From the NCBI GenBank assembly GCA_963736115.1, contig CAVTNR010000008.1:64001-128000 (forward strand): a stretch of 64,000 bases of DNA. The letters are read 5' to 3'. Position numbers and translations under genes: made by a program. The stretch's first letter is position 1; each line of letters opens with the position of its first letter. Positions 1 to 64,000 of the stretch are shown piece by piece. This DNA comes from an uncultured bacterium (lineage in GTDB: Bacteria > Zhuqueibacterota > QNDG01 > DTFT01). Under the pieces are notes generated by a model. That model was given only the letters and a program-made list of their open reading frames with translations. It ran no database searches and was not told the origin of the DNA.

Positions 1-314
1 GAACAGGCCGAGAAAGAGAATCGGGTCGCCGGGGAACGAGACCGCCGCGGGCCTGCCGCCGAAAGGCGCCAGGGTCAGAGCGGTCACCGCGGCCGCGGCC
101 CCGATCACGGGTCCGGCGCGGAAAATCCAGGTGGTGGTCCGGGAGATAAACGGCGCCCTTGGCCAGGCCCTTGGCGATGTCGTAATAGACCTGGAGCAGG
201 GGCTGGCCCCTGCGGCCCGCGAAGAACGCCTTGGTCCGGTTGACGATGCCCGCCAGCAGGGGGGACAGGACGAGGCCGATTGCGAATTGAATCCAGGGAA
301 CGCCAGTTCTGCAT
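1..314 (-). CDS. HyfC/HycD/NuoH-like membrane subunit of a hydrogenase-4/Ehr-like complex (5' part; runs off the window; contains indels)
   Basis: ATG at 314, 5 nt after the hyfB-like stop. Reading across frame changes gives LSPLLAGIVNRTKAFFAGRRGQPLLQVYYDIAKGLAKGAVY..RTTTWIFRAGPVI, typical of the HyfC/HycD N-terminus. Confidence 0.75.
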
Positions 315-319
315 GGCCG

Positions 320-2323
320 TCACCTCAGCATCCAGAGGAGAAGGGCCAGCAGTGTCAGCACCATGTAGGCGACGTACACCTGCAGGCGGCCTTCCTGTAT
401 GGACCGTATCCGGGAGAACAGACGGGACACACCCGCGAGCAGGGGCCGGTACAGTCTCTCGCGGCTCATGTCCGGCGTCTCGGTTTCGAACCTGCGGCCC
501 GCGGGAAAATAGCCCTCGGGCGGACGCACGTTCTTGCGCGTGCCGAGGAGAAAGCCGAACAGCTCGGTCGCGGGCTGGACGAACGAGGAGCCGGTGTACT
601 GCATGCGGGCCGTGGCGGGTTCGTATCCGCAGCCCCAGGTGACGGATTTCCGGGCCGCAGGCCGGCCGCGGCGCAGGCGCAGAAGCGCGATGCCGCCGGC
701 CGCGAGAACCAGAAAGCCGGAAACCGCCGCGATTTTCCATAGCCATTCTGAAATATCCGCTGTTTCCGTCAGAGGCACGGGGCCGAAGACCGCAGCCGCG
801 GCCGGAATCACGGTACTGAACAGGGCGGCCCAGGCCAGGCCGCCCAGGACGCAGAATGCGGCCGGAATCGCCATGGGAACCGTCATCGAAGCCGGGGATT
901 CAGTAGCGTCCGCGCCCGCGTCCGAGCGCGGCGAGCCGAGAAAGGAGACGCCGAAGGCTTTAATATAAACAATCAGGGAGAGCCCGAAGACGAGCGCGAG
1001 AACCGAGGCCGCGCCTGCCATGGAAACGGCCGTGGACGGGTCCGCTTCGGTCACACCCCGCCACAGTCCGGACAGCAGGAGGAATTCCCCGAAGAACCCG
1101 TTGAAAGGAGGCAGTCCGGAGGCGGCGAGGGATCCGGCGAGAAAGAACGCGGCCGTGAGCGGCATGCGGCGCGACAGGCCGCCGAGCCGATCCATCTCGC
1201 GCGTGGCCGCGGCCTTGACCGCGGATCCGGCCGCGAGAAACAGCGTTCCCTTGAATGCCGCGTGATTGACCGTGTGCACGAGCGCGGCCGCGAAACCGAG
1301 AAACGCCACGGACTGGAGGCCGGCGGCCCGGCCCACGGTCGCGACGCCGAGCGCCAGGCAGACGATGCCGACGTTCTCGATGCTGGAATAGGCGAGCAGG
1401 CGCTTGAGGTCGCGCTGGGCCAGGGCGAAGAGCACGCCGGTCAGCGCGGACACGGCGCCGACCGCGATCAGCGTCCATCCCCACCAGGCGTCCGGAACGC
1501 CGAGAAAACCGAGGGTCCGGATCAGCCCGTACAGCCCGGTCTTGATCATCACGCCGGACATCAGCGCGGAAACGTGGCTCGGCGCGGCAGGATGCGCGTC
1601 GGGCAGCCAGACGTGCAGGGGGACGAATCCCGCCTTGGCGCCGAAACCGATCAAGGCCAGGACAAAGGCGGCGGACGCGGCCGGACCCGCCAGACTGCCG
1701 CTGAACGCGGCGAAATCCGCCGTGCCCGCGGCGTTCGCGAAGGACAGGAACATCGGGATGAGAAAGGCGGTTCCGACGTGCGCGGCGACGAGATAGATGA
1801 ACGCGGCCCTGCGCACGCCTTCCTCCCGTGGTCGAAGGCGACCAGAAAGAAGGACGACAGCGCCATGGTCTCCCAGGCCAGCAGGAAGAAGAGGGCGTTG
1901 TCCGCGAGACAGACGCCGATCATGCCGCAGACCAGGGCGTTGAAGGGGAGCCAGGAGCGGCCCGCGCTGGCCGGGGTCATGGCCGCCGAGATAGTCCGGG
2001 CCGTACCAGGCGGACAATGCGCTGAGGACGACGATCGGGACGAGGAAAAACGCGGCGAGCGGATCCAGGTGAAAGGCGAAAGAACCGAACGGCATCGGCC
2101 ACGGCCAGGCCTTCCGGATCGGCGCCAGACCGGCGAGCACGCGGCAGGCCGGAATCAGCACCAGGACGGCCGCGATCACGACGCCCGCGGGACCGACGCG
2201 GCGGCCGAAGCCGCTGTCAGCGCGGAACAGCCGGGGCGCGATTCCGGAGGCCAGGAGAACGGCGAATGCGGCCAGAACGGGAATCATGCCGGTCCCCGAA
2301 ACGTCCATCCGTTCACGCGGCAT
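320..2323 (-). CDS. Proton-conducting antiporter-like membrane subunit (HyfB/NuoL-M family)
   Basis: Motifs GFGAKAGFVPLHVWLPDAHPAAPSHVSALMSGVMIKTG, DLKRLLAYSSIEN, NHAAFKG and TWGCGY..ARMQYT. The segment FFLLAWETMALSSFFLV lies in another frame (ORF 1651-1980), i.e. two compensating indels near 1830-1985. Confidence 0.9.
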   Translation of the reverse strand: MPRERMDVSGTGMIPVLAAFAVLLASGIAPRLFRADSGFGRRVGPAGVVIAAVLVLIPACRVLAGLAPIRKAWPWPMPFGSFAFHLDPLAAFFLVPIVVLSALSAWYGPDYLGGHDPGQRGPLLAPLQRPGLRHDRRLSRGQRPLLPAGLGDHGAVVLLSGRLRPREEGVRRAAFIYLVAAHVGTAFLIPMFLSFANAAGTADFAAFSGSLAGPAASAAFVLALIGFGAKAGFVPLHVWLPDAHPAAPSHVSALMSGVMIKTGLYGLIRTLGFLGVPDAWWGWTLIAVGAVSALTGVLFALAQRDLKRLLAYSSIENVGIVCLALGVATVGRAAGLQSVAFLGFAAALVHTVNHAAFKGTLFLAAGSAVKAAATREMDRLGGLSRRMPLTAAFFLAGSLAASGLPPFNGFFGEFLLLSGLWRGVTEADPSTAVSMAGAASVLALVFGLSLIVYIKAFGVSFLGSPRSDAGADATESPASMTVPMAIPAAFCVLGGLAWAALFSTVIPAAAAVFGPVPLTETADISEWLWKIAAVSGFLVLAAGGIALLRLRRGRPAARKSVTWGCGYEPATARMQYTGSSFVQPATELFGFLLGTRKNVRPPEGYFPAGRRFETETPDMSRERLYRPLLAGVSRLFSRIRSIQEGRLQVYVAYMVLTLLALLLWMLR

Positions 2324-3014
2324 CCTCCCCGTCCAGGGACGCGGGAAAGGCCTTTTCGAGTTTTTCCACTTCGGCCAGAATCGCGGCCTCGGACGGCCTT
2401 TCGCGGAGCATTTTTTTCATCTCCGGCTGATGCAGCAGAAAGGCGAGACGCGACAGGAGCCGGATGTGCTTCCGCACGGTCGGGCTGAGCAGAATGAAGA
2501 TGACGCTCACGGGCTTCTGGTCGATCGCGCTGAAATCGACCGGCTTTTTCAGAAAGACCAGGGCGATTTCGGGCCTGTCCACGGGCAGAACGATGGGCGT
2601 CCGCGGGTGGGGGATGGCGACGCCGTTCCCCATGGCCGTGGACCCGAGCGTCTCGCGCGCCAGCAGCATGCGGAACAGAAAATCCCGGTCCACGCCCTCC
2701 GGAAGCCGGATGCGCCGGACAGCCTCGGCCATGGCCGTTTCCATCGAATTGCCCGGCACGTCGTAGAAAATGCCGCCTGTCCGCAGGGCGCTGGCGACGG
2801 TCAGCCGGTCCCCGCCGGACGCGTTCCGGTCCGCGGCGAATTCCGGGGACACCGGCACGCCCGCGGCCGTGGCCCATTCCAGCAGTTCAGTCCGGTTGAA
2901 GCGCAGGCGGCCCTGGACGCGCATCGCCGGCAGTCCGCTCCCCTCAATCCATTTGCGGATTTTGGACTCCGTGACATTCAGCAGACGCGAGGCGTCTTTC
3001 AGATTCAGTTCCAT
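2313..3014 (-). CDS. Excisionase-type HTH fused to a PTS EIIA (PtsN/Fru-type) domain
   Basis: N-terminal LKDASRLLNVTESKIRKWI..LPAMRVQGRLRFNR (HTH_17-like). EIIA motif RETLGSTAMGNGVAIPHPR retains the phospho-acceptor His. Overlaps the start of the hyfB-like gene. Confidence 0.88.
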   Translation of the reverse strand: MELNLKDASRLLNVTESKIRKWIEGSGLPAMRVQGRLRFNRTELLEWATAAGVPVSPEFAADRNASGGDRLTVASALRTGGIFYDVPGNSMETAMAEAVRRIRLPEGVDRDFLFRMLLARETLGSTAMGNGVAIPHPRTPIVLPVDRPEIALVFLKKPVDFSAIDQKPVSVIFILLSPTVRKHIRLLSRLAFLLHQPEMKKMLRERPSEAAILAEVEKLEKAFPASLDGEDAA

Positions 3015-3398
3015 TCACGCATTCCATTGTTGACTGTTTTTTTTGTCCGCATGTACGGACGCTCCGATGCCATGCAGTCGCCGCCGCTCATAGAACGGCG
3101 GGATCCGGCCGGTTTCATCAGAAGATGCCGTTCCGAGGGATGGGTCGGGATGGCCCATACAGAGGGCCGCGGCTGCCGGTCGATAAAATAAGGAGGGGGC
3201 GTTCAGCGTCCCCTGAAGGGACGCCGCTGCATGCGTTGAAACACTCCATCGAGGTTCAAGCTCAAGAATAATGCCCCCGGAGACCGAACCGGGGGCGCCA
3301 TCCGTCTTCTCTATATGCACATTCCTCCGGTTCGTCGGGACCGACGATCCGACGGTCCGGGGAATCATCCGCAAAATGGGACCTTCAAAAGCCCGCGG

Positions 3399-3899
3399 TT
3401 AAAGGCCGGTCGCCGGGCCGCCTTCCGGCCAGTCTTCCTTGAGTCCGTTCATGCGGTCCGTCAGGTCCGCAAGCTCGTCGCGCAGGCTCTGAATTTCCCG
3501 GTCCGCGTCCTCCCGGTTCATGTACCCCGCGGATTCGCGCCGTAAAGCCTCCACTTCGACGTGCATCTGATCGACATTGGCCGTGTTGTTCTCGAGCTGA
3601 TCGGCCAGCGCGTCGATTTTCCTTTCCGTCGAATCGATGCGTTTCTCGATCATGTCGATGCGGCGGTCCAATTGCATCCACTCGTCTTTCCCGATCCCCC
3701 CGGCCGCGTCCCGGGCGGGCATCAATCCCGCCAGTTCCTCCCGGGTCACGTAATTGGTAAGTGTTTTTTTTGGAACCCGCTGAAGGACTTTCTCTTTCGT
3801 GGCGTATTCCACCTTGGCTGTCTTCGGCTTTGCGGCTTTTTTCACCTGCTTTTTCGCCTTGGGCCGGACAGCCGGTTTCTTCTTTGCGGCTTTAGCCAT
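3399..3899 (-). CDS. Hypothetical protein with Lys/Ala-rich basic N-terminus and acidic coiled-coil C-terminus
   Basis: MAKAAKKKPAVRPKAKKQVKKAAKPK followed by a heptad-patterned region; G-rich RBS-like sequence upstream. Confidence 0.7.
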   Translation of the reverse strand: MAKAAKKKPAVRPKAKKQVKKAAKPKTAKVEYATKEKVLQRVPKKTLTNYVTREELAGLMPARDAAGGIGKDEWMQLDRRIDMIEKRIDSTERKIDALADQLENNTANVDQMHVEVEALRRESAGYMNREDADREIQSLRDELADLTDRMNGLKEDWPEGGPATGL

Positions 3900-4198
3900 G
3901 AGTCGATCCCCCCGAAAATGGGTTGTTGGGTTGGAGAGGTTATTTCAAAAATAATGGAATTTTCGGAAAAAGTCAACAAGCTTTTTTCTAATCCTGCAAT
4001 TTTCATATGGTTTCAGCCGGGCGGGATGGAGCAGGTTACACGCCGGCGGGACTGCACGACGAGAAACGAGCGTATTATAACTGAAAATACTGAAATTGCA
4101 TATAACGATAAGACCTGAAAGGTCTTTCAGACCATTCAGGTCTTTTCGAAAATTTCAAGTCTTTTGGACACACCCGGGGTCAAATTTGGAAATCGACA

Positions 4199-6417
4199 TT
4201 ACTTCATTAAAATCATTTTCTTGGATAATGTTCTGCCTTTCGAATGAAGGCGGCATACGTAGACTCCGGACTGTAGTTCTTCCCCTGCATCACTTAATCC
4301 GTTCCATGTCCTGGCATGAAACCCTGCCGGCAGATCTACTGCGGACCAAAGTCCTCACCCGGCGTCCAAACGCGTTGAAAACCGTGACTTCGACAGGTCC
4401 GGCAGAAGCCAGGCTGAATCGGACGACGGTTGAGGAATTAAAGGGATTCGGGTAATTGGCGTATAATCCGAAGGATTCCGGCTCAAGTCCGGGAATGCCT
4501 GAATCCGGAAGAGAAGGATGCGATCTCCTCATCCATCCATTCGAACCGGGCCGCCAGCCAGTACTTCAGGTAATTCACTTCGTCGCTGTATGTGTGGAAG
4601 GATTCAAAAATTCTTGGAACCGGCCAGAATCCCTCTCCGCGCTCTCCGGGCCCGGGCCACATCCCGAAATTCCGGGCCTGGGCTTCGGTCAGCGTGTCCG
4701 CCATGGCGTCGACCAGCGCGAGCACGTTTTCCGTGGAGAGAACGGTTTTTCTCAGGGACTGCCAGCGGACGCGGATGCGGCTCCGAAAAGCCGGGTCCTC
4801 CAGCAGTTTTTTCCAGAAGAAGGGCGGCGGGCTGCCGTCCGCCATGGCCTGCGGATGAGAAGTCAGATTGTCTATCTGCCAGTCCCCGGGGCCTTCCGCT
4901 CCGTAATAATCCGCGTTGCCGATGCCCAGATCCGCGTCCCACACCGGGCCCGCGGCCAGCCTGCCGCCGCGGCTGTCCCTCTCCTTGGAAAAGAACGCGC
5001 TGAGCCTGTAGCCGTCCACGTTCTTGCCGATTTCGTTGAGAATGAAGTGGTCGGTGAATGCGTCCGCGTCGATGAAGCGGCCGTAACCGTTCACCGGGTC
5101 GGCCGCGTCCGGGCCGTTCATCATCGTTTCGAAATCGCGGATGAAGCCGCTGATGTAGGTTTTCTGCTCCGGACGGATGGCGTCGTCCGCGGGGTCGTGG
5201 TACTGATAGGAAATGCGCTGGAAGGCGCCCGGCCACGGCGGAACCGCGGACATGAAAAAATCATTTCCGGTTTTGTCGATCTTCACGATGTATCCGCCGG
5301 TGAGCGCGTCTCCTGAAATATCGTCCGCGTTCAATTCAGCGACTGCCACGCGGTTCCGGTCCCGCTTGATTTTTTCCATCAGCACGTACACGCCCCGGGG
5401 CCGGCCGTTCAGAACCAGCTCGCAGAACCGCGTGCGGCTGGCGTACCGGCCCATGCGGATGGAAAGCCGATACAGGAGCGCGTTCCGCATCAGGGAGCGG
5501 TCCACGTACGGGCCGTAGAGAACCCAGTCGTTCTCCCGTGGGAATCCGAGCAGGGGCACGTTCCGGCTCGTTCCGTCCGTGTTCCGGATCTCGAGATTGT
5601 AGGATTTTTTCGGATACCCGGCCGAGCTCTGGCCGCGGATCTCCATGCCCGCGGGCCCGGAATACGCGTTCGGCGGATCCGTGGACATGTTCCGTTCTCC
5701 CGGGCCGTGGTCGATGACGGACAGATCCACGGTCGTGCGCTGTTCCGGGCTCAGCACGCGGCCGCGGGTCCGGACGCAGACCAGGGGCAGGTTCGAGGAC
5801 ACCGGGGGAGGAAGCGTCGTGTCCAGTTCAAGGGAAACCCAGAGCAGGAAGTCCGGATCGCCCGGCGCCGCGTTGAAGCCCTGCAGGGCCAGGAGGTTCG
5901 TTCCGACGGCCAGATCCGGGACCACTGAGGTGATGTCGAATACGCGCGGTTCCGCGCTGGCCTCGTGGCCGGCCGTCGCCCTGGAGTTGAACCGGGCGTT
6001 CGGCGGCGCGTTCGCGTCCGCGATTCTCCGTCCGTTGATGAAGGCAATGAAACCGTCGTCGTAACGGATCTTGAGCGTCAGCGACTGCGACGCGGCGACC
6101 ATGGCCTCAGTGACGGTAAAGAGGGCGCGCATCATCGCAGTCCGGTCCGCGCCGAGCGCATCCGTTTTCATCGCGGCCCCGAGGTCCAGCCCGATCCACG
6201 GTCCATAGAGGCCGGAGTCGTCGTAACCCGCGCCCCCCAAAGCGGCCGTCCACGCGGCGTCGTCGAAAGCCGCATTCTGGCGCCACGCGGAATTCACGGT
6301 CGTGAGCGGCACGAGAATCCGTTTCGGGCCGTCTCCGGGGACGAGCGGAACGATTTGCGACCGTCCCGCGGAACCGAACAGGAGAAAGAGAGAGACGGTT
6401 CCGATAAGAATCCGCAT
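4199..6417 (-). CDS. Secreted CotH kinase family protein with C-terminal T9SS/FlgD-type sorting domain (indels near 4500 and 4330)
   Basis: Signal peptide; IRGQSS..YPKKSY, DRSLMRN, GVYVLMEKIK and GPVWDAD CotH motifs. Other frames continue with NYPNPFNSSTVVRF..VRTL and WNGLSDAGEELQSGVYVCRLHSKGRTLSKKMILMK-stop at 4199. Confidence 0.85.
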
Positions 6418-6507
6418 GCACACTCCAGGGCTTGAGATCCGCCGCCGGCGCATCGGGGCGGGAACGCGGTCGAAGCTTCGTCCTCCGGCCGCTGGGGCGG
6501 TCAGTCG

Positions 6508-6715
6508 ATCGGGCTGTCAGAAGCCCGCTTACCGTCTAAAATAGAATACCTGCAATTTGGTGAATGCGGGCTTCTGACAGCTCCGACGGGTCTGTTCCCC
6601 CGGCTTCGCCGGACCAAGCAATGAGATTTGTTCATTATTGAAGGCCCGCCTTTTATCTTCAATAATTCAAAAATATAATCGCTTGATCCCGCGAAGCGGG
6701 GCGGTGCCCTTCATC
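6508..6715 (+). repeat. Composite palindromic intergenic element, copy 1 of 4; carries two micro-element inserts (6600-6644, 6656-6700)
   Basis: ATCGGGCTGTCAGAAGCCCGC...GCGGGCTTCTGACAGCTCCGA inverted repeat; aligns by eye with 32774, 36247 and 62272. Confidence 0.85.
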
Positions 6716-6751
6716 CCATTTTCCTTTAATCCCCAGCTTCTTACGGCAGAG

Positions 6752-8694
6752 TCATCTAGTCCGAACGATTTTTCGGGTCCGGACCGAACGGTCCGTTTTC
6801 AGGACGAGCAGGTACACGCCGGCCGGGAGGTCTCCGGCCGTGAACGAAACACTGCGGCCGCCTTCGGCCGCGGATCCGGAACGGAGCGTGCGGACCCTGC
6901 GACCCAGACAGTCGTACAGGATCAGCGAGACGGTGCCCGCTTCCGGGAGCGTCCAGGCGACCGATGCGGAGCCGGAACGGGATTTGGGTGGATGTCCATT
7001 CCCGGTTCCGCCGTCGATCCGGTCCCGCGGTGCGCGGACGGACGAGGCCGTGTCAGGCGCCGGCCAGGTTCTTCCCGTCCAGGTCCCAGGCTCCGTTCGG
7101 CGCGGGAGTCCCATGTGGCAGTAGCGCGATGACGGCCAGGTCCGCGGTCTTAGCGGCCTCGGATGCGTCGAAATCAAGCGTGCCGCACCGTGTCGTTCAC
7201 GGCGATCCAGGCAGCGCCGGACCCGGAGAGGGCGCCGTCCGCGGCATGCGGCCCTGAATCCCGCGCCACGGTCCCGGATCCGTCGTTCATGCGCCAGGCC
7301 GCGGCCAGGGCAGCGGAGAAGGGATGGGCGTCATCATCCGGCCCAAGTTACCTCCGGTTTCCACCGGCCGATACATCCACTCCCGCAGAACCGAATCCGG
7401 CAGGGCCGCGGACCAGACCCTCACCTCGCTGACTGTCGACGGCCGCGAAATCCGGACGGCCGGCCGCGGCGTCCTGTCCGATCGCGATTCCGGCTGTTCC
7501 GTCCACGCTTCCCACCGCGGACCAGTCCGCGGCCGCGGTGCGGATTCCGTCCTGCATCAGGACGAGGCGGCCGCCCCGGTCGAAAACCGCGGCGATGTGG
7601 TGCCAGCGTCCGTCCGCGATCACGGGCCCGGAGACATTCGTCCGGACGGAGCCGTCCGCCGCGTTCACCCGCCATTTGCCCTCGTCGATGAGGTCGATGG
7701 AGAATCCCCGGTTGCGGTCGGACGATCCGTCCTTGTTGGAAATCAGAACCGGCCGGCCCGACCACCCGTTCGTGCGCACGCAGCATTCGATCGTGAAACC
7801 GGCGTCCGCGCCGAAACGGAACGCGGGCCGGTCCGGCGCGGAGACAAAGCCGCTCCGGCCGTCCAGCCGTATCGCATATTCCGGAACTCGCAGGCTGTCC
7901 GTCTCCCAGCGGTGCGGGTTCTCCCGCGGCCGTGTGCCGCCGCCGGAGACGATGAAGAAGGTCCGCATCTCCTCGAGCGTGGACCCGCCGTGATGCGTGC
8001 CGAGCCCCCCGTGGTCCGTGAGCGCGATGACCATCCAGTCCTCATCCGCGTATCCCGGCCTGGAACGCATCGCGGCCAGCACTTCGCCGACACGGCCGTC
8101 CGCGGTTTCGATGGCGTTCCGGTAAGCCATGTTGTCCGGATCGAATCCGGACGCGTGGCCTTCGGCGTCGATGGCGCCGAGTTGGACGAAGAGAGCGGCG
8201 GGATCCCCGTGGACCAGCAGGTCCACCGCGCGGTCGACCGTTCGTTCATCGGACCAGTCCCCGGCAGAGACATCCGCGCCGTGGGGCATGGCGGTGTTCA
8301 GGTCCGGCCAGTAGACGAACCATCCGGACGAAAAATCCGGATGCGCGTCCTTCAGCCTCCGGAACAGCATGGGAAAGAGATCGAACCGGCTGTTTGAGAA
8401 GGTGTTGTCCGTGACCCCGTGTTTGCCGTTCCAGACTCCGGTGAACACGGAGGACCAGCAGGGGCCGCTTTTTGTCGGCGGCCGGGAGAGGGCCCACCAG
8501 GAGAAGGCGCTCCCTTCGGCCAGGCCGGACAGATGAGGCGTAGAGCATAACAGCAGGGCGTCGGGTCTGCACCCGTCCACGCCGAGGATGAGCAGGCGGG
8601 ACGCGGCCGCGGGCGCCGGCGACAGTGCGGCGGCAAGCAGAACGACCGCCACGCCGCGAATGCAGGCGGATCCGATTTTTCTGAACCGGTTCAT
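6752..8694 (-). CDS. Secreted alkaline phosphatase/nucleotide pyrophosphatase-phosphodiesterase family protein with LamG domain and T9SS-type C-terminus (several indels 7000-7430)
   Basis: LILGVDGCRPD, TKSGPCWSS, IDAEGH and TDHGG..HGG motifs; LamG DGRWHHIAAVFDR; C-terminus ILYDCLGRRVRTL..LPAGVYLLVL..TRKIV. Confidence 0.82.
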
Positions 8695-8845
8695 GCGTAC
8701 AAGATACGAACGGGACGGAACCGAATCAAGGAGGATCTGGCGAGCCGAAATGATTTTTCGCTTGTTTCGGTGCATAGAGTCACTTATTTTATACAAGTTC
8801 CGAGGGCATTCCGCGGTTCACCCAGGATGAGGCTTCCATCCGGCC

Positions 8846-9877
8846 ATGAACGGCCACGCGTACACCGACATCGACCTGTGCTCCGTCATTCCGGCCCTTT
8901 GCGAGGGGTCGGTATCGGAGCGTGACACCGCGGCTTTCGCGAGGGTCTGCGTGCGGCTTTCCATCGCGACCCTGATGTTCCTGCAGTCGAGGGGTTACCG
9001 GATCATGGATGAGGCGGGAGGCGGCCCGTCGGTTGAGGATACGGCCGCGGATGCGGTGGCGGATCTCTTCGAGCGGGACGCCGCAGGGGAATACGTCCGG
9101 TTCCGCCGTTATTTCAGCCCGCACCTTGAAAAGACCGCATCGAACGCCGAATGGCTCGTGCTGCTTCGGCGGCTGGTGACGCGGCGCGTTCAGCAGGCCC
9201 TGTCGCGCGTGTTCCGGGAACGCGATCCCGAGGGTGCCCGGATCCGCCGCGGCCTGAAAATCGCCGCGCTGAAACACGGCCGGTGGAAACTCGAAACCGC
9301 ATTCGGCAGGCAGTGGATCAGGCTCGATCACGGCATTGTCCGCCCGGGAACCGGCGGCCTTTCCCTGCTGCAGGACGGACACCTCTCCGCTTTGGCCTGC
9401 GGCCGTTTCAATCCCCGCGACACTCTGCCCGTGATCCTCGACAAGCTTTCCGATTTCCTGATCGAGCATCCTGAACTGACGGCCCGAATCGAACTGAACG
9501 ACGCGGTGCGGCTCGTGCGCGGTTACCGGAAGGGCGCGGAACGGGCCGATGTGCCGCCGCCCTCCGAATCGCCTCTGTCTCCGGACCTGATCCAGGCGAT
9601 CGAGTCCGGACGCGACAGCCTGTTCCTGAAAATCCAAAGGGATTACAGGGCCAAAGGGAAACTCGATGAGAAAGAAGCTGAGGCTTTCCGGCTGGCCCTT
9701 TCGGACATGGTGGAGGATGTGCTCGCGGGCGACCCGCTGGGGCCTTATTTCGAGTATCTCCGCGTCCGTTTAAAGGGTTTGGATGAAGAACGCTACCGGA
9801 CCCAACTCCGTACAAAATTTGAATATATGGCCAAATTGCTGAAGCGGAAAATTGAAAGAGCGGTTTCTATTTTCTGA
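8846..9877 (+). CDS. Divergent ECF-like RNA polymerase sigma factor (putative)
   Basis: Region-2-like segments VEDTAADAVADLF and WLVLLRRLVTRRVQQAL; basic helical C-terminus; lies directly upstream of a zinc anti-sigma gene. Motif match is by eye only. Confidence 0.55.
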   Translation: MNGHAYTDIDLCSVIPALCEGSVSERDTAAFARVCVRLSIATLMFLQSRGYRIMDEAGGGPSVEDTAADAVADLFERDAAGEYVRFRRYFSPHLEKTASNAEWLVLLRRLVTRRVQQALSRVFRERDPEGARIRRGLKIAALKHGRWKLETAFGRQWIRLDHGIVRPGTGGLSLLQDGHLSALACGRFNPRDTLPVILDKLSDFLIEHPELTARIELNDAVRLVRGYRKGAERADVPPPSESPLSPDLIQAIESGRDSLFLKIQRDYRAKGKLDEKEAEAFRLALSDMVEDVLAGDPLGPYFEYLRVRLKGLDEERYRTQLRTKFEYMAKLLKRKIERAVSIF

Positions 9878-10013
9878 GGATTCGGGGAATGGGGGTATTA
9901 ATAAGATAGGAGTTCATAGAAAAAAATTTGTTGGAAAGCCGAATACATGGAGTTCACCCTTTAGGGTTTCATTGATAAAAGTGCCGATATAAACATGTCC
10001 GAAAGCCTCGCCT

Positions 10014-10056
10014 TCCCGCTTCGCGGGACCAATCGACAGATTCCCGCTATTGAAGG
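10014..10056 (+). mobile_element. 43-bp micro-element inserted in a hairpin between the sigma-like and anti-sigma genes
   Basis: T-CCCGCTTCGCGGG-ACCAATC-13 nt-TATTGAAGG. Removing it restores the hairpin GCCTGC-TTC-GCGGGC. Confidence 0.65.
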
Positions 10057-10111
10057 GCTTCGCGGGCTCGGCATTTCGGACCTACAAGTACTCAATTGTT
10101 ATAATTCAGAA

Positions 10112-10198
10112 TCCGGAACCTGGAACCCAGAACCTGGAACCCAGAACCCGAACGATCTCGACCATGAACTATGAACCATGAACTATGAACTATGAACT
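10112..10198 (+). repeat. Heptamer tandem repeats (GGAACCT/AGAACCC type, then ATGAACT type) running into the start codon at 10192
   Basis: ccggaacc tggaacc cagaacc tggaacc cagaacc, then atgaact atgaacc atgaact atgaact atgaact. Confidence 0.85.
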
Positions 10199-11067
10199 TG
10201 CAGGAAATGTTAAACTGCCCAGATAAAAACCGTATCGAGCTCTTCCTGCTCGGCGGCGTGACCGACGCTGCCGAGGCCGCACGGATTCGCTCGCACCTTT
10301 CCGCGTGCCCGGCCTGCAGGCTGGCCGCGGAAGAGGCCGAAGCCTTTCACCGGGTGGCCGGATCCATTCCCTCCGAACAGATCGACCGGATGGTCCGCCG
10401 GGTGCTGTCCGGAGCCGCGGTCGGGCCGGCCGTCGCAGGACGCGTTCTCGAGCTCAAACCGATGGCCCTGCCGGGGCATTCTCCACGCCGCACGCTCCTC
10501 GCCGCGGATCACGGCCCGACTGGCCGTTTCGAGCCGGTACAGACCTATGCCAATGTCGAGGCTGACCTCGTCGCCAGGCTCCTCAGGGACAATGCGTCCC
10601 GGGAACTGTCGCTCTATCTGGTCGAATCCGGGGGAGAGCCGGCCGCGAACCGCGTTCTCGAGATCGAGGGCCAGGAGGAACAATACGCCGCGGACGAGAC
10701 CGGCCGCGTGGAGCTTCAGGGTTTGTCCGAAGATGAACTGAAGGGGCGGACCCTCCGCATCCGCTCCTCCATCGCGTTTTTCGATCTGGCGCCGGTGCAG
10801 GATCTCCGCGAGCGCATCCGTTTTGAAGGTCATTACGCGCTGCGGAACGCGGAATTCGACGAAATCCGCATTGAGACCGAGGAGGCGGAGGGCCGCACAC
10901 TCACGCGCATCCGGATTGAAAAGATACGCGGAGCCGGGGCGACGGCTGTCGTGGGCGTGAGTGTTTCGAGGCGCGGCGACTCTCCGCTGACCTCGCCCGT
11001 GGTGCGGGGCGCGGCTGTGTTCGAAGAGCTGGACCCGGAGCGGATCCTGAAGATCCGGATTTACTGA
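10192..11067 (+). CDS. Soluble zinc-binding anti-sigma (ZAS/zf-HC2) domain protein with beta-rich C-terminal domains
   Basis: N-terminal Cys followed by HLSACPAC (HxxxCxxC); no TM helix; linker contains RRTLLAAD. Confidence 0.75.
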   Translation: MNLQEMLNCPDKNRIELFLLGGVTDAAEAARIRSHLSACPACRLAAEEAEAFHRVAGSIPSEQIDRMVRRVLSGAAVGPAVAGRVLELKPMALPGHSPRRTLLAADHGPTGRFEPVQTYANVEADLVARLLRDNASRELSLYLVESGGEPAANRVLEIEGQEEQYAADETGRVELQGLSEDELKGRTLRIRSSIAFFDLAPVQDLRERIRFEGHYALRNAEFDEIRIETEEAEGRTLTRIRIEKIRGAGATAVVGVSVSRRGDSPLTSPVVRGAAVFEELDPERILKIRIY

Positions 11068-11120
11068 ACGGTTCCGGCCGACCGGCATCCGGAACCGGGG
11101 CCCGGGGAAACCATGAACGC

Positions 11121-13427
11121 ATGAAAACCATCGAACTCGAACAGGCGCGCTGCCGCCTGGCGGAACGCCTGGCCGGACCCGCTTCCGGCCATGAAAAACT
11201 GACGTTCATCGTCCGCTTTTTCAGGGCCGCCTCCCCGCAATTCAGCGTGGACGCCCTCCGATCGTACCATCTGGAGTTCTCCTCCCCCTTTTTGAAAACA
11301 GCTTCGGCCGCGGCGCTCGCCAACCGGCCTCCCGGATTTCTGCTGAACACGCTCGAATTGGTCCGCGTGTACCGCGAGCGGTTCGCGGACGACACCGCGG
11401 CCGACGATCTCGATCGCGCGGAGCGCGCCTGCCGGCTGGCTTTGCTGGAGACAGCCGTCGTGCTCGGCGAATGGGGGCCGGCCCGCGAATCGCTCGAAGC
11501 CCTGTCCGGCGAACGCCTGCCTGCGGAACCCGCGGACACGGAGGGTTCAGCGTCGCATTATCCCCTTGAAGCCTGCGGGAAACTGGCCGCGAGTCTGATC
11601 GGGCCCTGTCCCGCTGCGGCCGGCATTGTGCAATCCGTCGCGGACCGCTGGTCTTCGGAATTCGGGGGACAGACCGGGGACCGGCTGTGGCTTCTGTTCG
11701 CGCAGAAGGCGGATGAGAACGGGCCGGCGCATTCGGAGCCGGACTGCGGCTTCCTGATCGCGGCCGGACTCCGGACACGGGTCCGGCTCCACCCCGACGC
11801 AGCGGACGATACGATACGGCTGAACAACGACTGGGTGTCCCGATCGGAGCCGTTCCACAGGCTCATCCGGGACGCTTTGACCTCCATGCGGCCCATACTG
11901 GCGAAAACCGGGTATGCGGCGCCTTCGGATCAGCACGGCCACTTTCTGTTCGCCCTGTCCGAAAGGGAGGCGGCGTTTTACGGCAGGTCCCTGGAAGCGC
12001 CCCTGGCCCTTCTGGCCGCGGGCGGGCTGGTGAACGGTTACTACGGCCGGCCGCTCGTCCTGTTCCCAAATAGTACGGCCGTGACCGGCGGCGTGGACGG
12101 AGAAGGCCGCATTCTGCCCGTGGACAAGGACGGGTTGAAGGCCAAGCTTCATGCGGCTTTTTTCTCGCCCCTCAGACGCGTCGTGGTGCCGTGGCCGAAT
12201 CTCCAGGAAGCCGTTTCCGTCATCGAGAAGCTCCGGATTTCCCATCCGAACCGCAGACTCGATCTGCAGAGCGCGGATACGCTCGAAGCGCTCTGGAACG
12301 ACCGCAATGTCGCTGAGGCCGGACGAGTCACGACAGCGGTCAGGCTGACCGCGGGCCTGAGGCGGAACCGGAATCGGATCGCCTGGTCCGCGGCCTGGGC
12401 CGGCATTCTGCTCACCAGCGCCCTTCTGCTTCTGCCCCTGCTATGGCGGGACAGGAATCCCGCCTCGATCGACGTTTCCGGATCGGTGCTCGTGGCGAGG
12501 AGCGCGGGAGGCCGGGAATTATGGAAGTACGATTTCGGTGTCCCGCTGACGCGAAACCGTTATGCGGATCCTTCTCTCCGGGTTCGCGTTACGGATGCGG
12601 ACGGCGACGGCAGGCGGGAGGTGCTGTTCGGAGTCTATGAATCGACCGATCTGGGCGCGCTGAATGGATCGATTTTCCTTTTCAGCGCGGATGGGGATGT
12701 CCGTCTCCGCCTGAAAACGGGGCGGGCCATGAAATTCGGCGGTGCGCTCTACGAGGACCATTACCGCGTGGCGTTCGCGGACGCGGTCGATCTGGACGGG
12801 GACGGAGTGAAGGAGATTGTGTCGATTTCCTTCCATTATCCCGATTATCCCTGCTGCGTGAACGTCTGGAGCCTGTCCGGGGAGAAGCTGGGCGAGTACT
12901 GGCATTCCGGACAGCTGGAAAAGGCTGAGTACATTGACGCGGACGGGGACGGGGTCCGGGAACTGTTCCTGGCCGGTCAGAACAATGAATACCGCTGTGC
13001 CGTACTGGCCGTTCTCAAACCGCCCCGTCTGACCGGGGCCTCGCCCCAGACCCCGGCCGGCCATTACCGGGCGGAAGGGCTCGAAACAGGCGGGGAGATG
13101 CAGTATGTCCGTTTTCCGAAGAGCGTCCTAAGTGAACTGGCCTTGAACCGGGACACGGCTCTACATGCGGAGGAAAACAACGGACGAATCCGCGTGGGTC
13201 TGGCGAATCCGGCCGCATCGGCCGGCGGCACGCAATCTCATTTTATCTATTACGTTTTCGATCCGCGGTTCCGCCTTCTCGACGTGGACGTCGGGGACTG
13301 TTATTTCAGCAGGGTGTTTGAACTCAGGGGAAGGCCCCTGACCGATTCGGAACTGTCCAGGCCCGTCCTCCGTTTTGACGGGAAAGGATGGTCGCAAATT
13401 GAACAGGTTCGGGCCGGGTTGGAATAA
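11121..13427 (+). CDS. Lon (S16)-type protease domain + single TM helix + FG-GAP/VCBS-like repeat ectodomain; no AAA+ module
   Basis: FYGRSLEAPLAL (Ser290) and AVTGGVDGEGRILPVDKDGLKAKLHAA (Lys342) parallel DGPSAG and [25 protein letters not shown] of the Lon in this window. TM helix at about aa 420-442 after RRNRNR; three DxDGDG motifs. Confidence 0.8.
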   Translation: MKTIELEQARCRLAERLAGPASGHEKLTFIVRFFRAASPQFSVDALRSYHLEFSSPFLKTASAAALANRPPGFLLNTLELVRVYRERFADDTAADDLDRAERACRLALLETAVVLGEWGPARESLEALSGERLPAEPADTEGSASHYPLEACGKLAASLIGPCPAAAGIVQSVADRWSSEFGGQTGDRLWLLFAQKADENGPAHSEPDCGFLIAAGLRTRVRLHPDAADDTIRLNNDWVSRSEPFHRLIRDALTSMRPILAKTGYAAPSDQHGHFLFALSEREAAFYGRSLEAPLALLAAGGLVNGYYGRPLVLFPNSTAVTGGVDGEGRILPVDKDGLKAKLHAAFFSPLRRVVVPWPNLQEAVSVIEKLRISHPNRRLDLQSADTLEALWNDRNVAEAGRVTTAVRLTAGLRRNRNRIAWSAAWAGILLTSALLLLPLLWRDRNPASIDVSGSVLVARSAGGRELWKYDFGVPLTRNRYADPSLRVRVTDADGDGRREVLFGVYESTDLGALNGSIFLFSADGDVRLRLKTGRAMKFGGALYEDHYRVAFADAVDLDGDGVKEIVSISFHYPDYPCCVNVWSLSGEKLGEYWHSGQLEKAEYIDADGDGVRELFLAGQNNEYRCAVLAVLKPPRLTGASPQTPAGHYRAEGLETGGEMQYVRFPKSVLSELALNRDTALHAEENNGRIRVGLANPAASAGGTQSHFIYYVFDPRFRLLDVDVGDCYFSRVFELRGRPLTDSELSRPVLRFDGKGWSQIEQVRAGLE

Positions 13428-13459
13428 CCGGTTCCCATCCGGACTGCGGCACGGACCCG

Positions 13460-13481
13460 GGGCCCTTGAGGGCCTTTTTTT
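13460..13481 (+). terminator. Possible intrinsic terminator after the Lon-TM gene
   Basis: GGCCC-TTGA-GGGCC followed by a T run. Confidence 0.5.
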
Positions 13482-13733
13482 ATTGGATTTTCTGCGGCAA
13501 GCCGGGATGTTGCTATGTAAAGGTATCGGCGGGAGCAATCATACGGTCAATCAGGTTGACAAAGCCGAATGTCCATTTACCGGAATTTGAATTTTCACCC
13601 CCCCGGGCCCCCTCCCTTGCACCAGGGAGGGGGCGGGCCGGGGGATGCGGAATCGAAAAGCAGATCCGGCCATCCGGCCAGGAAAGGGGACAGGGAGCCG
13701 GCTGAGCCGGTCGGAGGCCGCCCCGGATCCCGG

Positions 13734-14024
13734 ATGATGCATTTCGAGATGGAACTGCCGGGTGTGCTCAACTGGAAATTCAGCACACTCGATGAGGCCG
13801 TGAGCCGGACCCTTCGGCTGATGATCCGGTCGGTGCCGGTCGCGAGGATTTACAACCTGAATGAGGACGGTGAAAGGGAGGGAATTTCCCTGTGGCTGGA
13901 AAAATGCGGTGTCGCGTGCCCGTCCTGCCTCGAGGATGAAGCCGTGGTCTTGATGTCCGGCATACCGGAGCAGTACGATGAACTGGCGGTGTGCCGGAAA
14001 TGCCAGTGCTCGTTTAAATTATAG
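13734..14024 (+). CDS. Small hypothetical protein with two CxxC pairs (probable zinc ribbon)
   Basis: CPSC...CRKC; GGAGG upstream; followed by a terminator. The ORF-track extension to 13569 looks non-coding. Confidence 0.6.
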   Translation: MMHFEMELPGVLNWKFSTLDEAVSRTLRLMIRSVPVARIYNLNEDGEREGISLWLEKCGVACPSCLEDEAVVLMSGIPEQYDELAVCRKCQCSFKL

Positions 14025-14061
14025 GATCCGTGTAACCTGCCAAGCCTCCTTGTCCTCTGTC

Positions 14062-14094
14062 AAAGGCGGGTTCCTTCGGGGACCCGCCTTTTTT
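14062..14094. terminator. Bidirectional intrinsic terminator
   Basis: AAAGGCGGGT-TCCTTCGGG-ACCCGCCTTTTTT between convergent genes. Confidence 0.75.
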
Positions 14095-14212
14095 ATGATC
14101 GCAATCGGAATCACTGATCGCCCGGGATTTTTATCCCGGGCATAGTCGAAAGAAAAAACTCCCGCGGGTTTTTCATGCCCGCGGGAGTTTTTCGCGATAA
14201 CGCAAAAAGGGG

Positions 14213-15055
14213 TCAGCCCTTGACGCTTCCGAGCGTCAGCCCGGAAATGAGCCAGCGGCTGAGAAAGAGGAAAAGCAGAACCACGGGGATGGACACCACG
14301 ACCGCGCCGGCCGAATACAGGCCCCAGGCCACCTCCATGTTCGACTGGAACATCTTGAGGCCCAGGGGAAGGGTGAACAGCTTCTGGTCCTGAATGATGA
14401 CCGCGGCCACGAGATATTCCGACCAGGCCGCCATGAACGAGAATAGGGCGTTGATGACCAGGGCCGGCGCGGCGAGGGGAAGGACGATTCTCCAGAACAC
14501 GCCCACGCGGGAGCATCCGTCGATGATGGCGGCCTCTTCCAGGCTGACGGGAATGGTGTCATAGAAGCCCTTCATCTGCCAGATGGTGAACGGCAGGGCC
14601 GTGGCGGAGTAGGCGATGATCAAACCCAGGTAATTGTCGTAGGCGCGGACTTTGATCAGCAGAATGAAGAGGGGGAGGAGAAGCATGGTCGCCGGGAACA
14701 TCTGCGTGGTGAGAATGGCGATCATGGAGCCGTTGCGGCCCCTGAACCGGAACCGGGAGAACGCGTACCCCGCTGTGGCGGCCAGGCCCGCGCCGATCAC
14801 GGTGACCACCGCCGAGACCTGCACGCTGTTCCACAGCCAGCGCAGGAAGGGCTCCTGCGTGAACAGCCGGACATAGGTGTCGAGCGTCGCGCCGTCCGGA
14901 ATGATGGCGAGCGACTTGGAAAGCAGGCGGTCGCCCGGACGGAGGGATACGGAGATCACCTGGAGAACCGGCCAGACGGCGAACGCCGTGATGAGCAGCA
15001 GGTAGAAGTGGCTTAGAATCTGACCGGTCCGGGAAAGGTCTCGGGGTTTTTTCAT
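14213..15055 (-). CDS. Sugar ABC transporter permease (MalG/GanQ-like)
   Basis: EAA loop IPVSLEEAAIIDG; about 6 TM helices; start taken at MKKPR. Confidence 0.9.
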   Translation of the reverse strand: MKKPRDLSRTGQILSHFYLLLITAFAVWPVLQVISVSLRPGDRLLSKSLAIIPDGATLDTYVRLFTQEPFLRWLWNSVQVSAVVTVIGAGLAATAGYAFSRFRFRGRNGSMIAILTTQMFPATMLLLPLFILLIKVRAYDNYLGLIIAYSATALPFTIWQMKGFYDTIPVSLEEAAIIDGCSRVGVFWRIVLPLAAPALVINALFSFMAAWSEYLVAAVIIQDQKLFTLPLGLKMFQSNMEVAWGLYSAGAVVVSIPVVLLFLFLSRWLISGLTLGSVKG

Positions 15056-15120
15056 CTTGTTGCTCGTTTGATATTCATGAACCACTTTTCTAAATACGGC
15101 AATCCGAAACCGCTTTCTTG

Positions 15121-15203
15121 AGTTCATAGTTCATGGTTCATCGTTCATAGTCGAAGGAAGCTTGGATTTTTTTCTATGGACCATGAACTATGAACTATGA
15201 ACT
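15121..15203. repeat. Inverted pair of heptamer arrays (AGTTCAT)n...(ATGAACT)n inside the ABC operon
   Basis: agttcat agttcat ggttcat cgttcat ... atggacc atgaact atgaact atgaact. Confidence 0.85.
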
Positions 15204-16093
15204 TAATACACAGACTCCGCCGCTTTCGTCCGGGTGATGAACTTCCAGCTGAACGCCAGCAGAATGACGAAAATCACCATGGAGAACGCGGCCGCGTACC
15301 CGATGCGGAAATACGTGAACGCGCTCTTGTACACCCACGACACCAGGATGTGGGTCTTGTCCGACGGCTCGCCGCCGTTCGACACGAGCCACACCACGTT
15401 GAAATTGTTGAAGGTCCAGATGACGCCCAGCGTGATGGCCGGGACCATGACGGGCTTGAGCAGGGGGATGGTGATGTTGCGCAGGCGGCTCCACCACGAG
15501 GCGCCGTCCATGTCCGCCGCCTCGTACAGCTCGTCGGGAATGCTCTGCAGGGCGCCGAGCGCCACGATCATCATGAACGGGAAACCGAGCCAGATGTTGG
15601 TGACCAGGCAGGCGGCGAATGCCCCCCATTCCGACGTCAGCCAGGGCACTGAAATCCCGAACAGCCGCGTCAGCGTCAGGTTCACGGCGCCGTACTCGGC
15701 GTTGAACATGCCGCGCCAGGTCAGGGCCGTGATGTACTGGGGCACGGCCCAGGGCAGGATGAGGAGGGTCCGGTACACCGACTTGCCCTTGATGTTCTTG
15801 TTCAGAACGAGAGCCAGAGACACGCCGATGAGAACGTGAAAGAAGACGTTGATCACGGTCCAGAGCACGTTTTTGAAGAGGATATAGCCGAAGGTCCGGT
15901 CGGACAGCACCTGAAGGTAGTTCTGCGGGCCGATGAGGCGCCAGTCCCTGAAGTGCGTGAGGCTCATGTTGGAGAAGGAGACCACGACATTGAAGACGAA
16001 CGGGTACACGACCATCAGGGACATGACGAAGAAGGATGGAAGGATGAAGGCTGCGGCGAGGCCGTTCGACTGACCCGGTGCGTTGCGGCTCAT
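15203..16093 (-). CDS. Sugar ABC transporter permease (MalF/GanP-like)
   Basis: LILPWAVP, NIWLGFPFMM and IPDELYEAADMDGA motifs. Confidence 0.92.
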   Translation of the reverse strand: MSRNAPGQSNGLAAAFILPSFFVMSLMVVYPFVFNVVVSFSNMSLTHFRDWRLIGPQNYLQVLSDRTFGYILFKNVLWTVINVFFHVLIGVSLALVLNKNIKGKSVYRTLLILPWAVPQYITALTWRGMFNAEYGAVNLTLTRLFGISVPWLTSEWGAFAACLVTNIWLGFPFMMIVALGALQSIPDELYEAADMDGASWWSRLRNITIPLLKPVMVPAITLGVIWTFNNFNVVWLVSNGGEPSDKTHILVSWVYKSAFTYFRIGYAAAFSMVIFVILLAFSWKFITRTKAAESVY

Positions 16094-16096
16094 GCG

Positions 16097-17377
16097 TCAC
16101 TCCCGGTTTTCACGGATGAGCTTCTCGGCCAGGGCCTGCATGTCGGCTGCGGCGCGCTCGGGGCTGAGGGCGCCCCGAAAAATGGCCTGATAGCCCGGCC
16201 GCATCGCGTCCCAGATCCACCGCATCTCCGTGACCGGCGGCATCAGCCGGCCGACCCGCATCTGGTCCAGCGACGCCGCGGCGAGCGGATCGCCGCTGAC
16301 GACGGGGCTGTCGAAACCGTCCCTGCGCGACGGCAGGGAGACGGAGAGCCGGGTGAAATCGAGTTGAACGGCCGTGGAAGTGAGGTACCGCATCAACGAC
16401 AGCGCGATCTCGCGCTTCTCGCCCTTCGCGTTGACGTTCAACGAATACCCGAGGGGCGAGACCATGGGCGCGGGCCACAGGCCCGTCTCGTCGATTTTCG
16501 GGATGCGGGCGATGCCGATGTCGATGCCGTTCTCGATATAGGTGCCCCACGACCAGGACCCGTTGATGATCATGGCCGCAAGACCGTCCTTGAACAGGGC
16601 GTTGGCGATCTCATAGTCGCATTCCGCGGGGATGATTTTATGCGTGTGCCCGAGCTCCCAGATGAACCGGCAGGCCCTGACCATGGCGGGGGTGTCGAGG
16701 GTGGGGCGGTTGCCGTCGTCGATGATCCAGCCGCCGAACCCGCCGATGAACGGGATCGCGAAGAACGGCTCGGTGTAATTCCAGACCAGCGCGTACCGGT
16801 CCGGTTTGCCGTCTCCGTCAAGATCTTTTGTCAGTTTTTTGCCGACCCGGATGAGCTCCGACATGGTTTCGGGCGGTCTGGAGATGAGCTTTTTATTGTA
16901 CACGAGGCAGAGGTGGTTGCCGACGCGGTCCGCGATCTGATAGAGATGCCCGTCCATTCGGGTATTGGCGGTAAAAGGCTCGGTCAGGAAACTGTCCAGA
17001 AAAGAGGTCTGAAAGAAGGGCTCGAGCGGCTGGATGACCTTCATTTCATGGAAAGGACCGATGTTGTCGCTCGCGCCCCAGAACAGCTCCGGGCCGGATC
17101 CGCCCAGGGCCGAGATGATGAAATTCGTGCGCGCCGTCTCGTTCTGGTAGTACAGCTCCCCGAATTCCCAGCCGGGGTGCCGCTTCCCGAATTCGGCCAG
17201 GTGCCTGCGGAGGAGGTCCGCCTCGACCGGCCGCATGGAATGCCAGACGAGGATGCGATGAGGATCACGCCCGGCGCAGCCGGGCAGGAGAAAGGCCGTC
17301 AGCGTCAGAACCGCGCACGCGGTTATCCCGAAGATCAGGAGCGGGCGTCGGAGGATGTACCGGTCAGCCGTCGTCAT
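16097..17377 (-). CDS. Extracellular solute-binding lipoprotein (maltodextrin/galactan-oligomer family)
   Basis: Lipobox LPGC; LVYNKKL..PPET; AMIINGSWSW; LMPPVTEMRWIW. Confidence 0.88.
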   Translation of the reverse strand: MTTADRYILRRPLLIFGITACAVLTLTAFLLPGCAGRDPHRILVWHSMRPVEADLLRRHLAEFGKRHPGWEFGELYYQNETARTNFIISALGGSGPELFWGASDNIGPFHEMKVIQPLEPFFQTSFLDSFLTEPFTANTRMDGHLYQIADRVGNHLCLVYNKKLISRPPETMSELIRVGKKLTKDLDGDGKPDRYALVWNYTEPFFAIPFIGGFGGWIIDDGNRPTLDTPAMVRACRFIWELGHTHKIIPAECDYEIANALFKDGLAAMIINGSWSWGTYIENGIDIGIARIPKIDETGLWPAPMVSPLGYSLNVNAKGEKREIALSLMRYLTSTAVQLDFTRLSVSLPSRRDGFDSPVVSGDPLAAASLDQMRVGRLMPPVTEMRWIWDAMRPGYQAIFRGALSPERAAADMQALAEKLIRENRE

Positions 17378-17389
17378 GGCGGAAGTCCG

Positions 17390-17806
17390 TCAGATGTTCT
17401 TTCCCGTAGAGGTCATCACCAGCTTGCCGTGCTTGACGCCCTTGGCGCTGAGCAGGGAGTCGGCGATTTTTTTAAGCGTAGCGGCCCGGCCCCGCACGGC
17501 CAGGACTTCGAGGCAGTGGTGTTCGTCGAGGTGAATGTGCATGGCCGAGAGGATCTGGCCGTGCCAGCGGTGCTGGAGCGAGGTGAGTTTTTCGGTGAGT
17601 TCGTGCTGGTGGTGGTCGAAAACAAGCGTTATGGTGCCGACTGTTTCCTCCCGCTCGTCCTTCCATTCCTCCTGCACGAGCCGGTCGCGCACCAGGTCCC
17701 GGACCGCCTCGGAGCGGTTCGCGTACCCGTGGGTTTCCAAAAAGCCGTCGAACCGTTCCAGAAGCCTGGTATCCATGGAGATGCCGAAACGGATGAGTTC
17801 CGCCAT
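17390..17806 (-). CDS. nikR: Nickel-responsive transcriptional regulator
   Basis: RHH domain RFGISMD..LLERFD..GYANRSEAVRDL; Ni site HIHLDEHHCLEV; GVKHGKL. Confidence 0.95.
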   Translation of the reverse strand: MAELIRFGISMDTRLLERFDGFLETHGYANRSEAVRDLVRDRLVQEEWKDEREETVGTITLVFDHHQHELTEKLTSLQHRWHGQILSAMHIHLDEHHCLEVLAVRGRAATLKKIADSLLSAKGVKHGKLVMTSTGKNI

Positions 17807-17902
17807 GCGTCTGCCCCGCTGATCAAAGGTTTCCGGACAGTGACCCGGTTCTTTCCAATATAAAAGAAAAGCCGAAAAAATCAAGCGGTCCTCTGTTTCT
17901 TC

Positions 17903-17931
17903 TTGACATCGGGGAGGCGGATTCTTATATT
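17903..17931 (+). promoter_or_regulatory. Sigma70-type promoter for the TonB receptor operon
   Basis: TTGACA-N17-TATATT. Confidence 0.75.
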
Positions 17932-17935
17932 GTCA

Positions 17936-17962
17936 GTAGCACGATAACTTGAAACGTAACAC
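17936..17962. promoter_or_regulatory. Candidate NikR operator overlapping the transcription start
   Basis: GTAGCAC-N13-GTAACAC just downstream of the -10 box and next to nikR; half-site length and spacing fit NikR operators. Confidence 0.6.
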
Positions 17963-18008
17963 GACAAGTGTCAAAAATTAAAAAACGTATCCTGCTTAAG
18001 GAGTGCCC

Positions 18009-19847
18009 ATGCGTCCGATCCCCTTTTTTCTGGTCATGCTGGTCCCGGCCCTCGCCGCCGCCTCGGAGAGCCCGTCCGACTCCGCCTCCATCCGTTACCG
18101 GATGGATCCCGTGGTGGTCACGGCGACGAAAATGCCAACGGTTTCCCGGGATCTCGCCTCCAGCGTGAGCGTGATTTCGGCCGCGGACCTGGAGGCCCTG
18201 CCGACGTCCGCGGTTTTCGACGCGGTGCAGACCCGTATCCCGGGCCTGTACACGACGGAATGGGGGGTGATGGGTTTCGGCGCGGCCGGGAGCGCGGCCG
18301 GCAAGATCTCCATGCGGGGCGTCGGCGGCGGCGCCAATTCATGCGTCCTGATTCTCAGGGACGGCAGGCCCGATTTCATGGGTTTGATGGGATGCACGAT
18401 CGCGGATGAGTTCTCCACGGACGGCGTGGAGCGGCTCGAAGTGGTCCGGGGCCCCGGGTCCTTCCTATACGGCACCAATGCCATCGGCGGCGTGATCAAT
18501 ATCATTCCGTGGCGGATGAAAAAAGGCGGCTTTGACACGAAACTGACCGCAGGCGCCGGCTCGTTCGACTCCCGTACAGCGTCTCTCCGGCATGGCGGAA
18601 AGATCGGTTCCTTTGATTACGCCGTGACTGCCGCCAATCGGGGAACCGGCGGGCATCGGGAGGACGCAGACTCGGATTACCGCGCCGGTCATTACACGGT
18701 CCATCTGGGCTGGCAGGCCGGAGCCCGGACGGACCTGGAGTTCAACGGCAACATCGCAGACATCCGGGTCATGGATCCCGGCACGGTCGCGAACCCGACT
18801 CCCGACCACTGGTATGACATACTCCGGAGCGGCGGAAACGTCAATCTGATTCACCGGAGCCGGTTCGGAGAAACGAACGTCAAACTTCACGCCAACTTCG
18901 GCAACCATGTTTTTTACGACGGATGGAAGTCCGATGACCGGACCTCGGGAATCATGGTCTATCAGAACCTCAATCCCTGGAAGGGGAACACCGCCACCGT
19001 GGGCTTCGACTGGAAGGAATACGGCGGAGACGCCGAAGATGCCACGTCTGACTATGGGAAAATATTCATCACTGAATACGCGCCGTACGTGCATATCCAG
19101 CAGATGCTGCTGTCGCGTTTCATCGTCTCCGGCGGCGTGCGGCTGGAAAATCATGAATTGTACGGCTCGGAAATCCTGCCCAAGGCCGGCCTGGTGTTTC
19201 ATCCCTTCGAACGTACGGCTCTTCGCCTGTCCGCCTCCAAGGGATTCCGCAGTCCCTCCATCCGCGAGCTCTATTTCTGGATGCCGGCCAATGCCGAGCT
19301 CACCCCGGACCGGTTATGGAGCACTGAAGCCGGCCTGTCCCAGCGGATCGGGTCCGCGATGACGGTGGACGCGACCGTGTACCGTGCCGAGGGCTCCAAT
19401 CTCATCCAGCAGCAGTCCCCGCCGCCCAGGTGGGTGAATACGGGCGAATACACGCACCAGGGTGTCGAGTTGGCGTGGAACTGGACGCCGGTTCCGGCAC
19501 TGGAAACCGGCGCCACGTGGTCCGAGAACGACCTGAGCGAAAAAGCGTTCAATTCCCCGGGCCGGAAAATCACCGCTTTCGTGCGGGCCTCGGTCGGACC
19601 GGTCGCCCTGTCCGCGGACCTGCTGTCCGTGGCGGACTGGAAGGGCCTGACCACGGTGAACCGGAAGGACGTGTACCCGGACATGAAGGATTACACCGTT
19701 CTCAACCTGTCCGCCGGAACGGCCGCCTGGAAGGGAATCGCCCTGAAACTGCAGGTCCGGAACGCGCTGGATGAGTCTTTCGAGGCCATGTACGGATACC
19801 CGATGCCCGGACGGAACTGGATGGCTGAAGTTGAATATTCCCTTTAG
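18009..19847 (+). CDS. TonB-dependent receptor (BtuB-like size)
   Basis: TonB box DPVVVTAT; plug motif ERLEVVRGPGSFLYGTNAIGGVINII; C-terminal PMPGRNWMAEVEYSL. Confidence 0.93.
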   Translation: MRPIPFFLVMLVPALAAASESPSDSASIRYRMDPVVVTATKMPTVSRDLASSVSVISAADLEALPTSAVFDAVQTRIPGLYTTEWGVMGFGAAGSAAGKISMRGVGGGANSCVLILRDGRPDFMGLMGCTIADEFSTDGVERLEVVRGPGSFLYGTNAIGGVINIIPWRMKKGGFDTKLTAGAGSFDSRTASLRHGGKIGSFDYAVTAANRGTGGHREDADSDYRAGHYTVHLGWQAGARTDLEFNGNIADIRVMDPGTVANPTPDHWYDILRSGGNVNLIHRSRFGETNVKLHANFGNHVFYDGWKSDDRTSGIMVYQNLNPWKGNTATVGFDWKEYGGDAEDATSDYGKIFITEYAPYVHIQQMLLSRFIVSGGVRLENHELYGSEILPKAGLVFHPFERTALRLSASKGFRSPSIRELYFWMPANAELTPDRLWSTEAGLSQRIGSAMTVDATVYRAEGSNLIQQQSPPPRWVNTGEYTHQGVELAWNWTPVPALETGATWSENDLSEKAFNSPGRKITAFVRASVGPVALSADLLSVADWKGLTTVNRKDVYPDMKDYTVLNLSAGTAAWKGIALKLQVRNALDESFEAMYGYPMPGRNWMAEVEYSL

Positions 19848-19859
19848 GACGCGGTCCTC

Positions 19860-20381
19860 ATGAACGTCCGCACCCGGACAATCACCCTCAGCGCGATGTT
19901 CATCGCGCTGGGGGTTCTGTTTCCGCTTCTGTTTCACGTGACCGGACTGGGCGCCGTGTTCCTGCCCATGTTCTGGCCCGTGGCCGCGGCCGGATTTTTC
20001 CTGCCCCCGTTTTTATGTGTCCTGGTTGGGGTTGTCACGCCGGGGCTGTCCTTTCTGCTGACCGGCATGCCCCCGCCGCCCGTTCTGCAGATCATGGCGC
20101 TTGAACTCGCGGTGCTGGCCGTGACGATCAGCCTGGCGCACAGCAAGGCCGGAATGCCGGTTTTCGGCGCCCTACTGCTGGGTCTCGTGACCTCGCGTAT
20201 CGTTCTGTTCGCGGCCGCGGGATCGCTGGGGTCTTTTCTCGGCATACCCCCGAGGTTCGCTTCCTTCGCCTATGTCGCCAAGGGACTGCCGGGGATCATC
20301 GCCATGCTCGTACTCGTGCCCCTTCTGGTCGGCCGGTTGAAGCGGGAGCCCGTTTTCATATGGAGAAAGAAACATGCCTGA
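19860..20381 (+). CDS. ECF transporter S component
   Basis: SAMFIALGVLFP..FH..GAVFLPM; TPGLSFLLTGMPP; about 5-6 TM helices. Confidence 0.8.
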   Translation: MNVRTRTITLSAMFIALGVLFPLLFHVTGLGAVFLPMFWPVAAAGFFLPPFLCVLVGVVTPGLSFLLTGMPPPPVLQIMALELAVLAVTISLAHSKAGMPVFGALLLGLVTSRIVLFAAAGSLGSFLGIPPRFASFAYVAKGLPGIIAMLVLVPLLVGRLKREPVFIWRKKHA

Positions 20382-20973
20382 ATCCATCCGTGAATATTTC
20401 AACCGCATTGCCCCCGAATGGGACGGTATGGCGCCGAAAGAGCCCAGGCTGAAGGAATACCTGCTCCGGTTCGGCATCTCTGAAGGAGACCGGGTGCTCG
20501 ACGCGGGAGCTGGAACCGGGGTCAGCACGGCATTGGTCCGTGAGTGCGCGGGCCGATCCGGTTTCGTCGTGGCCCAGGATATGGCCGAGGCCATGCTTCA
20601 CGGATCGAAAACACGTCTGTCCGGGGAAGGCGCCGCCTGCGTCGGTTCTGACGCTCAGGATCTGCCTTTCCGGAACGGGGTCTTTGATAAAATTTTGTGC
20701 TTTTCCGCTTTTCCGCATTTCGCGGATCAGAAGAAGGCGCTGGCCGAAATGAGGCGTGTCCTGAAAAGGGGGGGGAAGGCGCTCGTCCTGCACACTTCTT
20801 CGCACCGCGGTCTGAACGCCTTTCACGCTGCGCTCGACGCGCCGGTGCGTCACGACGTGCTTCCATCCCCTGAGGATCTTCGCGCCCTGTTCGAGGAGAC
20901 GGGCTTTGACGTACTTCGCGCGGATGAGTCGGATTCATTGTACTGGGTGGAGGCGATCAAAACACATCAATAA
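20374..20973 (+). CDS. Class I SAM-dependent methyltransferase (UbiE-like)
   Basis: VLDAGAGTG; FSAFPHF; RVLKRGG; overlaps the upstream stop codon. Confidence 0.88.
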   Translation: MPESIREYFNRIAPEWDGMAPKEPRLKEYLLRFGISEGDRVLDAGAGTGVSTALVRECAGRSGFVVAQDMAEAMLHGSKTRLSGEGAACVGSDAQDLPFRNGVFDKILCFSAFPHFADQKKALAEMRRVLKRGGKALVLHTSSHRGLNAFHAALDAPVRHDVLPSPEDLRALFEETGFDVLRADESDSLYWVEAIKTHQ

Positions 20974-21094
20974 TATCATTGAAGCTCCTCGAATCTTGAA
21001 ATCAGAATTATAAAATTACAAAAAGACAATAAATAACGCAAGTCATTGTAATTTCTTAAGATAAATTATTCCCCCGATATTCCCCCCTTTTCCC

Positions 21095-21123
21095 TTGATT
21101 TTAAATGGTTTTAATGTTATCAT
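21095..21123 (+). promoter_or_regulatory. Sigma70-type promoter for hsp20-lon
   Basis: TTGATT-N17-TATCAT with TG extension, in an AT-rich intergenic region. Confidence 0.55.
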
Positions 21124-21168
21124 ACAGATAGACAAATGGATGATTTTTCCCTATTTGGAGGCTTTGGA

Positions 21169-21624
21169 ATGTCCCAGGCCAAATCGTCCAAAAGCCGGGG
21201 ATTGGACCTGCTCGGCCCTATCGAGGAGGAGCTGGACTTCTTCTTTTCGCGGTTTTTCGGCTCTCCGTATCCCACCATTTACCGCAAGGAACTTTCCTGG
21301 CGGCCGCTTACGGATTTCTACGAAACGGATCTGGAATACGTGCTCCTGATGGAGCTGGCCCAGGTCAAGCCGGAGGACGTTTCCATCCAGCTTCAGGAGG
21401 GGATTCTGGCCGTGCGCGGAATGCGCAAAACATCGCCCCCGCGCGAAAGAAGACGATACCACAAGATGGAAATCAATTACGGCCCCTTCGAGCAGAAAGT
21501 GGCGGTTCCGGAGCCGGTCGACATGGATAAACTGTCCGCCTCATACCATGACGGATTTCTCGAAATCCGCATACCCAAAAAACGGCCGGACACCGGTCCG
21601 CGCATCGACATACAGGTGGAATAG
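21169..21624 (+). CDS. Hsp20/alpha-crystallin small heat-shock protein
   Basis: WRPLTDFYET; EINYGPFEQ; ASYHDGFLEIRIPK. Confidence 0.9.
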   Translation: MSQAKSSKSRGLDLLGPIEEELDFFFSRFFGSPYPTIYRKELSWRPLTDFYETDLEYVLLMELAQVKPEDVSIQLQEGILAVRGMRKTSPPRERRRYHKMEINYGPFEQKVAVPEPVDMDKLSASYHDGFLEIRIPKKRPDTGPRIDIQVE

Positions 21625-21631
21625 AAAACCG

Positions 21632-24019
21632 ATGAACGATCCGAATCCAGGCATTCCCCATCATCCGGGCGAGTTCGGGGAAATGCCCGAAATCCCGCAG
21701 GAACTCCCCATTCTCCCGATGACCAATGTTCTCGTTTTTCCCTACGTGGTCGCGCCCCTCGTCATCTCGGACGAGCGCCGCATCGCCGTGGTCAACGAGG
21801 CGTTGTCCGACCGCAAGATGGTCGGCCTGTTCGCCGTCCGGACGAAGACGGACGGCGACGCCGAACCGGACAGCCTGAAATTGTACGACGTCGGCACCGC
21901 GGTGTTCATCCTGAAAATGTTCCGTTATCCGGACGGCACCATGGGGCTCATGGTGCAGGGCCTCTCGCGCATCCGGCTGGAGAGCATCACCAAGGCGGAG
22001 CCCTTTCTCAAGGGCCGGATCCGGCCCATCCCCGAGGCCGCCGCGGATACGGTCAAGATCAAGGCCCTGACGCGCGAGGTCACCGAAATTTTCCAGCAGA
22101 TCGTCTCCCTGTCCGCCTTTCTGCCTGACGAGCTCGGCCAGGCGATCACCAACGTGGACAACCCGGGCCGCCTGGCGGACCTGGTCGTTTCGAACCTCAA
22201 GCTGGACATCGCTGAACGCCAGGCCATACTCGAAACCCTGGCCGTGGAAAACCGCCTGATCCGCCTGCTGACCCTGCTCAACCGCGAGCTGGAGCTCCTG
22301 AAGCTCGGGAACAAGATCCAGTCCGAGGTTAAAAACAAGATCGAGGACAGTCAGAAGGAATACTACCTCCGCGAGCAGATGAAGGCGATCCAGAAGGAGC
22401 TCGGGGACAAGGACGAGCGGACCGCCGAGATCGAGGAGCTGAAGAGCCGCATCGAAAAGGCCGCGATGCCCAAAGAGGCGCGCGAGGCGGCGGAGAAGGA
22501 GCTGGACCGGCTCTCCAAGATGCCGCCCCAGGCCGCGGAGTACACCGTCTCTCGCACCTATCTCGACTGGCTGATCACCCTGCCCTGGAGCGCCGGCACC
22601 GAGGACAACATAGACATCGTCAAGGCCAAGGCCATCCTCGATGACGACCATTACGATCTGACGGACGTGAAGGACCGCATCCTCGAGTTTCTCTCCGTGC
22701 GCAAGCTGAAGAGCACGTCCAAGGGACCCATCCTCTGCTTCGTCGGCCCGCCGGGCGTGGGCAAGACGTCGCTCGGGCGGTCCATCGCAGCGGCCATGGG
22801 GCGCAAATTCGTCCGCTACTCTCTCGGCGGCATGCACGACGAGGCGGAGATCCGGGGTCACCGGAGAACCTACATCGGGTCCCTGCCGGGCCGGATCGTT
22901 CAGGGCGTCCGCAAGGCGGGTTCGAACAACCCCGTTTTCATGCTCGACGAGATCGACAAGGTCGGCACCGACTTCCGGGGCGACCCCGCCTCGGCCCTGC
23001 TCGAGGTGCTCGACCCGGAGCAGAACAACACGTTCTCGGACCACTATCTCGAAGTGCCCTTCGACCTGTCGAAGGTGATGTTCATTACCACGGCGAACGT
23101 GCTCGACACCATCCCGCGGCCCCTGCTGGACCGCATGGAAGTGCTGCGCCTGCCGGGTTACATTCTCGACGAGAAGATCCAGATCGCGAAGAAATACCTC
23201 ATCCCCCGCCAGATCGAGGAGAACGGGCTGAAGCGGGGCCAGATCCGATTCGACGACGCAGCGGTGCGGCGCATCATCGAGCACTACACGCGCGAGGCCG
23301 GCCTCCGCAACCTCGAGCGCGAGATCGGCACCTGCTGCCGCAAAGTGGCCCGTCTCGTCGCGGAGGGGAAGGAGAAGCGCGTCCGGATCACGCCGGAGAA
23401 GGCGGCCGAATTCCTCGGCCCGCGCAAGTTCTTCTCCGAGGCCGCCCAGCGCACGGACGAGGTCGGCGTGGCCACGGGTCTGGCCTGGACGGCAGTCGGG
23501 GGCGAGATCCTCTTCGTCGAGGCCACGGCCATGACCGGCGGAAAAGGCCTGGTGCTCACCGGACAGCTCGGTGACGTGATGAAGGAGTCCGCCCAGGCCG
23601 CGCTGTCGTACATCCGGTCGAACACCGCCCGGTACGGCATTCCGGACGACTTTTTCGCGGCCCGGGACATCCACATCCACATTCCAGAAGGCGCCACGCC
23701 CAAGGACGGGCCGTCCGCGGGCGTCACGCTGGCCACGGCGCTGGTGTCCCTGCTGGTGAACAAGCCGGTGAAGCACGACGTGGCCATGACGGGCGAGATC
23801 ACGCTCCGCGGGAAGGTGCTGGCCGTGGGCGGCATCAAGGAAAAGGTGCTCGCGGCCCAGCGGTCCGGCATTACCCATGTGATCCTGCCGAAGCTCAATG
23901 AAAAGGACCTTGTGGAGATACCGGAGCACATCCGGAAGCGAATGACGTTTCATTTCGCGGAGTGGCTGGACGACGTGCTGGCGTTGACCCTTGTGGATAA
24001 AAAGAAGAAAAAGAAATAG
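21632..24019 (+). CDS. lon: ATP-dependent protease La
   Basis: LON N-domain; Walker A GPPGVGKTS; LDEIDK; PKDGPSAG with catalytic Lys 43 residues downstream. Confidence 0.97.
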   Translation: MNDPNPGIPHHPGEFGEMPEIPQELPILPMTNVLVFPYVVAPLVISDERRIAVVNEALSDRKMVGLFAVRTKTDGDAEPDSLKLYDVGTAVFILKMFRYPDGTMGLMVQGLSRIRLESITKAEPFLKGRIRPIPEAAADTVKIKALTREVTEIFQQIVSLSAFLPDELGQAITNVDNPGRLADLVVSNLKLDIAERQAILETLAVENRLIRLLTLLNRELELLKLGNKIQSEVKNKIEDSQKEYYLREQMKAIQKELGDKDERTAEIEELKSRIEKAAMPKEAREAAEKELDRLSKMPPQAAEYTVSRTYLDWLITLPWSAGTEDNIDIVKAKAILDDDHYDLTDVKDRILEFLSVRKLKSTSKGPILCFVGPPGVGKTSLGRSIAAAMGRKFVRYSLGGMHDEAEIRGHRRTYIGSLPGRIVQGVRKAGSNNPVFMLDEIDKVGTDFRGDPASALLEVLDPEQNNTFSDHYLEVPFDLSKVMFITTANVLDTIPRPLLDRMEVLRLPGYILDEKIQIAKKYLIPRQIEENGLKRGQIRFDDAAVRRIIEHYTREAGLRNLEREIGTCCRKVARLVAEGKEKRVRITPEKAAEFLGPRKFFSEAAQRTDEVGVATGLAWTAVGGEILFVEATAMTGGKGLVLTGQLGDVMKESAQAALSYIRSNTARYGIPDDFFAARDIHIHIPEGATPKDGPSAGVTLATALVSLLVNKPVKHDVAMTGEITLRGKVLAVGGIKEKVLAAQRSGITHVILPKLNEKDLVEIPEHIRKRMTFHFAEWLDDVLALTLVDKKKKKK

Positions 24020-24122
24020 AACGCGGATTGAGCGGGCCTCCGGCGCGGATACAGATTAGTGAATAGGGTAATGCCTTCATTTTAACCAATGTCATCCCCG
24101 CGTTTTTTTAGCGGGGATCCAG
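24020..24122 (+). repeat. Composite repeat: CGGAT-rich units plus GTCATCCCCGC..GCGGGGATCCAG palindrome
   Basis: Aligns by eye with 47251-47358; related palindromes at about 27440, 27560 and 29591. Confidence 0.75.
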
Positions 24123-24194
24123 AGGAAGCGCGGAGAGGCCGGAGCCGCCAGGCATCGCTCAGTCGCAATAGGATCCCTGAAAACGGACAACCCC

Positions 24195-25718
24195 ATGAAA
24201 GACTTCCTCCAGTCTCTCGGCATCGGCTCCCTGAACAGCGGGGGCTATGACGGGGAATGGATTCAGAACCCGGGCGGTCCTGCGCTCGACTCCGTGTCTC
24301 CGGTCGACGGGAATTCCATCGCGGTCGTGACCACCGTATCCGGAGAGCGCTGTGACGCGCTCATCGGCAGATCCCGCGAAGCCTTTTTGAAATGGCGGGA
24401 CTGGCCGGCTCCGAAACGGGGCGACGTCGTCCGTCAGATCGGCAACGCGTTCCGGCAGCACAAGAAAGAACTGGGCGCGCTCGTTTCGTGGGAGATGGGG
24501 AAGATCCTCCCCGAGGGCGAGGGCGAGATACAGGAAGTCATCGACATCGCCGATTTCGCGTGCGGGCTGTCGAGGCAGTTCCACGGCCGCGTGATGCCCA
24601 GCGAGCGTCCGGACCACAAGATGATCGAATCCTGGCACCCGTTCGGCCCCGTCGGCGTGATCACCGCCTTCAACTTCCCGGCAGCGGTGTGGGGGTGGAA
24701 CGCCATGATCGCGCTGGTCTGCGGGGACACAGTGGTCTGGAAGCCTTCCAGTCAGACGCCGCTCACCGCAATTGCCTCCATGCGCATCGCCCACCGGGTG
24801 CTCCGGGAGAACGGATGCCCGTCCGGTGTGCTGTGCCTCGCCGTCGGCGGGGGCGAGGCTGTCGGAAGCCGCATCGCGTGCGATTCACGACTACCGCTCG
24901 TCAGCTTCACCGGCAGTACGGCCCAGGGCCGCACGGTCGCGGAAACCGTCGCGAAACGTCTCGGCCGAACCCTTCTCGAACTCGGCGGCAACAACGCCGT
25001 GATCGTCTCGGAGCATGCCGACCTGGAAATGTCCGTGCGCACCGTCCTCTTCGGAGCCGTCGGTACCGCGGGGCAGAGGTGCACCACCACGCGGCGCCTG
25101 ATCGTCCACAAGTCCGTCTACGACGAAACGGTCCGGCGTGTCGTCCGGGCGTACGGAAAGATCCGGATCGGTAATCCGCTTGACCCAGGCGTGCTCATGG
25201 GCCCGCTGATCAACAGCGCGGCAGTGGACGAGATGACGGCCGCGTTGGAGCAGGTCCGGGCCGCGGGTGGAAGCGTCCTCTGCGGCGGGGAAAGGCTCAG
25301 GGACATGCCGTCGGACCTGTACGTGACGCCGGCCGTGGTTGAGGCCCGGAACGAATGGCCGATCGTCCAGGCCGAGACCTTCGCCCCGATACTCTATGTC
25401 CTGAAGGCCGGGAGCATCGAAGAGGCGATCGCGCTCCAGAACGCCGTGCCCCAGGGCCTGTCTTCCTCGCTCTTCACCTCGGACCTGGCCGAGGCTGAGC
25501 TTTTCCTCTCCGGCCGGGGGAGCGACTGCGGCATCGCGAACGTGAACGCGGGCACGTCCGGCGCCGAAATCGGCGGCGCGTTCGGAGGGGAGAAGGAGAC
25601 GGGCGGCGGCAGGGAATCCGGGTCCGACGCGTGGAAGCAGTACATGCGGCGGCAGACCTCGGTGGTCAACTGGTCGAAGGACCTGCCCCTCGCGCAGGGA
25701 ATCAAGTTCGGGGACTGA
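24195..25718 (+). CDS. Aldehyde dehydrogenase, ALDH7/antiquitin-like
   Basis: ITAFNFP, SFTGST, LELGGNNA, GTAGQRCTT, TSGAEIGGAFGGEKETGGGRESGSD. Confidence 0.93.
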   Translation: MKDFLQSLGIGSLNSGGYDGEWIQNPGGPALDSVSPVDGNSIAVVTTVSGERCDALIGRSREAFLKWRDWPAPKRGDVVRQIGNAFRQHKKELGALVSWEMGKILPEGEGEIQEVIDIADFACGLSRQFHGRVMPSERPDHKMIESWHPFGPVGVITAFNFPAAVWGWNAMIALVCGDTVVWKPSSQTPLTAIASMRIAHRVLRENGCPSGVLCLAVGGGEAVGSRIACDSRLPLVSFTGSTAQGRTVAETVAKRLGRTLLELGGNNAVIVSEHADLEMSVRTVLFGAVGTAGQRCTTTRRLIVHKSVYDETVRRVVRAYGKIRIGNPLDPGVLMGPLINSAAVDEMTAALEQVRAAGGSVLCGGERLRDMPSDLYVTPAVVEARNEWPIVQAETFAPILYVLKAGSIEEAIALQNAVPQGLSSSLFTSDLAEAELFLSGRGSDCGIANVNAGTSGAEIGGAFGGEKETGGGRESGSDAWKQYMRRQTSVVNWSKDLPLAQGIKFGD

Positions 25719-26056
25719 GGCATCTGCCGGGATGGTACACGGACCTTCGGCGGATTTGACGGGATTTGCACGGATTAAAAACTGGAAATAAAAATGGTCA
25801 TGGATTCTTAGTTTGAACTCCGCGCGGAGGATCCCGCCTCCGCGCCTGCGGGGATAAAATAAGCCGTACGTCAATATGAACCTTTGCTCGAAAAATCAAA
25901 TCCGCCTTTCCAGCCGTCATTGCGGCCGTCTCGTCCGCAGACTGCTTTTCACGCGATGGGTCCGCGGGTTCAAGTGAGAGCCGTCCTCCGTTCCAGCCGC
26001 CGGGCCCGGATCGTCCGGGCCGGCTTCCGCTGCTTGACTTCAATCCGGAGGACGTC

Positions 26057-27368
26057 ATGACCAAGAAACGCATCCTCATCCTGGGCGCCGCAGGGAGGGA
26101 TTTCCACAATTTCAACGTCGTCTTTCGCGACGACGCGTCCGTCGAAGTCGTTGCCTTCACGGCAACCCAGATCCCCCGTATCGACGGCCGGGTGTACCCG
26201 CAAGAACTCGCGGGGCCCCTGTATCCGAAGGGCATCCCCATCCGGTCGGAAAACGATCTGGTGCCGCTGATCCGCGAACTTGCCGTGGACGAGGCGGTTT
26301 TCGCGTACAGCGACGTGTCGCATGAAACCGTCATGCACAAGGCGAGTGTCGTGGTGGGCGCGGGAGCGGCTTTCACTCTGCTCGGCGGCAACCGCACCAT
26401 GCTCCGCTCGAAAAAACCGGTGGTCGCGGTGTGCGCGGTGCGCACGGGATCCGGCAAGAGCCAGACCACGCGCCGGGTCAGCGAAATCCTCAAGGCCAGG
26501 GGCCGGCGCGTCGTGGTTATCCGGCACCCCATGCCGTACGGTGATTTGGTGAAACAACGGGTCCAGCGTTTCGCCGAGGTCGCCGACCTGGACCGGCACG
26601 ACTGCACCATCGAGGAGCGGGAGGAGTACGAGCCGCACATCGACATGGGCAATGTGGTGTACGCGGGCGTTGATTACGGGGACATTCTCCGCGAAGCCGA
26701 GAAAGAGGCCGACGTCATCCTCTGGGACGGCGGCAACAACGACACGTCGTTCTATAAACCCGATCTGCTCATCACGGTCGTCGATCCGCACCGGGCCGGG
26801 CATGAAGTTTCCTACCATCCGGGCGAGATCAACCTGCGCACCGCGGACGTGGTCGTCATCAACAAGATGGACACGGCACCGGCCGAGGGGGTCGAGACGG
26901 TGCGCCGGAACATACGGTCCGCCAATCCCGGGCGCGACGGTCATCGAGGCCGCCTCGCCTCTCACCGTGGAGCGGCCCGAGGCGATCAAGGGCAAGCGCG
27001 TGCTCGTGATCGAGGACGGCCCCACGCTGACCCACGGCGAAATGCCGTACGGCGCGGGCGTGATCGCGGCGAAGCAGTTCGGCGCGGCTGAAATCGTCGA
27101 CCCCCGCCCCTGGGCCGCGGGCCTCATCCGGGAAGTGTACGAGAAGTATCCCAAAATAGGGATCCTGCTTCCGGCCATGGGTTACGGGGAGGAGCAGATC
27201 CGCGACCTGGAGGCCACGGTGGCCGCGGCGCAGTGCGACTCGGTCGTGATCGGCACGCCGATCGATCTGACGCGCGTTATGCGTATCGACAAGCCGTCGG
27301 CGCGAGTGCGCTACCGGCTTCAGGAGATCGGGACGCCGACGCTCGATCAGGTGCTGGTGAAGTTTTAA
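26057..27368 (+). CDS. COG2403 P-loop protein (cDPG synthetase-like / arginine synthetase ArcE-like); one indel near 26930
   Basis: ILGAAGRDFHNFN, VRTGSGKSQT, RHPMPYG, TIEEREEYEPH, WDGGNND; second frame gives EDGPTLTHG and LPAMGYG. Confidence 0.85.
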
Positions 27369-27438
27369 CATATAGGAACGGGCCGCTGAAGCAACCTGTC
27401 CGTTCATTTAGTCCGGTTATTGAATTTTATAAGGGGTG

Positions 27439-27591
27439 GTGTCATCCCCGATTTCTTTTATCGGGGATCCAGGGGGGATATTTTCCTTAAATCCTGCGAC
27501 GGGCATGATGGTTTTGCGGGTGTGTCATCGTACCCTCTATGAGATACCGGTGATTTTCCGGATTCCCGCCAGAAGAATGCGGGAATGACAT
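27439..27591. repeat. Inverted pair of GTCATCCC..GGGATCCAG REP-like palindromes
   Basis: tgtcatccccgatttcttttatcggggatccag ... ccggattcccgccagaagaatgcgggaatgaca. Confidence 0.7.
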
Positions 27592-27623
27592 TGGTTATAC
27601 TTCGAGGTTAATCCGGGACTCGC

Positions 27624-28052
27624 ATGGCTGAACAGACCCTCGTGAACATCAAGCCGGACGCGGTCGGCAGACGGCTGACGGGCGAGATCATCCGCCGCAT
27701 CGAGGCCGCCGGATACCGGATCACGGCCATGCGCATGCTCCGCCTCTCGGCGGAGCATGCGGCCGCGTTCTACGAGGAGCACCGCGGCCGGCCCTATTTC
27801 GAGCGCCTGATCGGACTCATGACATCCGGCGCCTGCGTCCCGATGGTTGTGGAAGGGGAGGGCGTCATCCGCGGCATGCGCAGGCTCATCGGCGACACGG
27901 ACCCCGAAAAAGCCGAAGAAGGGACCATACGCCGGGATTTCGCAACCAGCGTGACTGTGAACTGCGTGCACGCCTCGGACGGGCCCGATTCCGCATCGCG
28001 GGAGATCGCATTTTTTTTCAACCATGAGATGGAAGAAGCCGGGCCGGAGTGA
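27624..28052 (+). CDS. ndk: Nucleoside diphosphate kinase
   Basis: EQTLVNIKPDAV, GTIRRDF, NCVHASD. Confidence 0.95.
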   Translation: MAEQTLVNIKPDAVGRRLTGEIIRRIEAAGYRITAMRMLRLSAEHAAAFYEEHRGRPYFERLIGLMTSGACVPMVVEGEGVIRGMRRLIGDTDPEKAEEGTIRRDFATSVTVNCVHASDGPDSASREIAFFFNHEMEEAGPE

Positions 28053-28120
28053 TTGACCGCCGGGAAACGAAACGGACCGCGTCCGCATCCATTTGAACGA
28101 ACCACAGGAGACCCCCATCC

Positions 28121-29389
28121 ATGTCCCTTGAAGCGGACGCCCTGAAGTACCACGCCGAGCCGAAGCCCGGCAAGCTGGAAGTCGTATCGACCAAGCCCTG
28201 CGAGACCCAGGCCGACCTGTCCCTCGCGTACACGCCGGGCGTGGCCGTTCCGTGCCTGGAAATCGAGAAGAACCCGGCCGACGCGTTCCGGTACACCAAC
28301 CGGGGCAATCTCGTGGCCGTGATTTCCAACGGCACGGCCGTGCTCGGACTCGGCGACATCGGCGCGCTCGCGGGAAAGCCGGTCATGGAGGGCAAAGCCG
28401 TCCTGTTCAAGCGTTTCGCGGGCATCGACGTTTTTGACCTGGAGATCGACACGCGCGACCCGGAACTGGTCATCCAAACCGTGAAACTGCTCGAGCCGAC
28501 TTTCGGCGGCATCAATCTCGAGGACATCAAGGCCCCGGAATGCTTCGTCATCGAGGAGCGGCTCAAGGCCGAGATGAAGATACCGGTTTTCCACGACGAC
28601 CAGCACGGCACCGCGATCATCGCCGGCGCGGCGCTTCTGAATGCGCTGGAAATCGCAGGAAAGTCCCCGGCCGACGCGGCCGTGACGTTCAGCGGCTCGG
28701 GCGCGTCCGGCATCGCGGTGGCCAACATGTTCATCCGGCTGGGCGTGAAGCGGGAGCGCATCCTGTTCACGGACAGCAAGGGCGTGGTGTTCAAGGGCCG
28801 GACCGAGGGAATGAACAAATACAAGGCCGCCTTCAGCCGGGACACGCGGAAGCGCACGCTCGCGGAGGCCATGGAGGGCGCGGATGTGTTTGTGGGCGTT
28901 TCCGCGGCCGGTCTGGTGACGCCGGACATGGTCCGCTCCATGAATCGCAATCCCGTGGTCTTCGCCCTGGCCAACCCGGACCCGGAAATCCGGTATACGG
29001 AAGCCAAAGCGGCCAGGCCGGACGTGATCGTGGCCACGGGACGGTCCGACACTCCCAACCAGGTGAACAACGTACTCGGATTCCCGTTCATCTTCAGGGG
29101 CGCGCTGGACGTCCGGGCCACGGCCATCAACGAGGAAATGAAGGTCGCGGCGGTCCGCGCACTCGCGGCTTTGGCGAGGGAGCCCGTCCCTGAGTTGGTC
29201 TCCAAGGCTTACGGGGGGAGTCGGTTCTCGTTCGGACCCGACTACCTGATCCCGAAACCGTTCGATCCGCGCGTGCTTGTATGGGAGGCGTCCGCGGTCG
29301 CGGAAGCGGCCATGCGTTCCGGCGTGGCGCAGATCCCGGTGGACATGCAGGAATACCGAAAACGGCTGGGGAAGATGATCGGGGAGTAA
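28121..29389 (+). CDS. NAD(P)-dependent malic enzyme (MaeB-like, no PTA domain)
   Basis: [50 protein letters not shown]. Confidence 0.93.
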
Positions 29390-29548
29390 GCGCATAGCGC
29401 ATAGCGCAGAGGGCACAGCGCAAAGGGCAAAGCGGAGTGTCGCCGTGAGTGGGCTTTGCCGGGGCGATCGCCCCTGAAGGGCCTTCGTGCGGTCATTCTG
29501 CGAGCCCGGAACCAAGAATCCGGAACTCGTAACCCGGAGCCCGGAGCG
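29390..29548 (+). repeat. Degenerate heptamer arrays (GCGCATA-type and CCCGGAA-type)
   Basis: gcgcata gcgcata gcgcaga gggcaca gcgcaaa gggcaaa; cccggaa ccaagaa tccggaa ctcgtaa cccggag cccggag. Confidence 0.7.
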
Positions 29549-29683
29549 AATCGCGCGGCTATGATCGATACGCTTGATTCCCATCCCGCCCTGGATTCCC
29601 GCTGAAAGATCGCGGGAATGACACCACCCCGGGACCCGGGATGCGAAACTTCTGTTTGCATGAACCACGAACCCAGAGCGGCA

Positions 29684-30964
29684 ATGATCTTCGAATATCT
29701 ATACAACAATAACACGCTTTCCGTGAAGGTGGACGACTGCCGCGTGGCGGGCGTGCTGTCTCCGGCCTCGGTGTCCGCGGGAGACGCCCGGTCGATACTC
29801 CGCGAGGCGCTGAAGCATCCCGCAGGCGCCCCCGCGCTGACCGATTTCCTGTCCGGTTCGCTGAACCCGCTGTGCATCGTCAATGACGCGTCCAGGCCCT
29901 CGCCCGTCCCGGCCGTGCTGGGCGCCGCGCCGGAGATTGCCGGGCATCCGAATATGCGGTTTCTCGTCGCGACCGGAACGCATCCGGCGCCGGATGAAGC
30001 CGGGCTGGCCGCGATTTTCGGCCCCCACCTGGACGAAGTCCGCGGCCGCATACGGATTCACGACTGCCGGAAGGACGATGAACTGATCCATATCGGCCGA
30101 ACTCCGGCCGGCACGGAGGTCCGGATCAACCGCGCTGTCGCGGAAGCGGACCGCCTGATCGTGATCGGCGCGGTTGAGCCGCATTATTTCGCGGGTTTCA
30201 CGGGCGGCCGCAAATCCTTTCTGCCGGGATGCGCGGCCTATTCCACGGTCGAGCAGAACCACAGGTTCGCTTTGGATCCGGGTTCGGCCGTACTGGCGCT
30301 GGAGGGGAATCCGGTGCACGAGGACATGGAGGCCGCGGCCGCCCTGATTCCCGGGGAGCGCGTTTTCTCCATACAGGCCGTTTTTGACGGCGAGGACCGC
30401 ATCTGCGCGGCTGAGGCCGGAAGCCTGAGTGCGTCTTTCCGACGCGCCGTCCGAACCGCCGAAACCGTATACGGCGTGCCGGTCCCAGGCCATGCCCCTG
30501 CGGGCATCGTGGTCGCAGTCGTTTCCCCGCCTCTGGACGCGGATCTCTACCAGGCGCACAAGGCGCTCGAAAACGCGAAAGCCGCGCTCCGGCCGGGCGG
30601 CGTCTTCATCCTGGTCGCTTCCTGCAAGAACGGCCTCGGAAACGACGCCTTCGTCCGCCTGCTCCGGTCAGGGAAAGATCCTGAGTCCGTGATCGAAGCG
30701 GTCCGGAAGGAATACAGGCTCGGACATCACAAGTCCGCCAAAATCGCCGAATTCGCGGGCCATTCGCGGCTCTGGGCCGTGACGCGCCTCGATCCCGGCG
30801 TTCTCGAATCGATTTTCATCCGCCCCTTCGGTGATCTGCAGGCCGCGCTCGACGCGGCGTTCCGCGGAGAACCCGAGACTCGGGCGCTGTTCGTCCGATC
30901 GGCGGGGACGGTGGTTCCGGTCTTACGGAACGCCGATCCCGGCGGCCGCCGGGCCGAATATTAA
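29684..30964 (+). CDS. larA: Nickel-pincer lactate racemase family protein
   Basis: VNDASRP, ATGTH, EPHYFAGFTGGRKS, DLYQAHKAL. Confidence 0.88.
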   Translation: MIFEYLYNNNTLSVKVDDCRVAGVLSPASVSAGDARSILREALKHPAGAPALTDFLSGSLNPLCIVNDASRPSPVPAVLGAAPEIAGHPNMRFLVATGTHPAPDEAGLAAIFGPHLDEVRGRIRIHDCRKDDELIHIGRTPAGTEVRINRAVAEADRLIVIGAVEPHYFAGFTGGRKSFLPGCAAYSTVEQNHRFALDPGSAVLALEGNPVHEDMEAAAALIPGERVFSIQAVFDGEDRICAAEAGSLSASFRRAVRTAETVYGVPVPGHAPAGIVVAVVSPPLDADLYQAHKALENAKAALRPGGVFILVASCKNGLGNDAFVRLLRSGKDPESVIEAVRKEYRLGHHKSAKIAEFAGHSRLWAVTRLDPGVLESIFIRPFGDLQAALDAAFRGEPETRALFVRSAGTVVPVLRNADPGGRRAEY

Positions 30965-30977
30965 TCCGGGGAAGTTC

Positions 30978-32243
30978 ATGAAAATTCTCATCAACAACTG
31001 CGGCAGTTCGTCCGTGAAATTCCAGCTTCTGGACATGTCGAACGAGACGCTGCTCGCCAAGGGACTGATCGAGCGCATCGGATCGAGCGATGCCATCATC
31101 CATTACCAGGGCGGAGACGCCCCGAAACTCCGTGAAGTCCGCGAGGTGCTCGACCACGAGGACGCCATGGAGATCGTGCTTCACCTGCTGATGCACCCCC
31201 AGAACGGCGTGATCCGCAGGCGCGAGGAGATCGTCGGCATCGGGCACCGGGTGGTCCACGGCGGGGAGGCTTTCGTCGATTCGGTCCGCATCGACGAACC
31301 CGTCAGGGCGGCCATCGAGAAGTGCATCCAGTTCGCGCCCCTGCACAATCCGGCCAATCTCAAGGGTATTCAGGCCTGCGAACGCCTGCTGGCCGGCGTG
31401 CCCCAGGTCGCGGTGTTCGACACGGCTTTCCACCACAGCATCCCGCCGCAAGCCTATATTTATGGTCTCCCCTACGCCCTTTACAAGAAGCACGGCATCC
31501 GTCGCTACGGCTTTCATGGCACGTCGCACCGGTACGTGGCGTCCCAGGCCGCCGAGATTCTGGGAAAACCCTCAGAGGCCGTGAACGTGATCACCTGCCA
31601 CCTCGGGAACGGAGCCAGCATCACAGCGGTCCAGGGCGGAAAATCCGTGGATACATCCATGGGCTTCACGCCCCTGGAGGGTCTGATCATGGGCACCCGG
31701 TGCGGAGACATCGATCCCGCGATCATTCCCTACCTGATGGAGCGGGAGAATCTCACGCCCAAGCAGATCGACACCCTGCTCAACAAGAATTCGGGCATGC
31801 TCGGCCTGACGGGAACGTCGAACGACATGCGTGAAATCCTCGCGGATGCGGCGGCCGGCAGCGAACAGCACAAGCTGGCCATCGATGTGTACTGTTACCG
31901 GGTCCGGAAGTATGTGGGCGCCTACCTGGCGGTGCTGGGGCGCATTGATGCCGTCGTGTTCACCGGCGGTGTAGGAGAGAACGCGGCGCCGATTCGTGCG
32001 CAATCGCTCCACGGGCTCGAACACCTGGGGATCGGTGTGGATCCGGAAAAGAACCGGTCGCATCAGACCCGCATCGAATCCGGCCGCGTTGCCGTGCTGG
32101 TCATCCCGACGAACGAGGAACTTGCCATCGGCCGCGACACGGCCCGCCTTCTCTCCGGGGAGGGAAAGCCGGCCGGAGCCGCGGCCGCGGGACGGAAGCC
32201 GGCGGCGAAGGCGAAAAAGCATCCGAAGACCGGGAAGGGCTGA
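30978..32243 (+). CDS. ackA: Acetate kinase
   Basis: NCGSSSVKFQL, GHRVVHGG, APLHNP, FDTAFH, YGFHGTSH, TSMGFTPLEG, IPTNEE. Confidence 0.96.
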   Translation: MKILINNCGSSSVKFQLLDMSNETLLAKGLIERIGSSDAIIHYQGGDAPKLREVREVLDHEDAMEIVLHLLMHPQNGVIRRREEIVGIGHRVVHGGEAFVDSVRIDEPVRAAIEKCIQFAPLHNPANLKGIQACERLLAGVPQVAVFDTAFHHSIPPQAYIYGLPYALYKKHGIRRYGFHGTSHRYVASQAAEILGKPSEAVNVITCHLGNGASITAVQGGKSVDTSMGFTPLEGLIMGTRCGDIDPAIIPYLMERENLTPKQIDTLLNKNSGMLGLTGTSNDMREILADAAAGSEQHKLAIDVYCYRVRKYVGAYLAVLGRIDAVVFTGGVGENAAPIRAQSLHGLEHLGIGVDPEKNRSHQTRIESGRVAVLVIPTNEELAIGRDTARLLSGEGKPAGAAAAGRKPAAKAKKHPKTGKG

Positions 32244-32276
32244 CGACTCTCCGGCACCCAACGAAAAGGATTGACC

Positions 32277-32774
32277 ATGATCAGAATCAACCGGGAAGAG
32301 GGGGGCTGGCTCATCGCCGTGAGCTGGCTTTCCGCCATCGAGGAAACGGCGCGCGACTTTCACGGCACCCGGCCCAAGGATTTCTGCGAACGGGTCTACG
32401 AGCATTCCGTCGCGCATTACCTGGGCCGGCTGGGCGACGAATACGGACTGCCGATCCCGCGGACGCATTCCATCCGGGAGACCGTGGAGCAGTACATCCG
32501 CATCGGCATCGCGGGCGGCCTGTTCCGGTCCGAAAGTGAATTCGAACTCTCGGACACGCATGCGAACCGGCTGGACATCACCGTCCACAACTGCGAATAT
32601 CTGAAGAGCTGCCAGACCCTGATCGACGAGGGATTCACGATCAAGGACCTCACCTGCGCCCGCATCGGCTGTTTCCGGGCCGCGGTGAAGGCGTTGGCCC
32701 ACATCGACTGCGACTATCAGGTCCGGTCGTTCAACCTGGACGGCGACTGCCAGGGCACGATTGAACGCGTTTAA
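32277..32774 (+). CDS. Hypothetical Cys-containing protein, possibly V4R-like
   Basis: AAAGGA RBS; VHNCEY..C..TCARIGC..C..C pattern. Confidence 0.55.
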   Translation: MIRINREEGGWLIAVSWLSAIEETARDFHGTRPKDFCERVYEHSVAHYLGRLGDEYGLPIPRTHSIRETVEQYIRIGIAGGLFRSESEFELSDTHANRLDITVHNCEYLKSCQTLIDEGFTIKDLTCARIGCFRAAVKALAHIDCDYQVRSFNLDGDCQGTIERV

Positions 32775-33060
32775 TCGGGCGGCCAGAAGCCCAAGCTTCC
32801 GGGTGGTGTTATTTAGAATGATCGGAGTGCGGGCTTCTGGCCGCTCCGACGAGTCAAATTCGCCGTCGCTTCCCTTCAATAATTCAATAGGGATATTGAT
32901 TGGTCCCGTGAAGCCTTCAATAAAATTAATCCGTTGATTGGTCCCGCAACGCGGGACGGGGCGGCGGCGATAATCCAAATTTCTTGTGAACCCCCACCGT
33001 CCGGCAAAGCCGGACCAAGCAGCCAGATGCGATTGTATTGAAGGCTTGCGGTGGGGTCAC
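32774..33060 (+). repeat. Composite palindromic element, copy 2; three micro-element inserts, one nested
   Basis: Same long IR. Inserts at 32873-32960 (interrupted by 32914-32956) and 33000-33044. Confidence 0.85.
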
Positions 33061-33079
33061 CTAACGCCGGAGAACGGTC

Positions 33080-34936
33080 GTGAACACCCAACTCAAGAAA
33101 CTGCTCCGGCAGGCCCGCGAGGACGCGGAGCCCACGGCCCGTCGCGAGGCCATTCTCGCGATCGGGCGCGAACGGGATCCCGCGGCCTTTCGCGCGCTGT
33201 CGGAATTCCTGAAGGACCCCTCGCCGGACATCCAGCGCGCGGCCGTGACCGGTCTCGGCCGGCAGGGAAATGCCGCGGCCGTCCCGCTGCTGGCCGGCCC
33301 GCGCATCATGCGTTCGGCCTCGACGGACGTGCGCTGGGCGGCTGTGTCCGCCCTGGGCCGCATCGGCGGACTGGACGCCGTGGAGCCCCTGGTACGAGCC
33401 GGCCGGGACGAGGAGTGGGTCGTCCGGAACCAGGCTGTCAACGACCTTCGCCGCATCCTCGCGGAAGCGGCCGCGGTCCCGGACACCCGGACCCTGAGCC
33501 TGCTCACCGTCCTGCTGGACGCCGACCGGCCCGAGATCGCCGAAATCGTTCTGGACGCGGTCGAAGCCGCGGGCGGCCGGATGCTGGATCCCATTCTCCG
33601 CGCGCTTCCGCATCACCGGTCCTCGCCGGTCTGGCGCGCCAACGCGGCGGCCGCGCTCGGTCGCATCGGAAATCCCGTCGCGGTGCCGTTTCTCGTCCGC
33701 CTGCTCGGGGACACGGACGGCCGCGTTCGGCGGAACGCGGTCGAGGCGCTCGGGCGGACCGGGGACGGCCGCGCGGCGGGCGCCGTGCTGGCGGCCCTGG
33801 AGGACATTCAGAGCGAGGTGCAGCGCGAGGCCGTCTGGGCCCTGACCCGCTTCGGCAGCCGCGGCACCGATCCCATTCATCATGCGCTCCGGCACAGTCG
33901 CAACAAGTACGTCCTGCGCGCCATGATCGCGACGCTCGGCGAAATCGGGGACGTCCGGTCCATTCCGGAAATCGTACCCTGCCTCGGCAGCACGTATTTC
34001 GTCGTGCGCGCCGCGGCCGTCAAGGCGCTGGTGAAATTCGGGGAGAAGGCCATACCGGGCCTCGTGTCCGTGCTCTCGTTCAACGGTTCGGACGTCAGAC
34101 CGCTGTTGGCCGACGCCGCGAAGGCGCTGAACCGAAGGTCCGGACGGTGCCTCCCGCCGGAATGCCGCAGGGCGGTACGCGCCCTGGCCGCGCTCGAGGA
34201 CCACCGCGCGGTCGCACTGATGAAGCGGATCGCGGCGGAGTGCGGTCCGGAGATCGCGGAAGAGGCTGAACAGGCACTGTTCCGGATCGGCACGGCCGCC
34301 TGGCAGAGGTGCTCGGCGCTCGTCTGCCTCAGGGAAATCGGGCCCCCGGCGGCGCTGAAACACGTCATCCGTTCGCTCGAAGACCCCTCCGCCAACGTCC
34401 GTCTCGAAGCGGTCCGCGCCCTGGGCCGCCTGCCGGGCGCCGGACGCGCCGTCAGGCTGTTGGCCGTTGCCGTGGCCGATCCGGATCCCTATCTCCGCGC
34501 CGAGGCGCTCGAGGTGCTGCGGCAGACCGGAGAAACCGGGCCGGACATGGCCGCATCCGCCATCCGCTGTCTCGGGGACACGGATCCGGACGTGCGCGCC
34601 GAAGCCGCGGGACTCCTGGGGAATCTCCGCGACAAGCGGGCCATTTTTCCGCTGCTCCGCCTGACAGGAGACCGGCATTGGAACGTTCAGGAGAGCGCTG
34701 AGAACGCGCTCCATAATTTCGGGAGGGAAGGGCTTCCGGCGCTTCGCCGGGGTCTGAATGACCGTTCGGCCCGGGTCCGTTTCCGTTCCTGCCGGCTGGC
34801 GGGCGAAGTCGCGGACAGGCGGTTTCTGCCCCTTCTCGACCGCATGGCGAAGCGGAAGGACGGGGACGCGGGGGCCGCGAAAGCCGCGGCCGGGGCAGCC
34901 GCCCGGATACGCGAACGCGCGGCGTCCGCAAAATGA
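33080..34936 (+). CDS. HEAT/PBS-lyase repeat protein
   Basis: Repeated L.D....VR..A..ALG.IG units along the whole length. Confidence 0.88.
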   Translation: MNTQLKKLLRQAREDAEPTARREAILAIGRERDPAAFRALSEFLKDPSPDIQRAAVTGLGRQGNAAAVPLLAGPRIMRSASTDVRWAAVSALGRIGGLDAVEPLVRAGRDEEWVVRNQAVNDLRRILAEAAAVPDTRTLSLLTVLLDADRPEIAEIVLDAVEAAGGRMLDPILRALPHHRSSPVWRANAAAALGRIGNPVAVPFLVRLLGDTDGRVRRNAVEALGRTGDGRAAGAVLAALEDIQSEVQREAVWALTRFGSRGTDPIHHALRHSRNKYVLRAMIATLGEIGDVRSIPEIVPCLGSTYFVVRAAAVKALVKFGEKAIPGLVSVLSFNGSDVRPLLADAAKALNRRSGRCLPPECRRAVRALAALEDHRAVALMKRIAAECGPEIAEEAEQALFRIGTAAWQRCSALVCLREIGPPAALKHVIRSLEDPSANVRLEAVRALGRLPGAGRAVRLLAVAVADPDPYLRAEALEVLRQTGETGPDMAASAIRCLGDTDPDVRAEAAGLLGNLRDKRAIFPLLRLTGDRHWNVQESAENALHNFGREGLPALRRGLNDRSARVRFRSCRLAGEVADRRFLPLLDRMAKRKDGDAGAAKAAAGAAARIRERAASAK

Positions 34937-34994
34937 GAGCCATCGATTCGAATGCATGCGTTTTCGATTATCATTTAAAGTGAAGGAGAAGAAG

Positions 34995-36131
34995 ATGAAC
35001 CGAATCATGAGAACCCTGCTGTTGTGCGGCCTGGTTGCGACGGTGTTCGTGGTCCAGGGATGCGGACAAAAGGCAAAGCCGGGCGTGGTGCAATCGGCAT
35101 TCGGCGTGATGCCCGACGGCCGGGCCGTGGATCTGTTCACGCTGACGAACGGGAGCGGCATGGAGGCGAAGATCACGAATTACGGCTGCATCGTCACCCA
35201 TCTGACCGTACCGGACCGGAACGGAAAGCCCGGGGACGTGGTTCTGGGTTACGACAGCCTGTCCTCCTACCTGGCGGTGAATCCGTATTTCGGATGCGTC
35301 GCCGGGCGCTACGCCAACCGCATCGCGAAGGCGCAATTCAAACTCGACGGCAGGACGGTCCGGGTCACGCGCAATGACGGGCCCAACCACCTGCACGGCG
35401 GAAAGACCGGGTTCGACAAGGTGCTCTGGACCGCGGAACCCTCCGATTCGTCCGCGGCGCTGAAGCTGACGGTCACGGCCGCCGACGGGGAGGAAGGGTA
35501 TCCCGGGAACCTGACCGCGGTTGTGACCTACACCCTGACCGACGACAACGCGCTCCGCATCGATTACGAGGCCGTGACGGATAAACCGACCGTGGTCAAC
35601 CTGACCCAGCATTCCTATTTCAATCTGTCCGCCGATCCTTCGACGGACGCGCTGGATCACACGCTTCTCATACTGGCGGACCGGTTCACGCCCGTGGACC
35701 GGACCCTCATTCCGACCGGCGAACTCAAGTCCGTGGACGGCACGCCCTTTGATTTCCGCACACCGGTCGCGGTCGGGGCACGCATCGGCGCGGAAGACGA
35801 ACAGCTCAGGCGGGGCCTGGGATACGACCACAACTGGGTGCTGAACGGCTGGGACGGGTCGCTTCAGACCGTCGCTGAACTCGCCGATTCGGTTTCCGGA
35901 CGGACGATGGAAGTGCTGACCACGGAGCCCGGAATCCAGTTTTATTCCGGCAATTTCCTGGACGGGACGATTACGGGCAAGGGCGGTGTCGTGTACAACC
36001 GCAGGTCCGGGCTCTGCCTGGAAACCCAGCATTATCCGGATTCGCCGAACAAGCCGAAATTCCCTTCCACGGTGCTCCGGCCCGGGGAAACGTACAAGTC
36101 GACCACGGTGTATCGGTTTTCGGCGAAATAG
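34995..36131 (+). CDS. galM: Aldose 1-epimerase (galactose mutarotase), lipoprotein
   Basis: GRYANRI, NHLHGG, HSYFNL, GYDHN, CLETQHYPD; lipobox VQGC. Confidence 0.93.
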   Translation: MNRIMRTLLLCGLVATVFVVQGCGQKAKPGVVQSAFGVMPDGRAVDLFTLTNGSGMEAKITNYGCIVTHLTVPDRNGKPGDVVLGYDSLSSYLAVNPYFGCVAGRYANRIAKAQFKLDGRTVRVTRNDGPNHLHGGKTGFDKVLWTAEPSDSSAALKLTVTAADGEEGYPGNLTAVVTYTLTDDNALRIDYEAVTDKPTVVNLTQHSYFNLSADPSTDALDHTLLILADRFTPVDRTLIPTGELKSVDGTPFDFRTPVAVGARIGAEDEQLRRGLGYDHNWVLNGWDGSLQTVAELADSVSGRTMEVLTTEPGIQFYSGNFLDGTITGKGGVVYNRRSGLCLETQHYPDSPNKPKFPSTVLRPGETYKSTTVYRFSAK

Positions 36132-36246
36132 GATAAACAGCTGAGGGTTTCAATCGGGGTTCGGTAAAGCCGGATACGGAATTCACCCTTCAGGGTTTCA
36201 TCCTGGAAAACCTCCCGCGGTGGATTGAGAAACCGCGGGAGGTTCC

Positions 36247-36542
36247 ATCGGGCGGCCAGAAGCCTGTTCATTCTGGTTCCAATTTTACTGGATGATCGGA
36301 GATTGGGCTTCTGGCCGCTCCGACGGGTCTGATTCTCCGGCCCCGCGATGCGGGATCAAGCTACAGATGCCGGCTATTGAAGACTTCGCCGGACCAAGCA
36401 ATGAGATTGATTCATTAATGAAGGCCCGCCGCTTGCCTTCAATATGATAAAAAATTATAATAGCTTGGTCCCGCGCAACGGGACGGCGTCCATCATCCAA
36501 GTTTCTTGTGATACCCCGCTGCTTGCGGCGGGGTCTTTCATT
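36247..36542 (+). repeat. Composite palindromic element, copy 3; three micro-element inserts, one nested
   Basis: Inserts at 36337-36424 (interrupted by 36341-36383) and 36436-36483; ends GATACCCCGCTGCTTGCGGCGGGGTCTTTCATT. Confidence 0.88.
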
Positions 36543-36687
36543 GTGAAAAGCCGGAGAAACAGAAGGCATCCCCGTCAGGCCGGGGCAAGGGGGGATGCGT
36601 TTCGAGAATGAAACCGCGTTTGCTCCGGACAGCCGGAATGCGCCGGTTCAGCAGAAAGTGTCATTACCTATCCGAAGGGAGTCCGTC

Positions 36688-37602
36688 ATGAACCGTGACC
36701 CGAAGACGGGTTTTCAGCGGGTCAGAGGGTTGTTTTCATGGGCCAGGCAGTCCGTTTTCCGCCTCATCCCCCGGCCGGTCAAGAACATCCTGAAGGGCTT
36801 TTTGCTCCGGCTGGCCGATGCAGGCCAGCGGCGGCGGCGGCGCGTTCTATTCGGTGAAAAGGCCCGTTTCGTCGCGCCTCTCTGGATCATCAACGACGGC
36901 CCGCGCGATTACGGTATATTCCGGCGGAATGGGGATGAGTTTTTCAATATTTTCACCGGGCAATGCGGGTTGAAAAATACGGACCGGATATTCGACATCG
37001 GATGCGGCGCTGGCCGGAAAACCATCCCCCTTCTTGATTTCGTGGATCCAGGCTCCGGCGGGTACGACGGACTCGACGTATACCAGCCCCATGTCGACTG
37101 GTGCAGGAAAACCATGCAGGCCGAGTATCCCCATTTCCGTTTTCATTTCAAGGATATCTGGAGCAAGCTGTACAATCCAACCGGCAGGCTGAAAGCGGCA
37201 GAGGTCCGGTTCCCCTTTTCGGACGCGTCGTTCGATTTTATCATCATGGGATCGGTGTTCACCCACCTGTTCATGGACGACACCGCCCATTACATTTCCG
37301 AGATCGGACGGGTCACGCGGCGCGGGGCCAGGGGGATGGTTTCATTTTTTCTGCTGAATCCCGAATCCGAGAAACTGATCGGGGAAGGGCGGTCCGAGGT
37401 GAACCTGGTCCATGATGACGGATCCGGATGCAAAGCGGACAATGCCGAGCGGTATGAGAGCGCGGTCGGGCACGACGAACGGAAGATCCGGACACTGTTC
37501 GCCGCCCAGGGGTTTGACGCGCGCCCGTTTTACGGGTCCTGGTGCGGCCGGAAGGATTTTCTCAGTTATCAGGACGTGGTCCGGATTGAAAAGGTCCGGT
37601 GA
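36688..37602 (+). CDS. Class I SAM-dependent methyltransferase
   Basis: IFDIGCGAGR, YNPTG, FDF..GSVFTHL, GSWCGR..SYQD. Confidence 0.85.
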   Translation: MNRDPKTGFQRVRGLFSWARQSVFRLIPRPVKNILKGFLLRLADAGQRRRRRVLFGEKARFVAPLWIINDGPRDYGIFRRNGDEFFNIFTGQCGLKNTDRIFDIGCGAGRKTIPLLDFVDPGSGGYDGLDVYQPHVDWCRKTMQAEYPHFRFHFKDIWSKLYNPTGRLKAAEVRFPFSDASFDFIIMGSVFTHLFMDDTAHYISEIGRVTRRGARGMVSFFLLNPESEKLIGEGRSEVNLVHDDGSGCKADNAERYESAVGHDERKIRTLFAAQGFDARPFYGSWCGRKDFLSYQDVVRIEKVR

Positions 37603-37710
37603 CATGAAAGGCGACGACTTCATCTTGAAATTCGTCCCTCTGCCGTTCGGCCGCTTCGGAGCCGCCGGGCTGAAGAATGGAACCATTCCATGCCGCATCA
37701 GGAGGATCTC

Positions 37711-39978
37711 ATGAAGAAAACTGTGATCATGACCGCTGCGGCCGTGCTGGCCGCATTCGCATGCGGGTGCGGCCGGAAGGCCCCTGTCCGGATCGATCTC
37801 GTGGACGGGTGGAAATTCAGCGCCGGCGACAGTCTACTCTGGGCTTCTCCCGAATTCGACGATTCCGGGTGGAAGCCGATCCGGCCGGACCGGCTTTGGG
37901 AGGAGCAGGGCTGGACGGGCTATGACGGGTTCGGCTGGTACCGCGTGCGGTTCTTCCTGCCCGGTTCCCTGAAGGCATCGGCGTTTTTCCGGGACAGCGT
38001 GGAGGTCGTCCTGGGCCGGATCGACGATACGGACCAGGCCTTCTTGAACGGCCGCCTCATCGGGCAGAACGCGGCGCTGATGCCGGACGTGCCGCCCGGG
38101 CCGTTCACAGGCAGCCGGCAATCCTATGCCTGGGTCCGCCGGTACGCCCTGGCCGCGGAAGATCCGCGCCTGTTCTGGGACCGGACCAACACGCTGGCCG
38201 TCCGCGTCCACGACCACGGCGGGGGAGGGGGATTGTATTCCGGGATTCCCGCCGTTCGGGTAAGAGCGCTTACCGATTTCGTTCTGATAGACGACAGCGG
38301 GTCGCCTTTTGAACCGACGGAGAAGGGCGGTTTACGGAAGACGGTTTTCCTCAGCAATCTCTCGCCGGACCTGCGGTTCGCCGGGACGATCGATATCCGG
38401 GTCGAGCAGTCCGAACCGCGAAAGGTCCTGTTCCACGGCACGAAGCAGGCGGTTCTCGATCCCCTTGCCGGTTTCTCGCAGAGCTTCGTCTTCGACGCTC
38501 CTTCCGGGACGCCCGCAGCCGTGACCGTGGCTTTCCGGGATGACGCCTCCGGCCAGTCCGTGATCCGCCGGTCCGAAGTGCCGTACATCCTCACGCCGCT
38601 GCCGCCGGATGAACCCCGCATCAACGGCGCGGGGATTTACGGGCAGCGACCCGGACGGCCCTTCCTTTACCGCATCGCGGCGACCGGCCTCAGGCCCATG
38701 ACCTTCGACGCGGACGGGCTCCCGGAAGGATTAACAATAGCCCGGGATTCCGGAATCATCCGCGGCCGGGTTTCGGCTGAAGGCACTCATGTCGTCCGGT
38801 TGCGCGCGAGGAATGCCCTGGGCGAGGCTTCCCGGCCCATCAAAATCGTCATCGGCGACCGCATCCAGCTGACTCCGCCCATGGGATGGAATTCCTGGAA
38901 CTGCTGGGGCCTTGCAGTGGATGATGAGAAGGTCCGCGCAGCGGCCGACCGGTTCATTGACACCGGACTGGCCGACCATGGATGGACTTATGTGAACATC
39001 GACGACGGCTGGGAAAGGGAGGCGCGCCTGCCGGACGGCGGCATCACGGCCAACCGAAAATTCCCCGGCATGAAAAAGACGGCGGATTACGTCCATGACC
39101 AGGGGCTGAAAATCGGCATTTATTCCTCGCCCGGACCGTTGACCTGCGGCGGCTATCTCGGAAGCTGGGGGCACGAGGAACAGGACGCCCGGACCTGGGC
39201 GGCATGGGGGATCGATTACCTGAAATACGACTGGTGCTCCTACGGCACGCTGGCGAAGGACGACGGCCGCGAGGAGCTCATGAAGCCGTACCGGGTGATG
39301 CGCCGCGCCTTGGACCGCCTCGATCGGGACATTGTGTTCAGCCTCTGCCAGTACGGCATGGGAAACGTCTGGGAGTGGGGTGACGAAGTCGGGGGCAATC
39401 TCTGGCGCACGACCGGGGACATCACAGACACGTGGAAGAGTATGTCCGGGATCGGGTTCAGCCAGACCGTTCAGGGGCCGTTCGCCGGATCCGGCAGATG
39501 GAACGATCCGGACATGCTGGTGGTGGGCTGGGTCGGCTGGGGACCTGCCGTCCGCCCGACGGGGCTGACCGCGAGCGAGCAGTACACGCACATCAGCCTG
39601 TGGTGCCTGCTGTCCGCTCCCCTCCTGCTGGGATGCGACCTGACCCGGCTCGACGCGTTCACTCTGAACCTGCTCACCAACGACGAAGTGCTGGCGGTGA
39701 ATCAGGATCCCCTGGGCCGCCAGGCCGGCCGTATTTCGGATTCGGATTCCATCCAGGTTTGGGCCAAGCCGTTGGAGGACGGATCCTTCGCGGTCGGCTT
39801 GTTCAATCTCAGCCTTCGGGATCGCAAGGGTTCGGTTTCGTGGGACCAGTTGTCTGTTCGAGGAACCCAGCGGGTCCGGGATCTCTGGAGACAGAAGGAC
39901 CTCGGGTTGCATGCCAAAGGATTCAAGACGGGAATACCCGGACACGGCGTCGTCCTGATCCGGATTGCGGGCGCGTGA
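37711..39978 (+). CDS. GH27 alpha-galactosidase lipoprotein with N-terminal sugar-binding and putative Ig domains
   Basis: TPPMGWNSWN, NIDDGW, GIDYLKYDWC, WRTTGDI, WNDPDML. Confidence 0.93.
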   Translation: MKKTVIMTAAAVLAAFACGCGRKAPVRIDLVDGWKFSAGDSLLWASPEFDDSGWKPIRPDRLWEEQGWTGYDGFGWYRVRFFLPGSLKASAFFRDSVEVVLGRIDDTDQAFLNGRLIGQNAALMPDVPPGPFTGSRQSYAWVRRYALAAEDPRLFWDRTNTLAVRVHDHGGGGGLYSGIPAVRVRALTDFVLIDDSGSPFEPTEKGGLRKTVFLSNLSPDLRFAGTIDIRVEQSEPRKVLFHGTKQAVLDPLAGFSQSFVFDAPSGTPAAVTVAFRDDASGQSVIRRSEVPYILTPLPPDEPRINGAGIYGQRPGRPFLYRIAATGLRPMTFDADGLPEGLTIARDSGIIRGRVSAEGTHVVRLRARNALGEASRPIKIVIGDRIQLTPPMGWNSWNCWGLAVDDEKVRAAADRFIDTGLADHGWTYVNIDDGWEREARLPDGGITANRKFPGMKKTADYVHDQGLKIGIYSSPGPLTCGGYLGSWGHEEQDARTWAAWGIDYLKYDWCSYGTLAKDDGREELMKPYRVMRRALDRLDRDIVFSLCQYGMGNVWEWGDEVGGNLWRTTGDITDTWKSMSGIGFSQTVQGPFAGSGRWNDPDMLVVGWVGWGPAVRPTGLTASEQYTHISLWCLLSAPLLLGCDLTRLDAFTLNLLTNDEVLAVNQDPLGRQAGRISDSDSIQVWAKPLEDGSFAVGLFNLSLRDRKGSVSWDQLSVRGTQRVRDLWRQKDLGLHAKGFKTGIPGHGVVLIRIAGA

Positions 39979-40136
39979 AAATTCCTTGCAATATTAAAAG
40001 AATGCGGACTTTGAGGCGCGGTAGGCATGTGTTATAATTTCAAGGTCTTACGTGCCGGGACAAGTGTATTGCCGTTGACTGAGGCATGCCATTTGCACGG
40101 ATTACAATACACTAAAATTAAGAAATAATCAGAAGG

Positions 40137-40529
40137 ATGCATTTGAACACGGACCATAAAAAAACTCCCTTTAAAACATGCCCCGTCTGTAAGGCTGTTT
40201 GGGATAGTCGGGATGATTTCATCTCCGACCCCGACATCAAAGTCGGCGGGTATCAGGTAAATTTCGATAACTGCCGGCTCGGCTTTTTCCTCTTCAATCA
40301 CATGACGTGCAGGAATACGCTGGGCGTGAAAGCCTCCGATTTCCTGGACCTGCACGACGGTCCGGTTTACGAGAAACAGCTCGTCGGTACCGGGGAGTGC
40401 CCGGGCTACTGCCTGCATCAGAGCGAACTACGGCCCTGCCCGGCCAAATGCGAATGCGCTTTCGTGCGCGACGTTCTGGACCGGCTGACGCGTTGGCCGA
40501 AATCGGTGCGTCCGTCCTCTCCGACTTAA
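40137..40529 (+). CDS. Small Cys-rich hypothetical protein
   Basis: CPVC, HMTC, CPGYCLH, CPAKCEC; AGAAGG RBS; terminator directly after. Confidence 0.7.
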   Translation: MHLNTDHKKTPFKTCPVCKAVWDSRDDFISDPDIKVGGYQVNFDNCRLGFFLFNHMTCRNTLGVKASDFLDLHDGPVYEKQLVGTGECPGYCLHQSELRPCPAKCECAFVRDVLDRLTRWPKSVRPSSPT

Positions 40530-40531
40530 TG

Positions 40532-40560
40532 AAAAAGGCCCGCTCTAGCCGGGCCTTTTT
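40532..40560. terminator. Bidirectional intrinsic terminator
   Basis: AAAAAGGCCCG..CGGGCCTTTTT between convergent genes. Confidence 0.75.
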
Positions 40561-40658
40561 CATTTTAGTTCAACGCAAGGGCTCCTGCCACTGCGAAATC
40601 TGAAATCCGCCGGTTCCGAATCCCTGCGCAGAGGCGGGAACTTCTGTGCGGAAAAAAA

Positions 40659-42146
40659 CTATTTGGAGTCCGCCCGCCGCATATCCGAATCGATTTTCTC
40701 CCGGACCCTGTCCGCGCCGCCCGTTACTCCCGGCTTCGCCGTCGACCCGGCGTTGAATTCCGCGACATCCCACCAATCGCCCGTCGTCTCGAATCGGTGC
40801 GGCCCGTAAAAGACGGGCGGCCGCCCCTCGATCTGCACCTGGACCGTCGCGTCCGAGGTGACGTCCCGGTCCAGGCTGTAGCATTTGACCTTCACCGTGT
40901 ACCGGCCCGAAGTGGCGGTCGTGGACGTGAAGGTCTCCGGCCCGAAACCCTCCTGGTCGTCGATATCCAGATATCCGTCGGAAATCGATTTGTTGCTGAA
41001 ATAGGATTCCTCGCCCGCCGGATTCCAGACGTGCAGGTCCAGGTCCGAAGTCGGCGTGTTCCAGGTCAGGGTGATCTCGATGTCGGGCGCCGCGAAATCG
41101 CCGAACACGACGAGTTCCGCGCTTTCACCCGTATTGCCGGCCGCGCTGTTGGCGCGCAGGCGGATCCGGTTCGGCCCGGACGTGATCGAGAGCGTTTCGC
41201 TGAAGGATCCGGACGACACCGTGATCTCCCGTTCAACCCCGTTGAGGGTCAGCACGGCCTTGTCGCCTGTGAAAGGCGACCGGCTGCCTGCGGCTTCCGC
41301 GAGTTCAATCATGCCCGCCAGCTGAATCACGTTGTCCGTGAAACGCGCGCTGTCCGCGGGCTGGGAGAAGGTGAATACCGGCAGGGGCCATGATGGACTG
41401 CTCAGGTCGGCGTCGATCGTGTCCGATTCGCCCGCCGCCAGATCAAATTCGACCGAGAATTCATTGTATCCGGGCAGGTACAATCTCACCGCATGGTGGC
41501 CGATGGGGACGGGGCTCACCACGGCGGGCGTGACCGCGTTCATGTTCGTGCCGTCCAGGTAGATCGAGGCGCCCGCGGGGTTCGACCGGACAGTCACGGA
41601 TCCGGGGGCCATCCCGGCTTCCCAAAGGTTGATCGGTATGGTCACCTCGTGAACGTGTTCCTCGCCGCCCATGGCGCCGGTTTCTCCCGCGTACCGGATC
41701 GTGTCGCGGCTGATGAACGCCACCACAATCAGGTTCAGGCCGATCACGCCGGAAACGGTTCCCTCCGCCCGGTCGCCGCGTATCTCGAGATTCCGGTCGG
41801 TGACCAGGGGCAGGATGGACGAATAAAAGCGTTTCCATTCAGCCCAGGAAACGGTCTGTTCGAAATCGTTCCGCTGACGGAGCTCGGTGTACCGCTGGCC
41901 CTTGGGAGAGCCCGCGAATTCGTTCCACGACCCGTAATTCGAGATGTCGAGAACCATTACGCGTACCTGTTCGATCGCGGAGGCGCGGGCTTTTTTCGCC
42001 GCGGATCCGTCCTGCCCGAGCCAGACGAAAACAGGCCGGATCCGGAAAGCGGCGGCTCCGTCCGGAGCATTCGGAGCGCGGCGTCCGCAGGCGAGGCAGG
42101 CCACGGCCGCGATCGTCAGCATCCAGAAACGTCCACGGTTCTTCAT
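40659..42146 (-). CDS. Lipoprotein with PEGA, Ig-like and YfaP/DUF2135-like domains
   Basis: Lipobox CLAC; VRSNPAGASIYLDG..TP (PEGA); ITLTWNTPTSDLDLHVWNP..LDIDDQEGFGPET. Confidence 0.8.
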   Translation of the reverse strand: MKNRGRFWMLTIAAVACLACGRRAPNAPDGAAAFRIRPVFVWLGQDGSAAKKARASAIEQVRVMVLDISNYGSWNEFAGSPKGQRYTELRQRNDFEQTVSWAEWKRFYSSILPLVTDRNLEIRGDRAEGTVSGVIGLNLIVVAFISRDTIRYAGETGAMGGEEHVHEVTIPINLWEAGMAPGSVTVRSNPAGASIYLDGTNMNAVTPAVVSPVPIGHHAVRLYLPGYNEFSVEFDLAAGESDTIDADLSSPSWPLPVFTFSQPADSARFTDNVIQLAGMIELAEAAGSRSPFTGDKAVLTLNGVEREITVSSGSFSETLSITSGPNRIRLRANSAAGNTGESAELVVFGDFAAPDIEITLTWNTPTSDLDLHVWNPAGEESYFSNKSISDGYLDIDDQEGFGPETFTSTTATSGRYTVKVKCYSLDRDVTSDATVQVQIEGRPPVFYGPHRFETTGDWWDVAEFNAGSTAKPGVTGGADRVREKIDSDMRRADSK

Positions 42147-43303
42147 CGTGACGACTCCTTCGGCCTTCGTCCCCTGCCGGTCATCGTGATTTCCGCGGTT
42201 CCGCCGATCGAAAGTCCGGTCGCGCCGACATGTTCGTCTCCGGCGTGCAGTGTGCCCTTCTCCCAGCGGGCCTCGAAGTCCAGAACCGCCCGACGGGAGA
42301 CCGGCGTGCGGATGCCCCCTCCGATTCCGACTAGACTGGCGCCTCCGGTCCCGTCGTCGTTGTCCGAAAAACGGCGGATGGAGGCGACGGCGCGCCACGC
42401 GAACGACGGGCTCACGGTCCGTCCGGCGGTGCCGGTGATCTCGAACTGGTTGACGTTCCGGTTTTTCCGCTCCAGGTCGTAGGATTCGCCGGCCCCGGAT
42501 TTGTTTTTCCCCTTCACCCGGTCCCGGACGCACAGTCTCACGTCGTACGGGCCGGCCCGGAAATCCGACCGGATCTGCAGCAGAAGACGTGTTCCCGGCC
42601 GGAAAACCCTCTCCCCTCCCCAGGTGTCGTCGCCGTACAGGGAAAGCATCGCGTCGCCGGTGAGGCGCATCTCTTTTCCCAGTACGATCGCCTCCTTTTC
42701 CGCTCCGGCCGAGACCGACACTTCCCCGCCCGGGTCGTAGGATTCGTCCACGTCCTTGAACGGCTTGTATCCGCCCTTCATCAGGCCGCACACGCCTACG
42801 CCGATAATCCACCCGTTCCATTCGGCGGCTCCGGCGGCTCCGATCTGAACGTCCGCCCCCTGGCCCAGGGTGGGGTATCGGAAGTTGAAGGCGGGCATGG
42901 CCAGAACCGACGTGACGGCGTACTCCTCGGTATTCAGGCCGCTTTTACCGGAGGGAAGGTTGACGCCGAACGTCAGGAGAATGCGATCTCTCCAGGTGAG
43001 CCAGTGACCGCCCAGTTTCATGTCCGACATTCCGGTGAGGCCGTAGTCCGCGACTGCTTTGAGAGCCCCGGATACGATCGGGGAAGACGCGGCATAAAGT
43101 CCGGCCTTCGGCCCGAGAGGGTAAAGGAAGGTCACCGGAAACGAAATTTCGGATGCGCGGTTGTCCCCCGCGCGCCACGCCTGGTAGGAGAACCCCCCTG
43201 CGGCGAGCCGTTCCGTTTGGAGCCTGTCAATCGTTGTCTGACCGAAAGCCGCGGCCGCCCATATCAGCACCGCGCACCCGGTGACACGTGCCCGTCGTTT
43301 CAT
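42143..43303 (-). CDS. Putative outer-membrane beta-barrel protein
   Basis: Signal peptide; alternating amphipathic strands; GMSDMKL and GVNLPSGK motifs as seen in MetA-pathway-like barrels. Confidence 0.6.
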   Translation of the reverse strand: MKRRARVTGCAVLIWAAAAFGQTTIDRLQTERLAAGGFSYQAWRAGDNRASEISFPVTFLYPLGPKAGLYAASSPIVSGALKAVADYGLTGMSDMKLGGHWLTWRDRILLTFGVNLPSGKSGLNTEEYAVTSVLAMPAFNFRYPTLGQGADVQIGAAGAAEWNGWIIGVGVCGLMKGGYKPFKDVDESYDPGGEVSVSAGAEKEAIVLGKEMRLTGDAMLSLYGDDTWGGERVFRPGTRLLLQIRSDFRAGPYDVRLCVRDRVKGKNKSGAGESYDLERKNRNVNQFEITGTAGRTVSPSFAWRAVASIRRFSDNDDGTGGASLVGIGGGIRTPVSRRAVLDFEARWEKGTLHAGDEHVGATGLSIGGTAEITMTGRGRRPKESSR

Positions 43304-43317
43304 GGCGGATCCCTCCC

Positions 43318-44808
43318 TCATTCCGGCGGCAGCGGGATGCTGAGTTCGAAACTGGCGCTGTTGCCGAAGGCCGGCTGCTCCTGCTCCTGGGTCGGCTTGC
43401 GCTGGTCCACGCCCGGCAGGAATCCCCGGTCGAGGAGATCCGCCGTGTCGAACATCCGGTCCACCCACGGCGCGGCCGGTGGAAGAGTCGGAGCGGACGG
43501 CCCCGGCCCGTTGCCGGACCCGGTTCCATTCCCTGCAGTCCGGGCCGCCGGAGGCGAGGATTTCGTTTCCTTCGCGGTTTTCTCCGTTGTTTCCAGCTCC
43601 GTTCCAGCCCCGGCGGTTCGGGTTTCGGCCTCGGGGCCGGTTTCGTCCCCTGGCGACCGGAAACTTCTCTCCAGATCCGCGACCGGAGTCATGGAAACGG
43701 TCAGACGGTCGGCCCGGTCGATTCCCTCCGACGCAGGTCCGTAGCCCGGATCGAGTTCCGCCGCTTTCCGGAATTCCTTTCCGGCGTCCAAATACATCCC
43801 GCGGTCCTCAAAATCGAGGCCGCGGCAATAGGCGAGGAAAGCGAGAAAGTTTTCCGTGGCCACGGGCGCGATGGCGTCGCGTTCCGCCTGGGTCGGCTGT
43901 ATGCCCAGCCGGTCCAGGACGGAGAAAACCAGGTCCTTCTCGAGATTGAAGAACGCCTTCCATTTCCCCTGCACCCGGCTGGACACGGCGGCCCTGTCCT
44001 TTTCGACGGTCACGCATCCGGCGTCCAGTCGGACCGTCTCTTTCGCGAGATCCAGGAAAGATCCCTGGATCAGCCGGGAGGCGCCCAGCAGGCGTCCCAC
44101 CCTGGGCGCTGACCCCTCCGCCACCATGCCTGAAGCGCCCAGACCCAGCTCCTCGAGCATTTTCTGCATGCGGATCCGTTCGACCACGGTCAGGGCCTTC
44201 ACCTTCGACAGGTCGGTGATCATCATGTCGGCAAGCCCCTTGCGGACGGGATCCAGATCGCGCCTTTTGCCGAGGTTCCTGAAGTACAGCACGGCGACGC
44301 CGCTGTCGGACAGCGCGGCGGCTTCGATCGACGATTCCGAGGCCAGGGCGGCTTTCGCCTCCTCCTGCATCCGAATTCGGATCAGGCGCGTCAGCCTCGC
44401 CTCGAGAAGCCCGGACATCCGTCCGCCCCGGTCCATTTCCGTGTAGCGGCGGTAGATGTCTATCGCGTGGGGATAGTCTTTCAGGGTTTCGTACAGCGTG
44501 CCGAGGTAGAAGAGGGTGCGGCCGTCCGTGGAATCCGAGACGAAGGATTCGAGCAGAAACCTGCGGGCGTTCTGGAAGTCGGGTTTACGGTAATACGCGA
44601 TGCCCAGGTCCCGGCAGACTTCGGCGTTTCCGGGGTCCTCCGCACGCGCGGTTTCGAGCCATCGAACGGCTTCTTCGAACCGGTCCTGTTTCAGGAAATC
44701 CGCACCCCGGCGGTGGGCGTTGGAAGCGGCGCAGTTTGCGAGCAGTAGCGCGATGCCGGTGACGGTAAGGATCAGGACGGAAAGGCGGATTCCATTTCGA
44801 GCGGTCAT
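43318..44808 (-). CDS. TPR lipoprotein with CsgG/HfaB/FlgO-like domain
   Basis: Lipobox LANC; TPR units; VAVLYFRN..GLADMMITDL..LTVVER..RVGRLLGA..IQGS. Confidence 0.82.
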   Translation of the reverse strand: MTARNGIRLSVLILTVTGIALLLANCAASNAHRRGADFLKQDRFEEAVRWLETARAEDPGNAEVCRDLGIAYYRKPDFQNARRFLLESFVSDSTDGRTLFYLGTLYETLKDYPHAIDIYRRYTEMDRGGRMSGLLEARLTRLIRIRMQEEAKAALASESSIEAAALSDSGVAVLYFRNLGKRRDLDPVRKGLADMMITDLSKVKALTVVERIRMQKMLEELGLGASGMVAEGSAPRVGRLLGASRLIQGSFLDLAKETVRLDAGCVTVEKDRAAVSSRVQGKWKAFFNLEKDLVFSVLDRLGIQPTQAERDAIAPVATENFLAFLAYCRGLDFEDRGMYLDAGKEFRKAAELDPGYGPASEGIDRADRLTVSMTPVADLERSFRSPGDETGPEAETRTAGAGTELETTEKTAKETKSSPPAARTAGNGTGSGNGPGPSAPTLPPAAPWVDRMFDTADLLDRGFLPGVDQRKPTQEQEQPAFGNSASFELSIPLPPE

Positions 44809-44995
44809 GCCTCCTCCCTTTGAACGCAGGTAATCCGTCAATATACGAAAACGGAGGTTCAAACCAAAGCCGGAAAAATGCGGCGGCCGATGGCGTTCAT
44901 TCGACCGACCCTTTTTTCACATTGCCCATGCGGCTGAAAATCGTTATATTTTCATTATTCCTTTCGTCCATTCCCACAAAACCGGAGGTTCTCCC

Positions 44996-47035
44996 ATGCG
45001 CCCGCAAATCCGAATCGGAATTCTGATCGCCTGTATCGCGGCCCTGCACTGCGGGCCCCGGTCCGGGGACGGCGCGGGCCCGGTCCGTCCGGAATCCCTG
45101 AAACAGAGAAATGAACGCATGGCCTGGTGGCGGGAGGCGCGCTTCGGCCTCTTCATCCACTGGGGCGTGTATTCCGTCCCCGCGGGCATATACCGGGGCC
45201 GGCCCGTGGACGGCATCGGCGAATGGATCATGAACAACGCCCATATTCCATGCGCCGAATACCGGCAGTACGCGAAACAGTTCAATCCGGTCCGGTACGA
45301 CCCGGACGCCTGGGTCCGGCTGGCGAAAGAGGCGGGGATGAAATACATCATCATCACCTCCAAGCACCACGACGGATTCGCCCTGTTCGATTCGAAGGTG
45401 ACCGAATGGGATGTGGTCGATGCCACGCCCTACGGAAAGGACCTTCTGAAACCGCTGGCTGAAGCCTGCCAAAGGCACGGCCTGCGGCTCGGGTTCTATT
45501 ATTCGCAGGCTCAGGACTGGAACCATGCCGGCGGATCCGCCATCGGCGGGCATTGGGACAAGGCGCAGGACGGCGACATGGACGCGTATATCCGGAACAT
45601 CGCGGCCCCGCAGGTGCGGGAGATACTTTCCAATTACGGCCCGGTGTCCGTGCTCTGGTGGGACACGCCTGAGGGCATGACCAAGGAAAGGGCGGATACG
45701 CTCCTGCCCCTGCTCGATCTCCAGCCCGGCATCATCTGGAACAACCGGCTGGGCGGCGGATACGAGGGGGATTCGGAAACACCCGAGCAGTTCATCCCAG
45801 CGACAGGATTTCCCGGCCGTGACTGGGAAACCTGCATGACCATGAATGACACCTGGGGATTCAAGAGCACGGATCGCAACTGGAAGAGCGGCCGGACACT
45901 GGTCCGGAACCTGGTCGATGCCGCGTCCAAAGGCGGCAACTATCTGCTGAATGTCGGTCCGACATCCGAGGGTTTGATACCCGAACCTTCCGTCGAGAGA
46001 TTAAAAGCCATCGGCAAGTGGATGCGGGTCAACAGCGAGTCCATTTACGGCACGCAGGCGAGCCCCTTCCTGTTTCTTTCGTGGGGACGGTGCACGCAGA
46101 AATCGGTACCCGGCGGAACCCGCCTCTACCTGCACGTGTTCGACTGGCCCGCGGACGGAAAACTGACCGTGCCGGGCATCGCCAACCGGCCGAAGCAGGC
46201 GTACCTACTGTCCGATTCCGTCAGGACGGCCCTGCCTGTCGAACGGGAGGAGGACGGGCTCGTTGTGACTCTCCCGTCCGCCGCGCCGGAACCGGACGTT
46301 TCCGTCGTGGTTCTGGATGTTCATGGGAAGCCCGAAGTGGTCTATCCGCCGGGCCTCGTTTCGGAATTCGGATCCTTCACAGATTCCATGGACGTGTCGA
46401 TCGCGCCTATCGGCCGGCGTCTCGATGTCCGATATACACTGGACGGGAGCGCGCCCTCCGCTTCCTCAGCGAAAGTGAAAGGCCCGATACGGTTACGGGA
46501 AACCACGACGGTTTCGGCGCGCGTCTTCAAGGCCGGCCGGCCGGCGAGCGGCGTGACCCGAAGTACCTTCGAAAAAGTCGCGCCAGTGCCGGCCGTGCAG
46601 CGGACCGGCGAGGCGCCGGGTCTGGCTGTTACCTGTTATGAGGGCGACTGGTCCGTACTGCCGGATTTCCGAAAAATCAAACCGGTTCGGCGCGGCACCA
46701 GCGCGGATTTCGACATCACCGGCAGGAAGACAGACGATAAATTCGGATTCGTGTTCGAGGGACTCGTCCGAGCGCCGAAAACCGGGCTGTACGCGTTTTT
46801 CACGGAATCGGACGACGGCAGCCGCCTGCTGATCGGCGGCAGGCCCGTTGTCGAGAACGACGGCCTGCACGGCATGGAGGAGAGACGGGGGGAGATCCCC
46901 CTGGAGGCCGGACTGCATCCGATACGCGTGGAGTTTTTCGAGAAAACGGGCGGCGAGGGCCTGGTCGTGTCCTGGCTTGGGCCGGGCGTGCCAAAGCAGA
47001 AGATTCCGGCGGAGGCGCTGTTTCGGGGGCGGTGA
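44996..47035 (+). CDS. GH29 alpha-L-fucosidase with FN3-like and PA14 domains
   Basis: RFGLFIHWG, TSKHHDGF, LWWD, WETCMT, GGNYLLNVGP; YTLDGSAP; ESDDGSRL..NDGLHG. Confidence 0.93.
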   Translation: MRPQIRIGILIACIAALHCGPRSGDGAGPVRPESLKQRNERMAWWREARFGLFIHWGVYSVPAGIYRGRPVDGIGEWIMNNAHIPCAEYRQYAKQFNPVRYDPDAWVRLAKEAGMKYIIITSKHHDGFALFDSKVTEWDVVDATPYGKDLLKPLAEACQRHGLRLGFYYSQAQDWNHAGGSAIGGHWDKAQDGDMDAYIRNIAAPQVREILSNYGPVSVLWWDTPEGMTKERADTLLPLLDLQPGIIWNNRLGGGYEGDSETPEQFIPATGFPGRDWETCMTMNDTWGFKSTDRNWKSGRTLVRNLVDAASKGGNYLLNVGPTSEGLIPEPSVERLKAIGKWMRVNSESIYGTQASPFLFLSWGRCTQKSVPGGTRLYLHVFDWPADGKLTVPGIANRPKQAYLLSDSVRTALPVEREEDGLVVTLPSAAPEPDVSVVVLDVHGKPEVVYPPGLVSEFGSFTDSMDVSIAPIGRRLDVRYTLDGSAPSASSAKVKGPIRLRETTTVSARVFKAGRPASGVTRSTFEKVAPVPAVQRTGEAPGLAVTCYEGDWSVLPDFRKIKPVRRGTSADFDITGRKTDDKFGFVFEGLVRAPKTGLYAFFTESDDGSRLLIGGRPVVENDGLHGMEERRGEIPLEAGLHPIRVEFFEKTGGEGLVVSWLGPGVPKQKIPAEALFRGR

Positions 47036-47043
47036 AAGGAGGA

Positions 47044-47426
47044 ATGGAACGCGGACCTTCGGCGGATGAGACGGATTTGAACGGATCAGAAATGTGGAAT
47101 AGGATAATTGTTTCAATCAAATGAATGTCATCTTCGCATTATCACAAATGTCATCCCCAGCAAAGCTGGACCAAGCTATTAGATTGATACATCGTTGAAG
47201 GCCCGCATTCTTTTAACGGGGATCCAGGGGACGGGTGCGGGATGGGAAGGAACACGGATCGCGCGGAGGGGCGGATTGGCGCGGATCGAGAATGATCAAT
47301 CGGGTAATGCATTCATTATAATCAATGTCATCCCCGCATTCTTTTAGCGGGGATCCAGGGGAGAGGTGTGGGATGGGAAGGAACGCGGATTGCGCGGATG
47401 GGACGGATTTCTCCGGATCAAGAATG
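47044..47426 (+). repeat. Tandem composite REP-like units; first palindrome interrupted by a 46-bp micro-element (47156-47201)
   Basis: 47147-47295 and 47324-47426 align except for the insert; 47044-47110 resembles 25733-25797. Confidence 0.85.
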
Positions 47427-47495
47427 AAGAATAGAGTGATTCATTGATTTGGTTTCCCGCTGATGACGGGCAATAGCTAACGGGAGGCGACGGAG

Positions 47496-48053
47496 ATGCC
47501 GTCCGAGTGGATCATCGAAGAAGTCGAGGGGCTCTACAGCATCATCCGGCTCAAGGTTCTGCGAAAAACCGAGGGCGTGGATTTCGACATTGTCCCGATT
47601 CTCCAGATGAAAACGATCGCCGCCGTGGACCGGGTCATACACCGGTCCGGCGCGCTATCGCCCGGAAGCACGGCCGGCGTGGCGCGTCCCTGGTACATGC
47701 ACCAGAACCAGGAGGATCACCTGCTGGTCCTGCACGGCGCCAGGACCGTGGAACTCTGGTCCGCCGGGCATCCGGCGCCGGCCCGGTTCCATGTCACAGC
47801 GGAAGGCGTCCGGCGGGAAGGCGGCTCCGCCACGGACGGGCCGGCCATGCTCGCATGGCCGACCGCCGTGTTCCACCGCATTGAGAGCGACCCGGTGACC
47901 GGATCCGCTTCGCTCAATTTCGCGGTCCGTCATTCCGGTTACAGCGTGCTCACCAATTTCAACATATACGATCTGGATCCGGCGAACGGCTCCCATCGGG
48001 TGATCCGCGAAGGCCGCCTGGATCAGCCGGAGGACGTCAACCGGAACAGCTGA
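47496..48053 (+). CDS. Cupin-like hypothetical protein
   Basis: WYMHQNQEDHLLVLHG and WPTAVFHR resemble cupin metal motifs. Confidence 0.7.
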   Translation: MPSEWIIEEVEGLYSIIRLKVLRKTEGVDFDIVPILQMKTIAAVDRVIHRSGALSPGSTAGVARPWYMHQNQEDHLLVLHGARTVELWSAGHPAPARFHVTAEGVRREGGSATDGPAMLAWPTAVFHRIESDPVTGSASLNFAVRHSGYSVLTNFNIYDLDPANGSHRVIREGRLDQPEDVNRNS

Positions 48054-48523
48054 ATCTGTCAGCGAGCGCATTCCCCCGCGATCCCGTTCCGGCCGGCCTG
48101 CGGTAGTAATCGTCCTCACTGTATATTCCGTCCGGAACACGCTCTCGTTCGCGCTCCCGGTCCGGCCGCGGTCTTCCTGACGGCTGAGCCGCGTTTCCCT
48201 CTTCTTTCTCTCGTTTCTCAAAACGTACCCAAAAATTCCAAATGTAAAAAATCGTGAAACATCGTCACAGCGGTCCCGTATATGCCTCTGTACCAGGAGG
48301 CTGATATGGCGACTGTCATCCGACAAATACTGAGAAACGACACCGAACACCGCTGGTTTATCATCACGCTGATGTCCGATCCGGCCAGCCGGTTCCAACC
48401 GTCCGGCGATTCCGCCGATCGCTCGCCGTCCGACCCTCCACAGATCAAATCCCATTGCGAACCATTTCAGGATCATCCCGTTCCATCGGGGAACGAAACC
48501 ATTCACCCGGATAGGAGGAAACC

Positions 48524-48907
48524 ATGAAAACCGGAAAAATCACGCTGATTCTGGCTGCCGTTCTGCTGGCTGTCGGAGCCGCCTGGGCGGACACGCCCGC
48601 CACAGCGGTCGCCTCTCAGGAAAAGGGCATCGGCAAGGTCGAAGGGCTGATCGTCGACGCCCAGACCGGACAGGCGGTCCAGGATGTGTACGTGGCCATA
48701 GACGGCTGTCTCAATGCCGCCATGACCAACGAGCGGGGCCAGTTCTTCATTCAGGAGGCTCCGGCCGGAACCTGCATGATGAAAATCGCGAAGCGGGGAT
48801 ACAAGCCCGTGGATATGCAGGTGCAGGTGGAAAAGAAGAAAAAGAACGTATACACCGTGCGCATCAAGGAAGCTCCGAAAGCGGCTCCGGTCGAGGAACA
48901 GTCCTGA
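48524..48907 (+). CDS. Secreted carboxypeptidase-regulatory-like domain protein
   Basis: AGGAGG RBS; signal peptide; GKVEGLIVDAQTG..TNERGQF..GYK. Confidence 0.8.
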   Translation: MKTGKITLILAAVLLAVGAAWADTPATAVASQEKGIGKVEGLIVDAQTGQAVQDVYVAIDGCLNAAMTNERGQFFIQEAPAGTCMMKIAKRGYKPVDMQVQVEKKKKNVYTVRIKEAPKAAPVEEQS

Positions 48908-48923
48908 GCGGAACTGGCGACTA

Positions 48924-48956
48924 AAGTGCCGGGTCCCTGCAAGGTGCCCGGCACTT
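48924..48956. repeat. AAGTGCCGGG..CCCGGCACTT palindrome (second copy 49461-49493, half copy near 49053)
   Basis: Near-identical palindromes downstream of genes. Confidence 0.75.
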
Positions 48957-49008
48957 CCAGGCGTTTTCAGGTCTACACTGTGCGCCGCACTTTAAAGGGA
49001 TATCCGTC

Positions 49009-49033
49009 ACCCCGGCTTCGGCCGGGGTTTTTT
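49009..49033 (+). terminator. Intrinsic terminator
   Basis: ACCCCGGC-TTCG-GCCGGGGT plus T run. Confidence 0.75.
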
Positions 49034-49162
49034 ATGGCCGGATCGAAAGAATGTGCCCGGCACTTCCAAACACATCCGGACGCTTGATTTGAGGGACGGG
49101 CCGCAGTATATTAAGACGGAAGCAACAGCAGCATTTCATGAAGGCAATTGAAGGAAGGAGGC

Positions 49163-49456
49163 ATGATGGGTTACGCGGGAGCGGGAGCCAGTACTGCGGC
49201 GGCTCAGGCCGCCATCGCCCAGGCCGTACGGGCATCGGGCGCGATCGTCCGGGTCAAGCCGGAGGCGTTTCTGAAGATCCTGTCGCGTTCCGAAGAGCCG
49301 CTAATCGTCACTGCGCCCGGAGGCGTCTTCAAAAAGCACTTCCAGTACATGACCGGATACAAGGGATTGATATTTCACACCCAGTCCCCTGAGCCGCTGT
49401 CTCTACCCATGCGCGCCGAAACCGTGGCCGCTGAAAAGATCTGGATTCCCGCGTAA
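49163..49456 (+). CDS. Small hypothetical protein
   Basis: GGAGG RBS; AAIAQAVRASGAIVRV..YMTGYKGL..AEKIWIP. Confidence 0.7.
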   Translation: MMGYAGAGASTAAAQAAIAQAVRASGAIVRVKPEAFLKILSRSEEPLIVTAPGGVFKKHFQYMTGYKGLIFHTQSPEPLSLPMRAETVAAEKIWIPA

Positions 49457-49475
49457 GGAAAAGTGCCGGGCATCT

Positions 49476-50639
49476 TCAAGGTGCCCGGCACTTTTCGATG
49501 CGGTCCCGGAAATCCCGCAGAAAACCCCGCATCCGTTCCATGGACGCGGCCGGCAGATCGAACGGCCGGTAATTCTCCAGGTAGTGGGGGATGGGGAGGA
49601 TCACGAAGCGGTTCGACCAGACTCCGGCCTGCGCGGCGCCCTCGAGAGCCGGGGACCAGCGGTCGAACACCCAGACGGGTACGGCATCCATGTGTTCCAG
49701 GGACCGCACGCATTCACCGGATTCCAGCCACTGCCGTTTCAGCGTGAAGCTGAAGATCATGCCGCCGTCCCGGTTCGGTGTACGCTGATTGGATATGAAG
49801 TTCCCGAGCGAATACACGACCAGCCGGTCGGCCGTCCGGCCCCGCCTGTCCGTGCGCCTCATTTTTTCCCACCTCTGTAGCACGTGCGGATGCCCTCCGA
49901 GTACCACATCCGCTCCCTCATCGAATAGGAAACGGGTCCACCGGATCTGGCTGGAATCAGGCTCCGTCCGATATTCCGCGCCGACATGCAGAATGGCCAG
50001 GATGAAATCAGGATCCGCGGCTGCAGCGAAACGCATGTCCGATGCGATCGTTGCCGAATCCAGGACGGACACGACGCACCCGGCCGGTATCTTGCCGTTG
50101 GTGCCATAGGTGTAGGAGACAAAGGCGAGCCTGATGCCGCGGCATTCGACGAACTGCACGCTGTTCCGGACGTAATCGGAGGAGTCTCGATATGTGCCGA
50201 CATGCCTGAGGCCGAGGCTGTCCAGCACATCCAGAGTGCGGATCATGGCGTCACGGCCCTTGTCCGGGCTGTGGTTGTTCGCCGAGTTGAGCAGATCGAA
50301 ACCGGCTTCCTTCAGGCCGCGGGCCAGATCGTCAGGCGCGCCGAAGGCGGGGTAGCCGGAGTACCGGTCCTTCCGCCCGGGGAGAGTGGTTTCGAAATTG
50401 CCCACCGCGATGTCCGCGGCGGATACCAGATCCTGCACGTAACGGAACACGGGTCCGAAATCGTATACCCCGCGGGTTTCGTCCCAGGCTGCCTGAAGCT
50501 GGCTGTCGTGCGCCATGATGTCGCCAACCGCGGCCACGGTGACACTATCCGCGTTTCCGCCTTCCCGGAACCATTTTTGGCCGGCCAGCGGGGCTGCGGC
50601 CAGGAGCGCGGCGTATGCTGTCAGTAGAAAGAGTCGCAT
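49476..50639 (-). CDS. CapA family metallophosphatase-like protein
   Basis: AVGDIMAH, GNFET, ANNHSPD, HVGAEY, GGHPHVLQ, YSLGNF. Confidence 0.9.
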   Translation of the reverse strand: MRLFLLTAYAALLAAAPLAGQKWFREGGNADSVTVAAVGDIMAHDSQLQAAWDETRGVYDFGPVFRYVQDLVSAADIAVGNFETTLPGRKDRYSGYPAFGAPDDLARGLKEAGFDLLNSANNHSPDKGRDAMIRTLDVLDSLGLRHVGTYRDSSDYVRNSVQFVECRGIRLAFVSYTYGTNGKIPAGCVVSVLDSATIASDMRFAAAADPDFILAILHVGAEYRTEPDSSQIRWTRFLFDEGADVVLGGHPHVLQRWEKMRRTDRRGRTADRLVVYSLGNFISNQRTPNRDGGMIFSFTLKRQWLESGECVRSLEHMDAVPVWVFDRWSPALEGAAQAGVWSNRFVILPIPHYLENYRPFDLPAASMERMRGFLRDFRDRIEKCRAP

Positions 50640-50789
50640 TTCAGTTAATTTAAGATATCCGATCGACCGAATCAAGAGCGGAACTCCCGTTAGCCGAAGG
50701 ACCCGCCTTCGGGAGGTCCGTCTTTTCCCTCGCATCGGTCCAGGTTCCATTCGGTTTGCTTTCAATCCGGCAATTCATTATATTACTTC

Positions 50790-51833
50790 ATGCGGTATGT
50801 CCTGCCATTGACCGTATTCCTGTTTCTCGCCGTCTGCCCACTGGTTGGACAGGAGCCCGGAGTCCGCGTCATCCGGGTCCTGGCAACGGACCGGCTGGTT
50901 CTGGAAACCGGAGATACCGTTCGCACGGCCTTCGCTGAGGAGCCCTTTCAGAACGATCCGGATACGGTGCGCGGACAGTTTGCGGAATTCTTAAAAGCGT
51001 GGATGATCGTTCTGGCATCCAGCCGGATCTGGCGGGTGGAACACCTCGCATGCCCGGATTCCGCGGCTGGTGACAGCCCCGCGATTTTGAGCTCCTCCCG
51101 CTCCGTTCCGGTCATCCGCCTCAATGAGTATCTGCTCGAACAGGGTTATGCGGTTTTCCGCGAGGAATGCGACACGACCGGAAGGGCGGCCTGCTTCGCC
51201 GCCTCCAGGGCCGCCCGGAAATCCCGGCGGGGCGCGTACCAAAGCCGGAAATCGATGATGCCGGAACGAACGGTGATCGCGGCGGATTGGTACTTTCCAT
51301 ACCGGATGGCTTCGATTCAGGCCATCGGAAACCGGACGCATTTTATCGCCGAGTTCGGACGCTATTATATAATCACCGGACCCGGTCAGGATAATTACGA
51401 CCTAACCTGGGCAACGGACGACCCCGGACGGAAGCCGGCCTGGTACACCTGGACCCGTGTGGAAATCCAAGGTCGCAGATGGGGATGGATGGTTGGCGTA
51501 CTTTACGCATCCGATTGGGCGACGGTTCCCGGGCTGCCCATTCCGCTCTGGGGCGTGAGGTGGGGCGACATGGAACGCTGTTATTGGGCCCTGGACTTCG
51601 CTCTCTTTGTTCCCGTTTCCATGCGTTTCAATTACTGGCTGCGCCATCCGGTTTCCAAATGCTGGATAGGAATCAGCCCGGGCGTGTTCATGAACAGTGA
51701 TAATGAAGGGATCGCCTGGCAGATCGGAGCGGATCTGCCGCTTTTTCCCCATATTCTTCTGAAACCTCAGGCCATTTTCCCGAAAGAGTTACGCGGGGGA
51801 TTCTTCCGGATGGGAGTCGGGTGTGCGCTTTGA
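50790..51833 (+). CDS. Secreted protein with degenerate thermonuclease-like N-domain and aromatic beta-rich C-domain
   Basis: VIRVLATD; LNEYLLEQGYA; AARKSRRGAY. Confidence 0.55.
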   Translation: MRYVLPLTVFLFLAVCPLVGQEPGVRVIRVLATDRLVLETGDTVRTAFAEEPFQNDPDTVRGQFAEFLKAWMIVLASSRIWRVEHLACPDSAAGDSPAILSSSRSVPVIRLNEYLLEQGYAVFREECDTTGRAACFAASRAARKSRRGAYQSRKSMMPERTVIAADWYFPYRMASIQAIGNRTHFIAEFGRYYIITGPGQDNYDLTWATDDPGRKPAWYTWTRVEIQGRRWGWMVGVLYASDWATVPGLPIPLWGVRWGDMERCYWALDFALFVPVSMRFNYWLRHPVSKCWIGISPGVFMNSDNEGIAWQIGADLPLFPHILLKPQAIFPKELRGGFFRMGVGCAL

Positions 51834-52395
51834 TCGATTGAGTGCGGGAATTCGAAGGATTTTCCCGGCGATCGCTGTATTGATTTTTCTCGGGACGGGC
51901 TCGGGGTCCGCTTCGGAAAAAGTGGTTGTGGCTGAGGTCCCGGACACCGGTGTCTTTCGAACGACAGACGGACGAATTTTCCGGCTGGCTTGCGTGACCG
52001 CGCCCTCGGTCCGCGATCCGGATCCGGTCATGGCCGTTTTCGGCCGTCGGGTGCGGCGCGAGGTTTCCGTGTGGATGCGACATGGCCGTTTCCGCATTGA
52101 GCCGGAACCAGCCGCATGTGCAGTCAGCGACACGCCGGCAGTGCACGTCTGGAGAAGCCAGGACCCTGTCACCAGGACGATCAACCGCCTTTTTCTTCAG
52201 AACGGATTCGGATTTTTCTCGTGTGACACCTGCAGAATCGGTGCGTCTGCACAAACGGACGGCATGCCGGAATCCGGGGGCGAGGGCGGGGAATTTAGGA
52301 TGCAGCGGATAAAAGAATACCGTGATGCCGCGGAAAAGGCGTTCCGAAAAAGAAAAGGACTCTGGAACAGTGATCTGTACGGCAAGCTCAGGTAA
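51823..52395 (+). CDS. Degenerate thermonuclease (SNase)-like protein
   Basis: FRLACVTAP; INRLFLQNGFG; AEKAFRKRKGLW. Confidence 0.55.
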   Translation: MRFDRLSAGIRRIFPAIAVLIFLGTGSGSASEKVVVAEVPDTGVFRTTDGRIFRLACVTAPSVRDPDPVMAVFGRRVRREVSVWMRHGRFRIEPEPAACAVSDTPAVHVWRSQDPVTRTINRLFLQNGFGFFSCDTCRIGASAQTDGMPESGGEGGEFRMQRIKEYRDAAEKAFRKRKGLWNSDLYGKLR

Positions 52396-52437
52396 CGCGC
52401 CTCCCGGGAGAGGCCGGCCGACTCCGGGGGAAGCGGC

Positions 52438-52950
52438 ATGAACGCGCAGGCCGGCATGATTTTTTCTAATATCCGTCTGCTGACCGCAGCGGACCTCCCG
52501 TCCGTTCTGGACGCGCAGCGGGAGTCCTACGGCGCGGCTCTGATCGAGGATGAGGCGGTTTTCCGGGAGCGGATGAGGATTTTTCCGGCCGGGATGCTCG
52601 GTGCGATCTCCGGTGAAACGCTTGCCGGATACGCGGTCTGCCATCCCTGGATTTTCGGCAGAACCGTGCCCTTGAACTCGGTGGTCCTGGAGATCCCGGA
52701 GGGTCCCGACTGCCTGTACATCCACGCTGTGGCCGTACGCCCGGCTTTCCGCGGCGCTCATATCGGCGGGTGGCTCGTGGCGGCGGTGATGGAAGTGGGG
52801 ATCATCGCCGGACTCCGGCGTTTCACCCTGACCGCGGTTCAATCGTCGGAGAAATTCTGGGAGCGGTTCGGTTTCCGTCCGGCGGATCGGATCGAGACCG
52901 TGGAGGGGGTCACGGCCTCTGTGATGACGATGGACAGAACGGCCGGGTGA
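52438..52950 (+). CDS. GNAT family N-acetyltransferase
   Basis: YIHAVAVRPAFRGAHIG; AVQSSEKFWERFGF. Confidence 0.88.
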   Translation: MNAQAGMIFSNIRLLTAADLPSVLDAQRESYGAALIEDEAVFRERMRIFPAGMLGAISGETLAGYAVCHPWIFGRTVPLNSVVLEIPEGPDCLYIHAVAVRPAFRGAHIGGWLVAAVMEVGIIAGLRRFTLTAVQSSEKFWERFGFRPADRIETVEGVTASVMTMDRTAG

Positions 52951-53164
52951 TAAGTAATGAAAAACGCTCCGGGAGGTTCCAAACCTACCGGAGCGTGGGA
53001 CCAATTTATCACATTCTCGGAATGTTGAAGGCCCGGAGCGTTCACGCGAAGAACCTCCCGCGGGTTTGCACGAACCCGCGGGAGATACTCCGTCCCGATG
53101 GAACCGGCGGTCATCAAACGCCCGGATTCCGGATTTAACCGCCTTCAGTGAGCGATACGCCCGC

Positions 53165-53845
53165 ATGACCGCAATTCTGCTGATAGGTTTTCTCGCCCCG
53201 GTTCTGATCGCCGTCGGCCTTCTGGGTTTTAAAAACGTCCAATTGACCTTCCTGTTGTACCAGGGCCTCTATTGCATCGGGATCCCGGTCGCGGACCTTG
53301 TCTTCTTCCGCCGGCTGTCCGCCGCTCAGATCGGGGAAAAACTCGGTGTCCGTTTCGGCCGGAAGCCGGTTCTTCAGGGGGTCCTGATCGGGATCGCGGT
53401 CATGATCCTGATGACGGCTTTTTTCGTCCTTCTCCGGAATGTCCTCATCGACCCGGATGCGATCAGCACCCTGCTCCGGGATTGGCGGATCGGCCGGAGC
53501 CAACTGCTGGTTTTTCTAATTGTCATGTCTTTCGCAAATCCGGTCGTCGAGGAACTGTATTGGAGGGGGTATTTCTTCGACCGCCTGAAAAACCGGATGT
53601 CCGCCGGCCGTTCGGCAGTGCTTTCCTCGTTTTTCTACGCTTCCTACCATTTCGTCACAACGGCCAGCCTGTTCAATCTGAACATCGGGCTTTTATTCAC
53701 GACGGTCATTTTCGGGGCGGGTGTATTCTGGGGGATCTTGAGGGAAAAGTCGGATTCCGTGATTGGTCCGGTCATCATTCACATGGCGGCTGATTGGGCG
53801 GTGATGATCGCCTATTTTCTCTACATACACGACCGGCTGGGCTGA
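53165..53845 (+). CDS. CPBP/CAAX intramembrane metalloprotease
   Basis: EELYWRG, FYASYH, HMAAD; multiple TM helices. Confidence 0.88.
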   Translation: MTAILLIGFLAPVLIAVGLLGFKNVQLTFLLYQGLYCIGIPVADLVFFRRLSAAQIGEKLGVRFGRKPVLQGVLIGIAVMILMTAFFVLLRNVLIDPDAISTLLRDWRIGRSQLLVFLIVMSFANPVVEELYWRGYFFDRLKNRMSAGRSAVLSSFFYASYHFVTTASLFNLNIGLLFTTVIFGAGVFWGILREKSDSVIGPVIIHMAADWAVMIAYFLYIHDRLG

Positions 53846-53902
53846 GCTGTCCGTATAGAAAAACGATTACCTTCTTTCAAATAAAGGTAATCGTTTATTT
53901 TC

Positions 53903-53929
53903 GTAGGGGCGACGCGCCGCGTCGCCCCT
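53903..53929 (+). repeat. GTAG-type REP palindrome
   Basis: GTAGGGGCGACGCGCCGCGTCGCCCCT. Confidence 0.7.
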
Positions 53930-53972
53930 GCGATGGCTTGAAGCGTCCGACGGCTTCGGAATACGCAAACAA

Positions 53973-54829
53973 TCAGGCGCTTTTCCGTCTCAGTTTCCCC
54001 ATCGCGCTGACGTAGCATCCCTCGGGATCGGCCACGGCCTTCAGGCAGTACAGGCTCCGGTATTTCCGCTCCTCGGGCTCGGAGCGGTCCGAGACGTCGG
54101 CCAGCGCGCCCCACGGGCAGGCCAGGCACTGCTCGGGCTGGCGGTCCAGAAGCGAGGCCATGCGCACCGAGACGAGCGCCTTCTCGTCCGTCCACCGCCA
54201 TCCCCATCCGCGGCCCTGTGTTTCCACCTGCTTCGGATGCGAGACCACGATGCGGCCCCTGTCCTCACGGATTTCACCGGTCATTTCCACTTTCATTTTC
54301 GCGGTAAAACCGAACGACGCCATCAGGCCGGGGGACACGCGGACGTAAACCGGCCCGTCCACGGGCTCGACGCCGATGAACCCGTTCCGCAGGACCAGCA
54401 GATACCCCCTCAGCCGGAGCCGCGACCGGTCCGGGAGAACGGTTTTTTCGAACCAGGGCTTGACCGTGGCAATGCGGCCCGCGACCTGCGGCCTGCCCCG
54501 GACCGCTTTTTCGATCCACGCCTCGTACGCCTCCAGATCGTCGAGAAAGGCGTCGTACGCCTCTCCTTCGATGAGGCGTTCGGGCTGAAAGTGGAGCTTG
54601 TCCTCCGCGTAATGGGTGCAGCCTTTGCATTGCGGCCCGGCATGTTGAAACCCTGCGGACAGCGGCCGCCTTTTTCCAGCTTCACGCAGTGCCAGACGAA
54701 ATAGAGACAGCCCGATGGCCAGCATTTCTTTTCGCGCAGAACGTGATAGGCCGACACGGCGCCGCTGAACCGGCGGTGCGCCTCCTGCCGGCACCGGAAC
54801 ACGTCGGTGCGTTTCAGGGGATTGATCAC
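53973..54829 (-). CDS. Cys-rich hypothetical protein (indel near 54630)
   Basis: GTG overlaps the upstream stop. First frame gives CWPSGCLYF..C..C; second frame gives CKGCTHY..CLACPWG..C..C. Confidence 0.6.
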
Positions 54830-55734
54830 ACATTCTCCCTGCCGGAAAAATCGAGCTCGCTTTCGGAAGCGCCGTGTTCCAGTTCGTACAGCGATTTCCG
54901 TCTCGATTCCAGATCCAGGATTTCCTCTCCCCGGTATTCCGCGGCCGTCTGGAGCACTCCGGCCTGCTCCATCGCCGCCTGGAACAGGGGCTCGGCTTTG
55001 CGCCGCCACTCCGGGTCCCGGAGGGGATGGTGGTCGTACAGGATGCGCCGGCTTCCGGATTCGGAAATCAGGCGGCGCATCCGGCGGATCAGCTGAGACG
55101 TGGCGGGCCGCCGGACACCGCGCTCGGCCGGATTCGAGTCCGGGCCGTCGAGGTACAGCACCGACGGCTTCGCGGACGCGAGAAACAGCGCGGTCGGTTC
55201 CGGATAGACGCCCTTCGCGGCCGAGGAAAATGCGAACGATTCATCGTCTTCGGTGACGACCAGCGGGATGGCGGCCTCGCGGGGGTCGGCCGGTCCGGCC
55301 GGGACGAAGTCGCCGAAGGCGATGCGGCAGGCGCCGGCGGAGAAGGCGGTTCCGTCCGCGAATACGATTTCCTCGCACAGGTTCCGCGCGGTTTTCAGGA
55401 AAGCGAAGGCGCGGGTGCGGCTTTCAGGGGAGAGACAGAGATTGGGATTCTTCACCAGGAGCCGCTTGCCCTTCATCCATTCGGGCGACTCGAACCGGAC
55501 ATGCTCCGGATCCCAGCGGGTGACGGCGATGATGCGGGCGGTCTTGGCGAACAGCGAGATGCGGCTGAGCGCCTTGTCCAGGCGGTCGGTTTCAAGGGGG
55601 TGGGGCGGAAGGCCGCGGCGGCGTTCCGCCAGGACGGCGCCGGGATCGATCAGGATTCCGGCGCCGCGGCCTTCCACGAAAGTGGCCATCGAACGGACGC
55701 CCATGGAGTCCGCGGCGAGCGGGATGATCTGCAT
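54826..55734 (-). CDS. UPF0282-like MBL-fold protein
   Basis: MQIIPLAADSMGVRSMATFVE, ILIDPG, RRGLPPHP, YDHHPLRD. Confidence 0.8.
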   Translation of the reverse strand: MQIIPLAADSMGVRSMATFVEGRGAGILIDPGAVLAERRRGLPPHPLETDRLDKALSRISLFAKTARIIAVTRWDPEHVRFESPEWMKGKRLLVKNPNLCLSPESRTRAFAFLKTARNLCEEIVFADGTAFSAGACRIAFGDFVPAGPADPREAAIPLVVTEDDESFAFSSAAKGVYPEPTALFLASAKPSVLYLDGPDSNPAERGVRRPATSQLIRRMRRLISESGSRRILYDHHPLRDPEWRRKAEPLFQAAMEQAGVLQTAAEYRGEEILDLESRRKSLYELEHGASESELDFSGRENV

Positions 55735-55813
55735 GTCGAGCGTCGCTCCCGTAAATGAAAAGGGTTTTGGCGGCCGCGGCCGCCAAAACCCGGACTTCCG
55801 CGTTCCGGAGGGT

Positions 55814-57073
55814 TTACGTCCCGATCTTCCAGGACGAGAGGTATTCCTTCTGCTCCTCGGTGAGCTCGTCGATGCGCACGCCCATCGATTCAAGCTTCAG
55901 CCGGGACACCCAGTCCTCGATCTCGGCCGGGACGTCGTAGACCCGCGTCTCCAGCTTGCCCGCATTTTGGACGACCCATTCGGAGCACATCGCCTGGGTC
56001 GAGAAGCTCATGTCCATCACGCTGGCGGGATGCCCCTCGGCCGCCGCGAGGTTGATGAGCCGGCCCTCGGCCAGCACGCGCAGGCACCGGCCGTTCGGCA
56101 GAACGAATTCATCGACGTTCCGGCGCACCCCGGTGCGCGTTTCTTTTGCCATCTTTTTCAGCGCGTCCAGGTCGATTTCAACGTTGAAGTGGCCTGAATT
56201 CGCGAGAATCGCCCGGTCCTTCATGACCTCGAAATGCTCCTTGCGGATCACGTGGATGTCGCCGGTCAGGGTGCAGAAGAGGTCCCCGATCTTCGCGGCC
56301 TCGTCCATGGGCATGACCGGGAATCCGTCCATCGCGGCCTCGATGGCCTTGATCGGGTCGACTTCGGTCACGATCACGTGCGAACCCATGCCCTTGCAGC
56401 GCGCGGCGAAGCCGCGGCCGCACCAGCCGTACCCCGCCACGACGACCGTCTTGCCCGCGAGCAGGATGTCCGTCGCCCGGATGATGCCGTCCACCGTGGA
56501 CTGCCCGGTGCCGTAGCGGTTGTCGAACAGGTTCTTGGTCTTGGCGTCGTTCACCGCAACGACGGGGATTTTCAGCGAATGGTCGGCGGCCATGGCGCGC
56601 AGGCGGATCACGCCCGTGGTCGTCTCCTCCATGCTACCGAGGATTTCCTTCGTCTGGTCCGGGTAGTCGAAATGAATGGTGGACACGAGGTCGGCGCCGT
56701 CGTCCATGGTCACATGGGGCCGGACCTCGATGGCCGTTCGGATGTGGCGGTAGTACATGTCCTTGTCCTCGCCGCGCACCGCGTGCACGGCGATGCCGTA
56801 TTCCTTCACCAGCGCGGCGGCCACGTCATCCTGGGTGGAGAGCGGATTGGAGGCCACCAGGCAAACGTCGGCTCCGCCGGCCTTGAGGGTCCGGACGAGG
56901 TTGGCGGTTTCGGCGGTCACGTGCAGGCACGCGGACAGGCGCTTGCCCGCGAACGGTTTTTCCTTCTCGAAGCGCCTGCGGAGCAGATTGAGAACGGGCA
57001 TGTCCTGGTCGGCCCATTCGATGCGGCGCTTCCCTTCCGCGGCGAGCCCGGGGTCCTTGATTTCAAAATTCAT
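55814..57073 (-). CDS. ahcY: Adenosylhomocysteinase
   Basis: CLHVTAETA, SNPLSTQD, EETTTG, FDNRYGTGQS, GYGWCGRG, AEGHP. Confidence 0.97.
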   Translation of the reverse strand: MNFEIKDPGLAAEGKRRIEWADQDMPVLNLLRRRFEKEKPFAGKRLSACLHVTAETANLVRTLKAGGADVCLVASNPLSTQDDVAAALVKEYGIAVHAVRGEDKDMYYRHIRTAIEVRPHVTMDDGADLVSTIHFDYPDQTKEILGSMEETTTGVIRLRAMAADHSLKIPVVAVNDAKTKNLFDNRYGTGQSTVDGIIRATDILLAGKTVVVAGYGWCGRGFAARCKGMGSHVIVTEVDPIKAIEAAMDGFPVMPMDEAAKIGDLFCTLTGDIHVIRKEHFEVMKDRAILANSGHFNVEIDLDALKKMAKETRTGVRRNVDEFVLPNGRCLRVLAEGRLINLAAAEGHPASVMDMSFSTQAMCSEWVVQNAGKLETRVYDVPAEIEDWVSRLKLESMGVRIDELTEEQKEYLSSWKIGT

Positions 57074-57198
57074 TATTATTTCCTTGTTTTAAGATGATGC
57101 CCGTGCCGCATCCGGCGGGAAATGCCGTTCCTGCGGCCGGATCGGCGGACCTGCAAGGCCGGACCCGGCCGGCTCCGGTCCGGCCGGGACGGGTCAGA

Positions 57199-58335
57199 CT
57201 AGGCCTTGATCAGCTCTTCCGTGCGGTCCGTCTTTTCCCAGGTGAATTCAGGCTCGGTCCGTCCGAAATGGCCGTAAGAGGCCGTCTTGCGGTAAATCGG
57301 GCGGCGCAGGTTCAGACGCTCGATGATGCCCTTCGGCCTGAGGTCGAACACCTTCTTGACCTTGCGTTCGAGCTCGGCGTCCGACACCTTGCCCGTTCCC
57401 TGGCTTCGGACAAGCACGGATACCGGCTCGGCCACGCCGATGGCATAGGCGAGCTGCACCGAGCACCGGTCCGCCAGACCCGCGGCCACCACGTTCTTGG
57501 CGACCCAGCGGGCGGCGTAGCATGCCGAGCGGTCCACCTTGGTCGGATCCTTGCCCGAGAAGGCGCCGCCGCCGTGGCTCTCGTATCCGCCGTAGGTGTC
57601 GACGATGATCTTTCGGCCGGTCAGCCCCGTGTCGCCGTGGGGCCCGCCGATGACGAAGCGGCCGGTCGGGTTGATGTGGGTTTTCAGCTTCTTCGGGTCC
57701 GTGAGCTCCGCGGGCAGAACCGGCAGGATCACCCTCTCGAGCACGTCCTTCCGCAACTGCTCGATCGACGGGTCCGGATCGTGCTGGGTGGAGATGACGA
57801 CGGTGTCCACGGCCACCGGCTTGTGTCCCTCGTACAGGATGGTCACCTGGCTCTTGCCGTCCGGCCGCAGGTAGGGAAGAATTTTCTCCTTGCGCACATC
57901 GGCCAGCCGGCGCGTCAGCTTGTGGGCCAGCATGATCGGAAGGGGCATGAGTTCCGGCGTTTCATTGGCCGCGAAGCCGAACATCATGCCCTGGTCGCCC
58001 GCGCCCTCGCGGTCGACGCCCATCGAAATGTCGCCGGATTGCCGCTGAATCGTGTTCAGCACGGCGCAGGTCTCGTAATCAAAGCCGTAGTGCGCGTTGG
58101 TGTACCCGATGTCCATGACGACCTTGCGTACCAATTCGGGAATGTCCACGTAAGTTTCCGTCGTGATCTCTCCGCCCACCAGGACCATGCCGGTCGTCAC
58201 GTAGGTTTCGCACGCCACGCGGCCCTTGGGGTCGTCGGCCATCACGGCGTCGAGAACCGCGTCCGAGATCTGGTCCGCGACTTTGTCCGGATGCCCCTCG
58301 GTCACCGATTCGGAAGTGAAGGGATGCAGTTCCAT
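57199..58335 (-). CDS. metK: Methionine adenosyltransferase
   Basis: [28 protein letters not shown]. Confidence 0.97.
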
Positions 58336-58364
58336 TGAAAACTCCTGTTCAGGGGGTGAGGCCG

Positions 58365-59429
58365 TCACTGGCCGAGTTTTTTCTTGAGAAAATTGATGTT
58401 CTCGATCTCCGTCGGGTCCGCGCCGTTCAGCACCGCCAGGTACAGGCTGACCACGTCGCCGAGATGCACGAGGTAGAGCAGGCGTTCGAAGGCCGTCGCG
58501 CCTTTGGCCTGCGCCTCGAACGCCTTGCCCCGGTTCTTCTCCACCAGGCCGCGGATGACGTTCATTCTCAGCTTGACGCGCGGGTGCTCGTCCGGCGAGC
58601 GCAGCAGCACCGCGGCCAGCGCGCCGTAATACGGTTTCGTGGCGGCCAGCCGCTTCCATCCCACGATCTCGTTATGGCACATCTCGGGGACGGCCAGGAC
58701 GGCCGCGTGGATCTTGCTGTTCTCGTTAAACTGACATTTCCATCGGAAGCCGACGGATTCGAGCGACCCTTCGGCCGCGGAGATCAGCGGGAACCGGCCC
58801 TTGAGTTTTTTCGCCAACTGGGCCGCCGCGTTGCTTTTATTCTTCAGATCCGCCAGTTTCGCGCTTTCACGGGTCATGAACGCGGCCGCGCGGTTAAAGG
58901 CCTCTTTTGATACGGGGCTCACTCCGAACCCGTCGAAAATTTGGAGCAGGACTCCCAGGCTGAAGCCCAGGGCCGAACGCGGTGGGTATCCGGCCGGTAT
59001 GAGAACCCGGTCGAGATGTTTCGATTCCGCGATTTCCGCGATGCGGCCGCCGGAGGTGACGCACAGCACCCGGCAGCCCCGCCCGACGGCCTGCTCCGTC
59101 GCGGAGAGGGTCTCCTCTGTGTTGCCGGAATAGCTCGACGCGATGAACAGGGTTCCGCTGTCCGCGAAAGCGGGCAGGTCATAGCCCCGGTTCACGGTCA
59201 TCGGCACCCGCAGGCCCGCGCCCAGGACGGACTTGAGGATGTCGCCGGCAATGGCCGACCCGCCCATTCCGCTGAACACGATGTTCCGGATCGAGCCGAA
59301 ATCGATGGAAACGGGCGACGCCTCGGCGATGGCCCAGCCTTTTTTCAGCTGATCCGGGAATTCAAGGATCTTGGGAAACATGGAGGACCGATCGGCGGTC
59401 CGGATGGATTTGATGTTGAGGGTGGCCAT
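58365..59429 (-). CDS. Bifunctional phosphoglucose/phosphomannose isomerase
   Basis: [42 protein letters not shown]. Confidence 0.92.
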
Positions 59430-59693
59430 TCATTCCTCGTGAAATTTGTCGTTCAGGAGTTTCTCGATGGCGTCCAGGACCTCGGTCTCCTGGGGCCCCT
59501 TGGCGCGAAACGTGAGACTGCTGCCCTGTTCCGCGGCCAGCATCAGGACGCCCATGATGCTCTTGGCGTTGATCGAATTGCCGTTCTTGATGACCTGCAC
59601 CTCGGCGTCGAACCGGGAGGCGGTTTCCACCAGAAGGGCCGCCGGCCGCGCGTGCAGGCCGAGTTTGTTCTGTATCTTTAGTGTGCGTTCCAT
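59430..59693 (-). CDS. ptsH: PTS phosphocarrier HPr
   Basis: NKLGLHARPA (His15); NAKSIMGV (Ser46). Confidence 0.95.
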   Translation of the reverse strand: MERTLKIQNKLGLHARPAALLVETASRFDAEVQVIKNGNSINAKSIMGVLMLAAEQGSSLTFRAKGPQETEVLDAIEKLLNDKFHEE

Positions 59694-59758
59694 GTGGTCT
59701 TTCAAATTAATAAAACTTTCTATTTTAGCAAATCTTTTGAATAAAATCAAGAACAATG

Positions 59759-59787
59759 TTGACATTGAATGAATTTGTCAGTATATT
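59759..59787 (+). promoter_or_regulatory. Sigma70-type promoter for hppA
   Basis: TTGACA-N17-TATATT; a TGACA-N11-TGTCA palindrome overlaps it. Confidence 0.7.
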
Positions 59788-59881
59788 TATCGTCTAAATT
59801 TGTGTTTTCGGGCATACCCTAAGTCATTGGTATACCTGAAAATAGAATCCATCCCTTTCCACAAGGAGGTTTAATCCACCT

Positions 59882-62187
59882 ATGCTGCAAGGTCTGACCC
59901 CGTTTGAACAGGTGGCGATTCTGTGCGTTCTCGGCATCGCCATCCTGGGTCTGCTCTACGCGCTGATGCTGCGCAGGCAGATTCTCAAGGAAGACCGCGG
60001 ATCGGCTAAAATGATCGAAGTCTGGACCGCGATCCGCGACGGCGCCGACACCTATCTGAAGCGCCAGCTCAAGTCCATTCTGCCGCTGATCGGGATCCTG
60101 GTCGTGGCCCTCTTCCTCTCCGTGTACATCGTGCCCCCCTCCGCCGAGGCGATGGAACGCTTCGCCGGCCTGCCCGAGGAGACGGTCCGGCTGATCATCG
60201 GTTTCGCGCGGGCCGTGGCCTTCGTCATGGGCGCCGGCTTCTCCCTGATGGTCGGTCAGCTCGGCATGCGCATGGCCGTGCAGGCCAATGTGCGCGTGGC
60301 CGCCGCGCGCCCGCAAGTCGTTCGGCGACGCGCTGCGCATCGCCTACCGCGCCGGCACCGATCACCGGCATGCTGACCGACGGCCTGGGGCTGTTCGGCG
60401 GCACCATCGATCTTCATCGTACTCGGCATCGCCGCTCCCGACGCCCTGCTCGGCTTCGGCTTCGGCGGCACGCTGCTGGCGCTGTTCATGCGCGTGGGCG
60501 GCGGCATCTACACCAAGGCCGCCGACGTGGGCGCCGACCTGGTCGGCAAGGTCGAAGCGGGCATCCCGGAGGACGACCCGCGCAATCCGGCCGTCGTCGC
60601 CGACCTGGTCGGCGACAACGTCGGCGACTGCGCCGGCATGGCGGCCGACATCTTCGAATCCTACGAAGTGACCATCGTCTCCGGCCTGATCCTCGGCCTG
60701 GCGCTGTTCCACTGACCGGCCACATGGAATGGATCATCTTCCCGCTGCTCGTGCGCGGCATCGGCGTGCTCTCTCGATCATCGGCACGTACGTGGTGACG
60801 GGCGGACCGGGAAAGAGCGGCGACGCCATGACAGGCCATCTTCCGCGGCTTCTTCACGTCGGCCGCCATCTCGATCGCGCTGTTCGGCGCGCTGGCTTAC
60901 TTCTACATGTCCGGCATGCCCGGCGGCTGGTGGCGGCCCTTCGCGGCCGTCGCGATCGGCGTGATGCTGGCCATCGCTCATCGACCGGCTGACCGAGTAC
61001 TTCACCGGCACCCACAACGCGACCGGTCAACGAGATCCGGGATGCCACGAACACGGGTCCGGCCACGCTCATTCTGCACCGGCCTCGCCGTGGGTTTTGA
61101 ATCGACCGTCTGGTCGGTCCTCGTCATCGCCGCTCACCATCTTCGGCTCCATCCTGATCTTCGGAACCATGGATGGCTTCGTTCACCGAGACGGTCACGT
61201 ACATCCTGTACGGCGTGGCCATGACCGGCATCGGCATGCTGACCCTGACCGGCAACAACGTGGCCATGGACTCGTTCGGTCCCATCGCGGACAACGCGAA
61301 CGGCATCGGCGAGATGGCCTGGTCCGGCAAGAAGGACAAGTCGACCGTCGAGGCCCGCCAGATCATGGCCGACCTGGACGCGGTCGGCAACACAACCAAG
61401 GCCATCACCAAGGGCGTGGCCATCGGCTCCGCGGTCATCGCGGCCGTTTCTCTGTTCGGATCGTTCATGACCGACGTCTCGCAAGATCGGATCCCATGGC
61501 GCTCGCGATCGGCATCCGCGTGTCAGAGCCCATCGTGTTCGTGGGCATGCTCATCGGCGGGGCCCTGCCGTGGCTGTTCTCGTCGTTCTGCATTCAGGCG
61601 GTCAGCCGCGCGGCTTCGCTGATCGTCGAGGAAGTGCGGCGCCAGTTCAAGGCCGGCGTGCTGGAGGGCAAGGTGAAGCCCGATTACCGGGCCAGGCGGT
61701 CAAGATTTCCACCACCGCGGCGCAGAAGGAGCTCGTCAGTCTGGCCCTTCTCGGCGTCGTGACCCCGGTGGTCGTCGGCCTGGTGTTCAAGGTCGAGGCG
61801 CTGGGCGGGTTCCTCGCGGGCATCATCGTCTCCGGTCAGCTGCTGGCCGTGTTCATGTCGAACGCCGGCGGCGCCTGGGACAATGCCAAGAAAATGATCG
61901 AGGACGAACCCCGCGACCCGAAGAAGAACACCGGCAAGGGTTCCGAGCGCCACAAGGCGAGCGTGGTCGGCGACACGGTCGGCGATCCCCTGAAGGATAC
62001 GGCCGGACCGGCGCTGAACCCGATGATCAAGGTCGTGAACCTGGTGTCGCTGATCATCGCGCCCATCGTGGTCCAGTACCAGGAACTCGGCTGGGCCGGA
62101 TGGGTCGTCGTCGGCGTGCTGCTGGCCGGCCTGGTCTGGGCGATCGGAAACAGCAAGAAACCCGTGCCGTCTCTCGTGAAGAAGTAA
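59882..62187 (+). CDS. hppA: Membrane-bound ion-translocating pyrophosphatase, K+-independent signature; many indels 60310-61700
   Basis: [46 protein letters not shown] and [10 protein letters not shown] are all intact but spread across frames. Confidence 0.92.
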
Positions 62188-62221
62188 AAAAGCGGCATCC
62201 GGTTTTTCAGGACGTTTTCGA

Positions 62222-62257
62222 GGGCGGCCCCGTTTCTGGGGCCGCCCTTTGTTTTTC
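62222..62257 (+). terminator. Intrinsic terminator after hppA
   Basis: GGGCGGCCCC-GTTTCT-GGGGCCGCCC-TTTGTTTTT. Confidence 0.75.
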
Positions 62258-62271
62258 AGCGGGATTTTTCT

Positions 62272-62521
62272 ATCGGGCGGCCAGAAGCCTGGTCATTCTG
62301 GTTCCAGTTTTTCTGTATGATCGGAGATTGGGCTTCTGGCCGCTCCGACGGGTCTGATTCCCCGGCTTCGCCGGACCAAGCAATGAGATTTGCTCATTAT
62401 TGAAGGCCCGCCGCTTGCGGCGTCCATCATCCAAGTTTCTTGCGATACCCCGCTGCTTGTCTTCAATAATTCGTAAATAGAATAGCTTGATCCCGCGAAG
62501 CGGGCGGCGGAGTCCTTCATT
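62272..62521 (+). repeat. Composite palindromic element, copy 4; two micro-element inserts (62362-62406, 62460-62504)
   Basis: Near-identical to 36247-36542 apart from insert content. Confidence 0.88.
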
Positions 62522-62569
62522 ATTTCCCCTGTTCACCGCGCGGCATTATTTAAAAGGCCGGAGGATGAC

Positions 62570-62984
62570 ATGAAATCCCACACCGAGTATCTCTGGTTCC
62601 AGACGAAATCGAAGCGCGAGCTCGTTCGCATCACGGACGAGGTCGAGACCGCGGTGCTGAAATCCGGCGTCCGCGAGGGCATGGCGCTCGTGTCCGCGAT
62701 GCACATCACGGCCGGCGTGATCGTGAACGACGACGAGCCAGGAATCCAGACGGATTTTGACGCGTGGATCGAAGGGTCTCGCGCCGTTCCGGGAGGATTA
62801 CCGGCACCACCGCACCGGGGAGACGAACGGGGACGCGCACCTGAAAAGCATTCTCGCGCATCACCAGGTCATTGTCCCGATCACGGCCGGCAAGCTCGAC
62901 CTCGGCCCCTGGCAGCAGATCTTTTACGCGGAGTTCGACGGGAGGAGGAAAAAGCGGTTGGTCATCAAAATCATGGGGGAATAG
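62570..62984 (+). CDS. YjbQ/UPF0047 family protein (indel near 62775)
   Basis: MHITAGV..ND.E; [14 protein letters not shown]; [16 protein letters not shown]. Confidence 0.88.
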
Positions 62985-62988
62985 AAAC

Positions 62989-63097
62989 AGTTCATGGGGA
63001 AAAAGTTTATAGTTCATGGTTCATAGTTCATAGTTGAAAAGAACAAAGACTTATCATTATCCTCCGTCTTTTTCTATGAACTATGAACTATGGACTG
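62989..63097. repeat. Inverted pair of heptamer arrays (AGTTCAT)n...(ATGAACT)n
   Basis: Same organisation as 15121-15203. Confidence 0.85.
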
Positions 63098-63126
63098 TTT
63101 AAGCGATCAACTTCAAGCTCCAAACA

Positions 63127-63160
63127 AAAAAGCCTCCCGGCACCAGCCGGGAGGCTTTTT
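63127..63160. terminator. Bidirectional intrinsic terminator
   Basis: AAAAAGCCTCCCGGC-ACCA-GCCGGGAGGCTTTTT. Confidence 0.8.
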
Positions 63161-63186
63161 AAAAAAAATCCAAAATCAGAAACGGG

Positions 63187-64000
63187 CTACTTGCCCTCTT
63201 TCCTCAGGGCTTCCGCGGTCTTGAAGGCCGCGTCGCTCTTTGCCTTCATCTTCATGTTCCCGTACGCGGCGGCCAGGTTGGTCCAGGCCTGCGAATTGTC
63301 GGGCTTGACCTGGGTCGCCTTCTCCAGAAACGGGATGGCTTCGGTGTACTTCTTCAGCTGGAGATTGGCCGTCCCGACCATCATGTTCGCCTCGAAATCG
63401 TCGGGATTGGTGGCGATCACACGGGTGAAATACCCGAGCGCCTTCTCGTAATTGCTCTGCAGGATGTACAACCGGCCCATGTTGTAGAGCAGGTCGGTGT
63501 CGTTCGGGGACTGGTCCAGGGCCTTCTGGTAGGTGTCGATGGCCCTGTCATTCTTGCCCAGCAGGTCCCAGGAGAAAGCCGTGTAGGTCAGCGCGTCCTT
63601 GTATTCCTTGGAGGTCGGGAGCGCCTTGGCGAGCACGCGTTCCATGGCGGAGACGCATTTCTCGTACTGCTTGCCTCGGTAATACAGCAGGCCCAGCGAA
63701 GTCTGAATGTCCAGCTCGGTCGAATCGACCGTAAGGGCCTTCCGGTAGGTCTCGATCGCGAGGGAGTCCTTTTCCATCTGCATGTAGGTGTAGGCCAGGT
63801 TCTTGTAGGCGTCGGTCCGTTTCGGCAGGAGCTCAGAGGCCAGCTGGAACTGGGCCGCTGCATCGGGCAGTTTCCCTTCCTTGATACGGCCGACTCCGAG
63901 GTTGAAGATATCCGCGTAGTATTTGCCCCGGTAGCCCTCGATGTCCACGGCGTGCGCGGGATTGACGGCCAGGCTTTTGGTGAAGGCGTCATTCATTTCG
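63187..64000 (-). CDS. TPR protein (C-terminal part; start lies outside the window)
   Basis: Repeated A...Y.KAL...P and NLA/NMG TPR units. Confidence 0.88.
   Translation of the reverse strand, partial: EMNDAFTKSLAVNPAHAVDIEGYRGKYYADIFNLGVGRIKEGKLPDAAAQFQLASELLPKRTDAYKNLAYTYMQMEKDSLAIETYRKALTVDSTELDIQTSLGLLYYRGKQYEKCVSAMERVLAKALPTSKEYKDALTYTAFSWDLLGKNDRAIDTYQKALDQSPNDTDLLYNMGRLYILQSNYEKALGYFTRVIATNPDDFEANMMVGTANLQLKKYTEAIPFLEKATQVKPDNSQAWTNLAAAYGNMKMKAKSDAAFKTAEALRKEGK

Follow-up and report, generated by a model that had tools for sequence, protein, structure and literature searches.

Members of the IS200/IS605 family transpose through a single-strand circle intermediate, and their insertion is biased to the lagging strand. 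As set out in the sections of the account drawn upon here, recognition in this family depends on hairpins and the cleavage sites are set by pairing with bases at the hairpin foot; bases 5′ of the hairpin were reported to select the cleavage site both in IS200/IS605 and in one REP system, and the transposon DNA to take part in target choice (PMC8266576). REP and REPIN repeats, according to the parts of two accounts cited here, are believed to owe their movement to a single-copy HUH enzyme that acts in trans on folded single strands, and they persist long within a lineage (PMC8266576; PMC3116915). Two further systems involve GC-rich palindromes or REP hairpins: the GTAG-23 REPs of Thermomicrobium roseum are regularly located within small palindromes that are rich in GC and have the pattern CCGSSCC-n3,4-GGSSCGG (Di Nocera et al., 2013), and IS110-family elements insert into REP hairpins, one of them, ISPpu9, mobilising the small gene-less module ssr9 in trans as a circle (PMC12288879).

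The element described here was found in a 64,000-nt stretch of DNA from an uncultured bacterium (the window) and in relatives of that bacterium. It is a tiny gene-less DNA repeat of 42–46 nt with one small hairpin, and very probably a mobile one that has been inserted into the tips and feet of other hairpins. Mobile-looking repeats of well below 100 nt without a known enzyme have reportedly been found before, in the cyanobacterium Nostoc, where small dispersed repeats (SDR) of 21–27 nt are said to have been presented by Elhai et al. in 2008 as 'very small mobile repeated elements'; their likeness to the present element is by description only.

Like REP and REPIN repeats, the element is short, gene-less, intergenic and present in many copies (113 intact and 10 split copies in the window's genome), it has a GC-rich hairpin with a fixed short motif at its foot, and it shares with them the long persistence within a lineage mentioned above. 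It differs from them in that it carries no GTAG/CGTC tag (the opposite strand has TTGRT), whereas the true REPs of the same genome carry GTAG; in that it is asymmetric, a hairpin with a tail of about 30 nt and a second fixed end instead of a palindrome or doublet; and in that no RAYT gene is flanked by it, as would be expected for a REPtron. Besides, exact insertion into hairpin loops and self-nesting are absent from the REP description in the parts of the two accounts cited (PMC8266576; PMC3116915). With IS200/IS605 elements (IS608, ISDra2) and their gene-less derivatives it shares the absence of inverted ends and of target duplication; hairpin-dependent recognition, cleavage sites set by pairing with bases beside the hairpin foot, and a share of the element's own DNA in target choice may be common to both. 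The differences are that the element has one 5′ hairpin, not two subterminal hairpins, that it uses no fixed target word of 4–5 nt but only a C after the insertion point in a hairpin context, that it shows no strand bias, and that neither TnpB nor a full-length parent with tnpA/tnpB and the same ends was found in the window's genome, which is 87% complete. Furthermore, one of its inferred cleavage sites is located directly at the hairpin foot, unlike in IS608, where cleavage is not known to occur there. The lack of terminal inverted repeats and target site duplications also separates it from a classical MITE. The T. roseum GTAG-23 REPs are similar in being REP-type repeats inside small GC-rich palindromes, but exact junctions, nesting and covariation of ends are unreported in the part of that account used here (Di Nocera et al., 2013). 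ISPpu9 and ssr9, as far as described in the extract cited, are kilobase elements or an sRNA gene and form double-stranded circles, whereas the element is 45 nt long (PMC12288879).

Structure and copy number of the repeat

The unit was found to consist of (N)-CCSGC-NNN-GCSGG-A-Y-CAAKC, followed by a 14-, 16- or 17-nt core and by TTGAAG-R. All 12 copies that the original prediction had placed in the window were recovered at the same coordinates and on the same strands, and its description of them as intergenic was confirmed, since each of the 12 lies between Pfam-supported genes or beside ORFs without a Pfam match. The copies, and the larger repeat blocks that host some of them, are as follows.

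6599–6644, + strand: 17-nt-core copy (CCGGC stem, Y=C, R=G) within a larger inserted repeat block, where it is located at the 5′ foot of the following hairpin
6656–6700, − strand: 17-nt-core copy (CCCGC stem, Y=T, R=A)
10014–10056, + strand: short-core (14-nt) copy inserted into a GTAG-type REPIN (about 9997–10085), in the central loop; one empty-site paralog with one mismatch
32873–32960, − strand: outer copy, its own 5′ hairpin split by the nested copy 32914–32956
32914–32956, − strand: short-core copy nested at CCCG^C within the outer copy's hairpin, with one additional T at its 5′ end
33000–33044, + strand: copy with one additional T at its 5′ end, inserted at G^CTTG of a hairpin that is intact and without insert at the orthologous site of the sister species G002
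36337–36424, + strand: outer copy with CCGGC stem, split by the nested copy 36341–36383
36341–36383, + strand: nested short-core copy in the hairpin of the outer copy; four empty-site paralogs with at least one mismatch
36436–36483, − strand: copy with one additional T at its 5′ end, in a hairpin with CAAG loop of which the window has an empty version at 62401–62436; empty paralog with 0 mismatches
47156–47201, + strand: copy located downstream of an alpha-L-fucosidase gene, its stem being CCAGC/GCTGG and its right end, CGTTGAAGG, diverged
62361–62406, + strand: CCGGC-stem copy located at the 5′ foot of a hairpin with CTTG loop and sharing type and flank context with 6599–6644; 10 empty-site paralogs, the best with 0 mismatches
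62460–62504, − strand: CCCGC-stem copy in a hairpin with CAAG loop of which the window has an empty version at about 36515–36535
6509–6764, no strand: larger non-coding repeat block hosting the copies at 6599–6700; the whole block is missing at the orthologous site in G001 and G003
36249–36542, no strand: host block of the same kind with four copies; missing at the orthologous site in G002, with unrelated sequence there in G001
62274–62521, no strand: host block of the same kind with two copies; base-exactly missing at the orthologous site in G002

A genome-wide pattern search, as proposed in the original prediction, showed about 120 good copies in the genome of the window. The strict pattern GGGAYCAAKC-N13-19-TTGAAGR gave 96 matches in this genome; the same pattern reversed, used as a chance control, gave none there and one in all 41 genomes searched. 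The copy number is thus far above chance expectation. With a broader expression 151 matches were obtained in the whole genome: 113 had an intact hairpin (5-bp stem, at most one mismatch), 10 were outer copies split by a nested copy, and the 28 outside these classes included several that resemble chance matches in coding DNA. Within the window, a loose regular expression recovered 11 of the 12 copies, missing 47156–47201 with the right end CGTTGAAG. An nhmmer profile search recovered 10, including this one (as 47157–47201), and the two that it missed (33000–33044 and 36341–36383) were found by the regular expression. The element was present in 12 of 31 genomes from the same bacterial order, all of them independent assemblies. 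Viral contigs contained no match to the strict pattern. The element does not match any described Rfam 15 family at gathering score: no such match was obtained in the 64-kb window, the best sub-threshold match in 36150–36600 reached 20.8 bits compared to a gathering score of 80.6 (E up to 5), and for a related locus searched at E up to 5 the matches were likewise far below threshold.

Covariation was analysed in an alignment of 217 copies, all of which contain the hairpin-adjoining motif A-Y-CAAKC (TTGRT on the other strand) by which they were selected. The covariation of stem bases noticed in the original prediction held in this larger set, positions 3 and 11 being C-G in about 179, G-C in about 30 and A-T in about 5 of the 217 copies (mutual information 0.665 bit). 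A further pair, reported here as a new point, links the two ends of the element: the base two positions past the hairpin (Y) pairs with the last base (R) in 210 of the 217 copies, with the states C-G in 122, T-A in 88, T-G in 5 and C-A in 2. The mutual information of this pair (0.78 bit) is above that of the stem pair, and both states occur inside each of the three largest core clusters. The Y/R state is not tied to the variable position in front of the hairpin, which may be missing or be T or C. RNAalifold predicted the 5′ hairpin as the sole conserved fold in all three length classes, and on the end-joined permutation the stem was extended by G-C and R-Y.

Insertion sites and target classes

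Paralogous empty sites were found for 38 of 90 copies (blastn-short; 36-nt joined flanks with at most three mismatches), many of them with 0 mismatches to the joined flanks and none with a duplication, in agreement with the earlier statement that the element has neither terminal inverted repeats nor a target duplication. In a distant family, another host repeat, AAAAGAAC^CAAAAG..., was present in 17 empty and 19 filled versions: 8 empty and 15 filled in G026, 7 and 4 in G023, and 2 and 0 in G028. Exact filled and empty sites were therefore available within the genome, between species and in another family, and they bear out the view of the element as a very small gene-less insertion-like unit. 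Insertion is base-exact and without target duplication, and it has been repeated in several lineages of one bacterial order. In addition, 9 of the 217 copies are located head-to-tail directly behind another copy, i.e., at that copy's left cleavage site. Logan contigs from relatives (word shares of at most 0.13) contained a joint from 36339 to 36484 that corresponds to the empty form of the host repeat; these are probably paralogs of other organisms, and they were not counted as polymorphism. Neither an end-joined junction nor a circle was seen in the contigs of relatives.

Targeting was found to favour hairpins without being purely structural. The junction of 5′ arm and loop of a hairpin was the insertion point of 59 of the 113 intact copies, compared to 379 of 5000 random G^C sites in the window's genome, which supports the structure-specific targeting of the original prediction. 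On the other hand, 24 of the 113 copies directly precede a CCCG that forms the 5′ foot of a hairpin, the target in the other family is AAC^CAAAAG next to an AT-rich hairpin, and the base after the insertion point is C in 198 of 217 copies. Arm/loop targets are G^CAAG, G^CTTG or, within the hairpin of another copy, CCCG^C-NNN-G. The suggestion that insertion occurs just before a 3-nt loop was found to apply to the short-core class only, the commonest target overall being the CAAG (or CTTG) loop.

Core length goes with the type of target, which is a new point. Among 44 copies of the short-core class, 22 are inside the hairpins of other copies and 2 in CAAG/CTTG loops; in the classes with 16- and 17-nt cores none of 173 copies is nested, CAAG/CTTG loops harbour 74, and 51 are found at a CCCG foot. 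Of the 27 copies with a CCGGC stem, 24 are at the foot. The larger repeats multiply with element copies inside them, and since copies thus also spread as passengers, these per-class numbers are not counts of independent events. The variable core, for which the original prediction had no explanation, now has a lead because its length class follows the target class. Base pairing between core and target was looked for by eye in the short-core class, where the cores vary without matching changes in the target. Strand bias relative to GC skew was absent, with 28 + and 27 − copies in regions of positive skew and 31 and 27 in regions of negative skew (Fisher p 0.85), although passenger copies inside larger repeats may blur such a bias.

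Enzyme candidates and possible routes of movement

No enzyme gene was found inside or beside the copies, as the original prediction had expected for the window, and in the second family no conserved gene adjoins the element. A long parent copy with the same ends was not found in the 87%-complete genome: for 114 of 115 left ends the expression or visual inspection gave a right end with the usual spacing, and the remaining one, on contig 7, is diverged. The same genome gave no match to TnpB (PF07282). Three of its proteins pass the NCBIfam cut-off for REP-associated tyrosine transposases, and all three Y1 matches in the genome are of this RAYT type and not of the IS200-type TnpA. Each of the three RAYT genes is flanked by GTAG-tagged REP/REPIN repeats of its own and not by the element, the nearest copies of which lie at distances of about 2 kb, 12 kb and more than 25 kb. 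Close orthologs in each of the genus's four species exist for just one of the three, and the nearest relatives of this one in the rest of the order belong to genomes that lack the element. Co-distribution was rejected as a link: a Y1 match was present in 12 of 12 element-positive genomes, but as it was also present in 36 of 41 genomes overall, the comparison is uninformative. One IS110-family gene passes its NCBIfam cut-off as well. Of the two kinds of mover proposed in the original prediction, the HUH/RAYT-like one is not linked to the element by flanks or distribution, and the IS110-like one is not linked to it by its ends.

The best reading of these results is that a single-strand element is moved by an HUH-type enzyme, to which we give a probability of roughly 0.45. 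The non-autonomous element would travel as single-stranded DNA, and a hairpin-recognising HUH (Y1 tyrosine) enzyme supplied in trans would cut and rejoin it, as the IS200/IS605 and REP-associated transposases do. The excised strand would be joined end to end, so that its last two bases (G-R) could pair with the Y-C that follows the hairpin, making the hairpin longer by two pairs. On the opposite strand the pentanucleotide TTGRT would then lie 5′ of the hairpin, where IS200/IS605 and REP families keep their 'guide' or GTAG tag, with its R covarying with the base at the far cleavage site. The target may be chosen partly by the element itself, since the subfamilies differ in target class. The small size, the lack of inverted ends and of duplication, the single covarying hairpin, the Y/R pair, the head-to-tail copies and the three RAYTs in the genome speak for movement by an HUH-type enzyme. 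Against it stand the lack of a linked enzyme and the RAYTs' own GTAG repeats; the absence of strand bias, the junction helix gaining only two pairs, and the extra 5′ base that is not tied to Y/R; and the missing GTAG/CGTC tag, the one hairpin instead of two, and the cleavage site right at the hairpin foot. If an end-joined hairpin and targeting encoded in cis are true, the element could serve as a minimal model for hairpin-guided insertion of single-strand DNA. A bolder version, which we regard as doubtful, is that this is the smallest self-defining bacterial transposable element: a 45-nt strand that closes on itself by a self-templated two-pair extension of its hairpin, whose core length would direct it in cis either to 3-nt-loop hairpins, its own included, or to CAAG loops and hairpin feet, and whose mover would be a non-RAYT or housekeeping hairpin enzyme.

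That the element is mobile but depends on some other recombinase acting in trans appears unlikely; this could be an RNA-guided enzyme of the IS110 type, a tyrosine or serine recombinase that works on folded DNA, or a member of an unrecognised family. The REP-hairpin insertions and the mobilised module of ISPpu9 referred to above provide a precedent in the cited extract (PMC12288879), the genome has its own IS110-family gene, no RAYT tracks the element, and strand bias is absent. However, the IS110 locus is AT-rich (0.25–0.5 GC) and contains neither a CCSGC-NNN-GCSGG hairpin nor a pair of end motifs spaced like a copy; this single IS110 shares no end motifs with the element and was rejected. 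Besides, a double-stranded circle of 45 bp would be sterically implausible.

Still less probable is spread without any dedicated enzyme, by gene conversion among similar hairpins or by microhomology-driven template switching at hairpin-stalled replication. The hosts indeed belong to repeat families themselves, alike in their arms and sharing the CAAG loop, subfamilies keep to one target class as homology-driven copying would give without a guide, and a strand bias is lacking here too. Nevertheless, 21 of 35 near-identical element pairs (at most two differences) are in hairpins of which both arms differ, with exact boundaries, and the same ends are found in GC hairpins, in a REPIN loop and in an AT-rich repeat of another family. 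Furthermore, ends, stem and Y/R pair are kept across an order while the core drifts, which points to selection for recognition by a machinery.

An RNA route, in which a small structured transcript is copied back into DNA, is very improbable. The exceptions to Y/R pairing are mostly T-G (5 of 7), a wobble pair in RNA, but a search of the 87%-complete genome for reverse transcriptase (PF00078) gave no match, the Rfam matches were all far below threshold, and the conserved fold is limited to one 5-bp hairpin. A host-selected motif kept in place, such as a protein binding site or a terminator variant, would fit the intergenic position of all copies and their conserved ends, but can practically be dismissed in view of the filled and empty sites within and between genomes, the nested copies and the lineage-specific positions.

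Taken together, filled and empty sites that are exact to the base, chains of nested copies, a covarying pair connecting both ends and subfamilies with distinct target classes make up unusually clean natural evidence, and these features reduce the question to a small set of oligonucleotide experiments. For the assembly and annotation of MAGs there is a practical warning, as copies accumulate in intergenic hairpins and break contigs. A scan of a wider collection of genome contigs showed at least 79 stretches with the element pattern, those listed being from MAG records.

Structure and distribution of the micro-element

The source assembly comprised 3.34 Mb in 31 contigs (~60% GC, completeness rated 87%), and the window corresponds to bases 64001–128000 of contig 8. 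All 12 copies of the micro-element listed for the window in the original prediction were confirmed on reading six regions; a loose expression recovered 11 of them, a profile search 10, and both combined recovered all 12. Two of the listed spans were outer copies, the hairpin of each being split by an inner copy. The unit was organized as an optional base, CCSGC-NNN-GCSGG, A-Y-CAAKC, a core and TTGAAG-R, with an extra 5′ base (T or C) in some subfamilies and none in others. Among 217 distinct copies, core lengths of 16, 17 and 14 nt occurred in 88, 77 and 38 copies, respectively, and the remaining lengths fell within 12–20 nt. Many 17-nt cores contained TATAAT on the minus strand (e.g., window 6656–6700 and 36436–36483), so that a −10 box oriented towards the hairpin might be provided by some copies; visual inspection revealed no suitably spaced −35.

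The pattern GGGAYCAAKC-N13-19-TTGAAGR had 96 matches in the window genome, and the remaining three species of the genus had 56, 63, and 38. Outside the genus, a genome from another family contained 14 matches and seven further genomes of the order contained 1–3 each, and the other 29 of the 41 genomes searched contained none. Carriers made up 12 of the 31 genomes of the order in the collection, and a backwards-pattern control gave one match in total across the 41 genomes. A broader expression gave 151 matches in the window genome (113 copies with an intact hairpin, 10 split outer copies, and 28 unclassified). Since the family is shared by independent assemblies, the copies are not assembly artefacts, a possibility that the original prediction had raised.

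Insertion into hairpins and choice of target

Four lines of sequence evidence indicate that the micro-element is an insertion. The 18 nt flanking a copy on the left and on the right were joined, and the resulting 36-mer was sought elsewhere in the genome; 38 of 90 copies gave such a match, with no more than 3 mismatches and frequently with 0. These joined-flank paralogs showed no target duplication, as predicted from the window, and the insertion boundaries were exact to one ambiguous base. The paralogous blocks at window 36249–36542 and 62274–62521 showed reciprocally filled and empty hairpins, and the sister species G002 (~89% DNA identity) contained an intact hairpin at the spot matching copy 33000–33044. 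In the second family of the order, the repeat AAAAGAAC^CAAAAG... was empty in 8 cases in G026, 7 in G023 and 2 in G028, and filled by a 45-nt copy at the same position in 15, 4, and 0 cases, respectively. The micro-element family is real and mobile, and belongs to the REP / IS200/IS605-like world of hairpin repeats.

Non-coding host repeats carrying the micro-element
Window 6509–6764, 36249–36542 and 62274–62521: host repeat, ~160 nt without passengers, ~28 genome copies
Window genome, e.g., C27 ~116635–116780: second repeat, ~140 nt, its halves present in 57 and 38 copies
Loci L005–L009, L019–L048 and L121–L123, in second-family genomes G019, G023, G026 and G028: conserved host repeat, ~300–450 nt

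Whole host blocks (window 6509–6764 and 62274–62521) were missing at the orthologous sites of sister species, and many copies have thus multiplied as passengers. With copy counts including such multiplication and not equalling event counts, 59 of the 113 intact copies were located exactly at the junction of 5′ stem arm and loop, compared to 379 of 5000 random G^C sites; 24 preceded CCCG at a hairpin's 5′ foot and 30 were elsewhere. The first right-flank base was C in 198 of 217 copies, and the first four bases (113 intact copies, window genome) were CAAG in 44, CCCG in 27, CTTC in 9 and CTTG in 4. Target class tracks core length: of 44 short-core copies, 22 lay within another copy's hairpin and 2 in CAAG/CTTG loops, whereas nesting was absent from the 173 copies whose cores measured 16 or 17 nt (74 in CAAG/CTTG loops, 12 at CAAAAG, 51 at a CCCG foot). 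Of the 27 copies with a CCGGC stem, 24 occupied the foot. Most CAAG-loop hairpins are supplied by two other non-coding repeat families, both themselves mobile-looking.

At one intergenic spot (window 32873–32960; G002 contig 128, L096), the two species contained different copies in different orientations, which suggests rapid turnover at a single site.

Covarying ends, candidate enzymes and proposed mechanism

The second base beyond the hairpin (Y) covaried with the last base of the unit (R) in the 217 copies (108 from the window genome, 109 from others): C-G in 122, T-A in 88, T-G in 5 and C-A in 2. Mutual information was 0.78 bit, compared to 0.665 bit for the covarying stem pair. The three largest core clusters each contained both states, and the covariation therefore does not simply reflect two lineages. 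For the linear unit, RNAalifold predicted the 5′ hairpin alone; with the right end placed before the left end, the stem gained G-C and R-Y across a one-base bulge. This lengthening may point to an end-joined form, either circular or tandem. Head-to-tail tandems accounted for 9 of the 217 copies.

The original prediction proposed mobilization in trans by an enzyme encoded outside the window, with HUH/RAYT-like and IS110-like enzymes as candidates. We favor the HUH alternative (probability roughly 0.45), in which the single-stranded unit would be cut and rejoined. This reading draws on the small size, the absence of inverted ends and target duplication, the single essential hairpin, the head-to-tail tandems and the subfamily-specific targets, and on the pairing of a base by the hairpin foot with a base at a cleavage site. 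Together, these features fit IS200/IS605 and one REP system, for which PMC8266576 describes a cut selected by bases 5′ of the palindrome. Doubt arises because no enzyme is linked to the unit, because it lacks the GTAG tag of REPs, and because it has one hairpin where IS200/IS605 has two; the lack of strand bias relative to GC skew also counts against an HUH enzyme. REP-type repeats within small GC palindromes are noted for Thermomicrobium roseum in PMC3733652. The main texts of the literature searched contained no description of the motif set, of base-exact hairpin-loop insertion with self-nesting, or of the end covariation.

The window genome contained three Y1 HUH genes, all above the NCBIfam cut-off for REP-associated tyrosine transposase (RAYT). 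Each was flanked by its own repeats (two GTAG, one GGAG-like; ~56, 29, and 6 copies), and none of the three by the micro-element. Only one was represented throughout the four species of the genus by close orthologs (70–77% identity), and its next relatives (~35%) were mostly in genomes without the micro-element. Another, at C17 75009–75746 of the window genome (L001), encodes a RAYT-type protein with a long extension at the N-terminus (246 aa); its flanking repeat has only ~6 genome copies, and the sister species yielded no close ortholog. Among 115 left ends, 93 were followed by a canonical right end within 60 nt and 21 by a mutated right end at the usual spacing; the last left end was diverged, and no long parent copy with micro-element ends was found.

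That some other recombinase moves the unit is unlikely. IS110 elements entering REP hairpins are described in PMC12288879 as able to mobilize a small module, but the one IS110 element of the genome showed nothing in common with the unit and was rejected as its source. This single gene for an RNA-guided transposase (C14 86661–90077, L004) adjoins sequence of 25–30% GC, compared to 60% for the genome, and probably represents a recent insertion of foreign origin. Template switching among similar hairpins, with no enzyme involved, is less likely still: 21 of 35 near-identical element pairs were in hairpins differing in both arms, which would be hard to obtain by gene conversion. An RNA route is very improbable, as no reverse transcriptase was found in the 87%-complete genome. 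A search of that genome for TnpB was also negative.

Further features of the host repeats

A long inverted repeat, with arms that vary compensatorily between copies, opens the ~160-nt host repeat. Given the absence of whole blocks from orthologous sister-species sites, the host repeat itself resembles a mobile unit or structured RNA gene. The ~140-nt repeat has similar TTGAA-type ends in inverted orientation, its left end opening with TTGAAG, the word that closes the micro-element; the CAAG loops of its two GC hairpins are both micro-element hot spots. The ~300–450-nt repeat of the second family contains an AT-rich hairpin of 11 bp along with several others, with the micro-element inside the repeat, and showed no Rfam match and no conserved neighboring gene. 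A classical REPIN family, GTAGGTCCGA... (56 matches), was found at window ~9997–10085 and at C19 57396–57902 and flanks (L003), where it surrounds the RAYT gene conserved across the genus's four species. In at least two species, one short-core micro-element subfamily is carried within these REPINs, in their central loop.

Follow-up and report, generated by a model that had tools for sequence, protein, structure and literature searches.

Three genes (g1, g2 and g3) lie one after another on the + strand at positions 8846-13427 of the window, i.e. the whole 64,000-nt stretch of DNA that was analysed (Table 1), in agreement with the three co-oriented genes described in an earlier, sequence-only reading. 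When loci were collected via g3, 25 were obtained, spanning several phyla according to their record titles and showing protein identities as low as 14-25%. The order g1-g2-g3 was kept on one strand in 21 of the 25, a count that overstates independence, the loci being related to one another; the remainder comprised locus L050 and three loci cut by contig ends. Co-occurrence of the triad in other genomes, set beforehand as a test of the proposal, was thus observed. The first gene in every locus was g1, which adjoined a gene for a zf-HC2 protein; among the 22 g3-linked loci holding g1, this protein was found by HMM in 21, and in the other (L050) a g2-like ORF was recognised by reading. The pair also occurred without g3, a short zf-HC2 protein following g1 in 11 of 12 further g1 loci; g1-g2 is the core pair of the cassette. 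The gap between the two genes was 0-100 nt in lineages other than that of the window. Substitutions relative to same-genus orthologues, by codon position, amounted to 16/10/48 in g1, 25/12/51 in g2 and 72/64/191 in g3; since the differences fall mostly at third codon positions, all three are genes under selection. Many of the bacteria carrying the cassette came from sediment and soil.

Table 1. Coordinates of the features of the cassette and its flanks in the window
Feature	Position	Strand	Remarks
Divergent neighbour, type IX secretion cargo gene	6752-8796	-	phosphodiesterase + Laminin_G_3 + C-terminal sorting domain
g1	8846-9877	+	ORF, 343 aa
g1-g2 spacer	9878-10191	none	unusually long, with tandem repeats
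GAACCTGGAACCCA tandem repeat in g1-g2 spacer	10116-10148		
ATGAACT x5 repeat in g1-g2 spacer	10164-10198		extends into g2 start
g2	10192-11067	+	ORF, 291 aa
g2 H35-x3-C39-x2-C42 codons, putative zinc site	10294-10317	+	HLSACPAC, aa 35-42
g2 L103-A104-A105-D106 codons	10498-10509	+	candidate cleavage or docking site
g3	11121-13427	+	ORF, 768 aa
g3 helical N-terminal domain, aa 3-181	11127-11663	+	helices in AF2 model
g3 Lon (S16)-like protease domain, aa 243-393	11847-12299	+	hhalign, PDB profile match
g3 S290 codon	11988-11990	+	
g3 K342 codon	12144-12146	+	
g3 TM helix, aa 420-441	12378-12443	+	only hydrophobic segment, RRNRNR just before
g3 extracytoplasmic beta-rich domain (predicted), aa 442-768	12444-13424	+	FG-GAP_3, model strands
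Terminator-like hairpin then T run, directly after g3	13459-13476	+	consensus scan only
Promoter-like site TTTTCTGC-N16-GCTATG	13488-13517	+	window copy of TTTTCYAC-N17-CTAWT
orf151, small Cys-rich ORF	13569-14024	+	begins 51 nt after site
Terminator-like hairpin after orf151	14062-14091		

The g2 protein has a zinc anti-sigma domain at its N-terminus, followed by a linker that carries an L-A-A motif; its C-terminal domain, which ends in ILKIRIY, was assigned to no known family. Its zf-HC2 score was 25.9 bits (Pfam cut-off 22.2); only 8 of 24 family members reached this model individually at E ≤ 0.1, and the HxxxCxxC pattern was present in 23 of the 24. When the family profile was compared with the PDB, matches were obtained with RsiW (5wuq_C, 3.9e-4), RslA (3hug_B, 0.0092), ChrR (0.77) and DdvA (1.1). 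The known partners of the named anti-sigma factors RsiW, ChrR and DdvA are all ECF sigma factors. No TM segment was detected in either g1 or g2. The zf-HC2 score, the RsiW match and the lack of a TM segment bear out the earlier description of g2 as soluble and of the anti-sigma type, with an HxxxCxxC motif.

The product of g3 (AF2 model, pLDDT 85.4) contains, in this order, a helical N-domain, a Lon-like protease domain, a TM helix and an FG-GAP domain. The N-domain had no family match in Pfam or NCBIfam. The sequence-only reading had assigned a Lon S16 catalytic domain, a claim that stood in part. The Lon_C model (PF05362) covered only aa 319-372 and scored below the Pfam cut-off (13.7 bits compared to 21.1; E = 0.046), as it did in a scan of the genome's own proteins (15.9 bits), so that family profiles were needed to reveal the relationship. 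When the g3 family profile was compared by hhalign with the host genome's own Lon, the match was 88.9% (E = 2.4e-6, 136 columns), S290 being paired with the Ser in DGPSAG and K342 with the second Lys in GIKEK, the catalytic residues of Lon. The same profile matched the protease domain of A. fulgidus LonB (1.2e-5), 1xhk (5.7e-4) and 7p6u (5.3e-3) in the PDB. By these profile comparisons, aa 243-393 are related to Lon protease domains.

Canonical Lon (LonA/LonB, MEROPS S16) differs from g3 in several respects, despite the related protease domain. The g3 protein, receptor-like and with a single membrane pass, has a different N-domain and a protease domain predicted to face the cytoplasm, and the AAA+ module is missing: the Walker A pattern was absent (it was matched, by chance, in 1 of 22 family members), and no AAA family was found in Pfam at E ≤ 1. 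This upheld the earlier claim that g3 has no Walker A/AAA+ module, and an assignment of g3 to the ATP-dependent Lon proteases (LonA/LonB) was rejected.

If the Lon-like domain were dead, g3 might act as a scaffold or sequestering receptor that keeps g2 membrane-bound and frees it on a signal without proteolysis. The sub-threshold Lon_C score would fit this, as would the sequence around the serine, which in the window protein is YGRSLE (K342 lies within GLKAKLHAA) rather than the usual DGPSAG type. Against it, G288, S290 and K342 were invariant in 22/22 family members that share only 18-43% identity, T322 was nearly so, most members carry the more Lon-like GDSIGLA, and the Ser-Lys dyad was kept even in variants with a LamG outer domain. 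We therefore regard a dead protease as very improbable.

The single TM helix, the RRNRNR ahead of it and the placing of the protease inside and the repeats outside had all been noted before, and the charge bias extended this topology to the whole family: K+R residues around the helix numbered 97 before and 31 after it in the 22 members, and an N-in/C-out orientation fitted in 22/22. Judged by sequence, g3 is thus a single-pass membrane protein whose N-domain and Lon-like domain would be cytoplasmic and whose FG-GAP domain would be extracytoplasmic. The three DxDGDG motifs reported for the C-terminal region were found to start at aa 492, 557 and 606, and FG-GAP_3 scored 27.6 bits (Pfam cut-off 26.9); in a PDB profile search the outer domain matched the YesW/PL11 propeller (6.8e-7). 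We propose this region (aa 442-768) to be a sensor domain. It appears to be exchangeable: in two loci titled as Bacteroidota (L050 and L051) it was replaced by Ig-like and Laminin_G_3 domains, the cytoplasmic module and TM helix being retained, while in protein P0009 the same outer domain as in g3 was fused to an HTH-like cytoplasmic part.

The protein encoded by g1 belongs to a large, unnamed family (1526 cluster representatives at E ≤ 1e-3) and matched nothing in Pfam or NCBIfam. The sigma region-2-like motifs previously ascribed to it found no statistical support. At E ≤ 1, none of 26 members matched the Sigma70 Pfam models; genome scans with PF04542 and PF08281 failed to recover g1; PDB profile searches were empty; and hhalign against ECF profiles returned 0.2-4.2%, compared to 99.9% for the control. 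The Atlas provided only weak leads (HTH_psq, 0.88; Sigma70_r2, 0.85, in 19% of one cluster; r4, 0.84). At 343 aa, g1 is some 150 aa longer than the host genome's ECF sigmas, and its AF2 model (pLDDT 91.1) consists of three helical blocks with a beta hairpin in the middle one. The negative comparisons, the length, the hairpin and the weakness of the leads all speak for an alternative in which the same receptor-protease/inhibitor switch operates with g1 as a new activator, an RNA-polymerase-associated factor or some other effector, and not a sigma factor. We consider this alternative doubtful, since the solved proteins matched by the g2 domain carry the name anti-sigma factor, and the helices in the N- and C-blocks of g1, as read from the model, have lengths that would be compatible with sigma2 and sigma4. 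Our proposal is that g1 is the output factor held by g2, be it sigma-like or another type of transcription factor.

The region directly after g3 offers a further argument for a sigma-like g1. An element, TTTTCYAC-N17-CTAWT, was seen there whose two boxes and fixed 17-nt spacer have the geometry of sigma-70-type promoters, which again tells against a non-sigma g1. Eight of the loci scored had also served to derive the motif, by eye; with a PWM, the stretch after g3 exceeded the control 95th percentile in 16/22 loci, the other six having no site there, and 7 of the 14 loci outside the training set scored above the maximum of 352 control stretches. The 9-mer TTTTCTACA, with one mismatch at most, occurred in 11 of 19 stretches after g3, compared to no more than 8 in any of 20 shuffles. 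The copy in the window has a 16-nt spacer compared to the 17 nt of the family element, and was the sole match to a loose pattern within the 64 kb. No RNA consensus structure or Rfam match was found for the site. The exact pattern was present once per genome in 5 genomes, this single copy being the site after g3 in 4 of them. Upstream of g1, the control 95th percentile was exceeded in just 1 of 23 loci; with no copy at that position, the autoregulation usual for ECF sigmas was not seen.

In 16/16 loci with the site, an ORF started 6-197 nt 3' of it, and in 9 of these the product bore a T9SS sorting domain; the cargo genes concerned encode propeller or lectin proteins of the type IX secretion pathway. 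In the window this place is taken by orf151, which was conserved in 3 same-genus loci, had no Pfam match, and is a candidate target gene of that genus in place of a cargo gene.

These data also bear on whether g3 might be a membrane-anchored housekeeping or processing protease, one that removes, for example, g1/g2 or mislocalised cargo, its outer domain serving only for anchoring or localisation. ATPase-less Lon-like proteases with other roles do exist, and the lineages concerned commonly carry type IX cargo genes. Such a role is nonetheless improbable given the strict, ordered linkage of g3 to a regulator pair in 21/25 loci, an outer domain that changes while the cytoplasmic module stays constant, the joining of a g3-type outer domain to an HTH-like part in P0009, and the single conserved target site per genome.

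A regulatory role finds parallels in known systems. In the CalpL-CalpT-CalpS system of type III CRISPR, an ATPase-less Lon protease activated by oligomerisation cuts, in an Ala-rich motif, a soluble anti-sigma that holds an ECF-like sigma (bioRxiv 10.1101/2024.05.08.593097, PMC11417357). Like that system, the present cassette is a three-gene unit with an ATPase-less Lon-type Ser-Lys protease that has an N-terminal domain of its own and, at the C-terminus, a sensor; aa 3-181 of g3 are proposed, on the model of the CalpL N-domain, to dock the substrate. CCaCalpT is cleaved within LAAA, between A204 and A205 (bioRxiv 10.1101/2024.05.08.593097). The linker motif of g2, in which A104 and A105 were invariant in an alignment of 24 sequences, parallels this cut site, which strengthens the analogy and makes Leu-Ala-Ala a candidate cut or docking site. 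A weak PADLOC match of g3 to the CARF_LON model was also recorded (E = 0.0093). The cassette is not itself a CalpL/T/S system, however. Neither SAVED nor MazF-like/DUF2080 Pfam domains were found in g2 or g3, g3 has no CARF domain, and its sensor would be extracellular, beyond the TM helix; CalpT is MazF-like/DUF2080, whereas g2 belongs to the zf-HC2 proteins; and g1, unlike CalpS, is not recognisable as a sigma factor. At E ≤ 0.1, the PDB matches given by the g3 profile did not include CalpL. The host genome (87% complete) contained no Cas1, in keeping with the earlier statement that no cas genes lie nearby, and no repeat array was detected within positions 1-30000 of the window.

Two further systems were compared. 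BlaR1/MecR1 combine an extracellular sensor with a cytoplasmic protease domain, the soluble regulator BlaI/MecI being inactivated by cleavage (PMC7593790). They differ from g3 in that BlaR1 is an M56 zinc metalloprotease that senses beta-lactams and cuts a repressor directly, while g3 pairs a Lon-type serine protease with FG-GAP or LamG domains and its presumed substrate inhibits an activator. In DegS/RseP-RseA and RsiW, two different proteases, one for site 1 and one for site 2, cut an anti-sigma that spans the membrane (PMC7593790). The likeness there would be that a protein with a zinc/class I anti-sigma domain is proteolysed in response to a signal and its partner thereby released, with the N-domain of g2 matching RsiW; in the present case, however, the anti-sigma-like g2 has no TM segment and it is the protease that spans the membrane. 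The sequence-only reading, which set this receptor-protease route apart from DegS/RseP, had overlooked the BlaR1/BlaI precedent, and the logic is less unprecedented than was claimed. The receptor-protease module is real and conserved, apparently undescribed, and akin in its logic to BlaR1/BlaI and CalpL/T/S.

We put at about one half the probability that g1-g2-g3 form a transmembrane proteolytic switch governing one nearby promoter, with all of the following steps. The inner membrane would hold g3, with the FG-GAP domain outside and the docking and ATPase-less Ser-Lys protease domains in the cytoplasm, and g1 would be kept inactive by the soluble, zinc anti-sigma-type g2. A signal from outside, most simply a ligand-driven clustering of g3 as in CalpL, would switch on the protease, which would cleave g2 in its linker, at the invariant Leu-Ala-Ala or close to it. 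The release of g1 would follow, perhaps only once what is left of g2 has been degraded further, and free g1 would then promote transcription from TTTTCYAC-N17-CTAWT just 3' of g3. The gene switched on would usually be a type IX secretion cargo gene, and in the genus of the window the small Cys-rich ORF. The gene order, the domain relationships, the invariant residues, the topology and the conserved site are what the sequences show; that g2 binds g1, that g3 cleaves g2, what the signal is and that g1 acts at the site are parts that we infer.

A more specific, joint reading is put forward tentatively. In it, g1 would found a large family of sigma-like or RNA-polymerase-directing factors invisible to profiles, with TTTTCYAC-N17-CTAWT as its own promoter type. 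A soluble zinc anti-sigma would hold g1 until cut at Leu-Ala-Ala by the receptor's ATP-independent Lon domain, which would add a third route from the outside to a sigma-type factor to those of intramembrane proteolysis and partner switching. The input would be exchangeable (FG-GAP/LamG receptors, and REC-DUF4388 response regulators in one clade), and the output would be a single cargo gene of type IX secretion, dedicated to the switch.

If the proposed switch mechanism is correct, it would represent a simple and widespread route for an outside signal over the membrane, a single-pass receptor carrying its own ATP-independent Lon protease and cleaving a soluble inhibitor, and would link the logic of the CRISPR-associated CalpL to ordinary envelope sensing. 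Both g1, whose family comprises >1500 sequence clusters, and the cytoplasmic module of g3 represent large families without annotation, to which a function could then be given. A promoter type would be newly defined, and there would be a hint of the way in which single cargo proteins of type IX secretion are turned on in Zixibacteria, Ignavibacteria and their relatives.

On the other flank of the cassette, the divergent cargo gene was seen to be interrupted in the window, where it contains a stop and changes frame.

In the window, three co-oriented ORFs make up the cassette (see table): g1 encodes a helical protein of a large unnamed family, g2 a soluble protein with a zinc anti-sigma (zf-HC2) domain, and g3 a single-pass membrane protein with a Lon-like and an FG-GAP domain. 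The most economical reading of this arrangement is a receptor-protease switch, in which g3 would sense a signal outside the cell, its inner Lon-like domain would act on soluble g2, and g1 would be freed to drive transcription from a conserved site just downstream of g3. Comparison with same-genus orthologues returned 16/10/48 differences at first, second and third codon positions for g1, 25/12/51 for g2 and 72/64/191 for g3; since third positions hold most of the differences, all three are real genes under purifying selection. The host genome, of which the window is a part (3.34 Mb, 31 contigs, 87% complete), contains single copies of g1 and g3. The g1-g2 spacer (315 nt) bears tandem repeats, GAACCTGGAACCCA ×2.4 and ATGAACT ×5, the latter being the last and extending into the start codon of g2. 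The same-genus locus has a related repeat; in other lineages the spacer is nearly absent.

Features of the cassette and its surroundings (window coordinates)
Feature	Position	Strand	Remarks
CotH kinase-like protein gene	4483-6453	-	upstream of the cassette
Type IX secretion cargo gene	6752-8796	-	divergent, upstream of g1
g1	8846-9877	+	ORF, 343 aa
Tandem repeats of the g1-g2 spacer	10107-10198		
g2	10192-11067	+	ORF, 291 aa
g3	11121-13427	+	ORF, 768 aa
Conserved site, window copy	13488-13517	+	after a terminator-like hairpin; 51 nt before the small Cys-rich ORF
Small Cys-rich ORF	13569-14024	+	paired CxxC motifs, no family match, conserved in the genus
Strong terminator-like hairpin	14062-14091		after the small Cys-rich ORF
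Canonical Lon protease gene	21548-24019	+	823 aa, 8 kb downstream of g3

A first alignment-based search for related loci yielded no conserved stretch; with a second alignment, 25 loci were recovered from species genomes, under the labels unclassified bacteria, Acidobacteria, Zixibacteria, Ignavibacteriales, Abyssobacteria and Bacteroidota. When the ORFs of these loci were searched with HMMs, g1, g2 and g3 were found in the same order and on one strand in 21 of the 25; three of the other four (L027, L029 and L031) are truncated at contig ends. The loci are related to one another, and counts across them are not independent. Locus L050 contains g1, two g3-like genes and an ORF that, by reading, is g2-like, with HLETCAFC and RLAAQ. 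In two Bacteroidota-labelled loci the cytoplasmic module and transmembrane helix of g3 are kept, and the outside part is made of Ig-like and Laminin_G_3 domains. These variant cassettes, L050 (2066-8262) and L051 (2082-8265), each have two tandem g3 paralogues of ∼1030 aa, with Ig-like and Laminin_G_3 domains replacing FG-GAP.

Full-length g3 homologues were present in 9 of 60 relatives, and g1 in 30 of the same 60, i.e. it is more widely spread. At 12 g3-less loci from genomes of the same phylum (L057-L068), which form one clade in the g1 tree (95/93), g1 is followed in 11 cases by a short zf-HC2 protein (87-226 aa). Three g3-less loci checked by Pfam had two REC-DUF4388 response regulators next and no Lon-like receptor; these regulators look like a second type of input for the g1-g2 pair. 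Since g1 is wider in distribution than g3, and the zf-HC2 partner is kept when g3 is missing, the g1-g2 pair looks like the core of the system, to which g3 would be one of two or more modules that supply the input.

In searches with the g3 sequence itself, Lon_C scored 13.7 bits (aa 319-372), below the Pfam cut-off of 21.1, FG-GAP_3 barely exceeded its own (aa 492-567), and the sole PADLOC match was a weak CARF_LON. The relationship to Lon became clear once family profiles were used. A profile of 22 g3 sequences matched solved LonB protease domains (E = 1.2e-5) and, by hhalign, the genome's own canonical Lon (88.9% probability, E = 2.4e-6), a protein that itself matches PF05362 with E = 1.5e-92. 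The latter alignment pairs S290 with the Ser of DGPSAG, T322 with MTGE, and K342 with the second Lys of GIKEK. G288, S290 and K342 are invariant across the 22 members, the identity of which to the window protein is just 18-43%; most have GDSIGLA, closer to Lon than the YGRSLE of the window. The sequence-only reading had named S290 (within YGRSLE) and K342 (within GLKAKLHAA) as catalytic residues, had noted one transmembrane helix after RRNRNR and three DxDGDG motifs, and had reported no Walker A motif. Inspection bore out the positions of the two residues, placed the helix at 420-441 and the motifs from aa 492, 557 and 606, and a pattern check for Walker A agreed. The 15 residues before the helix contain 97 Lys + Arg in total over the 22 members, versus 31 in the 15 after it (the bias is present in all 22), and none has an N-terminal hydrophobic stretch, which argues that the helical N-terminal domain and the protease are cytoplasmic and the FG-GAP part lies outside. 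The AF2 model (pLDDT 85.4) predicts helices at 3-181, an alpha/beta part at 274-393, one long helix spanning 405-441 and, towards the C-terminus, a part rich in beta structure. Protein P0009 (506 aa) has in common with g3 the transmembrane helix and outer domain only, and on the cytoplasmic side it has a segment weakly resembling HTH_17; as the same outer domain is here joined to another cytoplasmic part, it looks like a portable sensor module.

The putative substrate, g2, scores above the Pfam cut-off for zf-HC2, and HxxxCxxC is present in 23 of 24 family members. Its family profile matched RsiW, the anti-sigma-W factor (E = 3.9e-4), as well as RslA (E = 0.0092), and no transmembrane segment was found in it. 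Beyond a variable linker lies a Leu-Ala-Ala motif with two invariant alanines (A104 and A105). In the type III CRISPR system CalpL/T/S, the Lon domain of CalpL is activated by oligomerisation and has a soluble anti-sigma factor as its substrate (bioRxiv 10.1101/2024.05.08.593097; PMC11417357), which it cuts within LAAA, between A204 and A205 (bioRxiv 10.1101/2024.05.08.593097). By analogy, Leu-Ala-Ala is a candidate cut site in g2; in the printed sequences of the shorter g2-like proteins of g3-less loci it was not seen by reading. The proposed switch would resemble CalpL/T/S in a Lon domain activated by oligomerisation, a soluble anti-sigma substrate and an Ala-rich cut site, and BlaR1/BlaI in having a sensor outside, a protease inside and cleavage of a soluble regulator (PMC7593790). 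The cassette belongs to neither of these families, and it differs from the DegS/RseP routes, where the anti-sigma factor itself spans the membrane (PMC7593790), unlike g2. No description of the g1-g2-g3 arrangement was found in the main texts of the openly accessible literature.

The proposed output factor, g1, had been considered sigma-like from its motifs; every sequence or profile comparison with sigma factors was negative. No match was obtained in Pfam, NCBIfam or PADLOC; profiles of 12, 26 and 141 sequences found nothing in the PDB; none of 26 members matched the Sigma70 Pfam models; and hhalign against ECF sigma profiles from the same and related genomes, whole or by domain, gave 0.2-4.2% probability, where a control comparing one half of sigma4 sequences with the other gave 99.9%. 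The g1 family is a large one, with 1526 representatives at E ≤ 1e-3 and 700 at ≤ 1e-30. The confident model (pLDDT 91.1) shows a helical block at the N-terminus, a hairpin-containing block in the middle and a block of four helices at the C-terminus, of lengths that, in our own reading of the model, are compatible with sigma2 and sigma4. Atlas leads remained under the level that counts (HTH_psq 0.88, Sigma70_r2 0.85, r4 0.84). No Pfam domain was found in the g1 fusion proteins P0113, P0103, P0100 and P0135. In P0113 (951 aa) the g1 domain is C-terminal and the first 600 residues are without a Pfam match; it may be a true fusion or result from an error in gene calling.

Downstream of g3, the 9-mer TTTTCTACA (≤1 mismatch) occurred within 330 nt in 11 of 19 non-redundant loci (maximum in 20 shuffles, 6-8); a 9-mer search upstream of g1 revealed nothing enriched. 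Aligned, the sites follow the pattern TTTTCYRCA, 12 nt, G, 3 nt, CTAWT, six columns of which do not vary in 15 loci. Scored with a weight matrix made from eight sites, 16 of 22 loci exceeded the 95th percentile set by 352 control stretches, the motif having first been picked by eye in loci later scored; among the non-training loci, 7 of 14 exceeded the control maximum. Just 1 of 23 loci passed the 95th percentile in the stretch upstream of g1. In all 16 site-bearing loci the site is followed by an ORF whose start is 6-197 nt away. Nine of these ORFs have a type IX secretion sorting domain, and others encode FG-GAP, LVIVD or other propeller proteins, or dockerin proteins. Five whole genomes had one copy each of the exact pattern, which in four was the site after g3; no consistent site was seen in the 12 g3-less loci, and the tight pattern had four matches in the window's own genome, with no regulon evident. 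An RNA element was rejected on finding no Rfam match and no consensus pairs or structure, and the sequences are best read as a DNA element with promoter-like geometry. The true start of the small Cys-rich ORF that follows the window copy may be an internal Met.

The cargo gene upstream of g1 (phosphodiesterase, Laminin_G_3 and sorting domain) is a single ORF of 652 aa in the same-genus relative. The window copy has an in-frame stop after codon 482 and, ahead of the sorting domain, a change of frame; it is either a pseudogene or the product of an error in the assembly.

Follow-up and report, generated by a model that had tools for sequence, protein, structure and literature searches.

An LAA motif conserved in the variable loop of a zinc anti-sigma-like protein: a possible cleavage site and masked ClpXP degron in a three-gene module with a membrane Lon-type protease

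Three neighbouring genes on the forward strand of the window (the whole stretch of DNA that was analysed, 64,000 nucleotides) encoded a 343-aa protein, a zinc anti-sigma-like protein and a membrane protein with a Lon-type domain. The hairpin beyond the last of them may mark the end of an operon, though it was suggestive by position only: the scanned region held 5 terminator-like sites against a mean of 5.4 in shuffled sequences, and the counts from the promoter and terminator scan were not above those of the shuffles. The flanking genes encoded a CotH kinase, a phosphodiesterase/LamG protein and membrane-protein ORFs.

8846..9877, + strand: ORF of the 343-aa protein (unnamed family), directly upstream of the anti-sigma-like gene
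10192..11067, + strand: ORF of the anti-sigma-like protein, 291 aa (translated part 10192-11064)
11121..13427, + strand: 768-aa membrane protein; N-terminal helical docking domain (predicted), ATPase-less Lon-type (S16-like) domain, TM helix and FG-GAP/beta-propeller ectodomain
13459..13486, + strand: terminator-like hairpin and T-run, 32 nt past the protease stop codon

The anti-sigma-like protein was laid out as an anti-sigma domain (residues ~8-75), a strand (85-91), the loop carrying the LAA motif (92-112), a first beta-sandwich (113-193) and a second one (193-291). The Pfam family zf-HC2 (PF13490) matched residues 22-43 (E 1.1e-5, 25.9 bits, cut-off 22.2) and nothing else was matched in a Pfam scan at E up to 0.1. 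Two marks of a zinc-binding anti-sigma (ZAS) protein were found: the H-x3-C-x2-C motif and the zf-HC2 match above its cut-off. An AlphaFold2 model from 141 sequences, which replaced one from a 13-sequence alignment (pLDDT 41.4), had a mean pLDDT of 90.1; it was helical as far as residue 75, followed by a strand at 85-91, coil at 92-112 and beta strands at 113-290. Compared with known structures (VIA-align), residues 8-71 matched the anti-sigma domains of RslA (3hug_B, Z 6.6, rmsd 2.9, 62 of 62 residues aligned), MucA (8z6g, Z 5.7), RsiW (5wuq, Z 5.5) and RseA (1or7, Z 5.3), with ChrR also among the matches; the matches to this four-helix fold were consistent and covered the domain, yet every Z was below 8. 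Residues 193-291 resembled TRAF/MATH-like domains (VIA-align, Z 6.3). The whole model gave no match in the PDB at E ≤ 0.001 by Foldseek, and the CalpT chain was not found among the VIA-align matches listed. No hydrophobic segment was found (best 19-residue Kyte-Doolittle mean 1.05) and, judging by its sequence, the protein is soluble.

10294..10317, + strand: zinc motif H35-x3-C39-x2-C42 (HLSACPAC), near-invariant in 151 sequences
10465..10527, + strand: variable 21-residue loop, residues 92-112, without secondary structure (block pLDDT 65-68)
10498..10506, + strand: L103-A104-A105, proposed P3-P1 of a cleavage site and proposed C-terminal degron once cut

Translation of 10192-11064 (+ strand) contained GHSPRRTLLAADHGPTGRF, with L103 encoded by nt 10498-10500, A104 by 10501-10503 and A105 by 10504-10506. 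The first-pass annotation had read the linker at 10480-10520 as PRRTL-L103-A104-A105-DHG and placed it with the zinc domain before it and the beta-rich C-terminal domains after it; the reading was correct, the motif fell within those limits, and the setting was borne out by the zf-HC2 match on one side and the modelled beta strands on the other. Residue numbers count from the ATG at 10192; in the alignment the majority of homologues begin where M6 stands, and the motif may therefore be residues 98-100. In the AlphaFold2 model LAA lay 28 residues past the last helix of the anti-sigma domain.

In the window sequence alone the motif was not beyond chance. The anti-sigma-like protein was rich in alanine (12%) and leucine (11%), with eight AA dipeptides and a second LAA at residues 44-46, and 20,000 shuffles gave 0.46 LAA per protein, at least one copy in 38% and one within a 21-residue window in 3%. 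LAA rose above chance because it was conserved across the family. The family profile matched 321 clusters at 50% identity, and the best 150 of the 321 representatives were examined. In a 151-member alignment (mean column identity about 23%), A105 was the best kept of all residue columns (147 of 151), followed through the motif by A104 (142 of 151) and L103 (127 of 151, plus M). The zinc ligands H35, C39 and C42 were present in 144, 143 and 144 of the 151, gaps accounting for 6-7 of the remainder, and A104 and A105 are thus, as aligned, conserved on a par with the zinc ligands, in contrast to the variable residues of the loop around them. An alignment of 162 sequences gave L 138, M 13 and I 4 at position 103, A in 153 at A104 and A in 158 at A105; in the same alignment the commonest residue at positions 92-101 and 108-111 did not exceed 48 of 162. 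The loop 92-112 varied among relatives both in sequence and in length. The expectation that LAA would be conserved in an otherwise variable linker was clearly upheld among these representatives. Across 16 loci the codons of LAA turned over synonymously, with five codons in use for Leu and four for Ala. A few long forms carried LSA, LEA, LVA or LRA at the motif, which would be expected to make poorer ClpX tails.

The order 343-aa gene, anti-sigma-like gene, protease gene was kept in 16 of 16 distinct long-form loci. LAA was present in all 16 loci bearing the protease and in none of the 24 short-form loci without it; counted by rows at the aligned site, it occurred in all 17 rows where the protease gene was adjacent and in 0 of the 24 where it was missing. 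A single change sufficed for this split on a tree of the partner proteins (support 93/95), so the covariation of LAA and protease is one evolutionary event and not 40 independent observations; the 16-versus-24 split was accordingly dropped as statistical evidence. A profile search of metagenome contigs with a narrow alignment yielded 4 loci only.

The third gene of the module encoded the membrane protein, whose parts were as follows.

11121..11396, + strand: protease residues 1-92, predicted docking surface (interface residues 2-8, 11, 14, 40-56 and 92; E7 invariant, 18/18)
11988..11990, + strand: S290, candidate catalytic serine of a G-x-S motif, invariant (18/18), in the stretch aligned to Lon proteolytic domains
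12144..12146, + strand: K342, candidate catalytic lysine, inside the Lon_C match at 319-372; K in 17/17 sequences reaching the column, the 18th being truncated
12378..12449, + strand: single TM helix, residues 420-443 (highest Kyte-Doolittle mean over 19 residues 1.94, at 423), preceded on the cytoplasmic, N-terminal side by RRNRNR
12450..13424, + strand: extracytoplasmic FG-GAP-type propeller, presumed sensor (FG-GAP_3, E 4.4e-6, 27.6 bits, cut-off 26.9)

The protease family profile matched Lon proteolytic domains in the PDB (1z0e, E 1e-4; 7p6u, 2e-3; 4fwg, 8e-3) and also beta-propellers (YesW and designed propellers); the CalpL chain was not found in this search. At the level of single proteins, Lon_C matched the window protein with E 0.046 (13.7 bits, cut-off 21.1) and 6 of the 18 family members, all below the Pfam cut-off (best E 0.0028), FG-GAP_3 matched 16 of the 18, and the PADLOC model CARF_LON matched 9 (best 0.0014). 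ATPase families were absent from the Pfam matches of the 18 members, and the hydrophobic TM block was retained across the family alignment. In common with CalpL, the 768-aa protein had a Lon-type domain, an assignment supported by the PDB profile match at E 1e-4, together with a candidate Ser-Lys dyad and no AAA+ module. Full-text literature searching turned up no publication that describes a membrane Lon-type protease paired with a zf-HC2 protein, or its LAA site.

Complex prediction for the protease and the anti-sigma-like protein scored 0.68 (0.68, 0.68 and 0.67 in separate runs) against 0.00 for the best control; of solved complexes 116 of 157 attained that mark, and of mismatched pairs 2 of 215. 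At least 73% of contacts recurred between runs, and the partner pLDDT was at least 75. The predicted interface set protease residues 2-56 and 92 against residues 91, 93-95 and 110-172 of the anti-sigma-like protein, that is, the N-terminal domain of the protease is predicted to dock on the first beta-sandwich. The confident contacts included neither LAA (103-105) nor S290/K342, and the model therefore depicts docking, not a substrate in the active site. Of the earlier proposal that the C-terminal domains dock the protease, the part concerning the first beta-sandwich was thus favoured by the prediction, with LAA and the candidate catalytic residues lying outside the interface. Two interface residues, R129 and G171, were considered as specific to the protease-linked forms and rejected as such: both were equally invariant in short forms without the protease and so do not mark a protease-specific surface.

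The 343-aa protein is the presumed partner of the anti-sigma-like protein; the two genes were adjacent at all 16 long-form loci and at 24 of the 25 short-form ones. All of its 37 homologues were labelled “hypothetical” or unnamed. No Pfam, NCBIfam or PADLOC family matched it, Sigma70 included; its family profile found nothing in the PDB under E 0.04, and no sigma factor; and hhalign comparison of the family with the ECF sigmas of the same genome gave probabilities of 0.1-0.2 (with 21, then 58 sequences). With all these searches negative, the protein could not be shown to be a sigma factor, the only leads being weak ones from the Atlas (Sigma70_r2 in 19% of a cluster at 0.85, Sigma70_r4 in 32% at 0.84). 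On sequence grounds the protein holds the position of a sigma factor and is not recognisably one. The “sigma-bound fragment” of the first-pass annotation was accordingly an assumption, and the protein encoded next to the 343-aa one is here called “anti-sigma-like” because the 343-aa protein did not qualify as a cognate sigma factor.

The same genome encoded ClpX (600 bits, cut-off 371) with clpP adjoining, and its own tmRNA tag, GNNYSYAMAA, ended in -YAMAA. The tags of five other module-bearing genomes ended in -YALAA (three), -YAMAA and -YAVAA. Variation from L to M was common to position 103 and to the tag ends. A fragment ending at A105 would copy the tmRNA tag ends of the phylum (-A[LMV]AA), and degradation by ClpXP would therefore be expected, the specificity of ClpX in this phylum being taken from E. 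coli.

Two published systems provided precedents. CalpT, which consists of a MazF-like N-domain and a DUF2080 C-domain, is cut by CCaCalpL within LAA|A in an unstructured motif; the new -LAA end is a C-degron and the A204D substitution abolishes the process, so the earlier statement of this precedent was accurate. The CalpT fragments remain bound once cut, with the degron required for their release, and docking on the N-domain of CalpL, away from its own active site, led to the proposal that cutting occurs in trans; CalpL depends on oligomerisation. Cleaved RseA ends in VAA and is degraded by ClpXP.

From this evidence we consider it an even chance that LAA has a function in a signalling module of three genes, as the place where the loop is cut after A105, the -LAA fragment then passing to ClpXP and the partner being freed. 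We infer the LAA loop to be the cut site of the neighbouring protease, and equally the position of the cut, the ClpXP step, the trigger and the action of the partner. In the resting state, the anti-sigma domain of the zinc anti-sigma-like protein would hold the 343-aa partner and the first beta-sandwich would be docked on the N-terminal domain of the membrane protease. A trigger acting on the propeller outside would cause the Lon-type Ser/Lys protease inside to cut the exposed loop after A105; the protease molecules would probably be brought together, one cutting the substrate docked on another, by analogy with CalpL. The N-terminal fragment would then end in ...RRTLLAA-COOH, and ClpXP would unfold and degrade it, freeing the 343-aa partner. 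More tentatively, and with the balance somewhat against it, LAA may be a masked copy of the ssrA end in a widespread one-step transmembrane switch that releases a 343-aa factor outside the known sigma and regulator families.

Other readings of the motif were weighed against cleavage followed by ClpXP. A cut at LAA could be the whole switch, parting the anti-sigma domain from the docking domains and releasing or relocating the partner without ClpXP, in which case the likeness to an ssrA tail would merely reflect a preference of the protease for small hydrophobic residues at P1-P3. We regard this as unlikely. It shares the conservation, the loop setting, the linkage and the docking evidence with the main reading. 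The substitution pattern, with A105 (the would-be P1) best kept and S, E, V or R in place of A104 in a few members, is also more like that of a protease subsite than that of a strict ClpX tail; however, the fragments of the CalpT analogue stay together until the degron is used, a strand (85-91) precedes the loop and a beta domain follows it, so that the halves might stay together after a nick, and the motif tracks the tmRNA tag ends of the phylum, L/M variation included. That LAA is instead never cut and serves as a binding motif seems rather improbable to us; it might then be a pseudo-substrate or gate at the protease active site, or be contacted by the 343-aa partner or some other factor, and the protease would have a different target. 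Short conserved motifs in flexible loops are often binding sites, and both ends of the loop (91, 93-95 and 110-115) lay at the protease N-domain in the complex model, but L-A-A offers little binding surface, the short forms without LAA still pair with the 343-aa partner, which means that the motif is not needed for the partnership, and the precedents for the same motif are cleavage-plus-degron sites.

Least of all would we expect the motif to have no special role, as a chance tripeptide in an Ala/Leu-rich protein or an element of fold packing: we hold this to be highly improbable. Composition does predict nearly half a copy per protein, and a second LAA is present, but 94-97% of sequences retained the loop copy at a mean identity of about 23%, among variable flanks and with synonymous codon turnover, and in a model that was otherwise confident it lay in the stretch of lowest confidence, without structure. 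By the conservation data, a motif without a role appears close to refuted.

The proposed module, with cleavage after A105 and ClpXP degradation, resembles CalpL-CalpT-CalpS, a type III CRISPR system, in that a Lon-type Ser/Lys protease that has no ATPase and bears an N-terminal docking domain lies beside a soluble anti-sigma-type protein and a partner, and in that docking is on the protease N-domain, away from the active site (here as predicted). It differs from CalpL, in which cA4, a cyclic nucleotide, binds the C-terminal SAVED domain: no SAVED domain was matched, a TM helix (420-443) and an FG-GAP propeller (16/18) stand in that place, and the signal is proposed to come from outside the cell. 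The anti-sigma-like protein was considered as a homologue of CalpT and rejected, having zf-HC2 and two beta-sandwiches in place of the MazF-like and DUF2080 domains. CalpS is an ECF-like sigma factor, as which the 343-aa partner is not recognisable.

The RseA fragment is 108 residues long and the one proposed here, at about 105, would be similar. The modelled N-domain superposed on RseA, as on MucA, RsiW and RslA (Z 5.3-6.6, all under 8). Unlike RseA, a membrane protein that two membrane proteases cut one after the other, the substrate here is soluble by prediction and has no TM segment, and a single cytoplasmic cut by one membrane-spanning sensor-protease is proposed in place of the two-protease route. 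As in the RseA/DegS/RseP/ClpXP pathway of E. coli, an anti-sigma-domain fragment ending in xAA would go to ClpXP and the bound factor would be freed. Like an ssrA tag, the proposed new C-terminus -LLAA matches the tag ends of the phylum; unlike the tag, LAA is internal, would be silent until cut, and is without the upstream part that binds adaptors.

BlaR1 differs from the module described here in being a zinc metalloprotease, in having a sensor that binds penicillin and in acting on a DNA-binding repressor; we know of no degron step in the BlaR1 system. BlaR1/MecR1-BlaI/MecI is nonetheless similar in that an outside-sensing membrane protein with a cytoplasmic protease inactivates a soluble transcription regulator.

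The cutting of an anti-sigma protein so as to expose an xAA tail for ClpXP was already known from RseA and CalpT. The new element is that the same logic is pointed to in a large family that has no name (its profile matched 321 clusters at 50% identity), in which a single membrane protein would both sense and cut and the partner is of unrecognised kind. The LAA site turns a vague idea of proteolytic signalling into a sharp one, with a predicted cut, a predicted product end and a predicted dependence on a host protease. If the masked-copy reading is true, the module would be to the cell what CalpL/T/S is to type III CRISPR, its output protein being of a new class, and, if the LAA site is confirmed, it would suggest that the coupling of Lon-type regulatory proteases to ClpXP through LAA is more general.

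The 291-aa anti-sigma-like protein, whose linker reads ...GHSPRRTLLAADHGPTG... in translation, was encoded between a 343-aa partner and a 768-aa membrane protease. The first-pass annotation had proposed the LAA of this linker as a cleavage site and ClpXP degron, and its residues and coordinates proved right. The features are as follows:

8846-9877: ORF for the 343-aa partner, upstream of the anti-sigma-like gene
10107-10153: tandem heptamer array (CAGAACC, 6.9 copies), in the 314-nt gap between the two genes
10164-10198: tandem heptamer array (ATGAACT, 5 copies), in the same gap and extending into the annotated start codon
10192-11067, + strand: ORF for the anti-sigma-like protein, 291 aa
10498-10506, + strand: L103, A104 and A105, from translation of ORF 10192-11067
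11121-13427: protease, 768 aa, downstream of the anti-sigma-like gene, with FG-GAP repeats and weak matches to Lon_C and CARF_LON

An LAA tripeptide in one sequence alone means little: Ala makes up 12% and Leu 11% of the protein, a further LAA lies at 44-46, and shuffled sequences contained 0.46 LAA per protein, with one inside a 21-residue window in 3%. Among 12 relatives from a word-indexed search (43-90% identity), R100, L102, L103, A104 and A105 were invariant in all 12, while the residues immediately flanking this block varied. A profile search of 1.84 billion cluster representatives (E <= 0.001) found 321 proteins; the best 150 of these 321, together with the close relatives, supplied the 161 sequences aligned with the window protein by MAFFT (n = 162). 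L was present at position 103 in 138 of 162 sequences (M in 13, I in 4), A at position 104 in 153 and A at position 105 in 158; the top residue at positions 92-101 and 108-111 reached at most 48/162, and LAA was followed by D in 87/162 and otherwise by Q, E, K, M or A. Without the 11 close relatives, the counts were 147/151 for A105, 142/151 for A104 and 127/151 for L103, compared with 144, 143 and 144 for the zinc ligands H35, C39 and C42 (6-7 of the remainder being gaps). Ten sequences and one fragment of these 151 were exceptions (LSA, LEA, MHA, LVA, LRA, or short forms). The mean column identity of a 141-sequence alignment was 23%, and H35, C39, C42, A104, A105, D168 and G171 were its only columns to reach 90% or more. 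Conservation of LAA within an otherwise variable linker was thus strongly borne out. Over 16 loci, the Leu of LAA was encoded by five different codons and its Ala residues by all four of theirs, and selection therefore acts on the protein.

The anti-sigma-like profile matched 97 of 167 phylum genomes (E <= 1e-8), many matches covering the zinc domain only; this tally includes genome G158, and the other results were obtained without it. ORFs from 40 regions of the phylum genomes were searched with the three family HMMs. All 16 distinct loci of the long form (273-316 aa, the window's own among them) had the order 343-like gene, anti-sigma-like gene, protease, whereas of the 25 loci of the short form (193-224 aa, and one fragment) 24 had a 343-like gene and none a protease. 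LAA occupied the aligned site in 17/17 rows with a protease (one locus being represented twice) vs. 0/24 short forms. In the short-form sister family (loci L052-L056 and L071-L090), the zinc domain and first beta-sandwich are retained along with the 343-aa neighbour, and the LAA loop, second beta-sandwich and protease gene are missing. One short form (L089:1953-2552) had VAA at the aligned loop position, and no protease or 343-like neighbour was detected on its 7.8-kb contig. In the tree of 343-like proteins a single change explained the LAA/protease split (support 93/95), which therefore counts as one event and not as independent evidence; on the protease-linked side, where branches reached 2-3 changes per site, LAA never varied.

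Residue numbering presumes the ATG at 10192, which lies within the ATGAACT run. Most homologues begin at the M6 position in the alignment, so the true start may be the ATG at 10207. The 314-nt gap is unusually long; in more distant loci it is mostly well below 300 nt. An antisense ORF (10210-11088, - strand, 292 aa) spans the entire gene and, being expected at 62% G+C, is no gene candidate. Upstream, on the opposite strand, 4483-8796 (-) encodes two proteins that both look secreted or surface-located: one belongs to the CotH kinase family (E 2.7e-54), and the other joins a type I phosphodiesterase to a LamG/concanavalin-like domain. ORF 13569-14024 (151 aa), just past a terminator-like hairpin, ends in a CxxC...CxxC-like cysteine pattern and had no match in Pfam, NCBIfam or PADLOC.

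The 343-aa partner, paired with a genuine zinc anti-sigma domain (zf-HC2, residues 22-43; Pfam, E 1.1e-5, above the cut-off), matched no family in Pfam, NCBIfam or PADLOC. A profile search of PDB gave no relative, and profile-profile comparison with the genome's own ECF sigmas gave a probability of 0.1-0.2; Atlas gave weak Sigma70 leads only. Neither the sigma-70 family nor any Pfam or PDB entry showed a detectable likeness to it. All 37 of its homologues were unnamed or “hypothetical”, and the family carried strongly conserved motifs (A-x-D-x-I-A-x-L-F, R-E-R-D-P-E-G-A-K and F-E-Y-L-V-K).

In an 18-sequence alignment of the protease family, E7, G288, S290, T322 and G323 were invariant, and K342, which forms the candidate catalytic pair with S290, was present in 17/17 sequences reaching that column. 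In PDB, the family profile matched the proteolytic domains of Lon (1z0e, E 1e-4; 7p6u, 2e-3; 4fwg, 8e-3; 1rr9, 0.016) as well as beta-propellers, with no CalpL chain among the matches listed. Lon_C matched 6/18 members (best E 0.0028, never above the cut-off), FG-GAP_3 16/18 and PADLOC CARF_LON 9/18. A single hydrophobic helix (420-443), preceded by RRNRNR, places the Lon-type domain in the cytoplasm and the propeller outside.

The AlphaFold2 model of the anti-sigma-like protein reached pLDDT 90.1 and pTM 0.71 from 141 sequences (pLDDT 41 from 13), with helices as far as residue 75, then one strand (85-91) and, beyond a loop, further strands reaching 290. Residues 92-112 had no secondary structure and block pLDDT values of 68 and 65, so that LAA lies in the least certain, loop-like part of the model. 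Foldseek found no match at E <= 0.001. By VIA-align, with all Z below 8, residues 8-71 matched ECF-sigma-bound anti-sigma domains (RslA 6.6, MucA 5.7, RsiW 5.5, RseA 5.3), residues 111-193 Ig/SOD-like sandwiches and residues 193-291 TRAF/MATH-like sandwiches (6.3).

Docking of the protease by the beta-rich C-terminal part, also suggested by the first-pass annotation, was supported by a predicted complex of protease residues 1-430 with anti-sigma-like residues 80-291 (custom alignments). It scored 0.68, 0.68 and 0.67 vs. 0.00 in 3/3 controls, a mark attained by 116/157 solved complexes and 2/215 mismatches, though a passing score may stem from resemblance to a complex already solved, and CalpL-CalpT10 is such a complex; no sequence likeness of the module to CalpL-CalpT10 was found. 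The runs shared at least 73% of contacts (docking-partner pLDDT at least 75). The predicted interface joins protease residues 2-8, 11, 14, 40-56 and 92 to anti-sigma-like residues 91, 93-95 and 110-172, and includes neither LAA nor S290/K342. R129 and G171 of the anti-sigma-like protein were invariant in short forms too.

The leading explanation, given roughly an even chance, is that the neighbouring protease would cut the anti-sigma-like protein after A105, exposing an ssrA-like tail for ClpXP. In the same genome clpX adjoins clpP (clpX 600 bits, cut-off 371), and the single tmRNA detected (G000, the genome holding the window, contig C8:164513-164872, outside the window) has the tag GNNYSYAMAA, labelled “not identified” by ARAGORN. 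Tags in five other module-bearing genomes end in YAVAA, YALAA (three) and YAMAA; LAA is thus the ending of the phylum's own tags, and L and M alternate in both. Of the main rivals, cleavage that proceeds without ClpXP is improbable by comparison, and a role of LAA as a binding motif that is never cut was judged equally unlikely.

The proposed cut and removal by ClpXP would resemble the working of CalpL/T/S and of RseA, yet the module belongs to neither family. According to bioRxiv 10.1101/2024.05.08.593097, CCaCalpL cuts CalpT (MazF-like plus DUF2080) between A204 and A205 of its 202-LAAA motif, the fragments remain bound after the cut, the new end PEDTLQLAA is a C-degron in E. coli that A204D abolishes, and separate CalpL subunits are proposed for docking and catalysis. 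In the accepted model for CalpT23 and RseA/MucA, as given in PMC11417357 and PMC7593790, ClpXP removes the cut anti-sigma fragments. The literature search found no paper on the trio and its conserved LAA site, for which the predicted cut at LAA gives a sharp experimental test.
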